Assembly: GCA_937625935.1 (NCBI GenBank)
Contig: OW569356.1
Span: 372,001 to 436,000, forward strand
Direction: 5' to 3'
Source: Tetramitus jugosus
Lineage: Eukaryota > Protista > Heterolobosea
DNA length: 64,000 nt
Shown: piece by piece, positions 1-64,000 of the stretch
Layout: every line of letters begins with the position of its first letter
Numbering within the stretch: position 1 is the stretch's first letter
Position numbers and translations under genes: made by a program
The notes under the pieces: generated by a model
Database searches by the model: none
The model's input: the letters and a program-made list of their open reading frames with translations, nothing else
Told to the model about the DNA's origin: nothing

Positions 1-247
1 GCGTATGATTATGTTTGACCTCATCAAGCGTATCCAGTACCCGTGCTTCTGTGTCTCTTCCCCTGAAGCAGGCCGAAACAAGAAGCGGAAATTCTGGAAA
101 CCATGCTTTCCTTGAAATCATTAAGGCCAATTCCACCAAGTCTCTTCCCACTGATAACAAATCGGATGGGAACCTTTTCAGAGCACCAGACCCAATCTTT
201 CCGACCAATCCCTTCTAGCTCATTCAGCAACCTCTTTGGCCGGTGCG
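1..247 (-). mobile_element. Degenerate 5'-truncated non-LTR retrotransposon copy 0 (post-RT/thumb region); runs off the left edge of the window
   Basis: Minus strand, with frameshifts, reads ...LLNELEGIGR/KIGSGALKRFPSDLLSVGRD/LGGIGLNDFKESM...QGKRDTEARVLDTLDEVK. This is colinear with WLNKVNALGRSLVKFGSKAMKRFPTELLSIGFELGSVGLKDIEE...NGKRDTEARRLFLDTLEDIK of the 31274..32890 ORF. Homology continues right up to the poly(T) at 248. Confidence 0.85.
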
Positions 248-1196
248 TTTTTTTTTTTTTTTTTTTTTTTTAATACAACCATTTCGGTTGCTCTTTTTAT
301 TGTCTTTGCTTATTCACTTGCCTACGCTCGAAGAGCGTGGGCCTGGTTAGCTTCCAGTTGGTAAGCAATGACGCCGGAAAGCGTCATTGCCGTTGATTAC
401 ATTTATCCTTCGTTGTAATGAACAGGTGGTGGAGAGTCTTGAGACATCTCCTCTTGACACTGTTCACATATGTTTTGGCTTTCTTCTGTGCCAGTGTCTT
501 CTTCATTCCTCCAGACACAAGGCCTTCAGCGACTTCCATGATGGCGTCCGTTTCTATACCCATCATTCCTTGCAGCAGTTCACGGCTAGACTTTTTGAGT
601 GGTTGCCTCACAACCTTTCCTTCCTTCAGTCGCACCTCATCGAACCAGACATCGACGTAGGCAGATTCGGGGATTCCCATCTTCTTGAGCTCATGTCCCA
701 CTTTCACAGCCAATTGCCTTCTAACCATAATGGCCCTTGGACACCTGATCAAGCAATGCAGCACACTTTCGGGCTCCTTCTGACACCAGCTGCACTTGAC
801 CTGTTCCTCACCAGTGTTGTACATATATCGCACAACTTCTGCTGTGTGGAGTGTGCCACTGCGTACCTGTGCATGGAACCACTCCAGCTTCCTGTCTATA
901 CCATGTGGGTATTTGATGAAGCTAAAATCTGCACCACTGTTATTTGCTGCTCTCTGTAGCCAACATCGCTCGTCTTCATCTATTCTTGCACTTCTTTCTT
1001 GATCAAACAACGACTGGAGATGCGATCTACTTTCCACATGCAGATTTCCTTTGTACAATGCCGGTTCTGCACCTTCGGCGGACATTTTCCCTCCACATCC
1101 ACATCCATCCATTCGGGATATTAACACTTTCAGCACCTCATACGACCTTGCTCCGACCTTGCAGGAGGGAAAAATATGCTTAAACTCCTTCAGACC
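248..1196 (-). mobile_element. 5'-truncated non-LTR (L1-clade-like) retrotransposon copy 1 with poly(A) tail
   Basis: T24 at 248-271 is the A-tail. AATAAA on the minus strand at 296-301. Open frame 384..~1196 with QVRSGTLHT and the CCHC finger CSWCQKEPESVLHCLIRC. The terminal 22 nt are identical to copy 2. The 5' junction lies about 29 bp upstream of tRNA-Thr. Confidence 0.92.
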
Positions 1197-1224
1197 TCAT
1201 AAATTAGAAAATCCTACTTAACGG

Positions 1225-1297
1225 GGCTCCTTAGCACAGGTGGCAGTGCGCTGTCCTAGTAAGACAGAGGTCACGAGTTCGAGTCTCGTAGGAGCCT
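1225..1297 (+). tRNA. tRNA-Thr(AGT)
   Basis: 73 nt; acceptor stem GGCTCCT/AGGAGCC, anticodon arm CTGTC-CTAGTAA-GACAG, T-loop GTTCGAG, discriminator T, T-run terminator at ~1308. Confidence 0.96.
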
Positions 1298-1396
1298 ACA
1301 GTAAACCTTTTCTTTCGGCCACAGTCGGGTGGAACTTTTACGGCTGGTCAAAACAAAATCAATTTCTTGTCAAAGAAAGAAAAATCATTGGTCTAA

Positions 1397-4300
1397 ATGT
1401 CTGAAGCACTTGCTACAGTGTTGAGTCCAAGAGGAACGAACAGCAACATAGGTATGTTTATATTGAGTCACTTAGTACGTTGGGTCCACCATTCAACAGA
1501 AATTAATCATATGAATCTTGAAACAATTCACCGTCTTTATTCCTTGAACAATAGTCCAAGTGGGAGCAACTACCTACATTAAGTACACAGACGCCAAGAA
1601 AGCAGTGTATTTTTATGTGAAAGGAAGAGAAACAGAGAAGAAACACAGATGGAAACAGTTCTTTGATCCCAATCGAAACAAGTATTATTATTCCAACTTG
1701 GAGCACAAGAAAACAGTTTGGTACTTGCCTGATGTTGAGAAAGAAGAAGGAAATATCAAATCTCCTCCAAAAGAAGAACCGAAGAAGGAAATTCAATCGC
1801 CCATAGATGAGGTGAAGGAGCAGAAGCAAGTGGAACCAACGAACACAGAGGCATCAAAGATAGAAGCAATGGATGAGCCAATAGTTGGTTTACCAAAAAT
1901 TGATCCTCCAACTGAAGTCCATCCTCTCAAAGAACTAAAAACGGAATCGCCGAGAGAGACTGTAACAGAACTACAAGAGAAAGAAACAGATGAAAACGAA
2001 GGGAAAGAGGATGAAGGAGGAAGCCTTCTTAATAGTACGATTTGGGGGTATATGGCGGGGAGAAAATCTTTTTCAGCTTCTTTCGCAGAGAATAATAGTC
2101 CATCAGACTCCTCGGCGTTCGACGATTTTGATTTTACTTCTAAAGAAACTCCTCTAAATTCACCTAAGATGCGAATGACTGCCAGTGATGGGAGCGAGGA
2201 GGAGTCTGTACCAGCATTCTCCGGGAAATTGACACGCTCTAATACTATACCAAATCAGAATGTCACTGTAGAACTGATAAAGTTTAGCAAGAAGGACCTA
2301 ATCGCAGGTAGAGGAAAATTAGAATCATGTATGGAGCAAGAACTTTTCAGGGGAGTAGGATTAGGAGAGGTGCATGTATTATGTGCTATTAAAGCATACT
2401 ATTTTAAAAAGGTACAAGCTAAAAAGGAGTTGGCCGTTGGGATAGCGAGAGATTATAGTGGAGCCTTTGGATTGTTCTTTGCACACTTCAGCCAAAAAAA
2501 GGGCAGAAAATTCTCAAGTATCGCATTTGACATACCTATGTTACACTTTTATGAAATGAGCCCAACAGTGACTGACAAAGATAATGTTCGATTTAATCTA
2601 AGTATCGATGGTTCAGAATTCGATTTAATGACGCATACCATTTTGAGAGACAAATTAAGAAGAGGCCTTGAGTTTGTGTACAAGTTAGTCAGAGCGAAGA
2701 AAGGGAAGGAATTATGTCTGTATCGAATGAGTTCCGTTGATTTTGCTGTGACGTATACAGTCCAGAGACCGATTCATACGCGGGAATCATTCTTGATGGA
2801 ACTCGTCACTCTCATTCAGAGAACAAAACATCCAGAACAACCAAATACAGACTTAGATGAACTCTTCCTAGATCTACGAATTCTTATAAGAAATGGTGAT
2901 GATAGAGAGTGGATTATCGAACAACTATCAGCTTTTACTAGATCTCGAGACTTTAAGCCTCGACATGTTGTTGTGTGTGCTCAAATACTCGATGTTGTTC
3001 TCAAAACTCCATCTCCTGTTGGAAATTTCCAGACTGAAAGAGCTGAATTGCAGAGAAATTTAATTCAAAGCATGATTCACATCTGGTCCAAGTTGAAGGT
3101 TCTTGATGATTCTTTGATTGTTCAACTTAGAGAAGAAACAGAGGACATATTTTCTGTCATGAGGAGTATTTGGAAATCAAGAGGTAATCTTCCAGATGTA
3201 AAGTTCCCGGATGACTTTTTCGTGGCAGAGACTATCGATTCGAAAAAGAAGTTAGCGGAGGACAAACTCAAGACCATACAGGATAGAAAGTTCAGAGAAT
3301 CTCTTATTGTGAAATCAATGGAAGAAGGGGTATTCCTTGCATGTATTTTCTATACTCCAAGTGGAGAGGTGCTATCTGATATGAAAGACAATCTGCCATG
3401 TGTACAACTTTCTAAATTGCACTATTCTGAGGCAAGAGATATTACTATAGATAGTGAGGATAGAATAATGGAATGGATGATGAGACTAGGTTTCTCCAAT
3501 TTTTCTCAGATCTTGTCAGAAATCGAAATAAGTCAAAATATTCGAAGAAAGGTTCCCACTAACGATCCACTGCGGAGAAACACAATTTCGGAGACTAATG
3601 AAGCGAAAGAAGTGTTTGTAAATTCAAGATTTAAGAAAGCCATGGCTAGGGCTTGTCTGGAATTGACTTCTCTGTTTAATATTGATTCCCTTGGTAATCT
3701 ATTCGACAAACCTATCAAAATGAGAGGAACCAATGTTGTAATGTTCGTAGCGGTTAGGAAACTTGACGATAAAAGGGCGATAACAGTTCCTTCTCTTTAT
3801 AAGTGGTCCAATAATTTTGAATTTGAGCATCATTTATATCAAAAGTATGAAGGCATACATGAGTTGTTGCCAATGGAAAGGTTAGGAGATCACTATACTG
3901 GTTCTAGGTGGCTCACAAGCGCTGTTAAGAATGATAGATATCTTAGACACAAGCTTAGGCAAGGTTTATATATCGGATTCATGTGTTACAGTACATCATT
4001 CACAGGATATGATGTACTAGTCACAGAAGAGAGAAGATTTATGCTCCCTCACTCCTTTGTAGGAAAGACTCTTCCAACTGAAGAACAGTGGATATGGATT
4101 CAAAGTTTGAGATGTAACATTGATGAGAGAAAGTCACTGCTAGGGGATGATAGAGATACAAGAGGGATTAATGCCTTTTCTCCTGACTATGAGCTTTACG
4201 AAAATTCTAGTATTCCCACGTTTGAATTGTTGTTTTACCGAGCACTTCTTCAACTCCAAAATCAATTGGGCATTGCATCAGTTCAGGATCTCGGAACTCT

Positions 4301-6605
4301 GTATGATCTTGAGCTGATAACACTCGATGAGATCGGGAAAACTAAGATGGTTCTGTTCGTTAAACACATTGAGCCATTTTCTCAGATAGATTGGACAATA
4401 ATCCGGCATACCTCCGATTTAGAAGAAGAGAAATCACATGATGAAGATGAGGTAAAGAGAAAAAAGAGAAGAAAAACCAAAAAGAGTCTGCCGTATCGCA
4501 ACACCTCTCCCTTTTTGTGGAGGAGAGGAGAGTTGTTTGAGGTGATGATGCTCCAGGTGTTTAAACCAGTGATATATCATTCTTACATGAAGAAATATAT
4601 CAATAATTTAGCTTGTGACATTAGGTGGACTAATAATTCCAAGGGTTTTGTAACTGACGAAGCAATAAGATTGGTCGCGAAAAAGGATGAATCCAAAGCC
4701 CTCTTGGACGAAGTGGACCTCCTATCTTTTGTTAAGCAGGAGGAAAGTTGGTTGACAGTTAGATGGCCTATACGAGTTATCAACTGGATGGACAAATTGT
4801 TGGGAGTAACTATCATCGACACATGCTCGTCCCTCGTAGAGTCTTCAAAGAAAATTGAGGAAGTGGAAAAAGCTCGAGTGTTGGAAAAGATGAAAGATAA
4901 AACTAAGTTTAGAGGAGCTGTATTGGAAGCTAATATCATCCGCGCATCTTACTACAAGATTCCAAAGCTCGAGAGGTTGATATCTGAAGAGATTACAAAA
5001 TCTGAGCATAATTCATTCGACTGGAACATAGTGGAAGAAAAATTGATGGCAGAAACTATGCTCGAAAAGAGTAACGAACTTGATAAAGGGGATGTTGTTA
5101 CAGAACAGGTAACCAACGTTCCATTCTTAGATGATGAGGAAGACTTGGAGAAGACAATTTGTTGCATGTACGACGTCGATGTTAACATAGAGGAAGTTAA
5201 AGATATCGAATCATTGAAGTTCAATCCAACAAAAGAGGAAATCACGGATATTGTTACTCAAGAGATGTTTGAAAAAAGTATTCTTCGTTCATTTGATGAA
5301 AGTGAACTGAAAGTGATTGAAATTGTGATGAATGAGATAGTAGATATGTTGGAAGTATCTGACGAACTTCTCCAAATAACAGTAAGCGGGGATAGATTTC
5401 AAGAATCCTTGATCATTTTGAATAGAGAAAGGACAAGGTATCAACAAAGCATCTTAGACGCATACAACAGAGTATTGGAAGAAGAAATGGGTACTTATGA
5501 TCATGAGAGATTAAAAAAACGTCTAACCACTGACAGAGACATGCATTCAGTACTATTCGAACAAATGAGTGAATTAGACTCATCGTACGAAGATATTATA
5601 CGACGAATGGTGATTCAGTATGACAATACAATGAAATATGCAAAACAGACGTTTCAAGTGATCAATAGTGCTTTGGAGACAGTCGAACTGAGTGAGAGCA
5701 TGTACCTCTATGAACGAACTCTTGAGAATCAAGAGCGCTTAAAGTGTATGATCGAAGAGCAACACAATTTCATCCCTCGAAATGACTTGACCATGATTGG
5801 TGTTACTAGAAAGGAACGACGATTCCTGACCTCAAATGGAAGCAAGATGATCGATTTTAGAGAGGATTCTGATTTTAGTTTCTGTCAACTCGGTGACACA
5901 GAAGAAGATATTGAATTTGAACAGGAAAGAATTAAGGCTCTAATCAAAAAGCAAGTGGAGATGGATGTAGAACGAGAGAAATGTTCCAGAAGTGCAATGA
6001 AATCATCATTGGCCAAGAGTTTGTTTGGATATCAGGGATTTTCATTGCCACGAAGTGTACCAGAGTTGCCTACTCCTCAGATGAAGTCCATCGATCGTCA
6101 CTCTTCTTCCATCTCTTCACCTCTCTTCTCTAAGAGTAGTAAGAATACGAAAACAAGACTCCCAGGTGAATCCTCAACTCTTGAATTGGGACAACCGCGA
6201 GATGATTGGTTCGGATACAAACCTCCTGAGCCAATGTCTATGACAGTCAAGAGACAATTGGAAAGCATCAGAGAGGCTAGAGAAAAACATCAGACAGAAT
6301 TGAGAAAGCAAGGTTTCTTCAGTGAGCAAAGCAAAGCGGTTCTTAACCTGAATCAGCTAATTGACATGTACAGTACGCTCAAAGTGAAGTCCTCCCGTTT
6401 CCTTACCGAAGACCAGCAACCAGCGAGAAACTTTCGGCGAACCCCTTCTCGTGTCCAAAGTCCACGACCCCAGCCACAAGCCAACAAATTCAAGTCGGTA
6501 ATCAATGTTGCGCAAATGTCTGAACTGTTGTCTGGTCCTTCTCATCCCTTTAGAAAAAGATCAAACTCTCGATCCTCCAACTCATTCAACTCAACCAATC
6601 AATAG
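1397..6605 (+). CDS. Large WW-domain protein of unknown function (exon 1397-1451, intron 1452-1554, exon 1555-6605)
   Basis: 1681-aa ORF with an N-terminal WW motif (RWKQFFDPNRNKYYYSNLEHKKTVWYLP). A GTATGT...AATAG intron joins ATG 1397 in frame. Confidence 0.75.
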
Positions 6606-6739
6606 CAATTCCTAGTTCAACAAACCAAAGACATTGCTTGCGTCATCCCACTTTCTTCATTTTGGATGAATCCAAAGATTTCTTTATCGTGTTTATTACT
6701 TGTTCTCCTGTCCTCGAATCGGCCAAGATCGTCGCCACA

Positions 6740-7330
6740 ACTTGAGCAATGAATGAGTAACAAGATAAATATACCTCCACATGAATACCAAGCCATATTA
6801 TGGACTTCTTTCGCGTGACTCAAATCATATGTTTTGATACGTAGTTTATCTGAACATATTCGAAATTTTTTGATTGAGCAGAACACATTCTCAACGATCG
6901 ACTTAAATTGGTTGTTGAAGTGTTGTTCATCGGGCTGAAGTTGAGACTCTGTTGTATACAGATATGGCAGTACTGTATTTTTCCAATACTGTTGATAACC
7001 CTTGAAACCCTTATCAAGAACAATAAACTCATCTTCATCGAGATCATCACCAATCATATTTTCAGGTAACACCATGAGCATTCACCAAACTTGCATTTTG
7101 TAGTGCCAATGGATTCCTGTATTATACATCACCTACTTACACTGGAAGTAAATCAGATGTAAGTTTGGTGTATGTCTACACTTCTTACCCGAATATAAAC
7201 TTTTTTCAGTCAATGTTGTGGAACAACTACTGAAATATTGTTCAACACCATCACCATTACATTGATTTGTATTCCTCTCCAATTAACTCCATGTGTGTCT
7301 CTGATTTCACGTATTTTGGGTACACAGCGA
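6740..7330 (-). pseudogene. PIF/Harbinger-ISL2EU-type DDE transposase relic (DDE_Tnp_4-like)
   Basis: Broken frames carry DGVEQY, YSGKKCRHT, LDKGFKG and FNNQFKSIVENVFCSIKKFRICSDKLR in the order typical of DDE_Tnp_4 nucleases. Confidence 0.75.
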
Positions 7331-7383
7331 TGAATTGTTTCATGACTGATGAAAGTAAAACAGAGCCATACTAAACTGCAGAC

Positions 7384-7427
7384 ACAGAATCCGCTGAATC
7401 CGTTTACCGGAATTAAGCGGATTCTGT
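7384..7427. repeat. Inverted repeat/hairpin at the MULE-Harbinger boundary
   Basis: ACAGAATCCGCT (7384-7395) and AGCGGATTCTGT (7416-7427) form perfect 12-bp arms; the spacer is partly self-complementary. Confidence 0.7.
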
Positions 7428-7471
7428 CAAGTTCTGTACAGTTATGCGAAGTATGGCAATCTTATGTTTAT

Positions 7472-9412
7472 TTATATCTCATTCCTCGACTTCTTGCATT
7501 TGATGCAGTACCAGCCACCCTTTGGTACTCTCCTTAAGGGCGGAGTTGCACATGACAGATGATACACGGAGGTACAACCTTCACACAACAATAAGATCTT
7601 ACGATTAGAAATAGAACAACCACTACAAACATCTTGATGGGTGTCCTCATCAGTAGATTCAGTGGTTTCAATAGTTGATTCTGATGATTCTTGGATTCCA
7701 GGGACTTCTCCATGACTGGAATCATACTCAGGTTCCTCCTCTGGCGGTTGTTCAGGACCCGATTGGTCCACTAATTTTGCTCTTTTTGCATCTTGACAAA
7801 CATCTATCAATGTCTGAGGTCGCTTAAGCTCCGTGACTACTGCTCCTCCGTTTGACTTTGCAACGACAAAGATAGACTCTCTGTCATTGAATCCAATCTC
7901 ACGAACGTATCCATTGTTCAATAGGCCGAGAGCTTCGATTTCGATCTTTGAGCATAAGTAAGTATTGAGAGCTGTTAATTCCACTAAGTTGCTACTCAGC
8001 TTCATCTGAGGTTGTTTTGCTTCTTCCTGAACTCCCGTCAATCCTTTGAGTTCTTTCTGAACATCATCCTTCACATTACAATTGCTCAACCTCTCGAACT
8101 CTTTGAGTGTGAGTGAATGTTGACTCCTGTCTTTCTTTAGTTGCCACCTGCCAATACCTAGTCTCCCAAGCCAATATTCTTTTTCTTGGTTCAAAGAAAA
8201 AGATTTACAATGATCAATTATCTCACTTACTTTTTGATGATCACTGCTCATTAGACTTTTGAATTGATGGTTCATTGATTCAGCAGCATTGTTATACCAA
8301 GGTCCATATATATTTGCTGACTTTCTCACAGACTTTAGCATTCCACTTTTGATTGACTGACTTTTATACTTGTCAAAGTACTTGATAAAATTCTCAGTTT
8401 GATCGCCAAGTATTAGCTTCCATAAAGTTTCCTTAAGCAATCGAAGTGTTGGTTCATAGTCATCCTCATCACAATCCAAGAGTCCAGTTGTATCTCCCTT
8501 CCCAAAGAATGTAATGTTCATCTTTCGAATTTGCTGTTCCTTGATTTTCAACTCAAGCTTCCTCTCAATGTTCTCTCTGAAGTGTCTCCAACACAAGAGA
8601 TTCACTACTGAGGGATAAGAACGTCTTATTGCATCAACAATACCATGTTCTGAGTCGGTACCAATAACATTGATCATACAACCAAGCTCTCTCATAACAT
8701 GGAAAAAATGAGAATGGCACTTACTCATCTTCGATGTATGTAAATGCCATCCTAACACTATAAGAGGACTCTGTTCAAATATAGTGCATGTAGTTGATAA
8801 GACACTCAGGAAATATCCCTCTCCAACATTGAAGGTAGTATCGTAGACCTTCATGATCTGTTGATTAGCTGACGATTGAGTAATTTGAAAATTGGAACTC
8901 ATCACAATGGACAATGAGTCAGCTGTCAATGATACATCTCTGATGAACTTGTTTCCATCTATGCTCATGCAACTGAACAGTTGCTCAAGTGAGTATTTCT
9001 TCCCGTCTAACAAGTATTTCCTATTTTGAATTGTTTTGAGTTGAGGGATTGCCGATAACTTATTAATATCGTCATTTGAAGGATTTTCTATATCCACCCT
9101 GTCCAACAAAGCATTTAGAATCTGTTTTGGCTTCTTACCTGATTGAATCATTTGATCCACCAATACTTTGCTGTCATGATTAATCTTCACAGGAGGTGTT
9201 GTTTTGTTCTTGGAATTTCCATGAGGAGAGGGCATGAAATTCTGAAGCTCAAACCCACATTTACCAAGATACACAAGCATGATGCGATCTCCATAACGGA
9301 ATTCTCTCCTGATGAATCGTTTCTCACTCTTGTTTTGAAAGTATGTTCTGATGATTGTTTCAGTCTTCATTTGTTTGACTCCGTTGACTTCAAAACAGAT
9401 CTGGACATCCAT
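7472..9412 (-). mobile_element. Mutator/MULE-family transposase with C-terminal PHD finger
   Basis: MULE catalytic signatures YDTTFNV, GTDSEHGIVDAI..YP, LCWRH (CxxH) and NNAAESMN. C-terminal C4HC3 PHD finger CSGC...LLLCEGCTSVYHLSC..PPL..VPKGGWYCIKC. No TIRs identified. Confidence 0.85.
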
Positions 9413-10482
9413 TTGCTTTTCCTCCTATATTAATCCAAGATCCAAATCCGTCGCTTCTGTGCGATAGGTCTGAATTGTTCTTTGCTTCAAACAAAACAGC
9501 AGCACTGTTTTGAATATCCCCCAGCTCGGTACCGAGCGCTTAAAATAAATTTGCGATGCATCAACGCCATTAATCCACGATAACACTTCGTCCACAAAGT
9601 ATTGTCTCCAAACCATGAACAACAGAAATTGTTGTAATGACGTAAAGCATCGTTTTGTTGCCTTCCTCTGTTTGAGTTTCGTCACTCTCAACAAAATTAA
9701 AAAGGTAAAGTAATTCAACCAATGTCACACCTACAATGATTGGAACAACCAGTTGTTCATTTCATCGAAAAGAGTATCTAAAAAATCTGTGTATAATAAA
9801 TTATTGTGTTGTTGTGTGTTTTGTTCAGTAACAGAGTTTGTTCGACACCATGCTAGTGGACCATTCTTTTTAATATTTATCTTTTTATGTATCTTGAATG
9901 TGAATGAGATTGACAATGATTGTTGTTGTTTTTGTAGAGCTAAAGTGAATGATGAATCCAACTCCTGCATCTGTTCAAGAATTTGATTTAGAGGAAAATT
10001 GTGAACCATACACCAATACTGGTCCGGTATCTTGAGAGGAGCAACTTTATCAGGCCGTTTTCAACACTGATAATTATTATTTTGATATCTAGATTATGAA
10101 AAACTTTGCTGTCATTCAATGTTGTTGATGGCATTATAATTAGGCGACGACAGTGTAATTCGGGCTGAAAGACACCATCATACTAATTTTAGAGAAAGGC
10201 TCTAGACTTATGCAGTGCATAGTATACAATTGAGTTCTGTCTGGTGGAACATAATAAGGGATTACATTATTATTCGTATTCCAAGTGCATATTTGCTGCC
10301 GTATATTCCTAGGTTACTTAGTTGTATGATCCTGTTAACTACACAGTAGTTTTCAACTGAGTTGTTGAGCATCAATATGATTGTTGCTGTGTCACTATAA
10401 CATTGTTCTTGTGAACTCCTTGAGGAATGTCAACAACACATGTCCAAACCTGACTTCAATTAACTGTATTTGGGTGTTTGGA

Positions 10483-11697
10483 CTGTCGAGACGATTCCAA
10501 GATATTGCGGAAGAACACAAGGGTCAATGAAGGAGTGGCTTGATCTTGCGGTCATCAACGGGTACATATCATTGACCAAAATTTCCAGACAGTTCATCAC
10601 TAGGACATAGCGGTGTTTGTTTTGAAGGGGCATTTGGTCTTGTAGGCGAAAAAACATTTTAAATTATAAAAAAATTGGGCGATCGTCACCACCAATAAAT
10701 CTGTAGTTCCTCCAACGCTCACAAAAACCAATTGTGTCCAGTCTAGGTACAACTTTAGTCACTCTGAAAGACTTTTCTTAGGCTCTCTTTTGGTGCCTCG
10801 ATGATGATAATTGTTCATCGTCTCTGTCCTTTAAAAGTTAACTAAATAGAAGATGTAAGCATAGAAGATGAACTGGAAAGTTTATTTGTACGATGATACA
10901 TCGTTCAATACACCAACAATGATGAGTTTAGTCAGTTTATGGGAACTAACTGAAGATGAGAATACCAGTAAATATGTGTCTACAAGCTTTACTTTTTACA
11001 ATAGGACAAAAGATATCACTTTAAAAGAGAAAACTCCGAGATTTCGAATCATCCAGCCGAACAACATCTCAAACATGCCGCAACTCATAGGATCCTTCTG
11101 TATCTTGATACACTTCCACATTTATAATCGGCCACCTGAATATCCGATCCAACTCAGTGTAATTTGGGCTTTACCCAAAAAAATGCATAGGTTCAATGTT
11201 TCTCGACGTAAATCGAAAAAATCGCATCAGGATGATGCAGACCAAATGATGCAGCAAATTCTCGCTCGTCAATGTTAAATGATATTTCTCGCAGTATTTT
11301 TCAACATCAACAAACAAACATCCACTTTGTAATTAGTCGAAGTTGAGAAAGGCTAAAATCATTCCAAGAGATGTAATGCTCGCAGATCTTGATAACTATT
11401 GTAATTTTTATTGCGTATTAAACCGAGTACTCTCTCGAGTAGATTTTGGTAACCAAAATTTGGAAGTTACATGATAGATGCGCCGTCGATTCAATTTTTA
11501 ACAGTTGGCAAACTAATAAAAACCAAAAGAAAGAAACCTTGGTTTGACGTTTCGCTTCGTCGTCTACATTATCTTGGACTCGAGAGGAACAAAATGCTAG
11601 CAACTGAATTGAGGGAAACTGATCAGGATATTAGGGGTAGGATGTGTTGTGCATGTGAGTCTTTGTTATCCTCTGTTGAGACGATTCCAAGATATTG
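10483..11697 (+). repeat. 25-bp direct repeat pair (10483-10507 and 11673-11697) in a decayed region
   Basis: CTGT(C/T)GAGACGATTCCAAGATATTG, 24/25 identical; both copies read QYLGIVST on the minus strand. Confidence 0.7.
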
Positions 11698-12215
11698 ATC
11701 CCCCTGTGAACAGAGAATCGAGTGAAAGAATACAAGTACCGAACATTACTCAGTGAATGAGGAACTTAATTTGATGTTCCCTCCAGCATAATATCAATAC
11801 TTCCAAAACTTGTACATTCTCAGCAAGGGGCCATTTCTGAGAAGATCGACATACCAGTATGTCCATTGATAACAGTCAGTTTCGATCTCCTTGTTGATGA
11901 AGCTTTGGATAGAATCTGAGATATGTTACTCAAGTAGCACAGCAGATTGGTGGCAAGAGTGAGTAAGTGGGAGTAATTCAATTAACACTGCGTCCATCTC
12001 TTGTTTCATCGAAATCACAGATCAATCTTCAAGTATCATTGATATTTGAAAAGAATCAGGTCTTGTTCATACAGTTCTGGTTTGTTTGATTCGCTCTGTA
12101 TTGCTCGAAAACAAGGGACAACAAAAATGAACTGATCATGATCTGAACGATATTTGTCCAAAAATAGTGCGGCAAAGGAATCAGACCACAGCCACAACGA
12201 CAAACGACTTGCTTC

Positions 12216-15200
12216 ATGACGAACCCTTCCCCTATTTCGCCTCAGTACATTCCTGTCACTGTAGAGTGCTCCCAACCCGAAAATGTCAAGATATCGATCC
12301 AAGAATCTCTTCGAGGACCAACAGATGATGAAACAATGGAAGCTCAGGTGGACCATTTCAAAATTGTTCAAATCGTCCAGAGAGGTGAACCTTATAGCAT
12401 CTATAGAGTCATTCCAGAGCGATTGACTCCTGAGACGTCGCGAGTTCTATTCCTCGATGAGACGGAAATTCAAGATGAACCTCAGTCAATGCCTTTGCCA
12501 CCACCCTCGTCTCCATGTCCACAGCGTGATCCTATTCAATCAATAGAACCGTCCGATTCAACCTCATCTACACTCGAAACAATAGAAGATGAACGATCCT
12601 TCATTATGAAAACGATGACAGTTCAATTGTTGGCCAGAGCTGAACAAGAAGCAGTTGACAACCAAAGGGAAGAACAAGTGAAAGTTCCTAACGAATTTGG
12701 AAGGAACATGAACCGACTGAGAAAAGAATATGAAATTAACAAGATTGTAAGTGAACGCCCCAACTCCAATCATGTTGTCCACCATTATGCGATGACACAG
12801 TCGTTTCGGTTGACAGTTCCTCTCTTTTGGCTAGAGCCAAACAGCAACTCTGCACTATTTTCATATTTTGGAGAGGTAGAGAGGAAAGAGATGGAGACAC
12901 GAAAGTTTCTCTTGTCCATGTCCACAAACAGGGTAGCAATAATAATGGAAGATGCGGGAACACAATCAATGATGCAACTTATACCTGAAGGAGGTCTCAG
13001 CGTGCTCCAATTCCTCAACTACGCTATTCAGCTGTCCAAAGCGATAGGCACCCTTCATCTACACAATGTAATACACAGGAACATTCGACCAGAGAACATC
13101 GTTGTTGATATGGACTCTCACAAATTGACTCTGATTGATTTCAATCAGGCTCAATTTATGAAGGGAGATATAGATATAGAACAGAGTGTGAACACTCGAG
13201 CAACTGTGGCTGAGGCACCAAACTCAATTTCTTCTCTCGCGTACATCTCACCTGAGCAGACATATCGGTTGAACAGAGGTGTCGACTATCGAACAGATAT
13301 CTATTCCTTGGGAGTGACCCTCTATCATATGATCACTGGACAATTGCCATTCGATTCTGATTTGGATCCCATGGGGTTGATTCATTGTCACATCACCAAA
13401 CAACCTGAGGAACCCATCTCAGTTTGTGCCAAGTCCAACAAGCTCATACCTCAAATGATATCCGACATAATTATGAAATTGATGAAAAAGGATCCATCAG
13501 AACGGTATCAGTCCAGTGGAGGGTTATTGTTCGATCTGGAGTTGTGTCAACGATGCTATCGCTCTTCGTTTTCGATTCCTTTCTTTGAATTGGCTACCGA
13601 AGATCGTTCAAATCATTTTCCTCTTCCCTTCTTTAATCTCTATGGACGAGAGAAGGAAACAAGAGCAATTACGCACACATATCATCATGTATCTGTCAGT
13701 GGATTACCCGAGGCCATATTTGTCGCTGGAAATTCAGGCATAGGCAAGAGTTCGCTGATATATGAAGTTCAGAGACAATTATTGACTGGAAATAGTTATT
13801 GTGTGTCTGGTAAGTTTGATCAATTGGATCGCAATGTTGCATATAGTGCTATTGGCCAAGCATTTCGGATGCTTATCCAGATGGTTTTGACTGAACCGGA
13901 AGACCGATTGACGATGTGGAAAAATAAGCTTCTCTCTGTTCTTGGAGTTAATGGACAACTTGTCATCAATATCATCCCTGAACTCCAAAATCTGATTGGA
14001 GATCAACCGTCTGTACAGTCTATGGGTGTTTCTGAAACGAGACTCAGATTCAACAGCGTATTTTCCAATTTTGTGAGTGTGTTTGCAAAAGATTGCACTC
14101 TCGCTCTCTTCATTGACGATCTCCAATGGGCTGATGCTGCGAGTGTAAGTATTATCGAAGTGCTACTCACGAACGACAATTTGAGACATTTTGTTTTCGT
14201 GGGCTGTTATCGAGACACTGACGTCAATCAACCTGTTTTATCAATGATTGAAGAGTTAAAACGTTCTGATGTTCGAGTTACAACAATACACCTGTATCCT
14301 TTGACATTAGAGCATGTCAAAGAATGGCTTGCAGATCTTCTTTATCTGAAAGAGTTTGAAGTTTCTGAACTGGCAGAACATGTGTATACACGCTCAGAGG
14401 GAAATCCCTTTTTTGTGAAATGTTTGATTCAATCAATCTATGATGCAGGTTTCTTGACAAAATCCACTCGCTGGGAATGGGATATGGAAAATATTCGAAG
14501 CCTCCCTCCAACAGCGAGTTTAGTTGATCTTTTAGTTCAAAAACTGGGTAAATTTCAAGAGGAAACAATTGAAACACTGAAGATTGCATCTTGTTTTGGA
14601 TGTTCATTTCAATTGAGTTATTTAGCAAAGTATTTGCAGGTACCGTCTGAAAGTCTTATCAAGCAATTGAAACCAGCGTTTTTCGCTGGGTTGGCATTCG
14701 TGTTTGAGAATGACTTCTGTTTTTCTCATGACAAGGTGCAAGATGCCATCTACAGCCAGATATCCAAGGAGAGGAAGGGTGTCATTCATTTCAAAATTGG
14801 TTGTATTCTCCTTGATGATAGAGAACCTGAGGAGATCAGTGATGATATTTGTGACATAACAGATCAGTTTAATCATTCTCTCGATGAAATTGATCGAATT
14901 CCCAATTTTAAAGAAGAGACCACAGTATTCAAATTATCACGAATGAACTATTATGCCGCATTGAAGATGATCAATTCTATTGCGTATCACTCAGCGCTCA
15001 TGTATTTGCTCACGAGTGCTCGACTTTTATCTATGCTTGGAGATGAGGACTATCTTTGGGAGCATTATTATTCATTTTGCTTCAATTTACACAAGAACCT
15101 CGCTCTCACCTTCTTCTACAATGACAAATTCTCAGATTCAACAAAGAAGATTGATTTGCTAGTAGAAAGAACGAAATCTATGATTGATTTAGCCGAAGTG

Positions 15201-18200
15201 CAGAGCATTAAAGTTACTCACCTAACCTCTCAGATGAAGTATAGAGAAGCACTTGTATGTGGTATCGAAACACTTCGTCAAATGGGAGTGTATATACCTC
15301 AAAGAGAAGAAATGCAACTTGAGATGGAATCAGAAAAAGAAACAACAGTACGCACTCTTAAGCACTACCATGCATTAATTCCAGACATGGATGAGAGAGT
15401 AAATCATGTTTCGCAATCAATCAAAATAATGGATGATCCTAAAAGCAAAGCTATTTGCGGTTTGTCCAACTCAATGAATCTCGCAATGTATTTTGTTAAT
15501 CGTGATCTCTACAGACTCTTGTGTATTAAGACAGTCAACATATCGTTTGACAAAGGGGAATCTCCAACCTCTCCACATTCGTTTGCCGTTGTGGGAGCAA
15601 TCTTCGCCGAGTCGATGAAGCATATGAATATATCCAAGGAACTGTTCATGATCTCACTAAAGCTCGCAGAACGTAATCCGGCCCAAAAGTGTATTGTCTA
15701 TCAAACATTTGCTACTTGTGGCGCCCACTGGTTCTTTCACAAAAAGCATTCCGAAAAGTATATCTGTTTGGCACTTGAATCTGGAATCCAAACTGGCAAT
15801 CTCATTTGGTCCGGGTATATTGAAGCGACAATATCACTGAATATGCTGTATTGTTCGTCTCCAATAGATGATGCTTTGGCCACTTATTCGAAAAATCATC
15901 GATTCGTATCAAAAGTCAACAATCCAAGTCCCTATTATATCCTTCAGATCGTATTATTATTGCTGCACAAATTGATAGGGAGAAGATGCAAGTTGTCGAG
16001 AAGTGAACTTGAAAAAACAGAAGAAATCCTTGCACGAGAGCTAGATGATGGTAAATTGTTCCACGCACGTCATTTCTACTACACCATCAAACTACTTCAA
16101 GCTGCAATGGACGATAATCGAGATAGTTGGTGCACTGCCTATCAATTTATTATCGAAGCAGAAAAACAAATTGAACTGATTAGAGAACAATACCAATACG
16201 TTTGGTTGACACTCTATTCAACTCTTGTTTGCATTAACATTATTGATGAACTGCAAGATGGTGCGCCACTCATCCACCCTGTTCCAGCAATTGATGGACT
16301 CCGGAGACGAGTTGATAAGAGTTTGGAGAGAATGAAATTTTGGATGAAGCACTGCCCTTCAAACTTTCAGAACAAGTACGAAATGATGCTCGCTGAGTAT
16401 TTACGGATACAAGGAGATAAATGGGAAGCAGCTCGATTCTACGATGAATCCATCGCTCATGCTGCTCAGAATGGATTTACACACGAAGAGGCTATTGCTG
16501 CAGAGTTTGCCTTTCGATTCTGGAAGAAGAACAAACGAGAAGAGATTGCAAAAATTTATTTGAAAAGAGCTTTTGAATCATACAACAAGTGGGGAGCGAC
16601 ATGGAAATTAGACCAAATGATTCAGGTCTACCCTGAAATTCTCGAGAATATTGCACCTACAGATTTGTATCAGTATCATCGCGATGATATTGACGTTGCA
16701 TCAACAGCCAATGTGAACTTGGCCTTGTTAGATTTGGATAGAGTGATCAATGCATCTCAAATCATATCTTCCACAATCGATATTGAGCAATTATTGTTCA
16801 ATGTGATGAAGATCATTATCGAGATTGGTCATGCACAGAAAGGAGCCATTATTATCAATGGAAACATTGAAGCCGAGTATAGTACGACAGATGACAATGA
16901 TGACTACCAAATTCTTCACTCAACACCATTGAACATGTGGGAACATGGTTGTCGTGACATAATCAACCGTGTACAATCGACCCATGAAACTGTTGTACTA
17001 TCAAGTGCAATTGATGATCCACAATTTGGCTCCAACTCCTATATTGTGCAGAATAAGTGCAAGTCGATCTTGTGTTCTCCTGTTATTCTGCAGAACAAGT
17101 TACTGGCGATATTGTACATGGAGAACAATCTTATTTCGGATGTGTTTTCAGAGCACAGAATGACTGTTCTCAACATTCTGACCAGTCAAATGGCGATATC
17201 GCTGGAAAATGCAATATCGTTCAAGGATAGGCTCGAATCAGCACAAAAGATTGCAGAAGTCGAAAGAAAGAGAGCAGAGGATGCAGAAACATACAAGAAG
17301 AACCTGGAGTTGTTTGTCGATTCCATTTGTCATGAAATTAGAAATCCAATCTTTGGAATTTATGGAAACCTGGATCATCTCCGAACTATTGTCGATCGAT
17401 TGAGTAATGAAGTGGGAAGAAAAAGTATTGCGGAAATGAGAGAAGCACTGAAATCAATTGATATTTGCACTACGCACCAAAAAGCGATCACAGATGATGT
17501 CCTAACTTTATCGAAACTCGAATCGAACATGGTTCAATTGAATAGAAAAGTATTCAATCCGAACCTCATGATATCATCGATTGTGTCCATGTTCGAAGTC
17601 GAAGTGAGTAACAAACATCTCAAATTAATCACGAAAATGCCAGAGCAGGACAAAAGTGTGTATGGAGACTCGACTCGAATAAGCCAAGTGATCATAAACT
17701 TGATGTCGAACAGTGTCAAGTTTACATCAGAGGGTACAATCACACTCTCTCTTGACGTTCAAACAGAGCACAATTCAGATAACATCAAACTTTCTTTTTG
17801 TGTGGGGGATACGGGTCTAGGAATGTCTGAGAAGGAGATTGAGCACTTGTTTCATCGATTTACACAAGGAATAACAAGAACTGAGAAGGAGTACAGTGGA
17901 TCAGGTCTTGGCATGTAGGTGTCTCCCTTATTATGTTATGTTCTCATGACCATTCAATACTAACCACTAACACATTCTTTTCATTGGCATTGTTCAGGTA
18001 TATAAGCAAGCACTTGGTTGAGCTGATGGGCGGTGAAATAAAGGTTGACAGTAAGAAGGGAGAAGGAACTAGAGTATCTTTCTATGTTTACTGTCAGAAG
18101 CCACCTGAAACGAGAAACGAGGTATCAATTCCACAGGATAACAAGAATGAGAAAGATGAATCAGAAACAAGACCATTGAAAGTCCTAATTGTGGAGGACA

Positions 18201-18630
18201 ACAAAATTAACCAAACCATTCTAAAGAGATTTTTGACTCAGAAAGGTCATAGTGTTCAAGTAGCAAACAATGGATCTGAAGCATGTGATGTGTTCCAAAC
18301 AATGATACACAATCCATTCGATGTTGTAAGTAATCATTCTTAGTGTCAACATTTTCAGTATGAGTCAAACTAACACTTACAATACTTCATCAGATATTCA
18401 TGGATATTGAAATGCCGATTATGAATGGACTGGAGGCCACAAGAGTGATACGAGAGATCGAAGCGAGCTCACATATTGAGAGAACACCAATCATAGGAAT
18501 ATCTGGCAATGCTCGATCACTGCATGCAGATATGGCAAAGGAAGCCGGTATGAATCAGTACATCACGAAACCAGTTTCAAAGGAACAAATTTACCGAGTA
18601 ATTTCCACGGTGGTACCGGTTAATACGTAA
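12216..18630 (+). CDS. Hybrid signalling kinase: Ser/Thr kinase-like + AAA/STAND ATPase + GAF + HisKA + HATPase_c + receiver (introns 17915-17997, 18326-18393)
   Basis: HRNIRPENI and YISPEQT (kinase-like); GNSGIGKS and FIDDLQWAD (ATPase); SILCSPV...LYMEN (GAF); ICHEIRNP (His box); NLMSNSVKFT, DTGLGM and GSGLGM|YISKHLVELMGG (HATPase); IVEDN, FDV|IFMDIEMP and YITKP (receiver). Both introns are GT-AG with CTAAC branch sites and restore the motifs. Confidence 0.92.
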
Positions 18631-20020
18631 ATAGTAATACCTTGCGACAAGAATATCCAACAAAAACAACAGTCTCTTGTCATAAACTTTTTGGGATTTT
18701 GTTATCAATACAGCCCACGTGCCCATAGTGCTCAATGGCACAATCGAAGGCAATGGTACTATGACCCAACTAGCGGCACATTGAATGGCATAGGTGCCCC
18801 CACTGCAACATTGGGAGGAGGTGCAAATGGTGACAGTTATGAGGGTAAATGGGTCCCAGGCGTACAATTGGGTAGTATAGGTGGTCGTTCTGATGAACTG
18901 ATGGCTGTTAGACCGATTCCAGCCATACCCACGAACAAGGTGGCTTGGATGTCCTATGGTGGATGTGGGCTACTCTGGGTGAGATTGATGGTGGTGGAGG
19001 CGCCTGATGTGGTTGTTTGCAAATCGTTGACTGGTAATGGAAAAATTACAGCGATTGATGGGCTGGTTCGAGGTGCTGGGGTGGTGGTGCGATAACTCGA
19101 CTTCGTGTTGTTGTGACAGTCACAACACAAAAACAAAAAGGTTGACCATTTTGCAGGTTGTTCACGCAGCTGGATGGACAGTATGTGGTGATGGTTCTGG
19201 TGGTTGTTCTGGTGGTGGTTATGGGATGAGGGCCATAATGGATTGGTTCGAGGCAACTGAGCGGTGGACCTTTAAAGTGTTGTGCAGTGGAACAGGTGGG
19301 GTGGATGTATCATGTTGGTGACTGGCAATCTATTGAAGAAATCCGAAAAAGTCGCCAGAAATAAAGAAGTAACAAAAATTATATCCTTATCATGTTCATA
19401 ACCAGCTACAATCACAGGTTGTCATTGAGGAGGATGCTGAAATTGAAGAACCAGTCGCCAAGAAGGTGGCCAAGAAGAAGAGAAGAGTCTACAGAGGCTG
19501 GACCACCAAGAGAACTGTTAAGAGAACTCAAGACCAGAGAAGAAGTTTTGGACAAGTACAGAGCCAGACTCGCCCAAGAACTCAATGATGAATACTTTGC
19601 TGTTCCTCCTTGCGGCCAGAGACAGAAGACATGTCCATCTTGTCGAACGATTGGCTGCTTCTTTGTCAATCTGTGGTTCGATTCAACAAGTGTACTAGTA
19701 AAATCTTGTCCAGCAACAAGGCATCGAACAAGATTCCTCACGAGAAATCAATTGTCACAAAAAACAAAACGAGAGATGCATCACAGAAGCAAACAACAAT
19801 CCACACAAACAAACAGCATTCCTTCCCCAACTACTACTACTTGTGCATGTGAATCAACCGATCATCACCATCACCGACACAACCCAAAAAGTTGCTCTGA
19901 AAACAACAACAAGAATCTTTCATTGTTCACATGGTATCCAGGTAAATTGAAACTGTGCCCCTGTCGTTGTTTGTGTGTGTTGATTGTTGATTGTTGACTG
20001 TTGATTGTTTTAAATCTACC

Positions 20021-20968
20021 ATGTTTCATGATTGTATTATGTCAGAATTGGAAGAGATCAAGTGTCATTTCAAGCCAAAGAGTGCCGAAGCTCAAAAGTT
20101 TCCATTCAAGTCAGAATTACATCGATTGATGCATGACGATAATCCATACTTGTTTAGTGGTTATCGAAAGCTGCCTGTTCGTTCGGCGTCTCGTAGCTTT
20201 TGGAGTGCATTTACATTGCACAATGAAACGATGAATATTTGGACTCATGCCATCTTTATTCTCTATTGGTTGTACTATGCGTTCGATACGAATACTCAGT
20301 TGACCAAGGAAAATGTGCCGTTTGGGGATCGATTGGCGCTCACTGTCTATGTCATGACTGCCATGTGTACCATGACCTTTTCTTCCATTTATCACACTTG
20401 GAGAATGAACAGTGTGACATCGTATCATTGGTGCCTCAGTTGTGATTTGAGAGGTATTATTCTGTTGCTGTTTGGTGGTATTTATGGATCAGTGTGGTTC
20501 TTGATGAAGCAGTTTGCTTTCATGCAGCGGATGTATATTGGATTTGCGTTTGTTACTGGTTGTATGCTCTGGTTTTGGATTCCTAGAATGGTCAGGTTGC
20601 GTCTCACGAACGAACGAACCATTTTCTTCACATTTTACTCCTGCATATCTGCAGTGTGCTTCCTGCATAGTCTTTGGCTCATTCCATTCGACACTCCAAT
20701 CCCTACTTCCAAGCACTTTTCGACAAGAAAGGATGCAGCAATTGCCTTCTTCTTCTATCAGGCCAAGGGCTTCCTGATCACTGGTGTTTCTCTGGTTGTT
20801 CGAGGATTGAAGGGACCAGAACGATTCTTCCCGTACACGTTCGACATATTTGGTGCCAGTCACCAACTATTTCATCTGATTGTGGCCTATGGAGGCATTA
20901 GTGCCTACTGGGGAATGATTGATCTCTTGAGAAGTGGCTGCTTTGATGCTGTTCCTGCGGCTGTTTGA
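20021..20968 (+). CDS. PAQR/AdipoR (hemolysin III-related) membrane protein
   Basis: HNETMNIWTH, SSIYHT, PERFFPYTFDIFGASHQLFH and multiple transmembrane segments. Confidence 0.92.
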   Translation: MFHDCIMSELEEIKCHFKPKSAEAQKFPFKSELHRLMHDDNPYLFSGYRKLPVRSASRSFWSAFTLHNETMNIWTHAIFILYWLYYAFDTNTQLTKENVPFGDRLALTVYVMTAMCTMTFSSIYHTWRMNSVTSYHWCLSCDLRGIILLLFGGIYGSVWFLMKQFAFMQRMYIGFAFVTGCMLWFWIPRMVRLRLTNERTIFFTFYSCISAVCFLHSLWLIPFDTPIPTSKHFSTRKDAAIAFFFYQAKGFLITGVSLVVRGLKGPERFFPYTFDIFGASHQLFHLIVAYGGISAYWGMIDLLRSGCFDAVPAAV

Positions 20969-21046
20969 ATCAGCAAAAAAGCTACTTTCTGAGACTCAGT
21001 CAATCAGATCTGGAAGCTTGAGCTCCCAAACAAACCAAACAACAAA

Positions 21047-21463
21047 ATGATTAAATTATTTTCAAAAACAAGAGTGCTCCAACAAGCATCGCTAAAGAAG
21101 AATTCCCTCTCTGTGGTCACCATGTACTCCAAGGAGCACTGTGGATTATGTACTGTTTTGCACGAGAGACTTGAAGATCTTCAGGAAGAACTAGAAGATG
21201 AATTTGAAGAGGAAATGAACAAGAATAACAACAAAAACACTCGCTTGATCACCACAAAACCAAGAGGATTCACGATAGAGACTGTGGATATCACCAAGAA
21301 CAAGGAACTCTATGAAAGATACAAATTCACGATACCTGTGCTGTTTATTGACGGAGTTTGTTGGAAGGAGGAAGTGACATTGGATCGATTTGAGCGCTCC
21401 ATTCATGATTTTGTCCAACATTTGCGCAATGACGCAACACTAAACGGAGAAACTAAACAGTAG
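21047..21463 (+). CDS. Glutaredoxin-like protein (DUF836 family)
   Basis: YSKEHCGLC (CxxC) and VDITKNKELYERYKFTIPVLFIDG. Confidence 0.8.
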   Translation: MIKLFSKTRVLQQASLKKNSLSVVTMYSKEHCGLCTVLHERLEDLQEELEDEFEEEMNKNNNKNTRLITTKPRGFTIETVDITKNKELYERYKFTIPVLFIDGVCWKEEVTLDRFERSIHDFVQHLRNDATLNGETKQ

Positions 21464-21669
21464 ATTGGTGTGAATTCCTTCATGAAAATTCGGCGCCGTT
21501 TTCATTGTAATCACCAAAAAGATTTTCACACAAAAACTTTGTGCAGACTGTCGAAAATCATTGAACCTTTTCTGGGGGTTTTTCTGCTCGCCAAAGCTTT
21601 TTTGCCAACGTTTTTCTTTCTGGGAACAACAACAAACCAAACAACCAACAACAACAACCAATCATAACA

Positions 21670-22560
21670 ATGGCTAGAGGAGACTACGAAGAAGAACAAC
21701 AAGAACAATACGAAAACAGTAACAAGAGAAAGTTTTCTGATGACGAAGATGATGAGGACCAACCAAACAAGAAGCAAAGATCTGGTGAGACTTTTGAAGT
21801 TATCGTCAAGAACTTGCCTTTCTCTATTGAAGAAGACACCCTTGCTACATTCTTTGACAAGTGTGGTACCGTCCAAGAAGTCAAGATCCCAAGAAAGCCA
21901 ACTGGTGAAGCTAGAGGCTTTGGATTCATCTTGTTCGACAGCCAAGAAGCTGTTGACGCAGCTATTGCTTTGAGCAATGAAGAAATTGAAGGCAGACAAA
22001 TCAGCGTTGCTTTGAGCAGCAAGGCTGGTGGCACACAAAAGACTGAAGGTGAAGAAAAGCACAACATTTTTGTCGGAAACTTGAGCTTTGACACAACTGA
22101 AGAATCCCTTGGTCAATTCTTTGAATCATGCGGTACTATTGTTGCTTTGCGTATGCCAACTGACGAGTACTCTGGAAGAAAGAAGGGTTTCGCTTTTGTC
22201 GACTTTGAAAATGCTGAAGCTGTTGAGAAGGCTATGGAATTGAACGAAGCTGAACTCGACGGAAGAAACATTCGTGTTGACAAGGGAGGTGCAAAGAGAG
22301 GTGGTGGTGGTGGCCGCGGTGGTGGCTTCAGAGGTGGAAGAGGAGGCCGGGGTGGTGGTTTCGGCGGAGGTCGCGGAGGCGGCTTTGGCGGTGGCCGTGG
22401 CGGCGGTTTCGGTGGTGGCCGTGGAGGTGGAGGTCGCGGTGGTGGCCGTGGCGGTGGCTTTGGAGGAGGCCGTGGTGGTGGTTTCCGTGGTGGAAGCCGT
22501 GGTGGTGGCCGTGGAGGCTTTGGTGGAGATTTCCAAGGAACCCGCAGAACATTTAACTAG
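21670..22560 (+). CDS. Nucleolin/Nsr1-like RNA-binding protein (2 RRM + RGG tail)
   Basis: RNP motifs VKNLPF/RGFGFILF and IFVGNLSF/KGFAFVDF, acidic N-terminus, GGRGGGF repeats. Confidence 0.9.
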   Translation: MARGDYEEEQQEQYENSNKRKFSDDEDDEDQPNKKQRSGETFEVIVKNLPFSIEEDTLATFFDKCGTVQEVKIPRKPTGEARGFGFILFDSQEAVDAAIALSNEEIEGRQISVALSSKAGGTQKTEGEEKHNIFVGNLSFDTTEESLGQFFESCGTIVALRMPTDEYSGRKKGFAFVDFENAEAVEKAMELNEAELDGRNIRVDKGGAKRGGGGGRGGGFRGGRGGRGGGFGGGRGGGFGGGRGGGFGGGRGGGGRGGGRGGGFGGGRGGGFRGGSRGGGRGGFGGDFQGTRRTFN

Positions 22561-23485
22561 GTTTGACAAGATGAATGTTTTTTGACGGTGTGATGTACAG
22601 CTTTTTTGATTCGGCGGCATGAGAAAGGTTGCTGCCACTCTTGCACACCCATATTTCCCATTGGGTTATTGCAAGGTGGACGCAACAGCAAATGATGCAG
22701 CGTTGAGTGCTAAGCTCTGAAAGGTTTTAATATTGCGTGTTAGTCATTATCATATACAGTTATTGCTTGCACCTCGATGTTTCGTTTGTATTACCGTGAA
22801 AGTTTTGTTGTCAGGTCGTAGGTTGCAATTTTATAATGCTGCTGAAGTCCGAAGCCTTTGTTGTTGGTAGTCAGTGATTGTTGCTTGTCCATATATTGGT
22901 GTAAGGTAAGTACGAAATGCTTTTTTCGGTTGCTGCTTTATTGTCATGAGTGCTTTGCACACGATAGATGTGGGAGAACGGATGGCCCAATGACATGCAT
23001 AGCTGCTCCTTTTGAGTTACGATCCAACGATACCCCTGGAATACCAGTGTTCGATCCATCAAAAGGCTGGCTTGTGTGACGAGGTATCAGTATCTTCAAT
23101 AAATTCGTGTTTGATGAAATGTGTCCCACATTCGACTTTGTTTGCTCTCACCTTTGGTAATGAATACTTCTTTCGACCTTTTGAACTGTTACAATACTAA
23201 ATTAACACGCTGTCACAAAGCACTTCAGGCGTATTGTACTCTGACAGAGCTATCAATGACAGTGTCATACCCAAGCTCCTCTGCCTACATGCAAAGAATT
23301 CAAGTTGATTGATCTTTCCACAGACAAATCTGAGGCGATAGTATTTTATCGCACGCGAACTCCCCAGAACATCACTGTAACTCTTGATCAAATTTTTCCG
23401 AATTGACGCTTGAAGTCCTTCAGAAGTCGTCCAGAGAGAACTCACAAACGAGCAACAAACAAACAAAACCAGCAGTCAATCAAAC

Positions 23486-25651
23486 ATGAGTGATTTTAAT
23501 CTACCTATTGAGCTACTGTCTGAAATATCCTCCTTCTGGGATGTGAAATACCTTGTTCGATTTCTGACTCAGATCCATAACAAGTCACTCATTGCCTACG
23601 TGTGCGAGGAGAGTGATTCGTTCAATGAGCTTGTTTTGGACTTTGATTGCGATATCAATTCAAACACTTGTTTTTTGTCTCAGATGGCCAATCTCGTTCT
23701 CTTTATCACTGCCGCCAAAAGCAGTTGTAAAGTGTCAGCGGAGAAATATTTTCAAGCTGTTCAGAGCACCAGTAGCTCTCCAGCAACACAACGACAAGAA
23801 GGAGATGAAGGAGATGAAGAATTGGATTGTAGGGCGTCGTCTACAAAGAAACCATGCTCGATTCAAGTGAGAAACATGGGAGCTTATCAACTGAAATACC
23901 TGGTCAAGTTTAGTGAAGTGTTGTGCAAGATTCGAAGAGTTTCATCTCTGTTGTTTGAGGACCCATCCATTGCGAACGCTGTTTCCTTGAGTTACAGTTT
24001 GATTGAGCAAATTTCAAACTCTCCTCGCTTGTCAATGAGTTTGGATTCTGTGCGGTATCGAACTTCGAATTGCCATTATCAAGGAGCCAGTTGGTTGTAC
24101 TTTCAAACGAGACCGGATGAGTACACTACATCGCCAAATGTGTTGACCAATAGAACTGTGTGCATGAACCGGCTAAAGCATTGGGACTTTAGTTATGTGT
24201 TTGGTTACTATAATCAAACTGTAAACTATCAGCCAGTGTTACTCCCGAGTTTGGAGTCCATCCAGTTGGCAGGGAAAGATTTTCAAGGATTTTTGAACTA
24301 TGATCAGTTTCAATACCAGAAATGGCTTCCAAACATTAGGAAACTTTCTCTGTTGAATTTAACGACTGATGTCATTACGAGAAGTACAATCTCAAAATAT
24401 GTCATGCCTGAAAACCTCAATGTTCTGTCATTGAAGCAAATGGACTTCACACCTAAGCAACTTTCAGATCTGATCAGTCTGTTCCCCAATTTGAGCACTC
24501 TCGAGTTTACTGTGACAACATCCAAGACGACAGGAGATGCCTTTGATTTCCTATCTTCATCTATCCGACATCGTAATTTACGACATTTAGCTCTGGGTAG
24601 TCACGCAATCAGCAACGCTGATATCGAATGCTTACCAGAGGTATTCCCAAATATCGAGTCACTGACAATACTTAATGCTTTACCAAAGGTTCATGCTGCG
24701 AGCTTTGGTAAATTAGCTCGTATGAACAAACTATTACGATTGAATTTGTCAAGGTGTCCTACATTTGATGCGGAATCATTTTGCTCAATATTCAGTAGTT
24801 CTCCTCTGATGCTGAGACAACTCGTAGAACTCTCGCTGTACATCAAGTCGGATGACTCATCGATTGTTACTGAACTCGGACGAGTGGTTCATTTACTCTC
24901 TTCGTTACGTCACATCTCATTTAGAGGTCGTATCAAAAGAGTAAGAAGGGAGCTACAAAGATTGCTCTCAAAAATGGATCTTTGTGTCAACTTTGTAACT
25001 ACACATGTGAACGTGACAAACCTGTATGTCGCTGAGGATGTAGATGTAGAGAACACAGAACAATGTTCAGAAAACTGTATTGACAACAAGTGTGGATGTC
25101 AAAGAAAACCTTGTGTTTCTTGCAGTATCTTTGTTCCCTCATGTTGTCAGTTAGATCACGAGTTTGTGTGTAGTCGAAGAACACACACGGACTATACTAT
25201 CAATTGCCCTACTTGTGGAGATACTCTAAAGCGAGATGCATACCACGAGCATATGAATGAGTATCATCTTGAGAGCACAGGAGCTACTAACAGACAAGGT
25301 AGAAGTGACACGACATTTTGGAGATGCCCAATGAGGGGTTGCTCTTGCACTATTTCAATTCCTACCTATCCAGTTGCATCTCTGTTGCTTCGATTGGGTC
25401 GGGCAAAGGTATCTCATTTGTATCACGAGTGTCAATTCAATCTAGTGTATGACATTCTTAGTGAATCATTCAAAACGATGTGTGAACTGGGCATTGATCG
25501 AAGTGAGAACAACCAAGAGATTATCAGTGTTGAACATATCAAGAATCTACACCAACGATACCAACCACAATTTCATGAATTGATATCCAAGGCGAATCCC
25601 TTTGCTAAGTATTTCAAGAGTGTGGATGAGGCTAGAAGACGAAGGTGGTAA
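23486..25651 (+). CDS. F-box/LRR protein with C-terminal Cys/His zinc fingers
   Basis: N-terminal F-box LPIELLSEISSF; LRR-like units (FPNLSTLEF, FPNIESLTI); CPTC..H..H and CPMRGC..H..C clusters. Confidence 0.7.
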   Translation: MSDFNLPIELLSEISSFWDVKYLVRFLTQIHNKSLIAYVCEESDSFNELVLDFDCDINSNTCFLSQMANLVLFITAAKSSCKVSAEKYFQAVQSTSSSPATQRQEGDEGDEELDCRASSTKKPCSIQVRNMGAYQLKYLVKFSEVLCKIRRVSSLLFEDPSIANAVSLSYSLIEQISNSPRLSMSLDSVRYRTSNCHYQGASWLYFQTRPDEYTTSPNVLTNRTVCMNRLKHWDFSYVFGYYNQTVNYQPVLLPSLESIQLAGKDFQGFLNYDQFQYQKWLPNIRKLSLLNLTTDVITRSTISKYVMPENLNVLSLKQMDFTPKQLSDLISLFPNLSTLEFTVTTSKTTGDAFDFLSSSIRHRNLRHLALGSHAISNADIECLPEVFPNIESLTILNALPKVHAASFGKLARMNKLLRLNLSRCPTFDAESFCSIFSSSPLMLRQLVELSLYIKSDDSSIVTELGRVVHLLSSLRHISFRGRIKRVRRELQRLLSKMDLCVNFVTTHVNVTNLYVAEDVDVENTEQCSENCIDNKCGCQRKPCVSCSIFVPSCCQLDHEFVCSRRTHTDYTINCPTCGDTLKRDAYHEHMNEYHLESTGATNRQGRSDTTFWRCPMRGCSCTISIPTYPVASLLLRLGRAKVSHLYHECQFNLVYDILSESFKTMCELGIDRSENNQEIISVEHIKNLHQRYQPQFHELISKANPFAKYFKSVDEARRRRW

Positions 25652-25714
25652 ACACTTTTGATTTGTGGAGTTGTGTCACAATAAATCTCAATTAAGACAA
25701 CTTTACTGTATTGG

Positions 25715-26869
25715 TTAGGGTTTGGTATTGTACAAGAAGTTCGTAAGTGTTAGTGAAGAGTTTGTTGTTCTTGCTCGATGATAGTTGTACATCTTGGCTT
25801 TCTCAAAGTGCTCATTGTTTGCTGCTCGGATCGATTTCTCATACTGGGCTCTCTCCTGCTTGAGAGTTCTCACATCTACAGCTGATCCCTGTGGGGCAGG
25901 TGGACATATTCCGCCACTGAATTCATACTTGATTTCTGCAGAGTGATCTTTTGGTCTTAGGTCAGTCTTTGTTTTCAGTCCTCTCTTGACACTGTCTGAG
26001 GATTCATTTCTAGATAGCAGCACTGTTGGATTGCGAGTGAATTCAGAAGATTGGGATTCTGTTCTGGCTTTTCTGGTGAAGATAACTTGATTCTCGCCTG
26101 AAGTCTTCTCCTTGATTTTCTTGACCGAAGGTTTAAACTTCATCTCCTCTGAAGCAATTCCAGCGATAGGATCCTTCAAGACAACAGGAGCAGCTCTAGC
26201 TCTCTCACTATAGTAAATGTCCTTCAATATTCTCCTTTCCGAGTCTTTATCATCTGGTATGTGCTCCATTTCAATCTTACGTCGAGTGGCCGGGGTAGGT
26301 GGTTTCTGTAATGCTGATGGTTTACCAGCTCTCATATCTTGATCTGATTTTGATTGCATCGCCTTTCTGTTCATTGATTGTTTCTCTGATTTAACCCGAT
26401 CTGTGTATTCTGGCACCGGTTTTCTCGTAAACTTGTGCACATATTCATCCGATGTTGTTTTGTTCACATGTTGCCGTTTAGGAGGGGTTATGATCTGCTC
26501 AGACTCTGTAAACATGTTATATCTACGAGCGGGTCGAGATGGAACATACGAATCATCAATCACAGAAGAATTAAACTGGGAATGAGAAGTAGACTCCTTG
26601 TTCATCATTTCACCAGAGTAGATTGGCGTATGTTGAAGAAATTGTTGTCTGACTGAAGAGGAGGCAGTTACACTGGACTTGAGTCCGTAACTGATGTTAG
26701 AACTCTCTTGTGTTGCGATGGGTGGCTTAAACCGGGTTTGACTCTTTGCAGAATCTCTAACTGTTGGTTTTCCTGCTGAATGTACCTCTGAAGCTCTTGA
26801 CGAAGCAGGTGGTTGAAAGGAAGGATGCAAAATCTTGTACATCTCAGATGACTGATTAGTGATCGACAT
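25715..26869 (-). CDS. Hypothetical low-complexity basic protein
   Basis: ORF of about 385 aa from ATG 26869 that fills the intergenic space; no recognised domain. Confidence 0.6.
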   Translation of the reverse strand: MSITNQSSEMYKILHPSFQPPASSRASEVHSAGKPTVRDSAKSQTRFKPPIATQESSNISYGLKSSVTASSSVRQQFLQHTPIYSGEMMNKESTSHSQFNSSVIDDSYVPSRPARRYNMFTESEQIITPPKRQHVNKTTSDEYVHKFTRKPVPEYTDRVKSEKQSMNRKAMQSKSDQDMRAGKPSALQKPPTPATRRKIEMEHIPDDKDSERRILKDIYYSERARAAPVVLKDPIAGIASEEMKFKPSVKKIKEKTSGENQVIFTRKARTESQSSEFTRNPTVLLSRNESSDSVKRGLKTKTDLRPKDHSAEIKYEFSGGICPPAPQGSAVDVRTLKQERAQYEKSIRAANNEHFEKAKMYNYHRARTTNSSLTLTNFLYNTKP

Positions 26870-27018
26870 GGTAGGGGTACTTGCTTTGGTAGTATGATGC
26901 AATTCAGTCGTCAAGCTATCTCTCCGATAATGTCAAGTTTTGTGTAAGGGAACGTAACGGCTCGAGTCGATGGCGGAGCGGAGAGAAACAGTGGGGATGT
27001 ACGAATTTGACATCGGCA

Positions 27019-28140
27019 TTATTTCTGATTCGATTTATGAGTAGTTGATTTGGAGAGGGGCTTGAACTGATGAGATTGGGTCATTGCATTGTCAGAGCCA
27101 GACACACCGACCTTTCCCTGCAGTGACGAAGGAGATTTGAACATACTCTCTCGCTTCACTCCCTTCTTGTCCTTGTTCATAAACGATTGCCAGCTACTCG
27201 AACGTTTCTGAAGTTCTTCATCGGCCTTACTAGGCTTCCTTGGCCCTCTCTTCTTCTTCTTCTGAGGTGGTTGCTCCTGTTGTTGTGCATCCGAGCCTTC
27301 TGGTTCTTTGCGTTTTTGACCTGTTATCGCATCACCACCACTAACAGCAGACGTCGTTTTTGAATCAGTATCCTGTCCTGGTTTCCTCTTTGTCTTGTAA
27401 GCATGTTGCTTATTACTGTACTTTGGTTGATACACGTGTTCATGAGCTCTCAGTCGTATCAATGGAAAAGGCACTTCCTGAGTTCCCAGTTGTTGTTGCG
27501 ACGATCGAAACGATACCCAACATGATTCATTCTCAGTGGACACGGACTCGATCACTGCTTCATAAAAATTTTGATCCAGGTTGTGAACAGCGTAGACACG
27601 CGCTCCAGGGTGCAAGTACTCCAACGGTACGTGCTCATACTTTTTAATGTTCCATTTCTCTGGTTGGAGAACATCACTGTTGCCATAACCGACATAGGTG
27701 ACATGATAGCTCACATTGTCCAATGTATATGATTCCTGAGGAATAGGAGGAGAAGAGTGTTGTTGTTGTTGTTGTTGTTGTAATTGTGATGATAAGGTTG
27801 GTGGTGCACCAGTCGTAGGTAGGATGACTTGATTCACTTTAGCTACATACCATAATCCTTCATATAGACCATACACGTAGTCACCTTGTTGAAATTTGGG
27901 TGTTGTTGTTGTTGTTGTTGGTGGTGATGCATTTGGGTGTTGTTGTTCTTCTTCTTCTGAGGTTGTTGTTGCTGTTGTTGAGTGAAGTTGGATGAGTTGT
28001 TGGGTTAGCTTAATGGCATTTTGGATGTCTTGTGATAGCTTATGATACGTTTCATAGTCGTTTGTGCCTGGGTTCAATTGGGACAACACTGATTCCACTT
28101 GTTCAAGTTGTTGCTGGTATTGATCAAGCTGTTGTTCCAT
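27019..28140 (-). CDS. SMNDC1: SPF30/SMNDC1-like Tudor splicing factor
   Basis: N-terminal YQQQLEQVE..L helix, two Tudor-like units (GLWYVAKV..YVGYGN; FYEAVIE) and the C-terminal WQSF...SMFKSP...GKVGVSGS signature. Confidence 0.85.
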   Translation of the reverse strand: MEQQLDQYQQQLEQVESVLSQLNPGTNDYETYHKLSQDIQNAIKLTQQLIQLHSTTATTTSEEEEQQHPNASPPTTTTTTPKFQQGDYVYGLYEGLWYVAKVNQVILPTTGAPPTLSSQLQQQQQQQHSSPPIPQESYTLDNVSYHVTYVGYGNSDVLQPEKWNIKKYEHVPLEYLHPGARVYAVHNLDQNFYEAVIESVSTENESCWVSFRSSQQQLGTQEVPFPLIRLRAHEHVYQPKYSNKQHAYKTKRKPGQDTDSKTTSAVSGGDAITGQKRKEPEGSDAQQQEQPPQKKKKRGPRKPSKADEELQKRSSSWQSFMNKDKKGVKRESMFKSPSSLQGKVGVSGSDNAMTQSHQFKPLSKSTTHKSNQK

Positions 28141-28224
28141 TGGTGATCGTGTTTTTTTTGCGCGCGTTTTGTTTGTTTACTGTGTTTTTTGTGTTGTTGA
28201 ATTGGGAAGGGATGAAGCGAAAGA

Positions 28225-29732
28225 ATGGAAGCTAGTAGTAAGGAGAAATTGAGAACAATAGAGTCTTCTTTTGGACCTTGTGGCAAATCAAAGATTCTTT
28301 CCTCTTTTCAGAGTACTTGCATCACCAGTTCCTGTAGGGAGATTGAACGATTTATCAAGGAAAATGCAAAGCAACGGAGTGTTTCGAAAGCTCGTTTAGC
28401 GTTGGAAGATGGTCATGGAATGTATCAAATAATGATGCGTACGTTTAGAGAAGAATATGAGCTGTTGGTGAAGGGAATGAGTGAAAAAGAAGAGTTGAGG
28501 CATCGAATCATAGTTCTTCAAGGGTTGCAACACCATGCAGCACATTCGTTGGTGAAGTTCGAAGAAGTATTTGCGGAACATGCACACTGTGTGACTGATG
28601 AAAATGATACACTTCTCAAACAGGTGATATTTTCATTCTTATCGACCCATTTGTCTCGGCCCATTGTTTCGCTGTTTACTGGGCTGCTTGAGCAGCAAAT
28701 ACTGTTCTGGAGTAAGTGTGAAGTTAGGACAAGAACCATTTTGAAGTATCTTTTATGTGGCATGTCAGGATCTATGGTTTCGAGCAGTAGAGTTGTGGAT
28801 GGGGTGTTTATTCCTCATTGTCAATTCGCCAAGCACTCTCCACAGGAGATGGCTTCATCCAACATTCTCTTCTTAAATCAATTAGACCGTTGCACAGACC
28901 TAAATGGAGTTGATGTTGTTTGCATAACTGAGAACTTTACAGACACCATACCGGGAAAGATGATTGTTAAGATCGATGATGATGATATGGATTTTATGCT
29001 GGATCTATTTTCGCTATGTATTGGACAAACGGGGCAGATTTCTTACGCACAACAGATAAGTAATGGTTCGTCTCTCAATCTCTTCCTTGTTCCTGAATCA
29101 AGAAAGTTTCAGACTCTCTTGATAAGAGCACCTACTCCCCAAGTTACGAGACAATATTTTGAACTGTTATCTAGTATCTTAAGACAGGTACTTGACATCG
29201 GTGGGGTTAAATCTGTTAAAGTTGTTTCCGGAGGTGGAACACCTGAAGTTCTATTGTCCAAGTACTTCGAACGAGCTTCATCTTCATTCACCGAAAATAC
29301 CTCGTAAGTAACAAGCTCAGATTCAACATTGTGAGGTTGATTTTATTACTAAGTTCTAGCTCGAATCTCAGAATACGATCGAAGGGTCATCATGTTACAG
29401 CGAAGATCTTCTCGGCGTGTTATGACAATGTTATCAAAAGAAACATTTACAACATCACTGACAAGACAAATCAGTTGGATATTTTGACTAAAATGAAAAG
29501 AGAACTCCAGGGAATAATCTCAATACAACATTCCTTCATGGGAGAGTCGTCAGAACAAACGATAGTGGATAAACTCTGGGTGTTGGATTCAGGATTGAAG
29601 TGGGGTGTCATAGATATCCTATCGCAGAAACATTCTCTGTTCGAGGAAGTCTGCATCGACTTGATAGCTGAATTCAAAGTGGACAAAGAAGCCCTGCCCA
29701 AGAAGACAACCAAAAACCTACTGTTGTCGTGA
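28225..29732 (+). CDS. Divergent group II chaperonin-like protein (MKKS/BBS6-BBS10-BBS12 type); intron 29304-29359 or -29371
   Basis: SSFGPCGKSK..TCITSS, SRVVDGV, TLLIRAP, VVSGGGTPEV and GVIDILSQK match the CCT-fold landmarks. The canonical GDGTT is degenerate (EDGHG). Confidence 0.6.
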
Positions 29733-29965
29733 ACTTCGCACGACCAACTCTTATACTCCCTCAATCATTGAATTAACATTCACTTCTTGATGCCGTAAAA
29801 ACAAACGTTGCTTTTCCGTCAAACTCCTGGAGTTGGTGTGAAACGAATGTGATGACGAAAATGGTTGGTTCAAATTTCGGACACTCGAACTTCCGTCGTT
29901 TTTCGTTGTGTTCCGAACAACTGAACAATAAAAGAGAAAAACAACGGCTGAAGGACACAGATACC

Positions 29966-30892
29966 ATGTCATCAATCACACTAAAACTAGAGCAACAAGC
30001 GAGACTAAACATTGGTCCATGCAATCCCTCGGTTCCCCCTTCCGAATACTTTAGAATGGCCGCTCAGTATTTACAACAGGCGGGACAAGCAAAGAAAGCC
30101 AATGACTTGTCCAATGCGTACCTGAACTTGATGAGTTTTTTTGTTCTGATCCAAGAGAGATTACCATCTCATCCAATGATTAACTACCCTCAGTTCCAGC
30201 AAGAGTATGCCTTCAACCTAAGCAAGTGCAATACTGTGCTCGCAACAGAGCGTGAAACTGTCAAGCAATTACTGGAGCCTAAGCAACAAGGTTTCTTGTC
30301 CAATTGGTTTGGTCCTTCTCCAACAACGCCTCCAAGGAGGGAACTACCTCCGACTCCAGTTCGTCTTCCTCCAACTCCAGTGTCTCCAATGTCACCAACT
30401 GAGCAACTCCAGTATAGAGCCATGGAGACTGTTGTGATGAATGACAAGGTCCAAGAAAGCGTAGGAAGAGGTGTTGCGAATCTGGCTACAAACGAAGAAG
30501 TTCAAGGTAAGGTGGCTGATGGAGTAGCCAATGCGGCAAGGAATAGGGGATACCAACAAGCCATCGGTAAGAGTATAGCTGAGAGTAGTGATAATGCATT
30601 GGTGAAACAAATGGCTCAAAATGAGAAAGTACAGGGTGCTGTAGGTCAAGCATTTGCTCAAACTGTTGGAAATAAGGAGGTCCAGAAAAAGATAGGCACT
30701 GCTGTCGCTACTGCCGCCACTAACAAAGAAGTACAAAAGAAGGTTGCTCAAGGATTCCTGGGTGCTGCAAGACTTGGTTGGAAAGGAGCCAAAGCTGGAG
30801 CAGGACTAGCGGTCAAGGGCGGAACACTAGCTTACAGTGAGTATCAGAGACAACAAGAAGAAGAAGCAAACAATCAGGTGGCACAAGAGTAG
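29966..30892 (+). CDS. USP8-dimerisation/MIT-like domain protein with helical repeats
   Basis: YFRMAAQYLQQA...DLSNAYLNLMSFFVLIQERLPSHP resembles the N-terminal domain of AMSH/USP8; Pro-rich linker; repeats of the form N-x-x-VQ-x-x-V/I-G/A. Confidence 0.65.
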   Translation: MSSITLKLEQQARLNIGPCNPSVPPSEYFRMAAQYLQQAGQAKKANDLSNAYLNLMSFFVLIQERLPSHPMINYPQFQQEYAFNLSKCNTVLATERETVKQLLEPKQQGFLSNWFGPSPTTPPRRELPPTPVRLPPTPVSPMSPTEQLQYRAMETVVMNDKVQESVGRGVANLATNEEVQGKVADGVANAARNRGYQQAIGKSIAESSDNALVKQMAQNEKVQGAVGQAFAQTVGNKEVQKKIGTAVATAATNKEVQKKVAQGFLGAARLGWKGAKAGAGLAVKGGTLAYSEYQRQQEEEANNQVAQE

Positions 30893-31119
30893 GATTCTCT
30901 AATGAACTTAGTAGTATGCTTCTTGAGTGTATGATTTTTTAATAGATCTCGTATAAAATGCGATAACAATCCGGCTGAGTAGAGTCTTGTTGAAGTGAAG
31001 TTGTCAGTTTATTGGATACTTACAAAGTTCTCAATGAAAAGCAGTTCTCCAGGGTGTTGTTCGAGGTGTAATTTCCTCTTGATCATCAAAGTTTGAGCTG
31101 CTCTCGACAACGCTGTAAC

Positions 31120-31136
31120 TTCTAAAACTAAAAATA
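31120..31136 (+). repeat. Target-site duplication, left copy (TTCTAAAACTAAAAATA)
   Basis: Identical to 32926-32942 and directly abuts the T25 tail. Confidence 0.93.
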
Positions 31137-32925
31137 TTTTTTTTTTTTTTTTTTTTTTTTTAATACAACCATTTCGGTTGCTCACTTTATTCTCAATACA
31201 TTTTCATCAGCCATCGCTCTTTGAGCGATGGCTCTTGGTCGTCTGATTAATTCCCAATGACGCTCGCAGAGCGTCATTGCTGTTGTTTCGCTTTTGTTGC
31301 GGTGAAGAGGTGAAGGAGAGTCGTGAGACATCTCCGTTTCACCCCATTCACAAAGGTTCTTGCTTTCTTACCGGCTTCTGTTGTTTTGATCCCAGTCGCT
31401 ACCAGTCCGTTGGTGACCTCTTCGGTGGCGTTTGTTTCTATGCCCATCATACCCTTCAGAAATTCTCTACTCGTCCGTCGCAAAGGACGCCTTTCCATCT
31501 TGCCATCCTTCAGTCGCACATTATCGAACCATATGTCGATACAGGACACACCCATGCTGGTAAGCTCCTTACTGACTGTCAAGGCTAGACATCTTCTTGC
31601 ATACACAGCCCTTGAGCATCGAATAAGGCAGTGCAGCACACTTTCGGGTTCTTTGTTACACCAGACACACATCGAGGGCTCGGTGCCAGTGTTATAAAGA
31701 CACCGAACAACTTCCTCCGTGTGGAGAGTACCACTTCTGACTTGAAGCTGGAACCATTCCAGCCTTCTGTCAACAACGTGTGGGTACTTGAGAAAGCTGA
31801 AGTCTGCGCCGCTGTAGTTGGCATCTTTTTGAATCCACCAACGCTCGCTCGTCTCTACACGTGCATTTCTCTCCTGATCAAACAGGGACTGCAGGTGTTC
31901 TCTACTCTCGACTCTGAGGTTACCCTTGTACAGAGCAGGTTCATTTTTAGTGGAGTTTTGGCTTATGGGACACTGACAGGTCCTCATTTGCGCCATCAAA
32001 ATGTTCAGTATTTGGTGCGATTTTGCACCTATCCTACATTTTGGGAATAGTTTCTTGAATTCTTTGAAACAGATGGGATGTTCCTCTACAAGCAGTTGAT
32101 TGCGGCTGACTATACCTGAGAGGTAGAGTTTTTTGAGGATGGTGGATGGTACGTACCTTGCCAATCTACACTCATCACACTGCGTAGTTGTACCTACAGT
32201 TAATCTGATCCCATGTACATGCATCCTGATGGCACACCACTTGTGGTAAGTTGACACGACATACTCGAGTCTGTTGCTTGACTGAAATACATTCTCTTGT
32301 TGGAATGTTTGGTGGAGCTTGATGTCCTCAAGCGTGTCAAGGAACAGCCTACGAGCTTCAGTGTCTCTCTTACCGTTGATCATTGAGAACACAAACCATC
32401 CAGTCTGCGTCGCAATTGTCTCTTCAATGTCCTTTAGTCCTACTGACCCGAGCTCAAAGCCGATGGACAGCAGCTCAGTCGGGAACCTCTTCATTGCCTT
32501 CGACCCGAACTTCACTAATGATCTTCCCAGTGCATTAACTTTGTTCAACCACTCAGCTGTCCAGTCAGTAAACTCTGATGCATAAGCGAATATAGGATGG
32601 ATGCACGTGTTCACCACCCGACTCACTTGTCTTGCGGTGAGTCTCATTACTTTGAGCCGAACAACCACCCTCTGTGCCTTTTGCCACGCTTGTTCTCTCT
32701 GTTTCTGGGTTGCACCCTTGAGATTCGTGTACAGACCCAGCGCACGAAACACCTGCCTGTTGTTTCTCCCCACCACCTTTGTGCCATCCACAGTAATGTC
32801 GTTCGATGACTTATTGTCCACTTTTCTGACGTAAAGTTCCAACTTGTCAGGATGCATTGTCATTCGGAGCCAACCCAAAGCGGTAGACATTGCTTTGGCG
32901 GCAATTTCAATGTCCTCCCTGGATT
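31137..32925 (-). mobile_element. 5'-truncated non-LTR (L1-clade-like) retrotransposon copy 2; intact frame, 17-bp TSD, A25 tail
   Basis: T25 at 31137-31161. The open frame starts just after the RT YxDD position (SREDIEIAAKAMSTALGWLRMTMHPDKL...FRALGLY) and runs through the thumb to the CCHC finger CVWCNKEPESVLHCLIRC. No RH/PD-(D/E)xK endonuclease follows the finger. Flanked by a perfect TSD. Confidence 0.95.
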
Positions 32926-32942
32926 TTCTAAAACTAAAAATA
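32926..32942 (+). repeat. Target-site duplication, right copy (positions -55..-39 relative to tRNA-Thr)
   Basis: TTCTAAAACTAAAAATA, identical to 31120-31136. Confidence 0.93.
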
Positions 32943-32980
32943 GAAATTTCAAGAGTTCTCGAGAAAATATTGAATATCAG

Positions 32981-33053
32981 GGCTCCTTAGCACAGGTGGC
33001 AGTGCGCTGTCCTAGTAAGACAGAGGTCACGAGTTCGAGTCTCGTAGGAGCCT
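32981..33053 (+). tRNA. tRNA-Thr(AGT), identical to 1225-1297
   Basis: Same 73-nt cloverleaf; T-run at ~33062. Confidence 0.96.
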
Positions 33054-33101
33054 AATTATTCTTTTGGAACTCAACAAACTAGAACAACAAAAACTAACAA
33101 C

Positions 33102-34492
33102 ATGAACGTGCTGTCGCACCACACATATGAACACTACGCCTTTAAATACCAGAATTCAGCAGACATCAGGTTACACACATTGGACCTCGGATCGCCAAAC
33201 AGCCGTATTGTACAAATGGTCGGCGGGACCAGTCACGTACTTATTCTGACAAGTGACAACCAGTTGTATGCCTGGGGGCTCATTTCCATTGATTCTGTCG
33301 TTCCCAGAAACTTGTCCGATAATGGGGCTCCGGATGGATGGTGGAAGCTGCAATCTCCGAACATGAAGCTCTGGAACACTATTGACGCGGTTGACTGTGG
33401 TGGTTTCTACTCTCTTGCACTTGTGAACCATGGTAGAGAGTTGTGGGGAGGTGGTAGTAGCTCCATGGGCGAGTTTGGCAACTCAGTGGTCAATAGCCAC
33501 GATTGGACATTGTTGCTCAATGTGGACAACCTGGTTGACAAGTGCCAGCAACATAACATTCTGTTTCCCCTGCGATCACCCATTGACTTCTTGACCAACA
33601 ATCCGAGTGATGGATCTGACAATCAGAGACATCACAGGATCACTCATATGAGTGCTGGCTATTACTTTTGGATTGTTGTACTCGATAATCGCTATATTTT
33701 TACATGTGGAGAACAGCGCGGGAAGCAATTGTGTCGTGATCGTCAAGATGCGGAGTCCAGTGAATACCAACTTATTAGTGAACAAGGAATGCTCAATGGA
33801 AAGATAATTAAGGAAGTACGTGCAGGATTCAGATATTGGATGGTGTTGACCACTGATAACCAATTGTATAGTTGTGGTGAGAATTCTTATAATCGTAAGT
33901 AGTGGTTATTGATTTCTGGAGTATCCTTTAGTTTTACTTTGTTTCGTGCTCATTTTTTTCCTGTTTACAAAATGAAGAATTGGGAGTTTTGGTAGATAAC
34001 GAAAGGTTACTACATCATGTTGACCTGAGCCATTCAATACCTAACTATCCCGTGTCCACTATTCGATCTCTGCTCGTCACTAAGAATAGTTACTTTACCT
34101 CTGCATTTTTGACCACTGATGCAAAAGTGTATAGTACAAGTGGATCTGAGATGACTCATGTGGGGAACTCGTCCTTCGCTGTCACAAAGGAGACATTTAT
34201 CACTCCAGGTGATATGATACAATACACCAATAGCTACACGATGTCAGTATTTGTTATTAATGGAATAGAAGCGTACTCATACCACAGAGGTGGAGATATC
34301 CTCTCCCCAATGGATTTGTCCCATTATAAACTTGAACGTGGCAACAGGGAAATCCTTGGCATCTACTGTGGATACTATGGAGACATGAATATTCTTGTTG
34401 GAAAACCTGCCTCTCATCTTCATCGACACTTTAGTTTGATGTCAAGAGCTAGAAAGGCCTACATGGATGTTGAAATCCTCACTGCTCATTAA
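33102..34492 (+). CDS. RCC1/BLIP-II repeat protein (intron 33895-33977)
   Basis: GGTSHVLILTSDNQLYAWG and AGFRYWMVLTTDNQLYSCGENSYN|QLG; splicing GTAAGT...AAG restores the RCC1 QLG motif. Confidence 0.8.
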
Positions 34493-34583
34493 ACCCCTGT
34501 ATTGTTCCCCATCCATCGCATTACAACTTCTCAAAAAAAAACTGCAAAATTTTCCGCCAATTCACACACACAAAAACAACAAA

Positions 34584-35747
34584 ATGCATCCGAATGACGA
34601 CCATCGAGATGACAAGACTCACCTACATCAACGACCAAAACATGACATTCTTCAAATGCTTTGCTGCAGCAAAAATCACAACAATCCACAAACTGAACAG
34701 AGAGTTGACGACGAAACATGTGGACATGAAGACAAGAGTCATGACTTCAATGAAATGGATCATCAAAGGAGGAAAAATCAATCATTTGTAACGATTCAAG
34801 CTCCAATGGTACGATACTCTCGCTTACCCTTTCGTTTGCTATGTCAGAGACTAGGCACACAAGTATCGTACACTCCAATGATTATGAGCAATTCGTTTTC
34901 GCGGTCTGATCACGCTCGGATGAACGATTTTACTACGAATGAAGAAGAATTTCAAAATCCGTTGATTGTTCAATTTGGCGCCAATAATGCCGTAGAGTTT
35001 GTTGAGGCGGCAAAATTTGTTCTGCCTTTTTGTGATGCTGTGGATTTGAATTGTGGGTGTCCTCAGAAGTGGGCCATTCATGAAAATATCGGAGCTCAAT
35101 TGCTGCAGACGCAAGAGAATATAGAATTGATTGTGGACATGTTGAAAACGTATCATAATTGTGCGAGCAGTAATGATTTGGTGCCCATGTGCGTCAAGAT
35201 TCGAAAGCTAAACGATCAAAAGAAGACTTATGATCTTGTGAAACAGTTGGAGAGCACTGGTCTGTGTGCTTGGTTGTCTGTTCATGGTCGAACGATATAT
35301 GATCGTTCAGATGCTGTTTCTGTCGATGCTGATATCGTTCAATTTGTGAAACAGAGCGTTTCTATTCCCGTAGTGTTCAATGGAGACGTCTTTAACATGG
35401 CTCAAGCAAGACAATTTGCTGAGTATACAAATGTGGACGGTATCATGAGTGCGAGAGGTCTATTGACCAACCCTGCACTGTTTAGCACTGATTTCGAACT
35501 GGAAAAAGATGAAAGAAGAGCTCGATTGACCAGTATCAAAGAGTTTATTGATATTGTGACAGAGTATGGTGATCCCTCCCTGACATTTACACACGTGCAC
35601 AATCATATCATGTTTATGCTCAACGGATATGAAACCAAGGACAAGTCACTCATTTCCTCCAGTGATGCATGTGAATTGGCAGAAGCTTGCAGCATGTCGG
35701 GCATTATTGATTTCCTGACAGAGCGCAACATGCTGCCCTCAGTCTAG
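34584..35747 (+). CDS. DUS4: tRNA-dihydrouridine synthase, DUS4-like
   Basis: APMVRYSRLPFR, PLIVQFGAN, DLNCGCPQKWA, VHGRT, NGDVF and GIMSARGLLTNPALF. Confidence 0.9.
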   Translation: MHPNDDHRDDKTHLHQRPKHDILQMLCCSKNHNNPQTEQRVDDETCGHEDKSHDFNEMDHQRRKNQSFVTIQAPMVRYSRLPFRLLCQRLGTQVSYTPMIMSNSFSRSDHARMNDFTTNEEEFQNPLIVQFGANNAVEFVEAAKFVLPFCDAVDLNCGCPQKWAIHENIGAQLLQTQENIELIVDMLKTYHNCASSNDLVPMCVKIRKLNDQKKTYDLVKQLESTGLCAWLSVHGRTIYDRSDAVSVDADIVQFVKQSVSIPVVFNGDVFNMAQARQFAEYTNVDGIMSARGLLTNPALFSTDFELEKDERRARLTSIKEFIDIVTEYGDPSLTFTHVHNHIMFMLNGYETKDKSLISSSDACELAEACSMSGIIDFLTERNMLPSV

Positions 35748-35932
35748 AGATATCATCCGTCCTCTCTTTTGAGCCTCATAAATCCACGTGTCACCCCTTT
35801 CAAGCATGTGAATTCAGATTTTTCCTCGTGTGGAAAAAAGTTCCGTGCGCTCACATCAGAAACCTTGCCCAAAAACCAATCCAAAAAACTAAGCAAGAAC
35901 CAACCAGTCAAGAGACAGAGAGACGAGACAAC

Positions 35933-36988
35933 ATGACAAACAGTACAACAACAATCGATTTGAGAAGTGACACAGTCACAAAGCCCACTCCTGATATGCT
36001 TCAGGCCATGATCAGTGCCCCTGTTGGTGATGACGTTCTCATGGATGACCCTACTGTTCAATTGCTCGAGCAGAGAGTGGCAGAAATGTGTGGAAAAGAA
36101 GCTGCTCTGTTTGTGTGCTCTGGTGTCATGGGAAATCAACTCTGTCTCAAGGTTCATTTATCTCCAATGACAGAGGTTATTGTAGACGCGAGAGCTCACA
36201 TTTACAGGAATGAATTGGGTGGTATCGGATATCACTCTGGTGCTTCTGTGATGCCAATTCAGACACTGCCTGGATTGCACTATATCACAGCAGAGCAGAT
36301 TGAGGCCAAGGTGAACACTGGTATTGATTATCATACTCCCATTACGGCATGCATTGCCATTGAAAACACTGTTCAAGGCCTTGTTGTTCCATTTGAAGAA
36401 ATTGAAAAGATTAAGGCTGTTGCGGACAAGCATCACTTGCCAATGCACTTGGATGGCGCTAGGTTGTGGAATGCTCATGTGGCCACTGGTATTTCACTCA
36501 AGGAATATGGACGCGTCTTTGACTCAATGAGTCTTTGCTTTAGCAAGGCAATGGGAGCTCCAATCGGATCTGTTATCGTAGGATCAAAGTCCTTTATTGC
36601 CAAGGCACGTCAATACCGTAAACTTTTTGGTGGAGGATGGAGACAAGCTGGTGTTCTCGCAGCAGCATGTCTCTACTCACTGGATCACATCCTGCCAAAG
36701 TTAGGTCAGGACCATGAGAATGCAAAGAAGTTGGAACAAGGAATCATTGACCTTGGATTGACAAGTGCCGTTCCAGTTCACTCAAACATGGTGCATGCAG
36801 ACAGCACTGCGCTCAGTATTCCATTCAAGCACCTTGCAGAGTACCTCAATGCCAGAAACATTCTTGTTCCTGCTTGCACAAACACCAACATTTGTCGAAT
36901 GGTTCTCCATCATCAAGTCACAAGTGAAGACGTTGATACAGTGCTAGAAACTTTGGCACAAGCTATCAAGCATTACCAAAATCAATAA
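35933..36988 (+). CDS. Low-specificity L-threonine aldolase
   Basis: IDLRSDTVTKPT, VGDDV..DDPTV, HLDGARLWNA, CFSKAMGAPIGS (PLP Lys) and RKLFGGGWRQAG. Confidence 0.95.
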   Translation: MTNSTTTIDLRSDTVTKPTPDMLQAMISAPVGDDVLMDDPTVQLLEQRVAEMCGKEAALFVCSGVMGNQLCLKVHLSPMTEVIVDARAHIYRNELGGIGYHSGASVMPIQTLPGLHYITAEQIEAKVNTGIDYHTPITACIAIENTVQGLVVPFEEIEKIKAVADKHHLPMHLDGARLWNAHVATGISLKEYGRVFDSMSLCFSKAMGAPIGSVIVGSKSFIAKARQYRKLFGGGWRQAGVLAAACLYSLDHILPKLGQDHENAKKLEQGIIDLGLTSAVPVHSNMVHADSTALSIPFKHLAEYLNARNILVPACTNTNICRMVLHHQVTSEDVDTVLETLAQAIKHYQNQ

Positions 36989-37103
36989 AACGACAATAAG
37001 AAGGAAATACAATGCAAAGAAAAGCATAAAAGTCGGGTGAACAAAATTTTTTCTTCTTCTTTTTGCATGATCCACCAAACAAAAACAACAAACATTGATC
37101 AGA

Positions 37104-38165
37104 ATGCGACTCGCTCTCAAACACTGTCGTGCAACCACCGCACAACACTTGTCAAAATGTCAACCATCACTTCACAATAGAGCACTGTCGTCCCTTCCCA
37201 GATGCTTATCAACAATGACAAACAACATGAGATCATCGACAAGAGATGAAGAATGGGCCTCTTCAAATCCATTCAAGCAACAACAAGAACAGCAACAACA
37301 ATCGTCGTCATCATCGAACAATCATGATGGTCAAAGTTTTTTGCGCAAAAATAACAAAATTTTTTTCGCGCTCATTTTGGCGGCGACTACGATTACGCTG
37401 GGCGTGTGGCAGACGAGGCGATACCTGTGGAAGGTTGAGCTCATTGAACATCGAAAAAAGACATTGTTTGGTGAGCCAATTGTGCTATCAACAAACGATA
37501 AGAAGGCAGAAGAAGAGAAATGGTTGTCTCTAGAGAACACGGACGAGAAGCTCTTGTATAAAAAGTTTGTTCTGCGTGGTCATTTCTTGAATGACAAGAC
37601 TGTGTTGATTGGCACGAGACAATCACCTGTTAGTAAACGTAAGCAAATGAACACAAGGAGCGCAGGAGAAACAGGATACTTTGTTATGACTCCGTTTTTG
37701 TGCGCCAACACGGGAAAAGTGATTTTTGTAAATCGCGGTTGGCTGCCAAAATCAAAGGCTACACCCGAACAGCTTGCATTGCATTTGGGAAATAGTTCTG
37801 GAAGTGATAGTAAAAAATTGGAAACCATTACAGCTGTATTCAGAGAATATGAAGAACCAGGATACATTAACAAGGATCAGTACAGAATTGGAGATACAAA
37901 TGTGTTTTTGGTCATGGACCCGTCAGTGATTGCAGATGAGCTTCGGATGGATCATTTGCCTCAGTTTCCTCTGTTTGCTGATCAGATGAGATCTGGAAAC
38001 GATGATTTGGACAAGGAATTGCCAATGAGAGCGATTGAAGACGATCATCTGTTGTTTTATGTGATGCCACACACGCATGTTGCATACTTGACTGTGTGGT
38101 ACGGTCTGACAGCATGGATCTTGGGTACTACTTATTACATGAGATTCAAAAAGAAGCGATGGTAG
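37104..38165 (+). CDS. SURF1: SURF1/Shy1 cytochrome c oxidase assembly factor
   Basis: Mitochondrial-type presequence, LGVWQTRRYLWK, GYFVMTPF, FVNRGWLP and H..Y..VWYGL. Confidence 0.92.
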   Translation: MRLALKHCRATTAQHLSKCQPSLHNRALSSLPRCLSTMTNNMRSSTRDEEWASSNPFKQQQEQQQQSSSSSNNHDGQSFLRKNNKIFFALILAATTITLGVWQTRRYLWKVELIEHRKKTLFGEPIVLSTNDKKAEEEKWLSLENTDEKLLYKKFVLRGHFLNDKTVLIGTRQSPVSKRKQMNTRSAGETGYFVMTPFLCANTGKVIFVNRGWLPKSKATPEQLALHLGNSSGSDSKKLETITAVFREYEEPGYINKDQYRIGDTNVFLVMDPSVIADELRMDHLPQFPLFADQMRSGNDDLDKELPMRAIEDDHLLFYVMPHTHVAYLTVWYGLTAWILGTTYYMRFKKKRW

Positions 38166-38423
38166 TTCGTTTGTCTGTCTCAAAATTTCGTGGCCAATGT
38201 GAAAAATCATTGGATAACGTTGCTGTAAAACAATCTATCTGCTTCCTTGCTTCCAGCTGTTGAACTTGGCCTGATGGTTTCCCAAACCCAAAAGAAAATA
38301 CAAGTTTGTATAGTTACATAAATAAGGGAGTTTTAATACTGTTGTACAATCTAATTCGCTTGAAATGAGTGGTGTGCATTCCAGTACGAAAAACTAGAAG
38401 CTGTTATTGCTCAAAGAGTGCAT

Positions 38424-39803
38424 TTACTCTTGTTGCAATTGTTGCTTCAATTCCCAGTTCTCCTTCTCCAAAGCCTCAACTCTCTTCCTCAACTCTTCGT
38501 TTTGAGCCAACAACTCCTTTGGGTTGCTGGTAGCCTTTGGCAATTCAGTCTTTGGTGCCTTTGGTTGGACCTTTGGGTTGAATGAAGCAGCGCTTGCCTT
38601 TTGGAACTTGTTCTCACCAGGCTTCATGGAAACCAACTTTGGTTCAGCATTTTGACCATCAAAGTATTCTTGAGCGGTGATGATAGCTTCTGGAGCAAAG
38701 GTATCTGGGAAGATATCTTCTTGGAACAAGTCGCTCTTTCTTGGGACAGAGAAGGAGATTGGAGTAACAGAGTTGTTCTCCAACTTCAACAATCTGGTGA
38801 CTTCACAGTCTGGAACAGCGTTGACGCAGACCTTTGGCACCATACCCATACCTCTTTGTGGAGAAGTGCTCTTGTATTCACCAATACTGTACAAGAATTC
38901 AGCATCATCAACAACTTCATAGTATCTAATGTTACCGTCTCCCTTACCTGCCAAGTAAATGATGCTAGTGTCATGATCAAAGAATGGCATAATCAAACCA
39001 GCAGACATATCAATGTCTTCATTCTTCAATGGACCGGCAGACAAGTTTCTTGGGTCCCACACCATGTAGTGTCTCTGGCAGAGCTTTGTGAAACCAACAG
39101 TCAAAATCTTGTCAATGCTAGTCAAGTAGCAGACACGAGATCCCTTGGTTCCTTGATGACCTTCGACTTCAGCAGTCACAGGGGATGCAAGACGAGGATC
39201 CATCAATCTGAACTTTCTGTCCTTGGAGGTGACAGCCAATTCGGAACCGTCCTTGCTGTAGGCCAAGGATTGGATAGCATCTTCCCAGACACCACCAACA
39301 GTGAATTGAGTCTTACCATTCTCAATATCCCAGACGTTAATCTTGTGGTCCATACCGGCAGTCAACAAAACGTTGCTGGCAGTAGGGTGGAAGAGAATGT
39401 TACCAACCTTCTTGGTGTGTTGTTCCAAGGTCAACAATGGGTCCTTTTGGGTCTCAGTCAAACCTTCTTCAGGGATACCCCAAACCTTGACGGTGCAATC
39501 AGCAGAACCAGTGGCAATAATATAGTCGTTGAATGGGTTGAAAGCAAAGTCCAAGATTTGGCTGCTGTGACCAGAGAGCAATGGTTGCTCAGCAGTCTTT
39601 CTGCCAGTGTCAGAGTGCTTGATGACAGCAAGGGAACCACCACCACCAGACCATGGAATAGCAAAGAATTCACCGCTGGTAGCGACAAAGTTGGAGTCCC
39701 ATGGAGCAATGTTGGTTCTCAATTCGGTGTAGGAGGATTCCTTCTTCCACTCTTGACCAAAGACGTGTCTGTACTTGGATGCTCTGACGATTTGCTTGCT
39801 CAT
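38424..39803 (-). CDS. Coronin
   Basis: VRASKYRHVFG, WD40 repeats, GKGDGNIRYYE, VPRKSDLFQEDIFPDT and a C-terminal coiled coil. Confidence 0.97.
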   Translation of the reverse strand: MSKQIVRASKYRHVFGQEWKKESSYTELRTNIAPWDSNFVATSGEFFAIPWSGGGGSLAVIKHSDTGRKTAEQPLLSGHSSQILDFAFNPFNDYIIATGSADCTVKVWGIPEEGLTETQKDPLLTLEQHTKKVGNILFHPTASNVLLTAGMDHKINVWDIENGKTQFTVGGVWEDAIQSLAYSKDGSELAVTSKDRKFRLMDPRLASPVTAEVEGHQGTKGSRVCYLTSIDKILTVGFTKLCQRHYMVWDPRNLSAGPLKNEDIDMSAGLIMPFFDHDTSIIYLAGKGDGNIRYYEVVDDAEFLYSIGEYKSTSPQRGMGMVPKVCVNAVPDCEVTRLLKLENNSVTPISFSVPRKSDLFQEDIFPDTFAPEAIITAQEYFDGQNAEPKLVSMKPGENKFQKASAASFNPKVQPKAPKTELPKATSNPKELLAQNEELRKRVEALEKENWELKQQLQQE

Positions 39804-40264
39804 CGTTGATGTTGTATGTAAGTGTGTTGATTGTTGTTGGGGATATGGATTTGTTTTGTTTTGCTTTTGGCCAGAGAGTGAAAAATGTGAATTTTAGCTT
39901 AGAGCTTCATCGGACCTCACAACGACGAGAGGTGTTGATGATGCTCAGTGTCGGATGATTGATTGATTACAACAAAAAAAATGCCACGAGTTACAACGTC
40001 TCTTGTCATTGATCCCAAATCAATCAAATTTTTGACAGTTGAACAACGAAATGACAGGGAATGATTGACGAGCGGACCTCTATGACGGAGATTATTGTTT
40101 ACGACGGCTGAATTTTTCTAGCATGGAGAGAAATTTGCACAAGGAGTATCAAAGATAAGAGATGCACAATCATCATATAAGTTAAACAGGTCAGTGAACT
40201 CAAGCCGGTTTACACAACCGGCCTGTTCAGATCTGACATTTATTTTTTGAATTACAAAGGGTGC

Positions 40265-41263
<999 letters not shown>

Positions 41264-41375
41264 TCAAGTTTTCTCAGGAGCTCTGACCAAAAAGCACAAA
41301 GCTTTTCGAACACAAAACCACGAAAAAGAACAATCTTGTCCACGTGTGACACACATCACGTTATAACAACCATCG

Positions 41376-44300
41376 ATGAGCAACAATATTCTTGTTCGAT
41401 TCTCTCGAACGAACAACAACAACAAATATGCCATACCCGATGATGATGACAACGACGACGACGAAGATGATGAAAACACTTTTTCCATCATGATGAACGA
41501 CGACGAAGACGAAGATGAAAATGATGTCCAACCTGTCAAGAACACGACCGACAATCAACAACAAATATCCGTGAACATGGTGACTCCACCAATTACTGAT
41601 CTTTGGTCAATTGAAGACAATCACACGAAAAATGACAAAAACGACAAAAATGATGATGGCGATAATGGTGGTGATAATGGTGGTGGTGCGATGGATCATG
41701 AGCGCACAAGTAATGATGTATATACAGAAAATGATGACAATGAAGAACAATTGTTGTTGGATTCCGATCATTTCGAAGCAACACTGCAAAAATTTCAACA
41801 AACAAATGACTCCATTCCAGAGCCACTATCTCCGACTTTGCCCTATAGAGCTTTCCAGTTTAAGTCTCCGTTTGAGAGGAACAAGTCCATGGAGGAGTTT
41901 GCTTGTTCATTGTCTTTTACGTGTGTAGCACAGGACAGATCAATGAACGATCCGTTTTTTCAATTCTTGAAATTGTCGTCCAATTCTTCTTCCTCTGCAG
42001 TGCCATTGTCTGTAGAGAATAACGAGATGGGTTCATTGTCATTGAATCGAGGTAATCATTTTGCATCTGATGCATCGTTTAATCAATATTCTGCATTTTC
42101 TCAAATGAAGTCAATTGGTAGAGATTTGAAGAGAGATGTTTCTAGTTGGCAGAAGGCAATGCTACGGTTTCAGACAGAGAAGCGATCATTAACGAGATCG
42201 AGTCAACCAACAAGATCAAATGATGATGAGTTGGTGGAGATGAACAGCTCGGTAGAGCCTCAGAGCACAGTTAACTCGACTGAAAACAATGTTGAGCAAC
42301 ATGTGATTGAGCAGCGTTTACCAGAAACACCAAGTCAGGAGAGAGTGCCGAACAATAGTACTACTGTTATGGAGGAGTATAGTGCGAGGAAAGAATCTGT
42401 AGTGGAACAGACAATGGAAGTCCATGAGAGCTCTGTAGGTGAGATGCTAGGAGATGTTGAAAGTGATACTACATATAATAATATGAGACAAAACATTGCT
42501 CCATCTCCCACTATACATGTCCCGCCATCGGCATCAACATCAGCCTCTTCTCCAGTGATGTCATTCTCTTCATTGCCTGTACAGAAGGTAGTTAAAAAGG
42601 TGCCAACTAGAGATACGAAATCTAGTTTAACTTATGCAGAACAAAGAGAGTACATTGAGATGCAGAAGCGAATGTCCGAGAATAGAGAAATAGCTGCTCA
42701 GATTAGTAAGAGTGGTCGATTTATTGATCTTCATTCAAAAGTTTTGAAAGAACAACAAATGTATAGGCAAGCCATGTTTGACGAAGCAATGCAGAACATG
42801 TCAATTTACAAAAGGTTAGATACAATGATTGACACTCAGGTTCACGAGCACATGGAGCATTTAAAGCGGCGTATCAATAGCGAATTACCACCAATGTACG
42901 AGCTTTGTAAATCATTGAATATTAGCGAGATTAGACCCGTGTTCAGAGTTGATCCAGTTTTGCGGTTACAGAGATTATTGATTCGATTAGGAAGATGTAG
43001 ACACTTTAGATCGCATTTATTTACCAACGATTTTCATTTTAAGCTCAAATCTGATGTGTTTCGGAATGAAACTTTAGATTTGGTGAAGACCAAAGAACGT
43101 ACTGAATCACCTCATGTTGCTGAGTCGAGTTCAAAAGTGACAGATACGACAACAACACCGACAGTAGAAGTACGAAAGGAAGGTGCTACGGAGGATCATG
43201 TAGGAGAAGAAAAGATTCCTATCTGGACGAAACCAAACATTCCAGTTGTCAGTGCCGATCCGATTATATCTGGTTATTTGCTGAAAAACATTACGCCTGC
43301 TGATTTTAAATCCGATTCTGTTTTCGTTATGTCTTCGAGTACGATTCAAGAGGTGTTAGACACTCATTGGCCCAATCTTCATGAAGAGTGGACAATACCA
43401 GTTCGAATTTCGACTAATGAACATGGATTGAAATGTGTATTTCTAGATAAGCCTTTGCCGTCCAAAACAGCTACCACGAGAGATAAGAACACCTTGTATT
43501 ATAAAACCGCATTGAAAGGCTTTGGACTCAATATCACAAAGGACGCATTTGTGGTCAACTATAATCAAGAACAAGCTGCTCAAGCTTTGTTGAAAGACAT
43601 GAGTGTTAGTAATCATACGGAGAATTTATCTGATATTGATGATAATGTAAATTATAGTATGTTTGATCTGGGCGCAGCGAGAATCCTTGTTCGATATCAT
43701 ACGGATGGAGTCATACCTGATGCTACGCCAAAGAGGTATAAACACGTCGGAATCAAATCCAAGCTCGAATATCTAGGCAAGGACAAACCAGAGGAGGTGA
43801 CAAGAAATGAGATTGCACGGTGGTGGGCTCACGCATACATTAGGCAAGACGAGGAGTTGTACGTTGGACGAATAAGTATCAAGAACAACAGCGTAATCGA
43901 TATGGAGCGCATAGGTACGCATTCAGAGATCATTTCAAAATTCAAGTACGAGCCGAGTCAAGCGGTCAAACTATTGAATGTGATGCTCACGGAACTCAGA
44001 ACACTTGAACCTGGATACACTTACCTCGTTCAGCATGTACAAGGAGATCGATGCATGAAGATATTCAAGGAGAGTCCAACAGGAGCATACAATTTAGTTG
44101 AGAATTTTAATGAAGTTGGTAGATTAGATGTCACAATACCATATATTCCAAGAAGGTGGAAGAATCAACCAGACAGAATTCCATACACGTTCCCTATTGG
44201 TCCAAAAGCTAACAAATCTGCCAAGAACAAGAACAAGAGGAAGCGAGAGCGTAGTCACTCAAAGAATAAGAAGCCAAAACAATCACAACCAACTCTGCCG

Positions 44301-44384
44301 GTTTCATTTGATGCACCAACGCACTTTTCTGCTCCCACAAGACCCACGATTGCATCTGCTTCTGGAACACATCCGAGCGATTGA
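41376..44384 (+). CDS. NARG2/ICE2 C-terminal-domain protein (little elongation complex subunit 2-like)
   Basis: C-terminal FLDKPLP...RDKN..YYK, NVNYSMFDLG..ILVR and KLEY...EEVT..E..RWW resemble NARG2_C; the N-terminus is acidic and low complexity. Confidence 0.6.
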   Translation: MSNNILVRFSRTNNNNKYAIPDDDDNDDDEDDENTFSIMMNDDEDEDENDVQPVKNTTDNQQQISVNMVTPPITDLWSIEDNHTKNDKNDKNDDGDNGGDNGGGAMDHERTSNDVYTENDDNEEQLLLDSDHFEATLQKFQQTNDSIPEPLSPTLPYRAFQFKSPFERNKSMEEFACSLSFTCVAQDRSMNDPFFQFLKLSSNSSSSAVPLSVENNEMGSLSLNRGNHFASDASFNQYSAFSQMKSIGRDLKRDVSSWQKAMLRFQTEKRSLTRSSQPTRSNDDELVEMNSSVEPQSTVNSTENNVEQHVIEQRLPETPSQERVPNNSTTVMEEYSARKESVVEQTMEVHESSVGEMLGDVESDTTYNNMRQNIAPSPTIHVPPSASTSASSPVMSFSSLPVQKVVKKVPTRDTKSSLTYAEQREYIEMQKRMSENREIAAQISKSGRFIDLHSKVLKEQQMYRQAMFDEAMQNMSIYKRLDTMIDTQVHEHMEHLKRRINSELPPMYELCKSLNISEIRPVFRVDPVLRLQRLLIRLGRCRHFRSHLFTNDFHFKLKSDVFRNETLDLVKTKERTESPHVAESSSKVTDTTTTPTVEVRKEGATEDHVGEEKIPIWTKPNIPVVSADPIISGYLLKNITPADFKSDSVFVMSSSTIQEVLDTHWPNLHEEWTIPVRISTNEHGLKCVFLDKPLPSKTATTRDKNTLYYKTALKGFGLNITKDAFVVNYNQEQAAQALLKDMSVSNHTENLSDIDDNVNYSMFDLGAARILVRYHTDGVIPDATPKRYKHVGIKSKLEYLGKDKPEEVTRNEIARWWAHAYIRQDEELYVGRISIKNNSVIDMERIGTHSEIISKFKYEPSQAVKLLNVMLTELRTLEPGYTYLVQHVQGDRCMKIFKESPTGAYNLVENFNEVGRLDVTIPYIPRRWKNQPDRIPYTFPIGPKANKSAKNKNKRKRERSHSKNKKPKQSQPTLPVSFDAPTHFSAPTRPTIASASGTHPSD

Positions 44385-44399
44385 AGAATAAATACATGT

Positions 44400-45932
44400 T
44401 CAGTTTGAGTGCACGAACACTCGGGGAGCTCTTACAAGCAAAGATGTAGTCACCTCATAATTAATAGTCTGGGACCACGATGCGACTTCCTCGGCAGTAA
44501 TTTCCTCATCGCCTTGTTTTCCAATCAAGACAACTTCGTCGTTGACTTGAACGTTGGAACCACACTCTGTTAGATCAACAATAAATTGATCCATACACAC
44601 TCTGCCACATATTGGAGCCTTCTTTCCATTCACTAGCACATGACCTCGATTGCTGTTTAATCGATGATAACCATCTCCATATCCAACGGGAACAAGCCCT
44701 ACAGTGATATCTCTGTCAGATGGTGTCGAAAAGGTTCGCCCATAAGATATTGAGCTTCCAGGTGGCAATGTCTTAACTCTTGCCAGATGACTCTTGAACA
44801 TGAGTGCCGGTTTCAATTCAAATGGCAACTTTGGATCATGTGCAATGCTTCTCGGCGAAAGACCATAGATCGAGACTCCTGGTCTCACCATATCCATGTG
44901 ATACTCTGGATAGAACAGAGAGGCGGCAGAGTTTGAGCAATGGAACAAAAATTCATTTCGGGACGCAATCATCTGATTCGGTGTCCCATGATCACTTAAA
45001 TATACGCTCACAATATCTCTTCTAAGTTCATCAAATATCTCGTATTGGTTCCTCGTGTACTGGATGTGCTCTTCATTCTCTAGCTCGTCAGCCACTGAAA
45101 AATGAGTGAACAAGCCTTCCCATTGAACACCACTCTCCCGTACCAAATCACTCTCGACAATCTGTTCCTTGACAAATGGTAATACTTCATGAGGCAACAG
45201 ACCAAATCGACCCATGCCTGTATCGACTTTTATATGAAACTTTGGTTTCCAGGATTCATGATGATGTCTCTTTGCACTGTTCTTGTCTTCATGTTTCATT
45301 TGCAGCACCGCCTTACAATACTCCTTTAGTGTGTCAACCTCTGTAATGGCAGGTGTGAGATGATACTGTGCAGCCAAGCGCATCTCATCTGGAAGACCAT
45401 AGCCCAACACCACAATTGGCACTTCTCCTTCTTCAGCTTTATCAACAACAAGCTTAATAGATGATCCATCATGATGCGTGCTTTGCTCGCGAAGCTTTTG
45501 CTTTTGGCGCAAGTGCCTTCTTAGCTCTACACCTTCAGACACTCGATTCACAGCAAATCGATGAATAAGCTGACTTGTTGTGGCATTGTCTAGCAAAGCA
45601 CTAGCAATATCAGCAGCACCGTGACCATAGGCATTCGCTTTGATCACTGGCATGACTTGAACTGGAGAGGAATGGACTTGCACATGGTTGTGAATTTGGA
45701 TGACATTGTGGATAATGTGATCCAAGTTCACTTCATAGTATGTGGTTGGCATCTTCTTGTGATTGGTTTTGTTGCGTTGTTGCAGAGTGCTTGGACCGTC
45801 ATACTGGAGATTGCCGCTAGGACGACGCAAAAAATGACCTTGTGTATTGAGAAGGCTCCCGTGAGTGCGACTACTGTGTAGCGTTTTGGCGCGAATCAAT
45901 GCCGTCGTTCGCATTGCGTTAGTTCTGAACAT
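44400..45932 (-). CDS. alr: Bacterial-type alanine racemase with N-terminal presequence
   Basis: VIKANAYGHG (PLP Lys), HIKVDTGMGRFG, GLFTHFSVAD, HCSNSAA, MVRPGVSIYG, ISYGRTF (catalytic Tyr), GYGDGY, GRVCMDQ and TINYEV. Confidence 0.95.
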   Translation of the reverse strand: MFRTNAMRTTALIRAKTLHSSRTHGSLLNTQGHFLRRPSGNLQYDGPSTLQQRNKTNHKKMPTTYYEVNLDHIIHNVIQIHNHVQVHSSPVQVMPVIKANAYGHGAADIASALLDNATTSQLIHRFAVNRVSEGVELRRHLRQKQKLREQSTHHDGSSIKLVVDKAEEGEVPIVVLGYGLPDEMRLAAQYHLTPAITEVDTLKEYCKAVLQMKHEDKNSAKRHHHESWKPKFHIKVDTGMGRFGLLPHEVLPFVKEQIVESDLVRESGVQWEGLFTHFSVADELENEEHIQYTRNQYEIFDELRRDIVSVYLSDHGTPNQMIASRNEFLFHCSNSAASLFYPEYHMDMVRPGVSIYGLSPRSIAHDPKLPFELKPALMFKSHLARVKTLPPGSSISYGRTFSTPSDRDITVGLVPVGYGDGYHRLNSNRGHVLVNGKKAPICGRVCMDQFIVDLTECGSNVQVNDEVVLIGKQGDEEITAEEVASWSQTINYEVTTSLLVRAPRVFVHSN

Positions 45933-46013
45933 TGCGTTTTTGTTGCGAATTCGTGAAAAAATGGAGGCATGATCGGAAAAAAATAGCGTGATTGTATTGT
46001 GGGTGCTCCTGCG

Positions 46014-48263
46014 TCATTCGCCAGACAGGCAACAATTGTCACAAATGGATTTGGCTTGCTGGAAGTGTTTTTGTGTGACAAATTGTCGGTAGTAGGACAT
46101 GCCATTGTACACTTCCTGAACCTTTTCAAACACGTATTGGATGTGGTTAATGAGATTGGTTTGAACGTGTTTGTCCTCTTTCAACATGTCCAAGATGTAC
46201 TCTAGTTCCATGAGTTGACCCACGGGTATCGTTTCAATTGGCATTGTTTTTGTAACATCCTCAGTGATCTTTTGCTCAACGTTCCACAGAGCTATTCGAT
46301 GAGTTCTTTGTTCCATTGGTACACCAATCAGCAGAATATGACTGGCAGGGGGAATAGGCAAGTGCTTAAACCGCCTACCCAATGCCGTTCCAAATTCATA
46401 GTACACATAGTGTGGATTACGACAAATGTCAGCCTTGTTGATGACAAAGTACAGCTTGTCATAAATACTCGCTCCAAAGTACTTGTAGGATGAAGTGTCT
46501 TGAGCGCTAGATGCCAATCCTGAGCCCCCACCAAAGTAATCTTCAGTGAGATTACCGGCAGAAGATATCATACTTGAAACACGGGTTTCCAGAGCACTAT
46601 AGCACGAAGAGATGATCGAGGTCAGCATCGATGACTTGTTAGTATTGGAAGACGAGTTGATCGTGCTTGCCATTTGTTGGTGCACCTGATTGAACATTCT
46701 GTTCCTTGTGTTCTGATCCAAAACTGTCAACTGCAGCATATGAAGTGCATTGCCCATGGATAAAATATGTGTTGGGCTCGCCATGAACAACACAAGACTC
46801 GATTGTCTATAGAAGAACTCTAACAGATCAATGTTGGCCCTAAATTTCTCCACGTCCAACACACTCTCATCATTGAAGCCCGGTGAGTCAATCATGATCA
46901 GATTACACACAGTAGGTCGCCCGTTCGATTGATAGCCTAACATGTCCCAGTCCTCGAGAATCTGTTTCTCCTTTTTCATCATCTTCTCATTGTTGTTGCT
47001 GTTTCGTTTGAGTTTCGATAGTTCTGATCCAGACACGAATCGCTCATTCACAATAATACACTTTACGAGTGAATCATACTTTAAGAAAATGCTCTTCATG
47101 TGCGATTCAAAGAATTGACGATACCGTCTCACTTTGCTCAACTGCTTCAACTCTAACCACACTAGTCCTTTCCTGGGATCTGTCTCTAATCTTTGCACAG
47201 GTCGATGCAACCAATTCGGTCCCATTCGATCTTCCAATTCCTTTGCCTTTCTGTCCATGCTCAATCGAATCTCTTCCTCTTCGGCAGAGGCAGTCGAAGC
47301 CGATGAAAAACTTTGCAACATTTCAATAAATTCACTCTCGGGCACCGACTCTATAATAGTGAACTGAGAGTCGACTGCATGTTCGCCTGTTACACGAACA
47401 TTGCATCCAAACAAATGATTGATCAGAGAGCTCTTTCCAGATGATTGATCACCCAGTATGGTAACCACTTGTTTACCCAGTGGAGTCGAACAATAATCTA
47501 GCTCGAAATGATCCTTTGCCAATTGTACCAACTGATCCAAATGAAGTTGTAAATGATTTTGTTGTTTCTGTAGCTGAGTGCGATGATTTTGCTGTTGTTT
47601 TCGTTGTGATTTCTGTTGTTTTGGTTGCTTTTGTTCATTTTCATTTGTTGTTGTGAATGCATGTTCAATCATTGACCTGGGAGATGGGGAACTACTACTA
47701 GTGATAGTGTTCGGCTTTGTGTGTGGTGTTTCTTTGGATTCAGGTGATGATATGGCACTTGATGTTGTTGTTGTTGTTGCCTTCATCTGTTGTGATGATG
47801 CGTGTGGTTGTAAAGGTCGTTTGCTTGTTGTTCTTGTAGCTGTTGTTGTTGATGATGACGATGACGATGACGATGATGATGGTGGTGGTGGTGCGACATT
47901 GTTTGTACCTGCTGTTTGTGATGAGGATGATGACGGTAAAGGTCTTGGTTTTGTGATTGTTGTTGTTGGTTGTTTTGTTTGCTTGTTGCTGTCCACTGTT
48001 ATTTGTGAAGAAGAAGTTGATGTTAGAGTCGAAGAAGGAGAAGGTTTCTTTCTCACTGCCTGTTTTGTTGTTGTTGTTGATGATGATGTGGAGGTGGTTG
48101 TCTTGTTGTTGTTGTCACTGGAGGAGAAGATGGATCGAAGGGAAGTGTCATCATCGTCAAACAAGTTTACAGGAGCAGCAGTGGCACTTTTAGGAGATTG
48201 TTTGGGAGGAGGTTTCTGTGGTTGTTGTTGTTGTTGTTGCAATGTAGTGGATGGTTGCTGCAT
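46014..48263 (-). CDS. Dynamin-superfamily (EHD/sarcalumenin-like) NTPase with long S/T/Q-rich N-terminus
   Basis: ILGDQSSGKSSLINHL, IDSPGF and FVINKAD. Confidence 0.75.
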   Translation of the reverse strand: MQQPSTTLQQQQQQPQKPPPKQSPKSATAAPVNLFDDDDTSLRSIFSSSDNNNKTTTSTSSSTTTTKQAVRKKPSPSSTLTSTSSSQITVDSNKQTKQPTTTITKPRPLPSSSSSQTAGTNNVAPPPPSSSSSSSSSSTTTATRTTSKRPLQPHASSQQMKATTTTTSSAISSPESKETPHTKPNTITSSSSPSPRSMIEHAFTTTNENEQKQPKQQKSQRKQQQNHRTQLQKQQNHLQLHLDQLVQLAKDHFELDYCSTPLGKQVVTILGDQSSGKSSLINHLFGCNVRVTGEHAVDSQFTIIESVPESEFIEMLQSFSSASTASAEEEEIRLSMDRKAKELEDRMGPNWLHRPVQRLETDPRKGLVWLELKQLSKVRRYRQFFESHMKSIFLKYDSLVKCIIVNERFVSGSELSKLKRNSNNNEKMMKKEKQILEDWDMLGYQSNGRPTVCNLIMIDSPGFNDESVLDVEKFRANIDLLEFFYRQSSLVLFMASPTHILSMGNALHMLQLTVLDQNTRNRMFNQVHQQMASTINSSSNTNKSSMLTSIISSCYSALETRVSSMISSAGNLTEDYFGGGSGLASSAQDTSSYKYFGASIYDKLYFVINKADICRNPHYVYYEFGTALGRRFKHLPIPPASHILLIGVPMEQRTHRIALWNVEQKITEDVTKTMPIETIPVGQLMELEYILDMLKEDKHVQTNLINHIQYVFEKVQEVYNGMSYYRQFVTQKHFQQAKSICDNCCLSGE

Positions 48264-48446
48264 CGTGTCTCTCAGTTCAGTTGTTTTGTTCTGGTTGAGC
48301 GCTTTTTCTGTGAGCTTTCTCCACAACAGGCAAGAGAAGGTGATTCCAAGCTGAGAAGCATATGGTTTTCCAGCTGCAGAAAAAATTGTCGGGGAGTAAA
48401 TTTATCGTCGCGGCAATCTACGGAAAATCACCAACTCTCTTGGAAG

Positions 48447-51146
48447 ATGTTCATGCAATCGAATCATGCAGTGGGTAGAGAAGCCAGAAGAAACAAAAAG
48501 TATGGAGTTTCTGACGTGGATATGTTGAAAGAGCTCGATGAAGCAGTTCAGAGAAAAAATAGGGAAAAGATGATGGAAGCTCAAAGGGAGAAGCAAGAGA
48601 TTATGGAGCATTACCGGAATTATGATTTGGGAGTTCAGGAAAGGTTAGAGGGAGACAAGTTAGATGCAAGAGGTTTTGATGAACCAGAGATCATTCGGAC
48701 CAGAGCTGCCGAAGTCGAGAGTGCATCGCGATCGAAGAATGAATTGTTTGGTTCGAACTCATTGAATAATTACAATGAGAATGAACGTTTCAGAGATGCA
48801 ACCAAGAACGATGATACGCTTACTAGAAGAAAAAACAATATTAGCCGGCGAGTATTTGACATATTCAATGAAGAAGATCAACGAGAAAATGAACGGGGAA
48901 CAATGATTGCTCAGGGAAGAGCAGACAATAGAATAGAAGAGGAAGGAATCGTGAATCGAAGAAGGAGTAAGAGAGATGAGGTATACGAGAGAAAGAAACA
49001 GCTTCATTTGGCGCGACAAAGAGGAATAGATATTGATGAAGTTGATGAGTTTCCCCAGAGGATGCAGAGACACTCTGCTCGGAGAGAACATCCACCAATA
49101 CCTATGCCTATAAGCCGAGAGGACACCAAAGATACTCCATCTTTCTTTGACAAATTTGGAGGGGATGCTAGTCCTAAACCGAAGCTTGGTCAACCCACTG
49201 GGGTTATTAGAGTGAATGACAGTTACGAAGAAAAAAAGAAACAATTCGCTAAAAACTTGAGCAACGCAAGCTCGGGAGGGCTGTTTGACAAATTAGGACA
49301 CAATGAACAACCAAAAGGAAGAGTGTACGGAACTGTTGCAAGAATGGAACCATCTCACTCCAGTAGGAGCCCTGTCAATCAAGACCGCCCATCGAAGTTC
49401 GACTACCAGTTTAATGATTCACTTTCCTCTCCAACGAAAGAAAAATCTATTACAGATATGGTTGAACAAGAAACTGTACAGAGGAAAAGAGAACAAGCTC
49501 GAAGAGCATTGGAGTATCAGCGAGAAATTGAGAAGCAGATTCAAGAGAAGGAAGAAAGACAGAGGGTTCAACGAGTAAAGGAAAAGGATCAGGAGGAGAG
49601 AGAACATAGGAGAATGATAGAAGAACAATCTTCTCAGAGGAGGAAAATCTCTTTCGATGAACCACTTTCTCAAGATTTTGTTACTCGAAAGAACAGCACC
49701 CTTGAAAATAGAGAGGTAAACTCACTCTCCCCTCGTGGTGTCAAAAGCGGAGCACTCAAGTACTCTGAACCGAATGCTGTGAGAGAGAGGGAAACAAAGC
49801 AAGAAAAACAAAGATTGTATCAATTGGAATTAGCAGCTCAAGCTGAAGAACAGAGAAGGGCCAAACAATTACAAAAAGAAAAAGAAAGGGAAGAGGAGAG
49901 AAAAGAATCTGAAAGGATCAAGAGAGAAGTAGAAGAGGAAAAAAGACGATTTGCTTTAGAGAAAGAAAAAGAGAAAGAAACAAAGGGTACTTCATTGAAG
50001 GAGACGCCGGTGGTGATTGAGAAGAAGACTGGAGAAGAACAACCACCAACGGTGAACGAGTCCCTTGAAGATATAATGAAAGCAAGAAAAGAATCTAGGA
50101 AGAATACATTGGAAAATAATCAACTATCGGACAACGCTCCTGAACAAGGTGCATCTACGGAAGATAAGATTATTCCAATAGATTCTGAGGAAAGAGAGCC
50201 TCCTCGTGTACAAAGAACCAAAAGAGAGAGAGCTCGGACACAAACTGATGAAAGTGATTCGGATGATTTTATCATAGAAGAAAGAATTATAACTAGAGTT
50301 CCAAAGAGTAAGGGCAAGAAGAAGCGAAATGAAAAATCTGAGAAGGATGTGGCGGAGTTGCTAGCGAATTACCTTCAGGGACTTGCTTCGAACTTTAACG
50401 CTGTGAAGGAAGAGTTGGACTCAGTAAAGAAGAAAATCAATGATAAACCTGATATTGGCGATCCACCAAAAGAGCCTCCTCAAGAGATACCACCTGAGGT
50501 CCCTGACAAGAAACCAAAAATCCAATCCCAATTTGTTCAAGGATTACGGGACAGCATTGAGTTAGGAAGATCTCTAGAAACAGAGAGTGTTTTTCTGTTC
50601 CCCACCGTGGAACCTGACACTCGAATTCAACAGCCTAGACCTCGATCTGCAAGAAGAATCAGAACTCCGCGCTTTGATAGGCTAATGCCAGCAGACATTA
50701 ACAAGATCATGGTAGACAGTGACAGTGAAGGCGAAGACTATTTTAGTCAAATCCTAGAAATGAATTTGGGCAGAAACAGGGATTTAGAAGTTATAGCTTC
50801 AGAAACTTCCTTTGAGAAGGCTAAAGATTTAGTTGGTGAATACTTAGCAAGAACAACACCGAAGAGTCATCCAAGAACACCCAATACTGCATCTGAAACT
50901 TCTCATACGTATCGAGAAAAGAGTGTCATATCGACTAATTCTTCTGTTAATTCCTCTGTATCATCTCCACTAGGAAGAAGACTTCAGAGACCGAGATCTG
51001 CAGTTGTGGAACAATCATTGCCTTCTCACTCGAAATTTATTTCAAATCTGGCTCATGGATTTGAGTTCAACGACTCAGATTCAGATGGAGATACTTTGGG
51101 ATCGGAAACACGGTTATGTCTGAATGACTCAGGAACTCCTTCCTAA
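48447..51146 (+). CDS. Coiled-coil protein, possibly CCDC66/CSPP1-like
   Basis: ORF of about 900 aa with repeated YQ.E(L/I)..Q..E..R....KEK..EE charged helices. The family call is tentative. Confidence 0.5.
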   Translation: MFMQSNHAVGREARRNKKYGVSDVDMLKELDEAVQRKNREKMMEAQREKQEIMEHYRNYDLGVQERLEGDKLDARGFDEPEIIRTRAAEVESASRSKNELFGSNSLNNYNENERFRDATKNDDTLTRRKNNISRRVFDIFNEEDQRENERGTMIAQGRADNRIEEEGIVNRRRSKRDEVYERKKQLHLARQRGIDIDEVDEFPQRMQRHSARREHPPIPMPISREDTKDTPSFFDKFGGDASPKPKLGQPTGVIRVNDSYEEKKKQFAKNLSNASSGGLFDKLGHNEQPKGRVYGTVARMEPSHSSRSPVNQDRPSKFDYQFNDSLSSPTKEKSITDMVEQETVQRKREQARRALEYQREIEKQIQEKEERQRVQRVKEKDQEEREHRRMIEEQSSQRRKISFDEPLSQDFVTRKNSTLENREVNSLSPRGVKSGALKYSEPNAVRERETKQEKQRLYQLELAAQAEEQRRAKQLQKEKEREEERKESERIKREVEEEKRRFALEKEKEKETKGTSLKETPVVIEKKTGEEQPPTVNESLEDIMKARKESRKNTLENNQLSDNAPEQGASTEDKIIPIDSEEREPPRVQRTKRERARTQTDESDSDDFIIEERIITRVPKSKGKKKRNEKSEKDVAELLANYLQGLASNFNAVKEELDSVKKKINDKPDIGDPPKEPPQEIPPEVPDKKPKIQSQFVQGLRDSIELGRSLETESVFLFPTVEPDTRIQQPRPRSARRIRTPRFDRLMPADINKIMVDSDSEGEDYFSQILEMNLGRNRDLEVIASETSFEKAKDLVGEYLARTTPKSHPRTPNTASETSHTYREKSVISTNSSVNSSVSSPLGRRLQRPRSAVVEQSLPSHSKFISNLAHGFEFNDSDSDGDTLGSETRLCLNDSGTPS

Positions 51147-51409
51147 ATTTCGATCACTTCCTTTGTACCCTCATATCTAGGGAAGTTCAATTATTGGCGA
51201 AGAAGAGATGATTTTATCGTACAATTTCGGTTGCTATCACACAATTCAGAAGGTCGGATTCCATACACACATTGTATTCATAAAGCATCAACATCATCTC
51301 TTTAACACCAAGGCTTGTGAAGAGACAGACATAACTTGAAACTTCGTACTGCTACCTGTCAAGCAAATCTTGCTTGAGGGAAAATTCAATTGTTTTTTAA
51401 TGCAGAGTT

Positions 51410-51943
51410 GTGGTTCTTTTCTCTTATTTAGAGCCCAAGAAGACAATTGCTTTCGAACGAGTGAAACTACCATTCTCTGATCCTGTTCGAGATCTCAGAC
51501 TTTCTCCACTTGGTACTCATATGATGCTTAGAACAGAGAAGGATTTATGGGTCAGTGGATCGAATAAGTCTGGTCAATTGCTCACCGGAGACTGTAAGCA
51601 GGTGAATGGCATACAAAAGTGTAACATTGAAAGCATCGTGGGCAATGACGAGTATCGCTTGTTTTTGGCCAGAGGTAGGACCTTTATGGCCACAAGAGAC
51701 AATCTTTATTGTGTAGGAGAGAACAGGTACGGTCAACTTGGTCTCCTCGATAACATTACGAATTACAAGGTGCGCAGAGTGCCGATTGATTTCAGTGACA
51801 AGGAGCTTGTTGGCGTGGAGGGGGGCTACGATTTCACATTCTTTGTTTGCAGACGAACAAACTGTTATGGCTTCATGAACAATTTACATCGATGTTTATC
51901 GCACAGTGGCTTTGTGGATATTGAGGTGAAGACTGAAGAATAA
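51410..51943 (+). pseudogene. RCC1-repeat gene fragment (probably 5'-decayed)
   Basis: LWVSGSNKSGQL, LYCVGENRYGQLG and GGYDFTFF; C-terminal FVDIEV resembles YMDVEI of the 33102 gene. No clean ATG or upstream frame. Confidence 0.6.
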
Positions 51944-51952
51944 GCACAAAAT

Positions 51953-52312
51953 TTACTCGTGTGGCATTCCTACGAAGCTATCGACTCTCCAGAACGCAAG
52001 GATCAAGTCTCTCAAATGGTCTTGATCGACCTCTTGGAGAAGTCTCTTCCATCTCCTCCTTAGATTAAAACATGTATCGAGAACGGTGACACCCTGATTG
52101 CCATTTGTTTTCCTCAACCCTCTGCCCATTTGCTGAACAAACACCAATTCTGATTCTGTTGGTCTCGCCAGTACAACACAACCAATATCCTTCACATCGA
52201 ATCCCTCATTCATCATCATAACGTTGATCACAATTTTAATGTGGCCAGCATGAAACTTGTCCAATACATCTTCCAGGACACACATATCAAGAAACCGCGG
52301 ATCTCGATGCAT
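51953..52312 (-). pseudogene. Orphan helicase C-terminal domain (ResIII/Irc3-like SF2)
   Basis: VINVMMMNEGFDVKDIGCVVLARPTESELVFVQQMGRGLRK gives motifs V and VI; the N-terminal ATPase half is absent. Confidence 0.8.
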
Positions 52313-52316
52313 ATAC

Positions 52317-52720
52317 TTTTTTTTCCATCTTTAACTCTTTGACTTGGCTGGTCTCATAAACTCCAGCTTGTCCAATTTGGCCTTGAATTCCTCAACCAGT
52401 TCCTTTCTTGCCCTTTTGGCTTCCTCACATTCCACTATTAAGTGGTTGATAGTCTCTGGGGCGCTTGCGCAGTGAGCACACATGACCTCTATCAACGGCT
52501 CAAACAAGTCGCGCAGGACAGTATGGAGCGTCCACTTCTGACTTGCTCAACGCTTTATCACCTATCCTATCAACACTTCCAGAGTGCCATTCGGTGTTCG
52601 CCACTCCTCCCATCTCTTTTCGCATGGTTTGCCAAGAATTTCCATGGAAGCCCTTATGCTTGAGTATCTTGCTGGGCCAATGTCCTTCAACTTGAACTTT
52701 GCTTCTAACGGCTCGAATTT
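52317..52720 (-). mobile_element. Old, internally deleted copy 3 of the same non-LTR family, upstream of tRNA-Asp
   Basis: Manual translation of the minus strand: KFEPLEAKFKLKDIGPARY...EQVRSG/TLHTVLRDLF...MCAHCASAPETINHLIVECEEAKRAR. It shares QVRSGTLHT (1-nt frameshift) and the CCHC finger with copies 1 and 2. The finger is not in the supplied ORF track. Confidence 0.85.
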
Positions 52721-52756
52721 TAAAAAAGTACAAATGTTAGGGAAATGAAAGTATCT

Positions 52757-52827
52757 TCGGTCATGGTATAGGGGTAGCATTTCAGACTGTCACTCTGGCG
52801 ACCCGGGTTCGATTCCCGGTGATCGAG
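52757..52827 (+). tRNA. tRNA-Asp(GTC)
   Basis: Acceptor TCGGTCA/TGATCGA, anticodon arm TCAGA-CTGTCAC-TCTGG, T arm CCGGG-TTCGATT-CCCGG, discriminator G, T-run terminator. Confidence 0.94.
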
Positions 52828-53031
52828 TTGTTTTGCTCCTGTTTTTGATTGGGTTGTGGTTTATTTTTGGCCTTCAGATTTTTGGTCATTTCTGGGTGTT
52901 CATCTCGCCCATCAAGGCAACCGTGTTCCAACTGGCTAATCATCTCTTCGCTTTGTTGTTAGGAGCGAAAACGCTCGTTCAGAAAGATTCAAACCACCAA
53001 CAAACGACGTGTTCCTATCCCAACAACCATC

Positions 53032-54468
53032 ATGGATGTTCGTTATCCCCCTTTTTCTCGTCTGTTGTTAATCGATGATTTGTTACCTGTTATCCTGCAG
53101 TATCTTCCACTCAGAGAACGATACATGTGGGTACACGAATGCTCAAAATCTCTGAGAACTCAAATCCAGAGGGCAAATCATGGAGTGGGTCCCAACAGTG
53201 TCTCCATGCTCCCCACAGGAGTGCAAGTATGTGTCACCAAGACTGGTGGTCTATCACAATTGGACATTCTCGTGCACAATATGCTGGACAAGCTATTGCC
53301 AAAGCGACTGTACATTGACTCCTCCTCGTTGGCGACGGCTGAACATTGGGACCAAAATCTTAATAAGGCGAAAATAGACCACTCGGCGGCTTTTAAAATT
53401 AGTTGTGCCGCCAAAAAATCATCTACGAATACCACAGTGTCTCAGCACAATACAGTGTTTGATCTACATGTGCATCGGAATTATTTGTGTACCCCAAAGG
53501 AGTATCACGTGTCTTATCCAGTGAGGAGTGGACCGTGCCCGACTGCTGATTTTCAGATTTGTGTCGTTGGTGAGACGTGCTCTGATTTTTTGCACACGCT
53601 GAAGCACTATGCCACGAGAACGCAACATTGGTTCATACCGAACTGTGTGTTTGTTAATTTGTGTGAATGTGAGGAGATGAGTCAGCTATTGAGTGATTTT
53701 TGTTGCTCGAACCAACATTTTTACGTCCGAATGAACAGACACATGAGTCTGATCCAAATGGAGCATGTATTGAAACGAGTGGTGTATCAAGGTGTACGAA
53801 ATGATACTGTTGACTTGAGAATACCGTCTCTCATGATTGACAAGTTTATTCATTCCTCAAAAACATGTTCTCCAATGAATCATCATGTGTGTCGACCATT
53901 CTTCACAGATCAATTATTTGAGTTTATTGCTCGCGAAATGGTTCATTCTAATTGTGATTTGAGAAGCGTATTTGCTGAAATGATCAGCAGGCAGACCAAT
54001 GCTCTATCGAGTAATGAGTTTACGTTTCGAGCCATGTACCATGAAAAGAAGTTCGATCTGGCGAAAATATTGAGTAAGATTGGTTGGAGTTACTGGTCAC
54101 CAGAGCTCCAAATGGCAATGATAAAGCGAATTGCAAACGATATTCTGTTTGTTTCGGAATCGAAACACATTGTGCATGCACAGGTACCTCATGTTCGACT
54201 ATTGGAAGCCATATCACGAAATGAGCTCGAGTATCATGAACCAATCTATCAGAGATCTGAAGATTGCATTTCTGTGCGATGGTGGTGCTTTCAGAGTGAT
54301 GCTTTGCCTTCTTCAAGCTCTAATCGACAAGTCTGGAACCGGTACACAATTTTTAAGTACGAGGTGACGTTCCCTCTGCGTCCTCCGTTCACAATGACCG
54401 GAGACTATCAACCAAGGACATTGCACCAATTCTCTGGAAAGAAGGAATCAAAGTGCAAAATAATGTAA
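53032..54468 (+). CDS. F-box-like protein with C-terminal CaaX (CKIM)
   Basis: N-terminal LIDDLLPVILQYLPLRER..VHECSK; 478-aa ORF. Confidence 0.6.
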   Translation: MDVRYPPFSRLLLIDDLLPVILQYLPLRERYMWVHECSKSLRTQIQRANHGVGPNSVSMLPTGVQVCVTKTGGLSQLDILVHNMLDKLLPKRLYIDSSSLATAEHWDQNLNKAKIDHSAAFKISCAAKKSSTNTTVSQHNTVFDLHVHRNYLCTPKEYHVSYPVRSGPCPTADFQICVVGETCSDFLHTLKHYATRTQHWFIPNCVFVNLCECEEMSQLLSDFCCSNQHFYVRMNRHMSLIQMEHVLKRVVYQGVRNDTVDLRIPSLMIDKFIHSSKTCSPMNHHVCRPFFTDQLFEFIAREMVHSNCDLRSVFAEMISRQTNALSSNEFTFRAMYHEKKFDLAKILSKIGWSYWSPELQMAMIKRIANDILFVSESKHIVHAQVPHVRLLEAISRNELEYHEPIYQRSEDCISVRWWCFQSDALPSSSSNRQVWNRYTIFKYEVTFPLRPPFTMTGDYQPRTLHQFSGKKESKCKIM

Positions 54469-54621
54469 ACAATGTACAATACATACGTAGTATTTAATTT
54501 ATTCTTCTGTCATCATCGCACATCACTTGCGCTTTCACCGAACTTCAAACGAAACTTCTTCCGGGACAAGAAAAAAGGAAAGCACACCAAGAAAAAAAAG
54601 TAAAGGAAAACAGCAGGAGAC

Positions 54622-56448
54622 ATGAAAAACAGCAGTAGTAGTGGTTCCACCTCTATGTTTACCGACAATCTTCCTTCTGAAGAACAAATGGTACTTCAAG
54701 GTTCTTCTCGCAACCTCTCATCGCCCAACATTTTGCTCGTTGGTCAAGGGGGCTCTGGCAAAAGTAGTCTAGTGAATCACATTTTCCAAACAAGTGATGC
54801 ACCTGTTGGGTTTGGTCGCTCAGTGACGCAGGACATGACTCATTACTCTCTAGAGACAAGACAGGCTAGTGACGAAGGCACAAATGAGGATGATGCTGTG
54901 AATGTAGGTGTAGGTGGCGGTGGTAGTACTGTTGTGCTGTTTGACTCGAAAGGACTGGAGATGAACTATTGGATGAGTCGGGAAAAGGACACCAATAGAG
55001 AAGCCTCTGCATCAGGTAGAAACAAGCTCATTCAGTTTCTGAATGAAATGGCAAAAGTGAAAAATCCATTGAACAAGTTGCATATCGTGTGGTACTTGGT
55101 TCCTGCAAATGGACTGCGGTTCAGTGAGGCAGACAAGGACATTTGTGAGAATTTGTTGGGTGATTATCCAGTGTTCATTATTTTGACAAAGTGTGATCTT
55201 GTGTGTGATGAACAGATTATGCAAATGAGACAAACGATTGACCAAATGAATGTGCGCAATTGCTACGGTATTTATTTGTCATCCATTTATGCAGAGCAGA
55301 ATCGAGTGGTCAGTAGTTATACGAGGCTATGTGTAAATAATTGTTTGAATCATACCCCGACATTGAGTCGAGTTAGGCCTCAGACTCTATTTTGTTCCGA
55401 GTGCAAATCTAGTCAATCAGCCTGTCTATTTTGTAACGATGCCGCCATTGTGTTAGATGTTGCCACAAGTACATGGTATTGCAAGGCATGTCACAGTGAA
55501 TGGGATGCAATTAGAAGAGTGTACTTGGACTGGTCAATCGATTTGATTGACTCATGCTATCGTCTATTGTATGATATTGATTCCGCACTGGCAATTTCCT
55601 TCTCTAATAGCTTACTAGATCGCTCGCGTAGTGAGAGGTATAGAATTGTTGCCTCTGCAGCAGCAATCGCAGCAGCCACAGCAACAGCGGCCACCATTGC
55701 AGCCATTCCCATTCCCTTCTCTGATTGTTTCCTCATCGTACCGACCCAGATGATATTACTGGCATCGATCGCGTCCATATGGTCATTTCAGCTGTCTAAA
55801 CACAAGAGAAATTGGGGATTCGTCATCTCAAAAACTTTGCTTGGACCGACTGCTTCATTCTTTGGCATGCAACTGGCCAATGTTCTGAAGATGATTCCAG
55901 GTGCCAATGTCGTTGGATGTGGTATCAACGCTGGAATTGCAAGCTCCATCACAGCGGCTGTTGGTATCATGTACACGATTGCTTTTGCAAAAATTTGGAA
56001 GAAGCAAGTGGAAGAAGGTGCCGTACAGGAACAGTACGCAGAGGAAGTACTATCGAACTTTGTCTCATTCAACTTCTTTAGAGACGTACTCAACTCGTTC
56101 AAGCTCAATTTCATCACCTCATTTACCACCAACACCCTTGTATCCCTAATTGAAAAGCTAAGCCGTCGATACGGGGGTGATCCAATCGAGCGATACGACG
56201 CGTTGCATTATGCCCAAGAAATACGTATAAAGTTGGAAGATATGTTCTCAGACGAGCCTGGCAAAGATCTATCTCAAAGAATTGAGAATAGCAAACGCGA
56301 AGACAAGAAAAAGATGCACGAAATCAAACAATTTGTGGACGTTATTCTGTACACGAACAGTTGTCGATCCAAGACGGCCAAAGCCAAAGAATATTATGAC
56401 TACCTCCAGTCAAATCATCACAACAACAGAATCTCCAATGTCCAATGA
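54622..56448 (+). CDS. Era/YeeP-like GTPase + Cys-rich insert + DUF697(YcjF)-like membrane domain
   Basis: GQGGSGKSSLVN, DSKGLE and LTKCD; CxxC pairs; AAIPIPFSDCFLIVPTQMILLASIASIW. Confidence 0.8.
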   Translation: MKNSSSSGSTSMFTDNLPSEEQMVLQGSSRNLSSPNILLVGQGGSGKSSLVNHIFQTSDAPVGFGRSVTQDMTHYSLETRQASDEGTNEDDAVNVGVGGGGSTVVLFDSKGLEMNYWMSREKDTNREASASGRNKLIQFLNEMAKVKNPLNKLHIVWYLVPANGLRFSEADKDICENLLGDYPVFIILTKCDLVCDEQIMQMRQTIDQMNVRNCYGIYLSSIYAEQNRVVSSYTRLCVNNCLNHTPTLSRVRPQTLFCSECKSSQSACLFCNDAAIVLDVATSTWYCKACHSEWDAIRRVYLDWSIDLIDSCYRLLYDIDSALAISFSNSLLDRSRSERYRIVASAAAIAAATATAATIAAIPIPFSDCFLIVPTQMILLASIASIWSFQLSKHKRNWGFVISKTLLGPTASFFGMQLANVLKMIPGANVVGCGINAGIASSITAAVGIMYTIAFAKIWKKQVEEGAVQEQYAEEVLSNFVSFNFFRDVLNSFKLNFITSFTTNTLVSLIEKLSRRYGGDPIERYDALHYAQEIRIKLEDMFSDEPGKDLSQRIENSKREDKKKMHEIKQFVDVILYTNSCRSKTAKAKEYYDYLQSNHHNNRISNVQ

Positions 56449-56693
56449 GAAGACAATCATCGCACCATGTGACACTCACTCTCTCTAGGTAAACTCCAAT
56501 TCCATTCTGTAAAACACACACGAACAACCAAAAAGATATCTCCCAAAATCACCATCAACAACAAACCCGCTGATATCTCCAAAAATAGCGAGAGCTTGGA
56601 TTCATTGCAATCTGGCAGCAAAGAGCGACAACTTGAATATTCACAACAACAAACAAATAGTTTTGTTTTCAACAACAAAAAACAACAACAGCG

Positions 56694-59600
56694 ATGGTGT
56701 CCAGAACGAGTTCTCCGTCTTCACCACAATCACATTCTCCCACTATTGATATCGTGATGAATCGGAACGAACATGACGACGATCAACAAATAAATGGTGA
56801 TGAGGATGCACGTGGAATATCAATAGTTCCAAGCAGTAGTGCCATTGTAGGTGATATTGGATGGCTCACTCATCACAAGGAACATGATAAGCTAAGGTTT
56901 GACTACGTATTGGAACAACAAGAACAAGAACAAGAACAGGATAGTGAAATGTCGACGGAACAGCTTCAAGATCATTCTCATGATTTACACTCTGAAAACT
57001 CACAAGTGAATGAGGCCATTGGATCGATATCGACTTCTGATGTGGTAACGACAGCAGCAGCAACGACGACGACAAGTACGACAGGAGATGAACCTAGATC
57101 GAAGATGGAACGATTGATAGCGTTGATACATCGGTATAGACCACCGCTGAATATTACGCATGCGTTCAGGAAGAGCAAGAATGATAATTTGTTCAGTTTT
57201 GGTGATGAACCAAAACTGAGAGACGTTGAAATTGGTGGATATTTAATAAGCTCTAGGAAAAATAAGTTGAGGAGGATCATGAAGGCCCTAATCTTCAATC
57301 AATTAAGTCAATATTTGCTTGTTTTGTGCTCCATTGTGAGTGCTGTGATTATTGCAGTGGAGCCTCCGCCCTATGACATGCAACGATGGGCAAAAAGGAA
57401 CCTAGCATTGATTATCTTAGATATTATTTGCACAAGTGTGTTTACGATCGATATTGTGCTTCGAATGTGTGCACTGCTACCGCACTACTTTTTCATGTAT
57501 GATTTCCCCTTCAATATTATCGATTTGGTAGTAACTATCACGTCGTGGATACCCATCATAGGTCCTGCTAAATGGATGGCATATCCTATGCTACGATTGT
57601 TTACAAGAGGAATAAGGCCGTGTAAGCTCTTCAAAAACTTGTTTTCGTTTCGTATTATAGTAGCAATGGCTCGAAAAGGAATTAGGGAATTGGCTAATAT
57701 GATTATTTTAATTCTATTTGCAATGTGGGTATTTGCTCTCGTTGGTATGCTTTCGTTCAAAGGATCACTCAGGCGCAGATGTGTAGTAAAGGAAACTGGT
57801 GCGATATCTGATCCACCTCTATTTTGTAAGGCAACTAGTAACTCCTCCTTGAGCTCGCTTCAGTTTGCATGTCCAGATAATCAGATTTGTGTTGATATTG
57901 GCAGCAATCCGAATGGCGGGTACATGCATTTTGACAACTTACCTGGAGCTATGTTCCAAATATTTCAGGGCGTAACAATGGAGGGATGGACTGATATATT
58001 TTATGCTGTACAACGAGCAGAATATGCATACTTGACTGATATTTATTTTGTGCTGCTCGTGTTAAGTCTGGCATTCCTGTTAATGCAACTTCTGCTAGCT
58101 ACCATCGCAAATATATTTGAGGATGTTGCAAGTTCGTCCCACTTTTTGAATTCAAATTATGAGGCCAAATCGATCACATTATTTGGCTTTAATATATCAT
58201 TACAGAAAGGCAAGCAATTCCTAAAGACGTACTCAGCGAACATTATAACAAACAGGCGATTCTCTCTGCTGAGGGTATTTGAGCATCGAATTTATAATGC
58301 AATTATCTCACTGATCATAATCTGCAACATAACGCTGTTGTGCTTGGACTCGTATAAGATATCAAGAAGATTCGAACTGGCAATATACATTTGCGAGATC
58401 ATATTTACTTCGGTATTCTGCATCGAAGTTATTTTGAAGATTCTTTCTTACAATCCTCTCATCTACTTCTCATACAACGCGTTTAGATTTGAATTCGGAC
58501 TCGCTATCATTACCTTCATTGGCATATTTTTCCCGAAGGTGGCATTGCTTCAATGCATTCGCTTTTTGAGATTATTTCGGGTATTGAAAGCATTCAAACC
58601 GTTTGTGAAGATGATGTCTGATGTATTCCAGAGACCTATAGCTCTTTCAAACTTGCTCCTCTTATTGATGTACTTGATATTTACCTATGCTATCATCGGT
58701 ATGGCTCTATTTGGAGGAGAATTCCCAGATGACGAGAGCTATAACTTTAATAGCTTTCCCAAGGCATTCATTAGCACTTTTCAACTTTGTACTGTAGAGA
58801 ACTGGACAGATGCCTTGCTATTGGGCTTGAGCACTAAGACATGGTGGATGGCACATGTGTATGTCATTAGCTTCCTGGCCATCTCTCAGTACTTGATCTT
58901 GAATTGCTTCATTGCTTTGATTCTGCAAAACTTCTCTCTATCCGACGAAGAGAAGGTCGAATTAGAGAAAGATGTAGTAGAAAAGATGAGAAAGAGGTCG
59001 TTTTATCGCCCACCAAAGCACTTTATTGAACGAGTCAAGCTTCTATGGACCAAAATTTCACCCAGGAAGTTCTTTGCAGGAAAGAGTATGACTGATCGAA
59101 AGCACGAGCTGAAAAGAAAGCGAGATAGTATTGTATATTCATTAGATGTAGCATCTGGATATTCTTGGGCTACTATCGTTAGATCCCAGAGTGACTTGGC
59201 TCTGGAAACACCTGAAGAAGAAACATGGAAGGCCAAACTAATCAACCGAAGTCGCAACTATTCCCTATTTATTCTCAGTCCGACGAATGACATTCGAGAG
59301 ACTGCTCAATCGGTTGTAGACTCAGAATTCTTTGACATATTCATTTATTTTATGATCTCAGTCTCTTCAATCTTTCTGGTAAGTCTGACGTATCTTTTTC
59401 TTATATGTTGGTCGATTCCTATTAACTCGCATGAAAATGACAGGTATTTGACTCTCCTCTGAATGAGAATCACGGAATGTTTTTCAATCTGAATATATTC
59501 TTCAATGTTCTGTTTACCATTGAATTTATCATGAAGATTGTCGCGAAAGGGTTCATACTCACAGACACTGCTTACATATGGAAGCGCAACAACTTCATCG

Positions 59601-61693
59601 ATTTTATTGCCCTCATTTCGACATGGGCATCATTTATACAAGGACCAGTTCACTCACTAGTATGGCTACGTGTGTTCAGATTTATTCGCCCTCTTCAATT
59701 GCTCTCTAAGAGTAGGTCTCAGAAGATTCAGGAAATTTTGAATGCCTTCCTAGCATCCATTCCCTCACTTGCGAAGCTGGTTCTCATCTGGATTGTGTTT
59801 ATGATCTTTTTTGGAGCAAGTGCTATGCTATTGTTCCAAGGAAAACTCTACAAGTGCAATGATAGTAATATTGACCACCAGAAGGATTGCGTAGGTATTT
59901 ATCAAAATGACCTTGGAATCTATGTTCCCAGAAAGTACTCCAAGCCTGTGCTGCACTTTGATGATTTACTGAACTCTATATCCACTCTGTTCGCAGTTTC
60001 GAGTACAGAAGGTTGGCTGACTGTTTTGGACAACACAATGAGTTTCACAGACTATGGTTTGCAACCTCAATCATGGAACCACCCTGAGTATGCCATATTC
60101 TTCATCATTTTCATCACTCTTTTCACTTTTTTCTTGTTCGATGTTTCAGTTGGTGTGATTGTTGAGAAAACAAGAGAGATTAGAGGCGATGCTCTGTTAA
60201 CGTCAAAGCAAAAAGTTTATCGATATTTGGAGGCTATCGTATCAGACATGAAACCTCCCACCCGAAAGAAGGTACCAAACTCCTGGGCCGGGAGACTACT
60301 TTTTGATACATTCGGAGGATTCCGTAAGAGGAGCAAGCGATCACATATATTTACCGTGTGCGTGGGTCTAGTGATTATCGCACACTCTATTGTCATGTCT
60401 GTGCAATATTATGGTCAACCCAGGGGCTTAACTTTGGCGGTCGTCATACTCAATTCCCTATTCAATGTAATCTATGTGATCGAAGTTGCTTTAAAGTTGA
60501 TTGTCGTTTCACCAGAAAGATACTTTAGGAAAAGAGCATTTGTGTATGAATTCATAGTTGTGGTACTTGGTATCATGTCCTGTGCTGTCGATTATGCTGC
60601 TTATTTTAATCGAGTGAACACATCCCAAGTGCTCATCTACCTATCGAGATTGGTAATTGTTCTGAGAATGCTTCGGCTAATCAAGTTTTTCTCCTTCTCT
60701 ATCATATCTCGAGTGTTGATGGTGTCTCTACCCTATATAGTGAGTCTCTGTGCCTCCATGTTTGTATTCCTATTGATATTTGCAATTGTGGGTGTAGATA
60801 TGTGTGGAAAGACAAAGTTTGGTGTTGCTCTCAATCCACAGGTCAATTTCCAGAATACATATAATGCCATGCTCCTTTTATTCAGAGTTATCACAGGTGA
60901 GAATTGGCCCTTGATCATGCAAGATTGTGCTGTTCAATACCCCGATTGTGATCCAGCACTTAACGATTGTGGGTCCAACATGAGTCCATTCTATTTTATT
61001 ATTTTCCAGGTAGTTGGAGCCAATATTGTACTCAGTTTTATTATTGCTGGTATCGTGGATAATTTCGAATGGATATTGGCAAAAGAATCTAGTTTCTTGG
61101 GACGTGGTGGTGTAACAAAACGCTATAATTCTATTTGGAAGAAATTTGATATTACCAGCTACCACAAAGGCCGATTGCCAATCCATCAACTCAGAAGTTT
61201 CCTAATCGCCTTGGGCAATCCGTTGGGTGTTCAGGCTCTCCAATCTTCACAAACTACTACCGAAGATATTGGATTGGGATTGTCAAAAGAAGCACGATGG
61301 AGATATCGTTTGATTCGATATGAAGCAGAAGGTCAGAGTAATATGTCTGTTGAGTCACAAGGGCATAAGGTGGCTACTATCGAATACAACAAGCTTCTTC
61401 TCATCCTGTTGCGTCATATGATCAACATTGATGGTTTGAACTACCAAGAAAGAAGGAGAAGAAAGCGAGAGCTCGAAACAATGGCAGAAGAAATACGGAA
61501 GGACATTGTTCGATCGTTCCTTCTCATGTGCTTTCATCGACGTAGATTCAAGAAACATTTGCAGGAGAAGAATCAAGAGGTCAATGAAGTAGAAGAAAGT
61601 GATACTGTGAGTCTCAATCCATTTGATGACGAGTACTACAGCCCGCATGGTAGTCCCAACAGCCCAACAACAATCCATTCAACACAAGAATAA
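56694..61693 (+). CDS. Four-domain cation channel of the NALCN/Cch1 type, EEEE filter (intron 59379-59443)
   Basis: 4x6TM layout with pore loops TMEGW, TVENW, STEGW and TGENW; S4 Arg repeats. A phase-0 GTAAGT...CAG intron joins the two ORFs. Confidence 0.9.
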
Positions 61694-61732
61694 CAACAAT
61701 AGATCGTACTATCCAAAACTTATGATTGCTTT

Positions 61733-64000
61733 TTATTGGAACATGCTTCTTATCCTAGAGAACACATTCCTCCGTTTTTTTGTTTCCCCCCTCATGAGGT
61801 TAGCTAATGCCACATCAGAAAGTACATTGCGAAGTAGGTATGTCATTTGATCAGTCGTGGAGTTTGTAAGAAATGCTCGAATATCCCGCCTATGAATTGT
61901 GTCTAATAACTCCTCGAGAACAAAGTCAATGTTCCTCTTGTAATAAATGTGTGAAACGTACTTGAAGAAGAATTTCCACAAGCCTGTTTTAGTTTCCCTC
62001 ATATAACGATACTCAGGCTCGTCTTTCGATGTATACGTGTCGTACAGCTTCTTCACCACACTTTCTGATACCTTGAACTCACTTTTGGCGGAAGATGGAT
62101 GCAACTGTTGCAACTTAGCGTAGTACAAGTTCTCCCAAATGAAATCAGCAGAGGAAGCGGCATAGGTCATTGCATTTACAAGCGAAGTGCGACAAAGATC
62201 ACCCAAATTCATGAAGGAACACACATGACTGAGAGCATCTCCTGATATCTCACACAAAGATCGTGTTATCATGCGTGTACTACCATTATTGGATACCTTA
62301 CTCGTTTTGGTTGAGTCTTCATCGATATTGCCTAAATCAACTACCTGATAAAAGGTGGTCCGAATTTGAATACGCTCCTTTGTTTTAGCTCTTGTCCGTT
62401 CATGACCTGTTGATCCATTGACCTGCTCCCAATCCACAGTACAGCAAGTATTTGGCATACCTGGCAACAGATGAATATTGTTCTCAATGAGAAACTGCTT
62501 GGACAACTCAAAAGGCAAATGTGGGAACACTTGGGACAAATCAGAGGTCCTACCCTGTCTCAACTTCTCAACAAATACGTCCACCTTGTTCAAGAAGAGA
62601 TAAACAGGAACACCAGTCAGACAACTGCTATTCATCATCTCGCAAAACACTTGCATGGACTCATGGAGGCGATTCGTGGAATCATCTTCGTACAAGTTCT
62701 GATTGTATTCACTCAAACCTACAACGAACAATACTCCACCAAGCTTCCGCTCCCTGAGCACTGCCATCCACTTCTTTCTCTCACTCCGATGAGATCCCAT
62801 CAGAATCACATTTAGATTGGAGCCGACATTTGCTTCGTGAACATCTGACTCGAGAACACCTGTTGTCTTCACCCGCACCTTAAACAGATCATGCATACTT
62901 GGTATGTAATCAGATTGAGTAACCCTAGACAACTGACCGAACCAATAATCAGCATTTTCATGCAAATCACAGATACGGTGCTTGTAATGATCAAACACGA
63001 AGCGTATCAATGGCTCTCTGTGCCACAAATGACTGATTGCTTGAAAGACGTCACTTGAGAGACAGCAGTCTAGCCGTCTTTCAAATTCATCGAACCGTGC
63101 AATGGTGGAAATGGCATCTCTTGACTCTTGTGATAAACACTCGATTAAGAAGCATAGCTCACGATGCTCATGCTGAACAATGTCTTGAATTGTGTAAGTT
63201 TTACTGACTGGCTCTGCTCCATAAGAATCATTGTCATCAATACTGTCATCCTCCTCAGCCAACTGAGTTATGAGTCGGCGAGTGTATGACACGAGAGCAT
63301 ACATACTCATCACAATATTGTGATGAATAATGATAATGTATTGCGCTCTGTTTTGTGGATCATCAAACTCGTGATTATACACATTTTGTATGTGCCTATG
63401 TATCGTTGCCTTGCCTAAGATTACAACAAAGAACAACAATTGAAAAGAAACACTGTGTTAGCAAAAAAGCTCTCTCATTAAAGTAATGGTTGTAAACGAG
63501 AGAGGGCGCCAAAAACAGCGGACAAATCAATCAACCCCCTGAACCAACCATTTGAAAAAGCGAATCATCATATTTCACACATACCTCCTTCACCTGCGCC
63601 CAAAAATACAACGCTTGTCATCTCTCCCTTTCTCCTCCTCTGTTCTTCATAATTCTTCTTAAAATAAAGCTTTGACTTCATATAATATCTCTTTTGCCTC
63701 ATTGGCTGCTTCAGAATGCTAGCGCTATTGCCATGAGGACTCACACTATCGTCACTGCTGTTTCCACTACTGTTACCTCCACTGCTACCCCGTCCATGCC
63801 GCATCATCTTTGGTGAATGATCCGTTATCGTTGAAGAAGCATGATGGAAAAAACTTGAGCTATTATTATTATTGTTGTTGTTATAACTATGATTACTATT
63901 ATTGTTTGATGTTGAGTGATGATGGTTGTTATTCGTATTATTATTATTGTTGTTGTTGTTATTACTATTGTTATGACTACTATAATCATCAGAATATCTG
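61733..64000 (-). CDS. Atypical G-protein alpha subunit with internal F-box and Asn-rich N-terminal extension (intron 63415-63584; 5' end beyond the window)
   Basis: Spliced P-loop FLGAGEG|GKAT, RVKTTGV, RSERKKW, LYEDDSTNRLHES and LFLNKVD; F-box LCEISGDALSHVCSFMNLGDLCRTSLVN..IW. The frame stays open through poly-Asn to the window edge. Confidence 0.85.

Follow-up and report, generated by a model that had tools for sequence, protein, structure and literature searches.

A group of LINEs in a heterolobosean-like genome lies antisense and at a narrow distance upstream of tRNA and 5S genes

The window, the whole 64-kb stretch of DNA that was analysed, raises the question of whether its non-LTR elements are directed to genes that RNA polymerase III (Pol III) transcribes, or whether their position beside such genes has another origin. 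ARAGORN finds exactly three tRNA genes in the window, all on the + strand: two tRNA-Thr(AGT) genes, at 1224-1299 and 32980-33054, which are identical to each other, and a tRNA-Asp(GTC) gene at 52756-52828. As the sequence-only reading had proposed, an antisense non-LTR element is present directly upstream of all three.

The tRNA-Thr gene at 32980 is preceded by a clean, 5'-truncated LINE copy on the - strand (element 2, 31137-32925). Read from its 3' end, this copy comprises a poly(A) tail (the T-run at 31137-31161), a 3' UTR with two hairpins and a terminal GGTTGTAT (31162-31273), and an intact reading frame for the 538-aa C-terminal part of ORF2 (31274-32890), all on the - strand. Element 2 is flanked by a target-site duplication of 17 bp, whose two copies, distal at 31120-31136 and proximal at 32926-32942, match perfectly; the nick for the first strand falls between 32942 and 32943, on the upstream side of the tRNA and 37 bp away from it. 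Given the position of the proximal duplication, which starts at 37 bp, the 5' end of the element therefore lies 54-55 bp upstream of the tRNA, in agreement with the earlier estimate of about 56 bp.

At the tRNA-Thr gene at 1224, a second 5'-truncated copy occupies the - strand from 248 to approximately 1198 (element 1), as recognized by a protein search and a weak zf-RVT match. Its parts, again on the - strand, are a poly(A) tail (the T-run at 248-271), a 3' UTR (272-383), and a C-terminal fragment of ORF2 (384-1196) that shares 62% identity with residues 275-536 of the 538-aa protein from element 2 (tblastn), identifying it as a subfamily copy. The 5' end of element 1 is approximately 25-28 bp from the tRNA, which is closer than usual, and a search for its target-site duplication found none. 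While the insertion previously described at this gene is thus present, the locus is in fact a stack, since a fourth copy in the window (element 0) abuts the poly(A) of element 1. This distal stack member, at 1-247 on the - strand, is a frameshifted ORF2 fragment from an older copy that leaves the window at its left edge, and was recognized by blastx through its approximately 40-44% identity to ORF2 of copies L008, L006 and L005 (E 1e-10).

Upstream of the tRNA-Asp gene, the - strand holds a degenerate internal fragment from the zf-RVT region (element 3, 52336 to 52712/52720, blastx), which is truncated at both ends and is without its 3' end; its 5' boundary lies 36-43 bp from the tRNA. The elements of the window had been described as homologous, and while this holds for elements 1 and 2, element 3 is only distantly related: it gives no tblastn match with the 538-aa protein, and its relation to the LINE family is seen by blastx (E 2e-5). 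It belongs to a distant subfamily with at least 25 genomic copies of 74-96% identity. The neighboring segment at 51944-52275 does not belong to element 3; it derives from a Helicase_C gene, and a single 98% copy of this fragment exists elsewhere.

The full element is approximately 5.3 kb long, and consists of a minimal 5' UTR, ORF1, ORF2 (with APE, RT and CCHC regions), and a conserved 3' end followed by poly(A). With a length of some 10-27 nt, the 5' UTR is so short that the ATG of ORF1 lies almost at the end of the element; ORF1 encodes about 434 aa, and ORF2, in the -1 frame, has an ATG that overlaps the ORF1 stop codon by 7 or 4 nt. In ORF2, the APE domain (PF03372) matches residues 5-201 with 37.8 bits, against a curated cut-off of 24.5, and RVT_1 matches with E-values of 1e-24 to 1e-27. 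This predicted order, with the endonuclease N-terminal to the RT in one ORF, is that of an APE-type LINE. The CCHC motif (zf-RVT) is weak, at 16-21 bits, below the Pfam cut-off of 27.5, yet it shares homology with the zf-RVT of P0260, which does pass that threshold; no RNase H domain was detectable in ORF2. With regard to L1-like clade features, R2 and L1 ORF2p score equally in PDB sequence searches. The AlphaFold model of the 538-aa C-terminal part (mean pLDDT 49.8) was too poor for a fold search. ORF1p is predicted to adopt the order RRM-RRM-coiled coil, the last part being a long helix or coiled coil (pLDDT 82), and the Transposase_22 profile gives no match to it. Genomic copies measure 0.4-5.3 kb and each terminates in poly(A); approximately 19 of them show target-site duplications, which are 10-20 bp long. 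No family varies in the terminal GGTTGTAT, and at least five subfamilies, with ORF2 identity down to approximately 36%, have the targeting in common.

The sequence-only reading had also named a counter-case, in which the majority of copies in the genome would be remote from Pol III genes or randomly oriented. A genome-wide survey revealed the opposite: of the 35 non-stacked copies whose 5' flank was resolved, 34 are placed head-to-head with a tRNA or 5S gene. In total, the 5' flank was resolved for 43 copies in the 26-Mb genome: 34 have a tRNA (32) or 5S (2) gene within 90 bp, and every one of these is on the strand opposite to the gene, with its 5' end leading; eight lie directly behind the poly(A) of another copy, and so form stacks; and one is off-target. 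These counts rest on 69 loci together with coordinate cross-matching, and are lower bounds, 80-97 candidates having been scored out of 235-463. The targeted tRNA genes carry at least 17 anticodons, and no same-strand element upstream of a tRNA or 5S gene was seen among the copies found. The chance expectation that a given copy has a Pol III gene within 100 bp, with both side and strand being right, does not exceed 0.003.

The same pattern emerges from each sample. Among the top 30 ORF2 loci, 13 have resolved 5' ends, ten of which are at a Pol III gene, two stacked and one off-target. An antisense tRNA is present 46-88 bp from codon 1 at 21 of the 27 unique ORF1 loci, with a further five behind the poly(A) of another copy and one undecided on its 5' side. 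When judged by coordinates only, an antisense element is present upstream of 13 of the 53 top-scoring tRNA genes and six of the 47 5S genes, and a same-strand element upstream of none (0/53 and 0/47).

Furthermore, the distances fall within a narrow range. In 12 autonomous insertions with a target-site duplication, the gap from the tRNA to the duplication, corresponding to the first nick, is 37-45 bp (mean 40.2, SD 2.2), while in the 5S insertion L013 it is 34 bp; the 5' end of the element is 50-62 bp from the gene, and the nick site has no sequence consensus. Together, the tight gap, the single orientation, and the range of tRNA species and 5S genes support the proposed position-specific insertion genome-wide. 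The off-target copy, L002 (C3, approximately 410-413 kb), is young and has a clean target-site duplication of 15 bp; it is located downstream of a mitochondrial-carrier gene, at a distance of about 115 bp, and its 532-bp flank is free of Pol III genes. Targeting is therefore a strong preference, but not absolute.

The LINE group appears to be active, or recently active. Two copies with different target-site duplications, element 2 and the copy at C3:410161-411774, encode 538-aa proteins that are 100% identical; in addition, ORF2 (1293 aa) is intact in one copy, and ORF1 in another. The intact state of all seven ORF1-only copies, described below, points the same way. Short read contigs from four runs, for positions 30600-33600, contained no clean empty-site joint at the target-site duplication and no RNA contig on the element, a result that is neutral with respect to activity.

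It thus appears very probable that this LINE group uses target-primed reverse transcription to integrate upstream of Pol III genes, at a position that is fixed. In this mechanism, the ORF2 endonuclease cuts the tRNA-sense strand at a point 37-45 bp upstream of the 5' end of the mature tRNA (34 bp in the case of one 5S gene), reverse transcription begins on the poly(A) tail, and a second nick 10-20 bp further out creates the target-site duplication. Such nick geometry always leaves the element antisense, with its 5' end at the 50-62 bp given above, and repeated insertion at one gene pushes older copies outwards into same-orientation stacks. The target would be read not from DNA sequence, but via the Pol III pre-initiation complex at the upstream edge of TFIIIB, a contact that we infer by analogy.

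A different origin of the pattern would be random or weakly biased integration, with purifying selection in a gene-dense genome sparing only insertions into harmless places such as tRNA upstream regions. The genome is indeed gene-dense, and the one off-target copy sits in a 3' intergenic spacer. Yet other intergenic spacers are not populated, and the very young copies with 100% protein identity are already patterned; furthermore, selection cannot yield a nick window of 9 bp, nor can it strictly confine insertions to one orientation at the 5S genes and at no fewer than 17 tRNA species. We consider this explanation highly improbable. Alternatively, the association could be inherited, either through segmental duplication of units containing a tRNA and an element, or because the mobile unit itself includes the tRNA, for instance in the role of a promoter module. 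While both of the identical tRNA-Thr(AGT) genes do carry an element, those two elements represent different subfamilies, each insertion has its own duplication and its own flanks, and many tRNA species as well as 5S genes are involved. Moreover, the target-site duplications sit between the tRNA and the element, and the tRNA therefore lies outside the mobile unit. An inherited association is thus scarcely credible.

If integration is indeed targeted to the Pol III complex, the question becomes which element protein reads it. An abundant ORF1-only family (L061-L069) bears on this point. Its 1.31-kb units, flanked by target-site duplications of 12-15 bp, contain a 5' UTR, ORF1, the LINE 3' end and poly(A), without ORF2, and so have a HAL1-like structure. 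ORF1 is intact in seven of seven copies, and its dN/dS values of 0.20-0.44 indicate that it is under purifying selection (dN/dS approximately 0.3). Since these units have the target site and the 3'-terminal GGTTGTAT in common with the autonomous elements, they are probably mobilized in trans by the autonomous ORF2p. An A-rich motif behind many poly(A) tails, AAAACGCAG...ACGGAATCAC, was considered as a tRNA upstream promoter element and rejected, since this sequence forms the 5' end of ORF1-only family members and therefore reflects stacking.

The ORF1p encoded by these units is approximately 35% identical to autonomous ORF1p, and their nicks lie 29-38 bp from the tRNA as compared with 37-45 bp for autonomous copies. 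This shift of approximately 7 bp toward the tRNA (Mann-Whitney p ~0.007, small n) hints that ORF1p influences the position. By analogy with TRE5-A, whose ORF1p binds TBP, Brf1 and Bdp1 (Chung 2007, cited in PMC5911963), the present ORF1p, with its predicted tandem RRMs and coiled coil, may be the adaptor. Conversely, targeting could be real and yet be read by the ORF2p endonuclease from features of DNA or chromatin, such as bent or nucleosome-free DNA or R-loops, with neither a TFIIIB contact nor an ORF1p adaptor. The ORF1p model does resemble an ordinary RNA-binding chaperone with tandem RRMs, and an ORF1-only element could gain its specificity from ORF2p in trans; but the closer nicks of the ORF1-only family and the TRE5-A interactions speak against it, and we regard this possibility as unlikely.

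The adaptor role of ORF1p is one part of a joint reading, according to which docking on the Pol III complex arose independently in Discoba, an adaptor ORF1p unrelated to that of TRE5-A sets the nick, and the promoter is supplied from the tRNA side. As a whole, this reading is possible but doubtful. Its last part arises from the near-absence of a 5' UTR, as a result of which the fixed divergent position beside the tRNA gene may also provide the promoter of the element. If so, targeting would serve expression besides safety, and the elements would represent a natural and compact system that directs integration to a landmark conserved among eukaryotes, with no guide RNA.

The suggestion that the host is not a dictyostelid is borne out by its coronin, whose only named close relatives are from the heteroloboseans Willaertia (57%) and Acrasis (46%); by this comparison, the host looks heterolobosean. 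No match to an already described family was obtained in the sequence searches that were run, and no report of this targeting family was found in the literature searched. Dictyostelid proteins were absent from the named proteins among the best 120 word-search matches, and from the ten best long HMMER matches that were looked up, in which the named ones came from Artemia, a pseudoscorpion and Closterium. A word-based search detected no relatives of the C-terminal half of ORF2. The contigs of the nearest database relatives (L031, L072, L073 and L074) contain no tRNA, but their flanks are too short, or the contigs stop where the element does, which makes this negative neutral as to targeting in those organisms. 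ORF1 of L074 has no detectable relation to the LINE ORF1. The LINE family also occurs in groundwater and soil metagenome contigs.

Pol III-gene-targeted retrotransposons have been known only from fungi and dictyostelid amoebae (2018 review PMC5911963; survey PMC5006619), and TRE-like LINEs were searched for in other Amoebozoa and not found (PMC5006619). The present LINEs add a third, very distant lineage with the same head-to-head geometry at 40-50 bp, and lend weight to the idea of a general safe harbor, located at the upstream edge of the Pol III transcription complex, into which compact genomes drive their LINEs. They also provide an independent system for asking which element protein reads the Pol III landmark, and their several subfamilies and ORF1-only derivative, with one common target, are natural comparative material for mapping the targeting determinant.

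The known elements most similar in geometry are TRE5-A, TRE5-B and TRE5-C, L1-type non-LTR retrotransposons of Dictyostelium discoideum and other dictyostelids, which insert upstream of tRNA genes, 40-54 bp from the mature tRNA end, in the opposite orientation and with the 5' end facing the gene (PMC5911963, PMC5006619). At 5S genes, both groups insert slightly closer (37-41 bp for TRE5, 34 bp for the present LINEs); both have two ORFs, of which ORF2 is in the -1 frame and has the order APE-RT-zinc finger, and both exhibit an oligo(A) tail, target-site duplications and repeated insertion at one gene. These likenesses raise the possibility that the present LINEs are true homologues of TRE5, either anciently vertical or horizontally transferred, rather than convergent. 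However, the host is heterolobosean-like whereas TRE5 hosts are amoebozoan, and no specific sequence affinity was detected, as judged from the names of database matches. In addition, the C-terminal half of ORF2 is without a detectable relative, and TRE-like elements are reported to be absent from Physarum, Acanthamoeba and Protostelium (PMC5006619). TRE5 has modular UTRs, with A/B modules on the 5' side and B/C modules on the 3' side; the present 5' UTR has no A/B modules, and the predicted ORF1p architecture and the abundant ORF1-only partner are further differences. Homology with TRE5 is therefore judged to be quite improbable.

A precedent for the convergent gain of TRE5-like geometry is NLTR-B from Polysphondylium pallidum, a non-TRE LINE found 39-64 bp upstream of tRNA genes (PMC5006619, PMC5911963). 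NLTR-B has three ORFs and an RNase H instead of a zinc finger, whereas the present LINEs possess a CCHC motif and no detectable RNase H. The ORF1-only element, in turn, resembles HAL1 (half-L1) from mammals, which is likewise non-autonomous, retains only ORF1 and the LINE 3' end, and presumably borrows ORF2p; it differs from HAL1 in being as precisely tRNA-targeted as its autonomous relatives, and in the apparent purifying selection on its ORF1. Finally, Ty3 from S. cerevisiae and other Ty3/gypsy elements use Pol III start sites as a safe harbor, with TFIIIB as the landmark. Ty3, however, is an LTR element that inserts by means of an integrase, 1-4 bp from the start site and in either orientation, while the present LINEs appear to use target-primed reverse transcription, approximately 40 bp away and in one orientation.

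The window carries three tRNA genes according to ARAGORN, all on the plus strand: two for tRNA-Thr(AGT), at 1224-1299 and 32980-33054, and one for tRNA-Asp(GTC), at 52756-52828. Minus-strand retroelement sequence lies immediately upstream of every one of them, which bears out the antisense insertion at all three genes described in the sequence-only reading. Element 2, at the second tRNA-Thr gene, retains an intact minus-strand ORF of 538 codons (31274-32890), separated by a 112-nt 3' UTR from its poly(A) (a T-run at 31137-31161), and is flanked by a perfect 17-bp target-site duplication (31120-31136 and 32926-32942). The tRNA gene is 37 bp from the duplication and 54-55 bp from the 5' end of the element, in agreement with the earlier estimate of approximately 56 bp. 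Element 1 (248 to about 1198, minus strand) encodes a protein 62% identical to that of element 2 and has the same 3' end architecture; only about 25-28 bp separate its 5' end from tRNA-Thr, and no target-site duplication was found for it. An older, frameshifted minus-strand copy (window 1-247, blastx E 1e-10) adjoins the poly(A) of element 1, and the locus is therefore a two-member stack that extends past the window edge.

The window elements had also been taken as homologous to one another, which holds for elements 1 and 2, but only distantly for element 3 (52336-52712/20, minus strand). This element belongs to a distant subfamily and survives as a degenerate internal piece; it was missed by the genome search with the 538-aa C-terminal part of ORF2 encoded by element 2; it is repeated at least 25 times across the genome and resembles the CCHC region of ORF2 (E 2e-5). 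Fused to its truncated 3' side is a minus-strand Helicase_C gene fragment (51944-52275, a 119-aa frame). This fragment does not belong to element 3; it has just one other genomic copy, 98% identical, at G000:C33:249701-250032, and it could be a transduced or rearranged piece of a host gene.

When the 26.35-Mb genome (56 contigs) was searched with the same 538-aa probe, 86 scored matches were obtained among 463 candidates, at 36-100% identity. Thirteen of the 30 best ORF2 loci contain the element 5' end; nine of these adjoin a tRNA gene, one adjoins a 5S gene, two lie behind or inside another copy, and one, L002 (G000:C3:408661-413274), is off-target. The full ORF1 probe yielded 102 genomic matches, from which 27 unique loci were evaluated: 21 have an opposite-strand tRNA 46-88 bp from codon 1 (one of the 21 is degenerate), five immediately follow the poly(A) tail of a different copy, and one lacks a resolved flank. 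This protein search of the whole assembly, with distance and orientation recorded, had been proposed in the sequence-only reading, where copies far from Pol III genes or in random orientation were named as the outcome that would speak against targeting; instead, 34 of 35 non-stacked copies, window included, stand head-to-head with a Pol III gene, and a single copy is off-target. That copy, L002, is young, its ORF2 part being 100% identical to window element 2, and is bounded by a clean 15-bp duplication; it lies downstream of a mitochondrial-carrier gene, at a distance of about 115 bp. Neither ARAGORN nor Rfam found a Pol III gene in its flank, and it is a true off-target insertion.

The targeted tRNAs represent at least 17 anticodons, and the 5S rRNA genes, which are scattered singly across many contigs instead of forming tandem arrays (at least 47 were scored), are additional targets of the LINEs. 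From coordinates alone, an antisense element is located upstream of at least 13 of the 53 top-scoring tRNA genes and at least 6 of the 47 dispersed 5S genes, while a same-strand element precedes none of these 53 tRNA and 47 5S genes. The chance expectation of such placement is at most 0.003 per copy.

Among 12 duplication-verified autonomous insertions, the distance between nick and mature tRNA end is 37-45 bp (mean 40.2, SD 2.2), and the target-site duplications have no sequence in common. The analysis shows that integration proceeds by target-primed reverse transcription: the tRNA-sense strand is nicked first, at about -40, a second nick follows 10-20 bp further upstream, and this placement fixes both orientation and position. 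It likewise shows that stacks arise from repeated use of one gene. At G000:C38:177000-190600, at least seven copies in one orientation extend over more than 13 kb, and all of them appear to lie upstream of a single tRNA-Phe (about 190504-190577); one copy, L024, carries an internal deletion that links the APE N-terminus to the C-terminal region of ORF2.

TFIIIB covers roughly 40 bp upstream of the Pol III start site. Since the nick site follows no consensus and the targets include unrelated tRNA and 5S genes, we infer that the landmark is most likely the Pol III pre-initiation complex. In Dictyostelium, TRE5-A depends on an intact B box and contacts TBP, Brf1 and Bdp1 through its ORF1p (PMC5911963). 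The host TBP gene of T. jugosus is located on contig C22.

The full autonomous unit, delineated from overlapping loci of four genomic copies, is about 5.3 kb long and comprises a 5' UTR of only about 10-27 nt, ORF1 of approximately 434 codons, ORF2 of 1293 codons, and a 3' UTR of approximately 120 nt followed by poly(A). Given the near absence of a 5' UTR, it may be speculated that the tRNA-proximal flank might act as promoter. ORF2 lies in the -1 frame, and between its ATG and the ORF1 stop there is an overlap of 7 or 4 nt. At one locus, L044 (G000:C46:125295-129353), ORF1 runs into ORF2 without a break, giving a single frame longer than 850 codons, which is either a natural fusion or the result of a 1-nt indel in the overlap. 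ORF2 contains an AP-endonuclease domain (PF03372, above the Pfam cut-off), an RVT_1 reverse transcriptase domain and a C-terminal CCHC motif, which scores slightly below the Pfam zf-RVT cut-off and can be aligned with the above-threshold zf-RVT of one database relative. RNase H, present in some of the nearest relatives, was not detectable in ORF2. ORF1 matched no Pfam family; an AlphaFold model (pLDDT 82) of its conserved N-terminal 235 residues places two RRM-like domains ahead of a long helix and is structurally closest to tandem-RRM proteins, HuR and the DBHS proteins among them. The remainder of ORF1 is variable, first acidic and then basic. In all families the octamer GGTTGTAT is invariant just before the poly(A), and the hairpin ahead of it exhibits some compensatory changes.

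The ORF2 copies fall into at least five identity groups, at about 100-92%, 70%, 58%, 45% and 37%. All of them, including the group of element 3, are located at Pol III genes, and targeting is therefore older than the divergence of the subfamilies. A 46% subfamily copy, L028, has a 996-codon open frame whose 5' part contains a short stretch (oriented positions 300-345; G000:C12, about 65000) that, on the complementary strand, looks like a tRNA T-arm and acceptor end.

The commonest ORF1 group encodes 382 aa, approximately 35% identical to the autonomous ORF1, and has no ORF2 downstream. This 1.31-kb unit (loci L061-L069, for example G000:C15:83470-84780 and C52:233500-234520) consists of a short 5' UTR, ORF1 and a 3' UTR ending in the octamer, followed by poly(A) and a 12-15-bp duplication. 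The insertions are found 29-38 bp upstream from tRNA genes, and their targeting matches that of the autonomous elements in precision. The frame is intact in all seven copies examined, pairwise dN/dS is 0.20-0.44, and this ORF1 is under purifying selection. The family is a HAL1-like, non-autonomous LINE derivative that presumably relies on the autonomous ORF2p for mobilisation. Compared with the autonomous nick, its own is approximately 7 bp nearer the tRNA (p about 0.007, from small numbers), a shift that hints at a contribution of ORF1p to setting the nick position.

That the host does not look dictyostelid, as had been stated, is upheld by the window coronin, for which the best 120 hits contain only two close relatives with names, the heteroloboseans Willaertia magna (57%) and Acrasis kona (46%). 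The sequence is found again in metagenomes from soil and groundwater. The window also contains an intact alanine racemase gene (44400-45932, minus strand; both Pfam domains, E 1e-44), a possible bacterial acquisition in a eukaryotic genome, and two adjacent plus-strand genes 14 bp apart (56694-59462 and 59477-61693) with two Ion_trans domains each, which are tandem two-repeat cation channel genes.

The closest relative of ORF2 is a 682-aa protein with 60% identity on a 3-kb contig of assembly GCA_037189345.1, and beyond it there are only generic LINE reverse transcriptases, with about 22-30% identity. For the C-terminal half of ORF2 no relative was detected. A full HMMER scan of 1.84 billion representatives gave the same outcome. 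Of ten long hits from it that were looked up, Artemia, a pseudoscorpion and Closterium accounted for four, five had no name, and one was labelled 'exonuclease III' without an organism; none of the ten was dictyostelid. A 5553-nt Logan contig (ERR11571142; L074) holds an AT-rich full-length LINE of another organism, with the order APE-RT-RNase H-zf-RVT and an ORF1 unrelated to that of the T. jugosus elements; there is a resemblance, possibly coincidental, between its first 25 nt (A-run, CGC, A-run, ACGG) and the 5' end of the T. jugosus elements.

Pol III-targeted retrotransposons have been placed only in fungi and dictyostelids (PMC5911963, PMC5006619), TRE-like elements are reported absent from Physarum, Acanthamoeba and Protostelium (PMC5006619), and no literature on Heterolobosea or Naegleria with tRNA-targeted retrotransposons was found. 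The TRE5-type behaviour of the T. jugosus family may be convergent or anciently homologous, and the family differs from TRE5 both in the organisation of its UTRs and in its ORF1-only partner.
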